This document shows positions 1 through 17,793 of a stretch of 17,793 bases of DNA, one piece after another. The notes beneath the pieces are model-generated. The model was not told the origin of the DNA and did no database searches. It was given only the letters and a program-made list of their open reading frames with translations. Numbering within the stretch: the stretch's first letter is position 1; each line of letters begins with the position of its first letter. This DNA is from Candidatus Bathyarchaeia archaeon. GTDB lineage: Archaea > Thermoproteota > Bathyarchaeia > Bathyarchaeales > Bathycorpusculaceae. The stretch lies in NCBI GenBank assembly GCA_049512075.1, contig JBEKXL010000035.1, positions 1 through 17,793 of the forward strand, given 5' to 3'. Position numbers and translations under genes: made by a program.

Positions 1-368
1 TCTCGCGCACGTATTCCCTTGAGCGCGGGGATGAGGTCCTCGACATTCCTCCCTGAGTAGGATACAAAATCCCCTGTGATCGCAACGATGTCCGGCTCCT
101 GCTGGTTGATCAAGCCAACAACGCCTTTCAAGCGATCTGCAGAGATCCATTGCCCGTAATGGATGTCGCTGATGTGCACTATTCGGTAGCCTTGGAAGAG
201 GGTCGAAAGCCCTGGGATATTGATTTTAACTTTCACGACATCGAAATCGCCCGGGTTGAACCTCTGTCCCACCAACTTAGAAGATCTCGACATCATCTTT
301 TGCGCGCCTCTTCGGAGGCGGAAGGTCAAATCTTCTCTAGCATCTTCCACAGGCTTTCGCTTTCTCAT
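1..368 (-). CDS. Metallophosphoesterase (YkuE/calcineurin-like), runs off the window start
   Basis: Manual translation from the ATG at 368: MRKRKPVEDA...GYRIVHISDIHYGQW...EPDIVAITGDFVS. It carries the DxH and GD motifs of the calcineurin-like family. Not in the ORF track because it is open at the edge. Confidence 0.9.
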   Translation of the reverse strand, partial: MRKRKPVEDAREDLTFRLRRGAQKMMSRSSKLVGQRFNPGDFDVVKVKINIPGLSTLFQGYRIVHISDIHYGQWISADRLKGVVGLINQQEPDIVAITGDFVSYSGRNVEDLIPALKGIRAR

Positions 369-471
369 TAACCAAACGCCCTTATCAATTGCCTAAGCGC
401 ATGTCGCTCATAATGAGCAAAGTTGGTCAATATATTCTGTTTGTCCCTGTTCATGCTGTAATAGCGCGCTA

Positions 472-936
472 GGGCGTTGCTAAATTGGTATAAAATGGTA
501 TTTATTCTCCTTTTGCCTATTCGTGTCTAATATGGACTCGTTTGATAGACAAATCCTAGCCGTGCTGAAGGACGGCAAATCAGCGGATTTCCATCAGATC
601 CTAAAGGAAGTGAGGTTTTCGCACAACACCTTGAGGCTGCACCTGGCCAGCTTGGAACGTCAAGGCATCATCGTGAAAGCTGAAACGGCTAAGAATAGTC
701 CTGGAAGACCCAGTTTCACCTACACCTTGCCTCCGAATATCAGGCAACGAGTTGATCTGGTCGTCACGGAGCCCCAAACCACCATTGTCAGCCTGACCTT
801 CCAGAAGCTACGGCATCTGTGCAGATTCGAGAAAGGCGGATACTGCAAGAAAATCAGAAACAAGTGTGCGCCTCAAAACTGCCTCCAAATCCTGAAAAAC
901 GAATAAATACCATTTTTGACCAATTTAGCAACAGGC
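472..936. mobile_element. Non-autonomous TIR element (MITE/transporter-IS-like) carrying a wHTH gene
   Basis: 476-507 GTTGCTAAATTGGTATAAAATGGTATTTATTC matches 901-932 GAATAAATACCATTTTTGACCAATTTAGCAAC as a 30/32 inverted repeat. TA (or CTAG) lies on both sides. No transposase inside. Confidence 0.75.
523..906 (+). CDS. Winged helix-turn-helix protein (ArsR/DeoR-like) with C-terminal 4-Cys motif
   Basis: DRQILAVLK...SHNTLRLHLASLERQGII...GRPSFTY is a wHTH signature. C-terminus CRFEKGGYCKKIRNKCAPQNC is a putative Zn site. Confidence 0.85.
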   Translation: MSNMDSFDRQILAVLKDGKSADFHQILKEVRFSHNTLRLHLASLERQGIIVKAETAKNSPGRPSFTYTLPPNIRQRVDLVVTEPQTTIVSLTFQKLRHLCRFEKGGYCKKIRNKCAPQNCLQILKNE

Positions 937-1157
937 TAGCGCGCCTTAATCAATTACTGTTGGCGACATCACCCGCACAATCCCCTCTTTTCTTCCAGAG
1001 AAAAGCATTTTTGACGATTATGAACGTGTGTGAAGTAGGCGGAGTATGGAAAATAATGGCCGGGGTGAGGTTTTTAGGTCAAAGTGGCGATGTCTCCCAC
1101 AACTAATTCTCTTTTTTGAGATTATCAGGAAAACGTTCCGACTTCTAGCGCGCGCGC

Positions 1158-1262
1158 TACTGGGTTTTGTAGCCTTCAGTTGTCAGCTGCTGAACGATAT
1201 GCTGATAGTTGATTCAGGTCCTTGTTTTTTCCCTGAAAATGCACTACTTTCTCAGTTACCAA
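1158..1262 (-). pseudogene. 5' fragment of a hypothetical gene, frameshifted and truncated at a (CG)n tract
   Basis: GGGTG RBS then TTG: MVTEKVVHFQGKNKDLNQLS / shifted frame IVQQLTTEGYKTQ, followed by the tract at 1148-1157. Confidence 0.5.
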
Positions 1263-1409
1263 ATTGACACCCCAACACCTATTTGGCGCAGCGGCTAATT
1301 AATAGTTTTTCGGAATTAGACCCATTCTTACTACTCTCATAGTAGGAGCGCGCGCGCTTAACAGCTCCTTATTAGTCTTGATGAATGAACTATAGTTGAA
1401 GGGATTTAG

Positions 1410-2108
1410 TTGAGTCAGGGTTCAACTGGAAGCGTTCTTGTGATGGTGCCAACCTTAAACGAGGAGAGAGGGATAAGAAGGGTTCTAAAAGGTGTGCCAA
1501 AAGATAGCGATGTCTTGGTTGTGGACGGTGGCAGTACAGATGAAACCGTCGAAGTGGCAAGGCAATATCGAGTTAGAGTGATTAGACAGAAGTTCGGGAG
1601 AGGTAAGGGTTGCGGTGTAAGGACAGGGATGGAATTCTTTCTCAGCAGTAAATACGACGTTTTGTGCATGATTGATGGCGACGGAAGCAATGATCCTGAG
1701 GAGTTGCCAAAGATGAGTGAGGCCATGAAGGATGAAAAGGCCGAGGTTGTGCTTGGTTCAAGGGTAAGGGGGAAACGAGAAAAAGGCGCTATGACTCTAT
1801 TTACAATTTTTTCCAACGTCATTGTGTCGCTGTTTCTTGGGTTGCGATTCCTAAGAATTTTTACAGATGTACAAACAGGCTATTGGGCATTCAGCAGGAA
1901 AGCGGTTGAAACTCTTTACCCAAGGTTGAAGGCTAAGGGATTCGAGATAGAAATGGAGATTTTCGTGTCGACATTGGACGTTGGGCTGAAATGCATTGAG
2001 GTGCCCGTGGGATTCAAAAAACGATTGGGTAAAACGAAGTTTCGTCTTTTTTTACGTTTCAGAAATTTTGGCTACATGATTTACTACTGGTTACGCTCTT
2101 TCTTTTGA
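1410..2108 (+). CDS. Glycosyltransferase family 2 (DPM1/polyprenol-phosphate glycosyltransferase-like)
   Basis: Motifs VPTLNEE, VVDGGSTDET, GKG, IDGDGSNDP, GSR, TDVQTGY, GFEIEME. Confidence 0.92.
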   Translation: MSQGSTGSVLVMVPTLNEERGIRRVLKGVPKDSDVLVVDGGSTDETVEVARQYRVRVIRQKFGRGKGCGVRTGMEFFLSSKYDVLCMIDGDGSNDPEELPKMSEAMKDEKAEVVLGSRVRGKREKGAMTLFTIFSNVIVSLFLGLRFLRIFTDVQTGYWAFSRKAVETLYPRLKAKGFEIEMEIFVSTLDVGLKCIEVPVGFKKRLGKTKFRLFLRFRNFGYMIYYWLRSFF

Positions 2109-2602
2109 GTAGAAGAATGATGATAATCAATGCATTGTTAAAGCGCGCGCTAATCATTTTTCGAGTTAGCAGAAAACTTTTGACGTTCTTGTCTCGCTTG
2201 CTGTGTCCATATACGATTCGGGGAGGAGGTTTTTCCTGCTTGGAGGTAACTCTCGAGTGGAACAACCCTTAATGCGCGCGCGGTATTTGTCTATGTCCTG
2301 CTTTATGTCCATGCTGTTGGACTATTCAGCCTTGACCTCTGCTCAGCAGACTGGATATCACTGTATATGACTTGGGAACTTGGCACTTAGTGACTCATTA
2401 TATCCACATACTGAAGCGCGCGAGTGGCGTTCCATAACCAAGGACTGGCGAAGTTCGTTTGATTCCACACGAACGTTCTCACTTAAGCTTGCCACGTGAA
2501 ACTGAAAAAGTAGTCTCCTTAAAAAGATAGGGATTAAACCACACCCCGCGCGCTATAGATAGTTCTCTAGATGACTGAGAAAAGAGCCTAGTACAGCGCG
2601 CA

Positions 2603-2794
2603 CTAGAGAGATCGTTGAGGGCATTGAAAACCGAAGGAGCAATTGATGATTACCGTACAAGAACCGTAAGGACTGGCAAGTATCATTACAGAATAGACAT
2701 AAGACTCGTTTTAACTGCAGAGCAGGCAAAAATCATATTAAACGACTTGGTAACCAAAATACTTAGAATGTCCCGGTGGGATAATGGTCACTAA
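2603..2794 (+). pseudogene. 5'-truncated paralog of the 7998..8318 gene
   Basis: LERSLRALKTEGAIDDYRTRTVRTGKYHYRIDIRLVLTAEQAKIILNDLVTKILR versus LERSLRGLKTEGSIDDYRTRTVRTDKYHYRIDIRIVLTAKQAKIILNDLVAKILR. No start codon; similarity begins right after the GCGCGC at 2596-2601. Confidence 0.9.
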
Positions 2795-3296
2795 AGTTGC
2801 TGAAACAGATAGAGTGGATGCTGAAATAGACGAAATAGCACAAAGGATTTTGTTAGAGCTTGAAAGCGCAAGTTCCAAGGATTTGTCAGACGCTCATTAT
2901 GCAAAAATGATGCTGCGTTTATCAGACGTCCATTACGCAAAAAGGGTACTGCAACAGATAGCAAGCGTTACAAAGCAAAGCAGTGGAGTTGAAAGTAAGA
3001 TCGAGAAAAGAGCAGTGATCAAGGTTCTGTTGTTTTCTACGTGGGTGCAGAGACTTTATTTCATCATAAGATCCTTCATCATGGGGGAGATAGGTGGGAC
3101 CGTTACATTCCTTTTCATATGGTACATGGGCCAAGTAAGCGCTATTGTAAATTTTGAATTCGGCATAATTGTGTTTTTGTTCACATTGGTCATAACAAGA
3201 CTGTTTGATGCGCAAATAACCAAAGCTACAAAAAAAATCGTCGAACTTATGGCCAATCATAGAACTATTAGGGATTTCATCATGAATCACTTCTAG
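2784..3296 (+). CDS. Hypothetical membrane protein (two C-terminal TM helices)
   Basis: 170-aa ORF with two hydrophobic segments. A close paralog lies at 12935-13419. Confidence 0.85.
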   Translation: MVTKVAETDRVDAEIDEIAQRILLELESASSKDLSDAHYAKMMLRLSDVHYAKRVLQQIASVTKQSSGVESKIEKRAVIKVLLFSTWVQRLYFIIRSFIMGEIGGTVTFLFIWYMGQVSAIVNFEFGIIVFLFTLVITRLFDAQITKATKKIVELMANHRTIRDFIMNHF

Positions 3297-3315
3297 GTGA
3301 AGATTATGCGCGCGC

Positions 3316-3416
3316 CAGACCAAAGCAACAGTACTTCGCGATGGAAATCAAAAGGAAATACCAGTCGAAAAAATTGTGCCAGGCGATGTCATCATCCTCA
3401 ACGCTGGATACCTGAT
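3316..3416 (+). pseudogene. 101-bp internal fragment of a P-type ATPase (actuator domain)
   Basis: QTKATVLRDGNQKEIPVEKIVPGDVIILNAGYL matches the P-type ATPase pattern A.V.RDG....IP..ELVPGD.V.L..GD.IPAD. Bounded by tracts at 3308-3315 and 3417-3425. Confidence 0.88.
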
Positions 3417-3427
3417 GCGCGCGCGAA

Positions 3428-3561
3428 GCTGAGAACGTCGTGAACTCCGGCTGTTGGGTCACAGACTCATCTGTCTATGACACGGTCGTAGAACTGAGCG
3501 CGGGAAACCAAGACTGTCTATCTTTGAGGGGCGTGAAATAACAGAAAGGATTGCTATTTAG
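3428..3561 (+). pseudogene. 3' fragment of a metallophosphoesterase-like gene, frameshifted
   Basis: AENVVNSGCWVTDSSVYDTVVELSAG / PRLSIFEGREITERIAI*. NSGCW resembles the C-terminal N(T/S)GxW motif of LpxH-like phosphoesterases. Confidence 0.55.
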
Positions 3562-3793
3562 TCTTGTTCTGGTTGCTCTACTGGCCGCTCTCTAAGTTTT
3601 CTGGCACTCAGAATCACATCCTATCAGTTTACACAAGTTGGTTAGTTGGATAAAAATTCTCTCCAACAACAAACTCGGTTCAGCTATAACTTTTCCGCAA
3701 AGCGCGCGCTTTAAGAGGACTGATAGATGCTTCTTCTATTCGCATTTAAACATTAACGGTTCAATGAAGCACCAATCTCATAAGAGCGCGCGC

Positions 3794-3865
3794 CTTAGAA
3801 ACTAAGATTTCACTCAAATCATGAAACTCATCACAGACTTTCTTCAATTCTTCAATTCCACTCAT
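3794..3865 (-). pseudogene. Orphan gene start (RBS + 24 codons) truncated at a (CG)n tract
   Basis: GAAGGAGAAGGA..ATG then MSGIEELKKVCDEFHDLSEILVSK, followed directly by the tract at 3786-3793. The upstream limit is the tract at 3883-3893. Confidence 0.5.
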
Positions 3866-3893
3866 ATTAAATCCTTCTCCTTCGCGCGCGCGC

Positions 3894-4121
3894 CTATAAC
3901 CAGAGCCCTCTACACGTATGGACTTAAAGAGTTCCAGCAGTTCTATCAATCCCAAGGAACAATCAGCCAATTCATAGACCGAGTGCAGAAAGATATGAAG
4001 CAGACATGACTGGAAAGAAAAACAGAAGGTAGCTCAAAACACTCTGAGAGACTTCAGCGTGGCCCTGCAAGCAAAAGGGTTAGCGCCAACATCAATACGC
4101 TCATTCATATCATCAGTTCAA
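3894..4121 (+). pseudogene. N-terminal (SAM-like/core-binding) fragment of a tyrosine recombinase/integrase
   Basis: ITRALYTYGLKEFQQFYQSQGTISQFIDRVQKDMKQT / DWKEKQKVAQNTLRDFSVALQAKGLAPTSIRSFISSVQ has the T...Y...L..F and L...GLAP.SIR patterns of integrase N-domains. Frameshift near 4005, no catalytic domain, (CG)n tract on each side. Confidence 0.7.
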
Positions 4122-4520
4122 GCGCGCGCTATGGCAAGAATCAATGAAATTACTAAAGAAGTGCTGAACCCAATGGCTATTATGCTAGCATATAAAAAAG
4201 GTGAAAGAGACTTTTCGTTGTCCAACTACTTTTCGGGTGAAGAAGGTGAGATCTTCCTATCCAGCAATACAATTTATAAAGAAAGACTCCCGTTTAATTT
4301 GTTGCAGACGGAATATGAACAATTAACGGACCCAAGTCGAGTCTTTGGCACATTCCTACAATCGGAGTTGATACAACCATGATGGCAGAAGATTACTCTG
4401 AGAAATCTATAAGTATGGAAAAGATGAAGAAGTCGGTCGATCGATCGATTCCTCCGATAAAGTGGACGACTTCTCGTCTATTTGCAACGGTCCCCCCATA
4501 TGTAGGGTGAGGTCTGAAGC

Positions 4521-5633
4521 ATGAGTCAGGAGACCGCGGACCCGACTGAGGCACCGACGGGCGGCTTTCAGCTGCCCAGATCGGTCATAAAGTGGGTAGC
4601 CGCGGGCTTGGTTCTACCCTCCGCCGTTCTTATCATTATCTCGTTATATTCGGGCGTGAAGCTCTCGGATTTTGAAAGTATCGGTTACTTGACATTCGGC
4701 CTAGCAGCTGCTACATCTGTGGCCAAGCTCCTCGTCCAGATCGTGCGGTTCAGAGTGATAACGGTAGGCTTGGCTGGTGACCCGAAAATGGATTTGAGTG
4801 GCTTGGCGCTTACCAGAGTAAGCAGCGAGTTCCTCTCGATATCTACACCCACACCGAGTACGGGCGTCTTTATACGCTCTGCCTGGCTGTCGAAGAAGGG
4901 GGTGACCGGCGGCAAGGCGCTCTGGATTGGCTATTTTGAGGTACTCATCGAGGTATATGTTGGTGCTGGTCTCGGAATTGCCGCGGGCGCATACGCCTTC
5001 TTGAAGGGCGCGGTCGTCCTGGGGTCAACAATTGTTGTGATTGCGCTGGTCTTGATTGCTGGGTACACGATCATTTTCATAATTCCGGCTAGGAGAGCCA
5101 TCAAGGTTCCTCATTTTGTTTTCACGATTGCCAAGTATCTGGTAGGTGGCCCAAGAGCTACAGCCCTCTATCTTCACGCTGTCGTCGGCTCTCTGAATTT
5201 TTCAGTTTCCGCGCGCGCAATTCTAACGAGAGGTACAATACCCTTAGCGCTAAAGGCTGTTGTTCTGACCATCGCTGAGAATTTGTTGGACGGTGCGGGT
5301 CTCTGGTTTGTGCTAAACGCCGCAGGCTTGAAGATCGACCTGCTCTCCTGTACCATTGTAGTCCACGGTGTGGACACCATCGCTCAACTCCCGGTATCCA
5401 TAGGCGGCGCGGGACTCACGGAGCTCACCATGCAGGGCTACCTGATTGCAATCTATGGATTCTCCTCGTGGGCGTCCATTATAATATGGAGAGTCGCCGC
5501 TTATCAAGTCCTACTAGCGACAACTGGTATCGTGTTTCTGTTCTTCGTGCTCAAGAATACGAAGCATGCCGAGAAGCCACGTGAAGTGGAGCACCAGAAG
5601 GATGCCAAGGGATTCTTGCAAGATGGGGGATAG
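4521..5633 (+). CDS. Lysylphosphatidylglycerol synthase TM region / UPF0104 flippase-like membrane protein
   Basis: Multi-TM protein with TP..S.G..IR and LPVSIGGAGLTE...IIIWR motifs. Confidence 0.85.
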   Translation: MSQETADPTEAPTGGFQLPRSVIKWVAAGLVLPSAVLIIISLYSGVKLSDFESIGYLTFGLAAATSVAKLLVQIVRFRVITVGLAGDPKMDLSGLALTRVSSEFLSISTPTPSTGVFIRSAWLSKKGVTGGKALWIGYFEVLIEVYVGAGLGIAAGAYAFLKGAVVLGSTIVVIALVLIAGYTIIFIIPARRAIKVPHFVFTIAKYLVGGPRATALYLHAVVGSLNFSVSARAILTRGTIPLALKAVVLTIAENLLDGAGLWFVLNAAGLKIDLLSCTIVVHGVDTIAQLPVSIGGAGLTELTMQGYLIAIYGFSSWASIIIWRVAAYQVLLATTGIVFLFFVLKNTKHAEKPREVEHQKDAKGFLQDGG

Positions 5634-6082
5634 AAAGGGACATCCCAGAGCAGAGCATTTCAGAGCAAGAACAACGAGCAGGAATCACGCATTGAGGCCG
5701 TAGTACTTCTACCCCGCGGGAATCATCTAGAACGCGTGGTTTCCAGCGAAGCTGATCATTGCGAGGGCGTTCTCGAAGGTTATCATGAAGCCAATCATAC
5801 GGGCGCGCGCGCAAATGCCCACAGGGTACTTCAGAATGTAGCAAGGAGTCAAGCATAGTGTAGTCTACGCATCAACATTGCAGCATGCGCGCAATCCAAT
5901 ATCCTGACGCTGCCAAAATGCTGAAATAGTTGTGTTGTTTGTATTCTTTGGCATAATTTGCTATTGGTGCTGTACTAAACCTATAGAGGCTAGAGCTGAA
6001 TGAAAATCAATAGAACAAATTTGATTCGTGTTTCTGCGGCTGGTCTTTCTAAGACCATCGCCCGTTCATCCACCAAGAACAA

Positions 6083-6427
6083 GTGCAAGGCTGGACGTTG
6101 AATTCATTGTCAGCAACTTCAGGGACGGATGACTTTGCAACCACGTTTGCAAATGCGGTGCACGGTGGACTGGATAAGGTTCTAGGTCAGAGCGGGAGGG
6201 CGGCGGTCTTAACTCACATGAAGATGACTAGTAATCTTCCCGACCCGGCTGAATTTCATAAAAAGTTGCTCACACTTTTCGGCAAAGAAGGAACACTTTC
6301 GCTGGAAAGAGCGATAGTTAAGGATCTTGTGACGAGGCTCAAGTGGGCGCTAGACCTTTTGAGCATAGACGGATCCTTCGATTTCAACACGGCCATGCTC
6401 AAGATCAAGAAGGGTATGAAAGCATGA
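6083..6427 (+). CDS. Small helical protein resembling DUF3227/NitrOD5-type KaiC-partner domains
   Basis: AVHGGLDKVLGQSGRAAVL...PAEFHKKLLTLFGKEGTLSLERAIVKDL. ATGA overlap with the downstream ATPase. True start may lie slightly downstream. Confidence 0.65.
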   Translation: MQGWTLNSLSATSGTDDFATTFANAVHGGLDKVLGQSGRAAVLTHMKMTSNLPDPAEFHKKLLTLFGKEGTLSLERAIVKDLVTRLKWALDLLSIDGSFDFNTAMLKIKKGMKA

Positions 6428-7857
6428 CGACTAGAAAAAGCCCAGAATTGAAACCCCTTATTCAGGTGGATAGCCAAGGGGGTATTGCTGGTTCTGGAGC
6501 AGATGATCTGGCGGAGACACGGATAGCTGCTGTACTTGGTCTGAAACAATTCACGCAGCGACCCGTCAGAACCTTACTCGTCAAAGGTCTCGCAGGTACT
6601 GGCAAGACAACAATCGCCCTTGAAATTCTCAAGGCAGCGGGCAAAGGGAAAGGCGCGTACATATCCTCAAGAGTTCCAAAAGAACTCCTTGAAATGCAGA
6701 TACCAGCCATGCAGAAGACCTTACAGAATCAAGAGTTCTACGACATTAGGCTCGAGGACGCGACAACAGCACTGGATTTTGTCATCCAACTGACGGGGCC
6801 CAAGAAAGTCAGAACCATTGTGTTTGATAGTTGGGATGGCCTCGCGAAGGAATTGGACCACAAGGAAAGGTTACGAGCCGAGAAGACTATGATGGCCCTT
6901 GCAAATAATTCCGGCGCCCAACTTGTCTTTGTCAGCGAGGAACCCGGCGCCACGACCATAGACTATCTCGTCGATGGTATCCTCGAGTTGGTGAGGGTTG
7001 AAGAACAAGACCGTGCGGTACGAGAATTCATCATACACAAACTGCGTGGGACAAAGATACCCCAACACAAGTATCTCTTTACACTTCTAGAAGGAAAATT
7101 CACTTTCTTCGGACCCTACGCCATTCCCGATTACTCGAAGGTGGACAAGTTTGTTCGAAGGCCTGACATCGATGGATCCTATTCTTTCGGGAGTGGGGCT
7201 CTGGATAGACTGTTTGGAGGCATAATTCCTGGGAGCACCCTGGCTATCGAATATGATGAGAATGTTCCCTACCCTGCGCTCAGAACGATCGAGCTGCCTC
7301 CCATCATCAACTTTCTGTCGATGGGAAGGAGTGCGATCCTTCTCCCATTACCAGGCGCAAATGACGAGCGAACGAACTCGATTCTGACCAAAACGGTTGG
7401 CAAAAGTGTTGTAAGCGACCGACTCCGCATTCTCAACGTAGTCAGAACTAGCGACCTTGAGACCACGGAAATGCTGAAAAATGTCACGCCCAATGAAATC
7501 CATGAAATGGTAACTAGAGAGACGACAAGACTGCGGGAGAAATCGAAGGACAAGTCCGTGTTACTCGTAAAGTCCGTGAGTGCTCTAGAGAACTTGTTCG
7601 CTTCGGATTTGGATTCACTGCTCGAAGTGACCTCCCAAGAGATAATCACCCTCGCACAGTCGCATGATGCGCACATTCTCTTCTTGGCAAAGGATTCGCC
7701 TATCCGGTCGCGCATCCTCTCGATGAGTTCCAGTTACGCAAAATTGTTCGTTAGAGATGGCACCGTTCTGATGTTTGGCGTGAAGCCTCACACTGGGATT
7801 TACGTATTACAACACCTCGAGGATCCCACTTCTCCATCACTAACCCAAATGGTGTGA
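6424..7857 (+). CDS. GvpD-like / KaiC-RAD55 superfamily P-loop ATPase
   Basis: Walker A GLAGTGKTT, Walker B IVFDSWD, YISSRV, IDYLVDGILEL, KLRG motif, and a second degenerate RecA-like domain. Start set at the ATG at 6424, coupled to the upstream stop. Confidence 0.85.
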   Translation: MTTRKSPELKPLIQVDSQGGIAGSGADDLAETRIAAVLGLKQFTQRPVRTLLVKGLAGTGKTTIALEILKAAGKGKGAYISSRVPKELLEMQIPAMQKTLQNQEFYDIRLEDATTALDFVIQLTGPKKVRTIVFDSWDGLAKELDHKERLRAEKTMMALANNSGAQLVFVSEEPGATTIDYLVDGILELVRVEEQDRAVREFIIHKLRGTKIPQHKYLFTLLEGKFTFFGPYAIPDYSKVDKFVRRPDIDGSYSFGSGALDRLFGGIIPGSTLAIEYDENVPYPALRTIELPPIINFLSMGRSAILLPLPGANDERTNSILTKTVGKSVVSDRLRILNVVRTSDLETTEMLKNVTPNEIHEMVTRETTRLREKSKDKSVLLVKSVSALENLFASDLDSLLEVTSQEIITLAQSHDAHILFLAKDSPIRSRILSMSSSYAKLFVRDGTVLMFGVKPHTGIYVLQHLEDPTSPSLTQMV

Positions 7858-7997
7858 TCCGTTTCCACATCCATCTATCATATTGTTTAGGTTCCAAGCC
7901 TGATTTCGTGCATAAACGGTCTGTCCCTCGACACCACTCAAGCCAAGATACAGAACTTTTGAATCTCTTATTGCTTTTCTGATTTCATCTTTAGTGC

Positions 7998-8318
7998 TCA
8001 ATTTTTACTCCCACCAAATATTCTGAGTATTTTGGCTACCAAGTCGTTTAATATGATTTTTGCCTGTTTTGCAGTTAAAACGATTCTTATGTCTATTCTG
8101 TAATGATACTTGTCAGTCCTTACGGTTCTTGTACGGTAATCATCAATTGATCCTTCGGTTTTCAATCCCCTCAATGATCTCTCTAGAAAGTATGAGACAA
8201 AAACAGGAACGAACCGTTCAAAGATAGGGAACACTCTAATGAAAATTGGCAATAAACGTATAAAAATAGGAAGGAACCTCACAAGAATTGGGAGGAATAG
8301 TTCAAGGTTTGGTTTCAT
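7998..8318 (-). CDS. Hypothetical protein with N-terminal 7-aa hydrophobic repeats
   Basis: Complete ORF. Paralog fragments at 2603-2794 and 12889-12930 support coding status. Confidence 0.8.
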   Translation of the reverse strand: MKPNLELFLPILVRFLPIFIRLLPIFIRVFPIFERFVPVFVSYFLERSLRGLKTEGSIDDYRTRTVRTDKYHYRIDIRIVLTAKQAKIILNDLVAKILRIFGGSKN

Positions 8319-8345
8319 AACGTCATCAATTTCGTGTTTCGAGGT

Positions 8346-8564
8346 CTACTTCTTTTTGGTTATGAGCAGCTTTATTGCAACGTCAACTGTAACGCCTTTT
8401 TCATGACTTTCCACGTTAAAATGCCAATCTTTTGATTCAACATTCATGTTCTTTGCTATACTAGCCACGTTTTTCCTGAAGTCGCCAGCTGCTTTTCTAA
8501 TCTGGTCTATTTTGCCTATAGCCTCATCAACTACTTCTTCTTCCTCTATTTTTTTATCTATCAT
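8346..8564 (-). CDS. Hypothetical protein
   Basis: 72-aa ORF with a GGGGGTGAAAGG RBS, co-oriented with 7998..8318. Confidence 0.75.
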   Translation of the reverse strand: MIDKKIEEEEVVDEAIGKIDQIRKAAGDFRKNVASIAKNMNVESKDWHFNVESHEKGVTVDVAIKLLITKKK

Positions 8565-8893
8565 ATCCTTTCACCCCCTACTTCATCCTTTCACTGTGCG
8601 GCTGCTCAGTATTTTGAGCACTTCGTATTTAAATTTAGTGCGCGCGCGCTTTGGGGGTAAAGTTTTATCTTTTTCTCTCTCTCATTTTTGTTAACGACGA
8701 ACGACGACGATGCATAGCGTTTTGATACAGAACAATTCTCATTTAGCGCGCGCGCTGCACTTTCGACATAACTTTTCCTCTTTTTTGGTGATTGAATGAC
8801 ACAGTTCATCTTCTGGGCATTCTGTCAATAGCACCTAAGCCAAAAAGCTTAAAGCATGTGCTCTAAATAGCGTATTTTCAAAAAGGAGGAAAA

Positions 8894-9190
8894 ATGAGGA
8901 TGAAAGGCAAAGAGTTTATGGACAAAGATGTTTATGCTGAAGACGAGAAAATCGGCAAAGTCAAAGAAATCGAAATAAATCTAGAAAATTGGAAAGTAAC
9001 TCATCTTGAAGTCGAATTGACCAGGGATGCAGCTGAATCTGTGCTTGGCGCAAAGAAACATGGAGTGCGAAACATGTTAGCCACTTCAGCCCTAGAGAGT
9101 GGGGTTGCAAGCTGGAACGACAGAGGACTAAACTTAAGGATCCCAAAAACAGAACTTCACGCATACCTAAAACCAGTAGTCGAAACTTAG
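8894..9190 (+). CDS. PRC-barrel domain protein
   Basis: GKEFMDKDVYAEDEKIGKVKEIEINLENWKVTHLEV fits the PRC-barrel pattern. AGGAGG RBS. Confidence 0.85.
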   Translation: MRMKGKEFMDKDVYAEDEKIGKVKEIEINLENWKVTHLEVELTRDAAESVLGAKKHGVRNMLATSALESGVASWNDRGLNLRIPKTELHAYLKPVVET

Positions 9191-9203
9191 TTGGGAATTG
9201 GCT

Positions 9204-9368
9204 ATGGACTTGTTCTGGACGATTGTTGTCATTCTCGTGATACTGTGGGCACTGGGTTTCTTTGCTGGCATAGGTCCACTAATAAATATACTGATTGTGA
9301 TTGCCGTAATCATAGTAGTATATCGACTGCTGACTGGAAGACATATCTTGAGTGGACAAAAAAGATAG
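9204..9368 (+). CDS. lmo0937-family (DUF5670-like) small membrane protein, 54 aa
   Basis: MDLFWTIVVILVILWALGFFAGIGPLINILIVIAVIIVVYRLLTGRHILSGQKR. Below the ORF-track cutoff. Confidence 0.85.
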   Translation: MDLFWTIVVILVILWALGFFAGIGPLINILIVIAVIIVVYRLLTGRHILSGQKR

Positions 9369-9515
9369 CGTTCACAGACTGTAATTTATGCCAAAACCCA
9401 TACCAAAACCCAAAAAGACTACGCTTTCCCTCTCCTAATTTCTTTTTCTGTTCTACACTTTCGACATATTCTTTTTTTGGTTTAGTTTAGTATGGAGTGA
9501 AAAGGTGGTGATAGA

Positions 9516-9737
9516 ATGAAGAACGGAAAGAAATTAGTTATAGTAGCCTTAGTATTATTCTTATGCAGTTTTATCAGCGAAATTCTTGCTGTATATCCTG
9601 TTCTCTGCAATACTCTTTTCAATGCTAATCTCCCTACTCTTCTTGACTCCACTTACGCTATGCTTCTCTCTGAAATAGGAATAGTGTTAGTTTTTGTGGC
9701 TCTAATTCTTGCCATAGTAGGAGTAGGTTTAAGCTAG
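9516..9737 (+). CDS. Small two-TM membrane protein
   Basis: 73 aa, GGTGGTG RBS, two hydrophobic helices, T-rich tract after the stop. Confidence 0.7.
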   Translation: MKNGKKLVIVALVLFLCSFISEILAVYPVLCNTLFNANLPTLLDSTYAMLLSEIGIVLVFVALILAIVGVGLS

Positions 9738-10149
9738 AAGTAAAGTTAGTATCTCTCTTTTTTTAGTCTCTTAGTCTCTTAGTTCTTTAGCTGGTTCTCG
9801 ATCCTTAGTCTTTAGGTTTTAGTACTCTTATGCCAAATACACTTTTCAATGGAGATTTTAGTGCTAGGATTCTTTAGTACTGCTTAAAGTTAGTAATGCA
9901 TTACTAGATTTTAGGACCAGTGGACCAGATCCCAGACGGTGTAAACTTGACAGATATTCAGTACTGAAGGATCCAATAGGAACGAGAAGAGCCTACCACA
10001 GTTCAATCAATACGATATTCAGATCCAGCGCGCGCGAAGTTTTGTCCAACCACCCCCAACCAACCCCCTGCTTACGGTCACCAACCTAACTCTGTGACCA
10101 ACCATACTCCGCGCGCGTTCGAAGTCTATGTCTAATGTTGAGAAGGAAA

Positions 10150-10308
10150 TCAGTCTTTCTTCTTTTCTTCTCCCTTAATCCCTTCCTTTATTCCCTTTCC
10201 AACACCCTTCACAACTCCAAAGCCTTTCTTAAGGCCTTTACCGACTGCTTCTCCGGTTTTCTCTGCAGCCTCTTCAGCTTTGCCCTTCTTTTCCTTTTTT
10301 TCAGGCAT
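10150..10308 (-). CDS. Small Lys/Gly/Glu-rich protein, 52 aa
   Basis: GGAGGTG RBS then MPEKKEKKGKAEEAAEKTGEAVGKGLKKGFGVVKGVGKGIKEGIKGEEKKKD*. Confidence 0.8.
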   Translation of the reverse strand: MPEKKEKKGKAEEAAEKTGEAVGKGLKKGFGVVKGVGKGIKEGIKGEEKKKD

Positions 10309-10415
10309 TCTTTCACCTCCAATCTAAAGATGCGTCTCAACTAGCTCATTTGATTCTTCTGCCACGGTGGATCCTCAGAAAAAACACTGTTCCGAGGCGC
10401 GCGCGGCGGGTAACT

Positions 10416-10709
10416 TCACGCAAACAGAAATCCCAGCGCGAGGCCGATCAGGAATGCAACGGAAGAATAAGGTAAGACGTTGAGCCATCCGCTTCCGGCA
10501 TCGTAGAGCTTGGGCAAAAACTTCATGGCCTGATCGAAAAGGCTGGTGAAGGTCAAGCTCAGGATCCCGGTGGCGACGAGGACTATGATGAGTGCGACAA
10601 CGGCTATCAGAAGTTTGAAACCTTTCTTAACTATAACACCTACCAGCAAACCTATGATGAAGGGCAGGACGACCGGAATTAGCCAGGCGATCTCAGGTGG
10701 AATTGACAT
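10416..10709 (-). CDS. Small multi-TM membrane protein
   Basis: 97-aa hydrophobic ORF with a GGGGAG RBS. Its stop is 10 nt from the tract at 10397-10405. Confidence 0.8.
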   Translation of the reverse strand: MSIPPEIAWLIPVVLPFIIGLLVGVIVKKGFKLLIAVVALIIVLVATGILSLTFTSLFDQAMKFLPKLYDAGSGWLNVLPYSSVAFLIGLALGFLFA

Positions 10710-11244
10710 AGTTCTCCCCGAAATTTTGGCTCTTTTTATCTACAAGCAACTTTGGAAACTCCTATATAAAATTTTTGCCGCAGCCCGCACTGACCAGTTC
10801 TACATTCAAAACGATTACCTTAAGAACCTCTATTTTAGGGATACAACGCCTCTGATGGAAACAATGGACGTGCGGGCTGTATTTCTCCCGAAGCCCTTAT
10901 TATTAATCGGACTTTTCGAGATTTCCGATAGCGCGCGCAGTACAGCAAACAGCGGAAAATGATGGGAAAGAGGAACAATTTTGTTGTAACAAAAGGCAAC
11001 AATCCAGGTTTTTCCCTACTTCCAAAAAGACAATGGACGCAACATCGATTTTTCATGCTTTGACCTTTTCGAGTCAAGCGCGCGCTCTGCAGATGTGCAC
11101 GCCTAATGCTTGGGCTTCTACGTCTCGTCCTTCAAACTTATAGATAGACGCAACATTGCACCCTAGCGCGCGCTCTATCGATAGTCGGTAGTCATTTACT
11201 AATCAGAAAAACAGTTGGGAATCTCCAAGTAGGCTTGGTGATTG

Positions 11245-11910
11245 CTATTTTTTCTGCGCATAGATGGACTCTGTCTTGCAACCTATTCTTCTTCCTTCAT
11301 GGATTAAATACGCGTATATGGTGTAGTACCCTGTTTCCTTTGGTGTAAACTCAGCGGAGTAGCGGGCTTCCTCTCCAACGGAAAGTTCCTTTATATTCAG
11401 TTTGGCCTGCTCTTCAAGCTTTCCTGAGGGGGTTTCCACCCAGAATTCCAGTTTGAGTTCTGTACTTTTTTCCAAGCCCTTAATGGTTGCCTCGGCTTCG
11501 ATGGCCTTTCCAATTGCCGCATACGGGTTTGAAAGCACTAGTAAACGCTCGATTTCTGCTTTTTCCTCGCTTACATGGATATGCGTCCAACCGGATTCCC
11601 ACCAGAAGGAGTCTCCACCAAATTTACGTCCAGTGATAGTGGCATACACATCAGCTGATCCGTATGCGTTAACCCGGAAAACCAATTCTTTTTCTTCATT
11701 TGGCTTAAGCTCTATGAGGTAGTGTCCTTGATACATATAGGGAAGAGAAAGATAGAAAGTGTCTAGAGAGTGCAATTGCACGTCAAGTTTCTTAAGAGTT
11801 TCCTTTCCTGTGTTTTTCAGTTTCAATGTTAACCATTGTATTCCTTTGTCTATCTCTGTAGGATCGAATTCATACTCAATAGGGTGCCTATATCTCAACA
11901 CTTTTTTCAC
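11245..11910 (-). CDS. Hypothetical protein with two beta-sandwich (Ig/CARDB-like) domains
   Basis: LTLKLKNTGKETL..L.P.EEKEL.F and FTPKETGYYTIYAYL are Ig-fold-like patterns. Confidence 0.75.
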   Translation of the reverse strand: MKKVLRYRHPIEYEFDPTEIDKGIQWLTLKLKNTGKETLKKLDVQLHSLDTFYLSLPYMYQGHYLIELKPNEEKELVFRVNAYGSADVYATITGRKFGGDSFWWESGWTHIHVSEEKAEIERLLVLSNPYAAIGKAIEAEATIKGLEKSTELKLEFWVETPSGKLEEQAKLNIKELSVGEEARYSAEFTPKETGYYTIYAYLIHEGRRIGCKTESIYAQKK

Positions 11911-12126
11911 CTCCTTTCATCTTGCGAATTTACTCCACTCGCTTTCGCGGGACCAACTATTCAAACGTCTCACTACTAGTTAAATTTACCCCAAACCAAA
12001 AAAAGGGCTTTAGGGTGGGCCATCACAGTTTGCGCACCATAACATGATTCCTCGCGCGTGTCGTGTTAGCATGGTTCTGCAAAGTTCCATATATGATGGA
12101 TGGCGATTTATCTCAGAGAGTTAGGT

Positions 12127-12296
12127 ATGGATACGTTTTGGACGATTGTTTTTATTCTCGTGATACTGTGGCAGTGGGATTCTTTGCTCTGCCTGGCGTA
12201 GGTGAATTGATACATATACAGCTTGTGATTGCCGTAATTATAGCAGTCTATCGGCTTTTGACTGGAAGACATATCTTGAGTGGAGAAAAAAGATAG
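12127..12296 (+). pseudogene. Frameshifted paralog of the lmo0937-family gene at 9204
   Basis: MDTFWTIVFILVILW / AVGFFALPGVGELIHIQLVIAVIIAVYRLLTGRHILSGEKR*. One G is missing near 12174 (CTGTGGCA versus CTGTGGGCA). Confidence 0.85.
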
Positions 12297-12665
12297 TGTT
12301 CACAGACAGGATCGCACCCTCGAATAACTCGTTTGGCAAGTTTGAAGTTCACGTCAAAATGGAAATGGCGCATGAGGATAATCTCTGCTAACAATCTGCT
12401 TGCGCATAATACAATGGGTGCGGGCGCCAAATACGCTCGTCAAACGGATCTATAGACCAACATAGTGAGGGCAGACTCCAAACCATTTTTGGCCGGTTTA
12501 GGAACAGCCAAGCGTGCTGAAGGTCGCAAAAACTATTAGCATACTCGCAAAGTCCTGAATAAGCAGTAATGCAAATGGGTCAACTCAAAATAGGGATACT
12601 TGGACAACGATTTCCATAAATAACTCTACAGCGAATGCTTGGTATAGTCTACCCGAGGTGAGAAC

Positions 12666-12824
12666 ATGGAATTTGCGATAGTTATCGTGGGACTTGGCAT
12701 ATGGTTAGTCATTGATGGACTCTACAGCATATTCGAATACCGCAAGCAGACACTTCAAGAACATCTAATAAGAGTCATACGAGCGGGGGTTGGAGTTACC
12801 CTAATCGCCTTATACTTCCTTTAA
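12666..12824 (+). CDS. Small two-TM membrane protein, 52 aa
   Basis: GAGGTG RBS then MEFAIVIVGLGIWLVIDGLYSIFEYRKQTLQEHLIRVIRAGVGVTLIALYFL*. Confidence 0.75.
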   Translation: MEFAIVIVGLGIWLVIDGLYSIFEYRKQTLQEHLIRVIRAGVGVTLIALYFL

Positions 12825-12934
12825 GAAGAGGGTGAGAAACATGAACGACTGTCGAGTTACCATATTCTTCGTGAAAATGGGGAGACAAAACGACTTGGTA
12901 ACCAAGGTGTTTAGAAGGCTTAGAAGGTGAGATA

Positions 12935-13419
12935 GTGGGGTCTAGTGTAGATGACGAAATAGATGAAATAGCTCAAAGAATTTTGTTAGAGCTTGAAAGC
13001 GCAAGTTCCAAGGATTTATCTGACGCCATTATGCAAAGATGATGTTGCGGTTATCCGACGTTCATTACGCAAAAAAAGTGCTGCAACAGATAGGAAGTGT
13101 TAGATCTGGAGCTGAACATGATATCGAGAGAAGAGCAGTGATCAAGGTTCTGTTGTTTTCTACGTGGGTGCAGAGACTTTATTTCATCATGAGATTCTTC
13201 ATCATGGGGGAGATAGGTGGGGCCGTTACATTCCTTTTCATATGGTACGTTGGCTCAATAGACGTTATTAGGGGATTTGAATTCGGCATATTTGTGTTTG
13301 TATTTTCGCTGGTCATAACAAGACTATTTGATGCGCAAATAACCAAAGCTACAAAAAAGATCGCCGAACTCATGGCTAATCATAGAATCGTTAGAGATTT
13401 TATCATGAATCACTTCTAG
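12935..13419 (+). pseudogene. Frameshifted paralog of the 2784..3296 membrane protein
   Basis: GTG-GSSVDDEIDEIAQRILLELESASSKDLSDA, then a 1-nt deletion near 13027 (GACGCCATTAT versus GACGCTCATTAT). The remainder is ORF 13039..13419. Confidence 0.85.
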
Positions 13420-13656
13420 GCGAAGAGTGTGTAAGTTGATCGAGTTGTCCGTTTACACGCGCGCTGCAAAATTGTCACCCAAGACCATTGCTTTTCGATG
13501 TTTCTCGTGAAGCGTGCTAAGTTAAAGTGATAGAATGAATCAAAGGCGAAAAAGCAGAAAAAGAAGGGGAAGAGCTGATGTTAACGCGCGCCAGTTCTGC
13601 AAGAAAGACCTGTCTGAAAAACACGTGATATCGATCGAATAACACAAGCGCGCGTT

Positions 13657-13973
13657 TCCTCCCATCACGTCAAAGGAATCGAAGTCTGCAGAGATAAACT
13701 CATCCTCTACGGTTGCGGTGATATTCTAAACAATTACGAAGGCATAAGCACTCATGAACCTTTCAGGCAGGACTGATGTACTTTGCCACAGTGGAACCTA
13801 CAAAAGGAAAGGCGCTTTCACTTTAAATGATTGCGACTAAAATCAAACGCTTCAGACAAAATCAAGCATCGAGCCAAGACACTCTGTGGTTGAAGAGAAC
13901 ACTTGACAGAGAAAGCAATGAGTTAGGAACCCAAACAGAACTGGGTAACGACAACAGGTTGAGGCTTGTCTAG
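13657..13973 (+). pseudogene. 3' fragment of a CapA-family (poly-gamma-glutamate synthesis) gene, decayed
   Basis: SSHHVKGIEVCRDKLILYGCGDILNNYEGI...FRQD / MYFATVEP...*MIATKIKRFR...WLKRTLDRE...LRLV* matches the CapA C-terminus GHSSHH..GIEVY..KLILYGCGDF..DYEGI. Contains an internal stop and a frameshift. Confidence 0.85.
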
Positions 13974-14114
13974 CAAGTGCTTGCATCTGCATTTCTATCA
14001 TACACAGACTGATTTGGTTTGACTGATTTTTTATCATATCTTTAAGGTAGAATGCCAAATCATTCTAACATCTTCAAATGCACATGCGCGCGCTAGAAAA
14101 CGAAGCTCGCACTG

Positions 14115-15173
14115 TCATTTGGTTTCGCTTTCCGTCATCGACAGGTCCGAAGAAGTAACCTCGGGAGTGGGAGTGCTGCTGAGCAGTTTTCTCGCCCCGA
14201 TCCACTGAATGATGACGAAGCCAACTAGGATCTGAAACCAAAAAATCATGATTCTGATCAGCGCGGTTGCTGCTCCACCGATTGCGGTTGGAATGCCGGA
14301 TGACGCATAGAGGGTTGTCATAATGATCTCTACAATGCCAACAGAGAATGCCGCCGAGAGCCCTTGTATGTACATGGTTATTGAAGCCACTAGTATGACT
14401 AGACCGAACGCTATGTCCCTGAAGCCCAGGGCATAGAAGACCAAGAAATATACAGACATCTGGAATAGCCATCCGAGAGTTGAATAGATGAGCGGCTTGA
14501 TTATGTGTCTTGGATGTCTTCTCAAAGTCTCGAAACCTTGATGAAAAACTGCCAGGTTTTTCTCAGTTCTCTTCTGCAAATCATCAGTTTTGAAACGTTT
14601 CCCGACAAAGATTCTCGCGAAATTTGCCAACAACTTTGACAGTCTCTTTGATGCTTTTGTCTTTATAGCCACGTAGAGCAGAACTACTGCTTGAATGATA
14701 GATAAAGCCAATGTGATCACTAATATGTCGATGATGACAAAATTGGTCTGAGAATTGAGGATGATTGAGACAGACCCAAACGTCAAAACGCCCAAAATCG
14801 CTACAGTTGTGATGATGCGGAGGCTTACGACTGATGCAACGGTCTTTCCGAAGTCCTCCTTGACTTCTTCATAAACCAAGTACAGCCTGGCAATCTCTCC
14901 GCAGATGGTCTCGCAGGGGATTACCAAATCGACGAAGTTTCCAACCCAGTTGTAAAGGAATGCTTTGCGTGGACTTATGTTGATTGAGAGAGTTTTGAGG
15001 AGCTCGTACCATGCCATAGAAGTGAAGAACATACTCAACAACATAGAAACGGCTGTCAGGGAGAAAAAGAGAATAAACTCAGATTGATTGATTTTCTGCA
15101 TCAAGTCGAGTATCTTGTTAAAACCCGCAAAGAAGTAAAGGTATAGAATGAAAACTGACAGGCCTACAATCAT
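14115..15173 (-). CDS. Lysylphosphatidylglycerol synthase TM region / UPF0104 (AglD2-like) flippase-domain protein
   Basis: W..LL, GNFVDLVIP..TICGEIAR, VGIVEIIM, LIRIMIFW. An out-of-frame ATG at 15208 may be the original start, implying a 1-nt loss. Confidence 0.88.
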   Translation of the reverse strand: MIVGLSVFILYLYFFAGFNKILDLMQKINQSEFILFFSLTAVSMLLSMFFTSMAWYELLKTLSINISPRKAFLYNWVGNFVDLVIPCETICGEIARLYLVYEEVKEDFGKTVASVVSLRIITTVAILGVLTFGSVSIILNSQTNFVIIDILVITLALSIIQAVVLLYVAIKTKASKRLSKLLANFARIFVGKRFKTDDLQKRTEKNLAVFHQGFETLRRHPRHIIKPLIYSTLGWLFQMSVYFLVFYALGFRDIAFGLVILVASITMYIQGLSAAFSVGIVEIIMTTLYASSGIPTAIGGAATALIRIMIFWFQILVGFVIIQWIGARKLLSSTPTPEVTSSDLSMTESETK

Positions 15174-15584
15174 GACAGAAAAGACTTGCGGACTGCAAGA
15201 TAATTCATGACAGGCATTAGTTGTTCAACTCTTGCTACTCGCTTCTCCCAAGCGCTACGCGCGGGCTCTTAAACGCGCTTGGTTCATAGGGCACAAAATC
15301 TGAGCTTGGGATAAAAATTTTGCCGTCTAAATAGCATGCAATCTTGCATATCTTGAACAACATCTGTGGATTCGCTGATCTTCCGCGCGCGCTATGATAA
15401 CTGACGACTTGGATGCAAAACACGGTTTTGCAGCATATTTTTGTTAGCACGGTTCAATCATAACGCGCGATAGGGAATTGTCTGCGCAAAGATGTCGCTG
15501 CAGTCTCCAAGTCACATAAACTATTTATCGTCCAAGCTGCTACCAGTATTCCAGCTGAATGCTCATCTAAGATGGTTGATGGTA

Positions 15585-15983
15585 ATGGCTACGCCTGATG
15601 ACATAAAGAACATACTTGGCCCGAACGAAAAGGTTGAGCTGTATATTAAGGAGAAAATCTACCATCCTCAGCTGAACATCGATTCCTTGATTATTACGAA
15701 CGAACGGATACTTCTGCGACACCCCCACGCGCTCGGATTGAAGAAGGATTTCACCGATTACAGCTACTCGGACATCGCGGGTGTAACGTTGGACAAGGGA
15801 ATAATGCGATCAACAATCAAACTTACACTCAAACGCGATGGAGAACCACTAGAGCTGGGCAAGTTACCAACCTCCCTTGCAGAAAAGGGGTATGGCATCA
15901 TCAGAGAGAACGTGGGCAGATTCCAAGCACCTTTTTCAACCGGATATGCCAACGCTCCCGACGCTCCTAAAGCTCCTAAATAA
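15585..15983 (+). CDS. Bacterial-type PH domain protein
   Basis: LGPNEKVELY...DSLIITNERILL...KDFTDYSYSDI..V.LDKGIMRSTI. Start chosen at MATPDD. Confidence 0.82.
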   Translation: MATPDDIKNILGPNEKVELYIKEKIYHPQLNIDSLIITNERILLRHPHALGLKKDFTDYSYSDIAGVTLDKGIMRSTIKLTLKRDGEPLELGKLPTSLAEKGYGIIRENVGRFQAPFSTGYANAPDAPKAPK

Positions 15984-16234
15984 TCGCTTCAGCGGCCACG
16001 GCAAGAGCCCCTCCACTTGGGCTTTACCGAAGTGTATGGCAACTATTCGCCGGCACACGCGCACTTTACATGCAGCATGATCCGAACTGCGTGTTTCCCC
16101 ACGTCGGCGCGCGCGCAAAATAATATTAACGAGTTGCAGCGTATAAATTGCTTAGATTCGAATGGCTAAGGTGAGCAAAATCTTGGACTTTCTCAAATTG
16201 AGGTCCTTGACGAATCGTGAGTAGGTAAATTCAC

Positions 16235-17167
16235 ATGAATCTTCCTACGCATATAATGTTTGGTGCGCTAATCGGAGCTCTTTTCTTTGGGAGGTGGGAC
16301 ATCATTTTGCTTGTTGCCATCGGGTCAGTCCTCCCTGATATGGATAGGGAGTATGGCTTTTTCAGCAAAGATTACTTCCGCGACCATCAGCTCCATCGGG
16401 CGCTATACCACAACTTCGTTTTCATTGGGATCGTTTTTCTGATTAATCCTTACCTTGCACTGGGTGCTTTCTGTCATACTCTTCTTGATGGTATCAACAC
16501 AGCAAAAGATCGCGGGGTGGAGTGGCTTTATCCTTTTTCAAGGCTAGTGAGGAAAGCTAGGTATGATCACGAAGGTAAAAAAATTGCGTTCGATATCAAA
16601 ACTAAGGTATATATGTATCAAAACGACCCAGTCGAGCTCACTAGAAAAACCGCGGAGGATATGAAAGATTTTACTCTCAGGCCCTGGCGAAGGATATACG
16701 GTCCCTTCTATTCTGGCGGTATCCTGGACATAGGAATTTTTGTTGGTTCAACTGTACTCATCCTGTTTTTGGCTCTCCTGTCTGTGTTTGGGGTTAGGAC
16801 TTTCATCGATTTTTACCAACCCCAATTTAGCTTCAACTTTATTGGTCCTTTGTCAATCGGTGTTTTGGGCACTTCTCTAGTTTTGGGCGTAGGTGAAATA
16901 AAGAGGCACAGAGAGGCGAAAAGAGCTTCTCGGGCACCGCCGATGCTGTATAAGCTATCATTCTTTCTCTCGTTATCCTTAATCGCGTTTGGGGTTGGGC
17001 TTGGAGCCTACCTCAACCCAAGTTCATATATCACATCCGCAAGCGATCTTCCCTACGTGGCGGCAGGAATCTTAGTGGTGTTTTTAACTGCCTTCATTGT
17101 GCTTAGAATCTATTCTTCAAGGTCAATTGCGAGAATGAGAAATGGCCATGACCCATATGCAGTCTAA
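16235..17167 (+). CDS. Membrane-bound metal-dependent hydrolase (YdjM-like)
   Basis: Motifs TH, GSVLPDMD, HRALYHN, HTLLD, GVEWLYPF. Confidence 0.88.
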   Translation: MNLPTHIMFGALIGALFFGRWDIILLVAIGSVLPDMDREYGFFSKDYFRDHQLHRALYHNFVFIGIVFLINPYLALGAFCHTLLDGINTAKDRGVEWLYPFSRLVRKARYDHEGKKIAFDIKTKVYMYQNDPVELTRKTAEDMKDFTLRPWRRIYGPFYSGGILDIGIFVGSTVLILFLALLSVFGVRTFIDFYQPQFSFNFIGPLSIGVLGTSLVLGVGEIKRHREAKRASRAPPMLYKLSFFLSLSLIAFGVGLGAYLNPSSYITSASDLPYVAAGILVVFLTAFIVLRIYSSRSIARMRNGHDPYAV

Positions 17168-17336
17168 GGCATCAGTGCTTAGAGCGCTACGCACGATTCT
17201 AACCGTCAGTGGATGTGCTCTTATAGGCAACCGTTTCTAATGTTGCGAAAAGGCTTATAAAAGTGCAAGTTTCGGCTATCATTTAGGAGAAGCGATTGCA
17301 AAGCGCGCGCGCTTGATTGTAGCTTTATATTCAATC

Positions 17337-17793
17337 GTGGAGAACAGCTTCAGCAAGAGTGGAGCCTTCACGTACAAAACCCTAGAAGTCCTAGGCCCAG
17401 AGCACGAGTTTTCAATTGTGAATGACGAGCTTGAGGCATTGCCCATCGTAGACAAAATCATAAAAGATTTCCATGGCCGAGTTGTCAACTTCGTCGAACA
17501 GCCAAGCTATACCTTTGGCAAAGAGCTTCAGCTGCACGTCATGGAATTCAAGCCCAACGCTCCCTTCAAGACACCGGTGGAGTTTGAGGAAACAATGCAG
17601 GAAGCCATCTTGACGATTCAGGATTTCCTGCAACGTAAATTTCACGCATATCTTCTTGGAACGGGCATGCACCCACTACTAGAACTCGACGAAACGGGAA
17701 TTTGGCCCCACCGCCACAGACAAATCTACGAGGCTTACAGCAAAATCTTCAACCTCAGACGGCACGGATGGCTCAACATTCAGAGCTTCCACC
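17337..17793 (+). CDS. Glutamate--cysteine ligase family 2 (GCS2) protein, runs off the window end
   Basis: Manual translation: LGPEHEFSIV...KELQLHVMEFK...LLGTGMHP...HGWLNIQSFH. Confidence 0.88.
   Translation, partial: MENSFSKSGAFTYKTLEVLGPEHEFSIVNDELEALPIVDKIIKDFHGRVVNFVEQPSYTFGKELQLHVMEFKPNAPFKTPVEFEETMQEAILTIQDFLQRKFHAYLLGTGMHPLLELDETGIWPHRHRQIYEAYSKIFNLRRHGWLNIQSFH

What the first reader, a model, noticed from the sequence alone, without database searches (positions are those of the whole stretch)
464..17312. (CG)n tracts mark the joints of a mosaic array of whole genes and gene scraps: candidate DNA capture/end-joining system
Seen: about 37 alternating CG tracts (24 are 8 nt or longer; a rough base-composition expectation for 8-mers is well below 1 per window). 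Thirty-five lie outside intact genes although intact genes cover over half the window. They delimit modules of about 40 bp to 2.7 kb in either orientation. At least six modules are recognisable gene fragments cut within 0-2 nt of a tract. Known: cyanobacterial HIP1 is a fixed octamer common inside genes, and integron attC sites and CRISPR repeats are longer, so none of these fits. Inference: a self-complementary (CG)n tail would let any two tailed DNA ends anneal, acting as a universal adaptor. The variable length (6-11 nt) and phase suit enzymatic tailing during end-joining, or a recombinase with a minimal CG core. No intact candidate enzyme is in the window.
Basis: partly seen in the sequence, partly recalled or inferred. 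Interest (0 to 1): 0.93.

Follow-up and report, generated by a model that had tools for sequence, protein, structure and literature searches.

The report
GC-palindrome scars at rejoined archaeal DNA
In this uncultured peat archaeon (Bathyarchaeia), short GCGCGCGC runs sit where DNA was deleted, swapped or rejoined and are missing from the unbroken versions, so they look like scars of an undescribed way of gluing broken DNA.

Summary
Observation confirmed and extended. The window is a whole 17.8-kb contig of a Bathyarchaeia MAG. It holds 37 alternating CG runs of 6 nt or more, 24 of them 8 nt or more (fewer than 1 expected), and 35 lie outside intact genes.

The trait is genome-wide. GCGCGCGC is the commonest octamer of the 2.7-Mb genome. 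There are 581 runs of 8 nt or more: 76% non-coding, capped at 10 nt, phase G..C, flanks A..T. The trait is confined to this genus and one sister genus. Contigs from four other studies bridge the joints.

Comparison with relatives shows that seven deletion junctions carry (GC)4-5 where the undeleted allele has no tract. In a sister species, 30 of 98 tracts lie within 12 nt of a homology-block end (1.3% expected). None of 51 small indels is a bare tract insertion. The tracts are therefore scars written where DNA was rejoined. The 'ATPase scrap' is a deletion remnant, not captured DNA.

The writer is unidentified. A Ku-LigD operon exists but tracks the trait poorly, and RT, PolX, C5-methylase and PrimPol do not track it. 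SWIM-DDE (IS240-like) paralogues track it best. A transposon by-product is the main rival.

This scan reported the same phenomenon earlier in other Bathyarchaeia genomes. I found no paper on it.

The parts
302..307 (.). GCGCGC, 6 nt, inside the truncated phosphoesterase ORF 3..368(-)
   Evidence: Background-level hexamer: about half of the genome's 6-mers are coding.
464..944 (+). Repeated MITE-like element encoding a 127-aa winged-helix protein (523-906). Its inverted repeats begin and end with GCGCGC (464-469 and 939-944).
   Evidence: 18 full copies in G000 plus the G002 sample; 12 of 18 have 6+6 nt GC ends, commonly TA-flanked. Pfam HTH hits are below cut-off. The G002 match to 4-469 ends at the tract.
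1148..1157 (.). (GC)5 tract
   Evidence: In run X2 a contig joins 1158 to 8650, both just past a tract, and there are loose ends at 1141 and 1159.
1348..1357 (.). (GC)5 tract, left border of the glycosyltransferase cassette
   Evidence: Matches in G002 (95%) and L027 (95%) start at 1349. Loose end at 1350 in X3.
1410..2108 (+). Family-2 glycosyltransferase gene, a cassette bounded by tracts
   Evidence: Pfam PF00535, E 2.6e-23.
2143..2150 (.). (GC)4 tract, right border of the glycosyltransferase cassette
   Evidence: The L027 match ends at 2148.
2274..2282 (.). (GC)4G tract
2416..2422 (.). 7-nt tract, left border of gene scrap 2424-2551
2424..2551 (-). Scrap of a 258-aa ORF whose full copy is at C17:8492-9268. 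The full copy has no tract at these positions.
   Evidence: 88% nt identity; blastx; listed.
2547..2553 (.). 7-nt tract, right border of that scrap
2596..2601 (.). 6-nt tract, left border of module 2603-3308
   Evidence: Four alignment ends fall at 2603.
2603..3308 (+). Module A. 2603-2799 is an inverted partial copy of 7986-8186, followed by a 170-aa ORF (2784-3296). A paralogue lies at 12943-13426. The module is found in many species in varying contexts.
3308..3315 (.). (GC)4 scar at a 2369-bp deletion junction
   Evidence: 17 alignment ends fall at 3308. In G001 (L026) module A, bPH, YdjM and the ATPase segment are contiguous, with no tract at either edge.
3316..3416 (+). Remnant of a P-type-ATPase-like gene (aa 87-124 of 813)
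   Evidence: 98% nt identity to C29:10318-10419, which lies inside an intact ORF without tracts.
3417..3425 (.). (GC)4G tract, right border of the ATPase remnant
3702..3709 (.). (GC)4 tract next to a 25-27-nt motif (3675-3701) that recurs at 100% identity in relatives
   Evidence: loose end at 3677.
3786..3793 (.). (GC)4 tract
3883..3893 (.). 11-nt tract, one of only 6 runs over 10 nt in the genome
4122..4129 (.). (GC)4 tract
4521..5633 (+). LPG_synthase_TM-family membrane protein gene, containing the 9-nt tract 5210-5218
   Evidence: Pfam PF03706, E 2.9e-11.
5803..5812 (.). (GC)5 tract
5887..5892 (.). 6-nt tract
6343..7857 (+). KaiC/GvpD-like P-loop ATPase gene, tract-free
   Evidence: Pfam PF07088, E 9e-15, and PF06745. 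4184-7613 is 96% identical in L027.
8640..8649 (.). (GC)5 tract. A variant joint lies here in run X2.
   Evidence: The neighbouring motif 8650-8681 recurs in relatives.
8746..8755 (.). (GC)5 tract
10028..10036 (.). (GC)4G tract
10110..10117 (.). 8-nt tract, left border of module 10117-10890
   Evidence: Five alignment ends. Matches in G002 (93%), G021 (95%) and G004 (87%). Loose end at 10110.
10397..10405 (.). (GC)4G tract, one of the few conserved with G002
   Evidence: loose end at 10395.
10931..10938 (.). (GC)4 tract, shared with the copy at C11:28091-28098
   Evidence: The G004 match ends at 10930.
10927..11070 (+). Fragment (aa 1-31) of an 89-aa ORF whose full copy is on C11
11078..11085 (.). 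(GC)4 tract 7 nt past the end of that fragment. The C11 copy has no tract here.
11166..11173 (.). (GC)4 tract, border of the CARDB-gene module
   Evidence: The G004 match 11171-12001 (94%) starts here.
11245..11910 (-). 221-aa CARDB-like gene, intact here. In G002 an internal 520 bp (11282-11803) is replaced by GCGCGCGC.
   Evidence: weak Pfam hits.
12053..12058 (.). 6-nt tract, left border of module 12051-13471
   Evidence: Five alignment ends; G001 at 90%.
12302..12434 (.). 131-bp stretch present here and in G001. In G002 it is replaced by GCGCGCGCG.
13458..13464 (.). 7-nt tract. The orthologous position reads CGTGTGT in G001 and CTTGCGC in L022 and L035, with no length change.
13585..13591 (.). 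7-nt tract inside a 2-kb insertion relative to relatives (13472-15492)
13648..13654 (.). 7-nt tract
14086..14093 (.). (GC)4 tract 22 nt past the stop of 14115-15173(-)
14115..15173 (-). Second LPG_synthase_TM-family gene
   Evidence: Pfam PF03706, E 2.3e-35.
15258..15263 (.). 6-nt tract. The G004 match 15267-17179 starts here.
15384..15392 (.). 9-nt tract
15464..15469 (.). 6-nt tract at the right edge of the 2-kb insertion
15492..15983 (+). Bacterial-PH-domain gene
   Evidence: Pfam PF14470, E 2.2e-11.
16107..16116 (.). (GC)5 tract abutting a TATA-like box upstream of the YdjM-like gene. DNA to its left differs between species. G001 has an 81-bp deletion ending exactly at it.
16235..17167 (+). 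YdjM-family membrane hydrolase gene, 80-96% identical in protein in 26 of the 27 Bathyarchaeia species loci (53% in the 27th, L046)
   Evidence: Pfam PF04307.
17303..17312 (.). (GC)5 tract, border of the GCS2-gene module, which is inverted relative to YdjM in G004
   Evidence: loose end at 17313.

Best explanation
The A-(GC)4-T and A-(GC)5-T tracts are repair scars. In this genus, when chromosomal DNA breaks and is rejoined, usually after some sequence is lost, a short constant self-complementary GC run is written into the junction. The run is 8 or 10 nt and never exceeds 10 nt in total. Because the added sequence pairs with itself, any two processed ends can anneal in either orientation. That would explain deletions, inversions, cassette swaps and gene remnants that all share the same joint.

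The window is the most scarred stretch of the genome. It is a flexible island of surface, membrane and small genes whose modules are shuffled between species.

Shown: tracts are new at junctions, they concentrate at homology breakpoints, they are lineage-specific, and their length and phase are discrete.

Inferred: that breaks and end joining are the route, and that the tails anneal.

Unknown: the enzyme, and where the constant sequence comes from (a protein's own specificity, or an RNA or DNA template). Once written, a tract seems to be used again, as shown by one-sided deletions ending at a tract and by insertion of mobile elements into tracts.
For: 1. De novo tracts at deletion junctions where the long allele has no tract at either edge.
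- Window 11282-11803 (520 bp inside an intact gene) reads GCGCGCGC in G002.
- Window 12302-12434 (131 bp) reads GCGCGCGCG in G002.
- L022 8953-9073 (119 bp) reads GCGCGCGC in G021.
- The window 3308 junction equals a 2369-bp loss relative to G001.
- C3:154940 (146 bp), C6:14419 (406 bp) and C1:370995 (41 bp) come.
- In the G000/G002 sample, 7 of 21 indels of 20 bp or more have a tract in the short allele. Of those 7, 4 are clean de novo cases and 1 sits next to a proto-tract.

2. None of 51 small indels (4-19 nt) is a bare tract insertion.

3. Of 98 G002 tracts of 8 nt or more, 30 lie within 12 nt of the end of an aligned block (1.3% of the sequence is such a zone). A further 57 lie in DNA with no G000 match, and only 11 lie inside blocks.

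4. Breakpoint enrichment holds at two scales. In the window, 12 of 75 breakpoint clusters lie within 2 nt of a tract against 2.5% expected. Genome-wide, 99 of 896 intragenomic repeat ends abut a tract against 0.5% expected.

5. The tract has a discrete form. Run counts are 8 nt: 284, 9 nt: 186, 10 nt: 105, 11 nt or more: 6. GCGCGCGC outnumbers CGCGCGCG 250 to 34, and (GC)5 outnumbers (CG)5 90 to 15. The A..T flank pair occurs in 115 of 250 (GC)4 and 50 of 90 (GC)5.

6. 1125 of 1161 tract flanks are unique, so the tract is not the end of a repeated element.

7. The pattern count is 115, 29, 87, 69 and 98 in the five genomes of the genus and 63 in one sister genus, against 0-11 in 35 other relatives.

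8. Independent contigs bridge the joints, and variant strains diverge exactly at tracts.

9. A complete PolDom-Ku-Ligase/PE operon is present in this genome.
Against: - No writer was found.
- Ku and PolDom were found in only 3 of the 6 tract-rich genomes (G000, G002, G004), and also in 3 tract-poor ones (G010, G020, G040).
- RT was found in 0 of 41 genomes. PolX and PrimPol do not track the trait.
- 14 of 21 larger indels have no tract in the short allele's junction, and 10 of them show no tract in either allele, so most deletions are sealed without a scar.
- Only 20 of 75 window breakpoint clusters lie within 20 nt of a tract.
- Some tracts differ from relatives by substitutions only, with colinear flanks. 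Others are conserved as parts of cassettes.
- Polarity (deletion rather than insertion) is firmly inferred for only two events, the CARDB gene and a 213-aa ORF.
- Gene calls were a crude ORF heuristic.
- Mobile elements with GCGCGC ends exist in the genome.
Confidence: 0.55

Rival explanations
1. The tracts are a by-product of mobile elements. DDE transposons whose ends or targets are (GC)n leave tracts as target-site duplications, end remnants or excision footprints. Element-mediated adjacent deletions followed by loss of the element would leave a lone tract at a deletion junction.
For: - A MITE family has 18 full copies of the form TA|GCGCGC...GCGCGC|TA.
- A 161-bp MITE in G002 sits where G000 has (GC)5.
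- A 2.57-kb element on C32 carries an IS240-type DDE gene, has 26-bp inverted repeats, and is flanked on both sides by GCGCGCGC. Eight bp is the duplication length I recall for the IS6 family.
- PF13610 (SWIM + DDE paralogues) was found in 6 of 6 tract-rich genomes, 3 of 5 intermediate ones and 6 of 30 poor ones.
- The enriched TA..TA context of tracts matches the MITE flanks.
Against: - 1125 of 1161 tract flanks are unique.
- None of 51 small indels is a bare tract, with or without a duplication. Excision or insertion-and-loss without deletion should produce such indels.
- The clean deletion junctions have no TA or 8-bp duplication.
- The three best DDE copies are only 65-72% alike and share no ends.
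- Two other copies of the C32 element's inverted repeat are not next to tracts, and that repeat was not found in G002, G003, G004, G021 or G012.
- The gene-presence correlation rests on related genomes, 5 of the 6 from one genus.
Confidence: 0.2
2. The tracts are pre-existing recombination sites, like a HIP1 or Chi site or an integron-like site. Because all copies are identical and palindromic, site-specific or microhomology-mediated exchange between any two of them shuffles, inverts or deletes the DNA between them. Nothing is written de novo.
For: - Whole cassettes are bounded by tracts on both sides and occur in other contexts and orientations in relatives, for example 1349-2148, 10117-10890, 16107-17200 and 17303-17793.
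- For 52 of 73 tract-flanked intragenomic repeats, the partner copy is also flanked at both ends.
- A one-sided 81-bp deletion ends at an existing tract.
- A variant joint connects two tract positions, 1158 and 8650.
Against: - Seven junctions carry a tract although the undeleted allele has none at either edge.
- The source genes of the scraps have no tracts.
- No conserved arms flank the tract.
- No integrase was found among the 20 window ORFs scanned.
Confidence: 0.12
3. The tract is a highly iterated palindrome made in place by biased mismatch repair linked to DNA methylation (Elhai's model for HIP1). Its link with breakpoints would be secondary, because both favour non-coding flexible DNA.
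For: - At 13458-13464 the tract aligns without gaps to CGTGTGT or CTTGCGC in relatives.
- The (GC)5 upstream of YdjM aligns to imperfect CG-rich strings in tract-poor species.
- GCGCGCGC is the commonest octamer in the genome.
Against: - No C5-methyltransferase (PF00145) was found in G000-G004 or G021; the one G002 hit is below cut-off.
- 76% of tracts are non-coding and they are clustered, unlike HIP1 as I recall it.
- Substitution cannot explain 8-10 nt that replace 41-2369 bp.
- Exact abutment to block ends is 24-fold above expectation.
Confidence: 0.05
4. The tracts are an assembly or library artefact, that is, chimeric joins.
For: The window is a short contig of a MAG, and tract-rich stretches often lie at contig ends.
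Against: - Contigs from four runs of four studies bridge the joints with 0 differences.
- The same trait appears in five other species' assemblies, including contigs of 0.5-2 Mb.
Confidence: 0.01

Closest known systems
Filler or N-nucleotide addition at end-joining junctions (eukaryotic TdT, Pol mu and Pol lambda; bacterial and archaeal Ku-LigD NHEJ, studied in Methanocella paludicola)
   Same: Extra nucleotides appear at rejoined breaks, often together with deletions. This genome has a complete PolDom-Ku-Ligase/PE operon. Archaeal NHEJ polymerases fill partly annealed ends (PMC4797286; I saw only the start of the abstract in the listing).
   Different: Known fillers are short and variable in sequence. 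Here the filler is one constant palindrome of 8 or 10 nt. Ku and PolDom were found in only 3 of 6 tract-rich genomes and also in 3 tract-poor ones.
Telomerase-type templated addition at DNA ends (de novo telomere addition at breaks; bacterial DRT10, bioRxiv 10.1101/2025.10.16.682844, abstract read)
   Same: A constant sequence is written onto DNA ends. A fixed template would explain the constant sequence, the phase and the length cap.
   Different: No reverse transcriptase was found in any of 41 genomes, and I found no template RNA. The additions are internal joints of 8-10 nt, not tandem arrays at chromosome ends.
HIP1 (GCGATCGC) of cyanobacteria (PMC4390886, abstract and passages read)
   Same: A GC-rich octamer palindrome, lineage-specific, that is the most over-represented word of the genome.
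   Different: HIP1 is tied to cognate methyltransferases, and as I recall is common inside genes. Here 76% of tracts are non-coding, they are clustered, no C5-methylase was found, and they arise at junctions. GCGCGC-type HIPs are not mentioned in that paper (0 occurrences).
Mosaic intergenic repeat arrays: Neisseria NIMEs with dRS3 repeats, E. coli BIMEs/REP (recalled, not checked in a paper here)
   Same: Short palindromic repeats delimit small modules in intergenic mosaics and are linked to rearrangement.
   Different: Those repeats are 20-40 nt with conserved structure, and the modules are themselves repeat families. Here the delimiter is 8-10 nt and 97% of flanks are unique.
Integron cassette arrays with attC sites
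   Same: Promoterless or small gene cassettes in variable order, bounded by a recurring site.
   Different: attC sites are far longer imperfect inverted repeats, need an IntI integrase, and cassettes share one orientation (recalled). None of these holds here.
Target-site duplications and ends of DDE transposons (IS6/IS240 family, TA-targeting MITEs)
   Same: One IS240-type element is flanked by GCGCGCGC on both sides, and a MITE family ends in GCGCGC. The DDE family co-occurs with the trait.
   Different: Most tracts stand alone with unique flanks, and they replace deleted DNA without any duplication.

Membership tests
HIP1-like highly iterated palindromes | A GC-rich octamer palindrome hyper-abundant across the genome | tested here: met
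   GCGCGCGC occurs 646 times and is the commonest 8-mer. There are 581 runs of 8 nt or more.
HIP1-like highly iterated palindromes | Spread through genes and core genome, quasi-evenly | tested here: not met
   24% of tracts lie in crude ORFs that cover 82% of the genome. Counts per 10 kb are over-dispersed, with variance 4.7 against mean 2.1.
HIP1-like highly iterated palindromes | A cognate DNA methyltransferase is present | tested here: inconclusive
   PF00145 was not found in the six tract-rich genomes. N4/N6 methylase classes were not surveyed.
Integron (attC cassette array) | attC sites, long imperfect inverted repeats with conserved boxes | tested here: not met
   The delimiter is 8-10 nt with no conserved flanks.
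Integron (attC cassette array) | An adjacent IntI-type tyrosine recombinase | tested here: not met
   None among the 20 window ORFs scanned against Pfam. The rest of the genome was not surveyed.
REP/BIME or NIME-type extragenic repeats | A 20-40-nt structured palindromic unit repeated with its flanks | tested here: not met
   The unit is 8-10 nt, and 1125 of 1161 flanks are singletons.
Transposon ends or excision footprints | The tract is contiguous with a conserved terminal inverted repeat | tested here: not met
   This is true only for small families, the largest being 8, 6 and 5 flanks. The MITE ends are 6-nt runs.
Transposon ends or excision footprints | Bare footprints or duplications at otherwise intact sites | tested here: not met
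   0 of 51 small indels in about 255 kb of G000/G002 alignment. The sample is small.
Ku-LigD NHEJ | Ku, primase-polymerase, ligase and phosphoesterase are encoded | tested here: met
   C16:5124-8191. PF21686 E 4e-83, PF02735 E 1e-40, PF01068 + PF04679 + PF13298.
Ku-LigD NHEJ | If it is the writer, its presence should track the trait across genomes | tested here: not met
   Found in G000, G002 and G004 and in tract-poor G010, G020 and G040. Not found in G001 (77% complete), G003 (93%) or G021 (98%).
Telomerase-like or RNA-templated end addition | A polymerase with a dedicated RNA carrying the template | tested here: inconclusive
   RT was found in 0 of 41 genomes. The AEP genes found (PriS, a mini-primase, a PrimPol-helicase, PolDom) do not track the trait. 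The 375 nt after the mini-primase hold no GC run. No RNA model search could be run.
CRISPR array | Regular repeats of 25-40 nt with spacers of uniform size | tested here: not met
   The delimiter is 6-11 nt and spacing ranges from 42 bp to 2.7 kb.

The most novel reading that the evidence does not exclude
Bathyarchaeia of this lineage may have a dedicated break-joining pathway in which an unidentified enzyme writes a fixed self-complementary GC adaptor onto any DNA end. The enzyme could be guided by its own RNA or a protein template, or it could be a domesticated SWIM-DDE transposase. Because the adaptor pairs with itself, arbitrary ends anneal and are sealed. This would be a sequence-tagged end-joining system that drives deletion, inversion and cassette exchange and leaves a readable record of every event.
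Probability: 0.3. Interest if true: 0.95.

Novelty: categorically new. Interest (0 to 1): 0.85.

Why it matters
If the scars are written by a dedicated activity, this is a new kind of DNA double-strand-break repair. Archaea are thought mostly to lack end joining, so that alone would be notable. It would also explain how the flexible genome of an abundant but uncultured soil and sediment lineage is cut down and reshuffled.

Every event would leave a tag, so rearrangement history could be read directly from genomes. An enzyme that gives any DNA end the same sticky adaptor would also be of practical interest.

If instead the tracts come from transposons, they would still be an unusually clean marker of how much mobile elements sculpt archaeal genomes.

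Tried and rejected
- **tRNA and Rfam scans of the window.** No tRNA was found, and there was only one sub-threshold Rfam hit.
- **16S search in the genome.** No match. The organism was named from the record titles of related loci.
- **Tracts as promoter or terminator signals.** Tracts occur in divergent, tandem and convergent spacers at 0.74, 0.92 and 1.14 per kb, at all distances from starts and stops. I rejected this as the main explanation.
- **Tracts as ends of one repeat family.** Rejected.
- **High-copy transposases.** Clustering the crude proteome found none. The largest families are TBP (8 copies) and GNAT (5 copies).
- **The RNA-templated 'primase-like' writer named in earlier notes of this scan.** I could not reproduce it here.
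  - PF09250 and PF01896 searches found PriS, a 251-aa mini-primase and a PrimPol-helicase.
  - jackhmmer from these added only rubrerythrin-like zinc-ribbon proteins.
  - The mini-primase is G000-specific among the tract-rich genomes, and its relatives occur in tract-poor genomes.
  - Its 375-nt downstream region has no GC run.
  - The six runs longer than 10 nt, which I took as candidate templates, lie next to unrelated genes. The 429-aa ORF beside the 13-nt run has no Pfam hit and no homologue in the 40 relatives.
  - Four tracts conserved between G000 and G002 showed nothing RNA-gene-like.
- **Cas1.** Found in 16 of 41 genomes. There are 6 hits in G000 but none in G002, so there is no clear link.
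- **Literature.** These term sets returned no papers: GCGCGCGC + intergenic + archaea, and Bathyarchaeia + palindrome. Bathyarchaeota + 'end joining' returned 4 papers, none on this by title or abstract start.
- **Limits.** Supplementary files were not consulted because they are closed. Structure prediction, fold search and complex prediction were not used. As a result, a genome-wide polarised indel catalogue and a search for alternative scar motifs in tract-poor relatives were not done.

Full report
**The observation.** The window is an entire contig (C35) of a 2.73-Mb, 86-contig genome that is 99.8% complete. It contains 37 maximal alternating C/G runs of 6 nt or more, and 24 of them are 8 nt or more. 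From the window's composition I estimate about 0.2 octamer runs by chance (hand arithmetic). Only two runs lie inside supported ORFs.

Related loci carry record titles of Candidatus Bathyarchaeia or Bathyarchaeota MAGs. Window genes include GvpD/KaiC-like, CARDB-like, glycosyltransferase, LPG-synthase-TM, bacterial PH and YdjM families.

**It is a genome-wide, lineage-specific trait.** The genome has 1445 runs of 6 nt or more and 581 of 8 nt or more, and GCGCGCGC is its commonest octamer at 646 occurrences. Run counts fall as expected from 4 to 7 nt (8834, 2105, 669, 195). They then rise to 284, 186 and 105 at 8, 9 and 10 nt, and collapse to 3, 2 and 1 at 11, 12 and 13 nt. Alternating AT and GT/AC runs show no such hump.

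The phase is fixed. There are 250 GCGCGCGC against 34 CGCGCGCG, and 90 (GC)5 against 15 (CG)5. The flank pair A..T is preferred.

With a crude ORF call covering 82% of the genome, only 24% of runs of 8 nt or more are inside ORFs. The runs occur in all kinds of intergenic spacer and cluster in low-coding, lower-GC stretches and at contig ends. The first 10 kb of this window is the densest stretch of the genome.

The 10-mer AGCGCGCGCT occurs 115, 29, 87, 69 and 98 times in the five genomes of the genus and 63 times in one sister genus. In 35 other relatives it occurs 0 to 11 times. The reversed control pattern gives 0 to 7.

**It is not an artefact.** Contigs from four runs of four studies cover the window and bridge most joints without a difference, for example 417-2669, 3379-8099, 9811-11454 and 13329-15901. 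Variant strains in those samples diverge exactly at tracts, with loose ends at 1159, 1350, 10110, 10395 and 17313 and a joint from 1158 to 8650. One of these runs may be the source of the window.

**Tracts and breakpoints.** Window modules recur at 85-97% nucleotide identity in other species, even other genera, in different order and orientation. Of 75 clusters of alignment ends in the window, 12 lie within 2 nt of a tract against 2.5% expected, although 55 lie more than 20 nt away. Within the genome, 99 of 896 repeat ends abut a tract against 0.5% expected.

I compared 380 kb of sister species G002 (about 94% identity) with G000. Of 98 G002 tracts, 30 lie within 12 nt of an aligned-block end, a zone that makes up 1.3% of the sequence. 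Another 57 lie in DNA with no G000 match, and 11 lie inside blocks, of which 4 to 6 are conserved. Tracts are therefore young and sit at the seams of the flexible genome.

**What happens at the seams.** Several deletion junctions carry a tract that the undeleted allele lacks at both edges.
- A 520-bp piece inside the CARDB-like gene is intact in the window and in G004, but in G002 it is replaced by GCGCGCGC.
- The 131 bp at 12302-12434 is replaced by GCGCGCGCG in G002.
- A 119-bp stretch next to the YdjM gene is replaced by GCGCGCGC in G021.
- In the wider G000/G002 comparison, 146 bp, 406 bp and 41 bp are replaced by (GC)4, (GC)4 and (GC)5.

Of 21 simple indels of 20 bp or more, 7 have a tract at the short allele's junction. 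Four of those are clean de novo cases. One lies beside an imperfect tract. Two have a tract at one edge of the long allele. The other 14 have none at the short allele's junction. None of 51 small indels is a bare tract insertion, so the tract comes with sequence loss.

In G001 the same 101 nt lie 2369 bp beyond the homologue of module 2603-3308, after the bPH and YdjM genes. The window junction at 3308-3315 is therefore a deletion sealed by GCGCGCGC in a duplicated block, not a captured fragment.

One deletion of 81 bp ends exactly at an existing tract. At 13458-13464 the tract differs from relatives by substitutions only. Tracts therefore also persist, mutate and are used again.

**Mobile elements.** The 481-bp element at 464-944 belongs to a family with 18 full copies of the form TA|GCGCGC...GCGCGC|TA, so its two hexamers are element ends. 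A 161-bp relative in G002 sits where G000 has (GC)5. A 2.57-kb element on C32 carries an IS240-type DDE gene, has 26-bp inverted repeats and is flanked by GCGCGCGC on both sides. Two other copies of that inverted repeat have no tract beside them, and it is absent from five relatives searched.

Against a transposon origin for most tracts, 1125 of 1161 flanks are unique, no bare footprints were seen, and the clean junctions show no duplication.

**Candidate enzymes.** The genome encodes a complete PolDom-Ku-Ligase/phosphoesterase-DUF72 operon on C16. Ku and PolDom were found in G000, G002 and G004 and in tract-poor G010, G020 and G040. They were not found in G001, G003 or G021.
- Reverse transcriptase was found in 0 of 41 genomes.
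- The PolX palm domain, PrimPol, C5-methylase and Cas1 do not track the trait.
- PF13610 tracks it best. These are roughly 385-aa SWIM plus DDE proteins present as diverged paralogues. They occur in 6 of 6 rich, 3 of 5 intermediate and 6 of 30 poor genomes. By hand arithmetic the chance of 6 of 6 is about 0.001, but five of the six are one genus, so this is only a lead.

**Earlier notes of this scan.** The same phenomenon was reported before on other Bathyarchaeia genomes, with two readings: scars, and insertion-sequence ends. Later notes claim a template RNA at the end of a primase-like gene. I could not reproduce that here, so it stays a hypothesis.

**Literature.** Three full-text searches found no paper on this. 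Elhai's HIP paper does not mention GCGCGC-type palindromes.

**Verdict.** The tracts are best read as scars of a lineage-specific break-and-rejoin process that inserts a constant self-complementary 8- or 10-nt GC run (confidence 0.55). The main rival is a by-product of DDE mobile elements (0.2). A purely recombinational hotspot (0.12) and in-place HIP-like evolution (0.05) are less likely. The 'capture' part and the idea of a local system do not.

Noticed in passing
G000 contig C16:5124-8919 (L110): A complete archaeal NHEJ operon: stand-alone LigD-type primase-polymerase, Ku, a ligase fused to a C-terminal 3'-phosphoesterase, then DUF72. It occurs in only 6 of the 41 related genomes searched.
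   Followed up: partly
G000, e.g. C3:194207-194800, C21:1776-2336: Eight paralogous TATA-binding protein genes (60% identity or more over 70% of their length), an unusually large TBP family.
   Followed up: no
window 15984-16234, compared with L033, L035, L041, L042, L044: In several species, mostly tract-poor (L035 is the tract-rich G021), the bPH and YdjM genes are about 25-30 nt apart. In the window and its close relatives a conserved insert of about 230 nt separates them, carrying a TATA-like box and the (GC)5 tract.
   Followed up: partly
window modules versus L020-L046: Window modules such as the YdjM gene are 85-96% identical in nucleotides across species and genera whose surrounding DNA differs in GC content (38-48%). 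This suggests recent horizontal exchange of these cassettes.
   Followed up: no
window 3675-3701, 8650-8681, 9443-9476: Short motifs of 25-34 nt recur at 91-100% identity at many places in all five related genomes searched. Two of them abut tracts. Their nature is unknown.
   Followed up: no
G000 C32:2207-4791 (L114 407-2991): A 2.57-kb element with 26-bp inverted repeats and an IS240-type DDE gene, flanked on both sides by GCGCGCGC. This looks like an insertion into a tract with an 8-bp duplication.
   Followed up: partly
G000 C1:280589-284377 (L080): An XhoI-type restriction enzyme and an Eco57I-like methylase lie next to the longest GC run of the genome (13 nt at 282777-282789). Beside them is a 429-aa ORF with no Pfam hit and no homologue in 40 relatives.
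   Followed up: partly
G000 C1:333582-336533 (L063 3582-6533): About 2.95 kb present in G000 but absent at this site in G001, G002, G004 and G021. It lies next to an 84-nt stretch that is 95-98% conserved across genera. This is probably an insertion beside a small RNA gene.
   Followed up: no
G000 C2:171414-174665: A 251-aa mini-primase follows a 657-aa ORF and is followed by 375 nt of non-coding DNA with a strong predicted fold (-94.9 kcal/mol). Among the tract-rich genomes it is specific to G000.
   Followed up: partly
G000, six places: Six Cas1 matches, including fragments, one of which (C7:37403-37561) lies at a MITE terminus.
   Followed up: no
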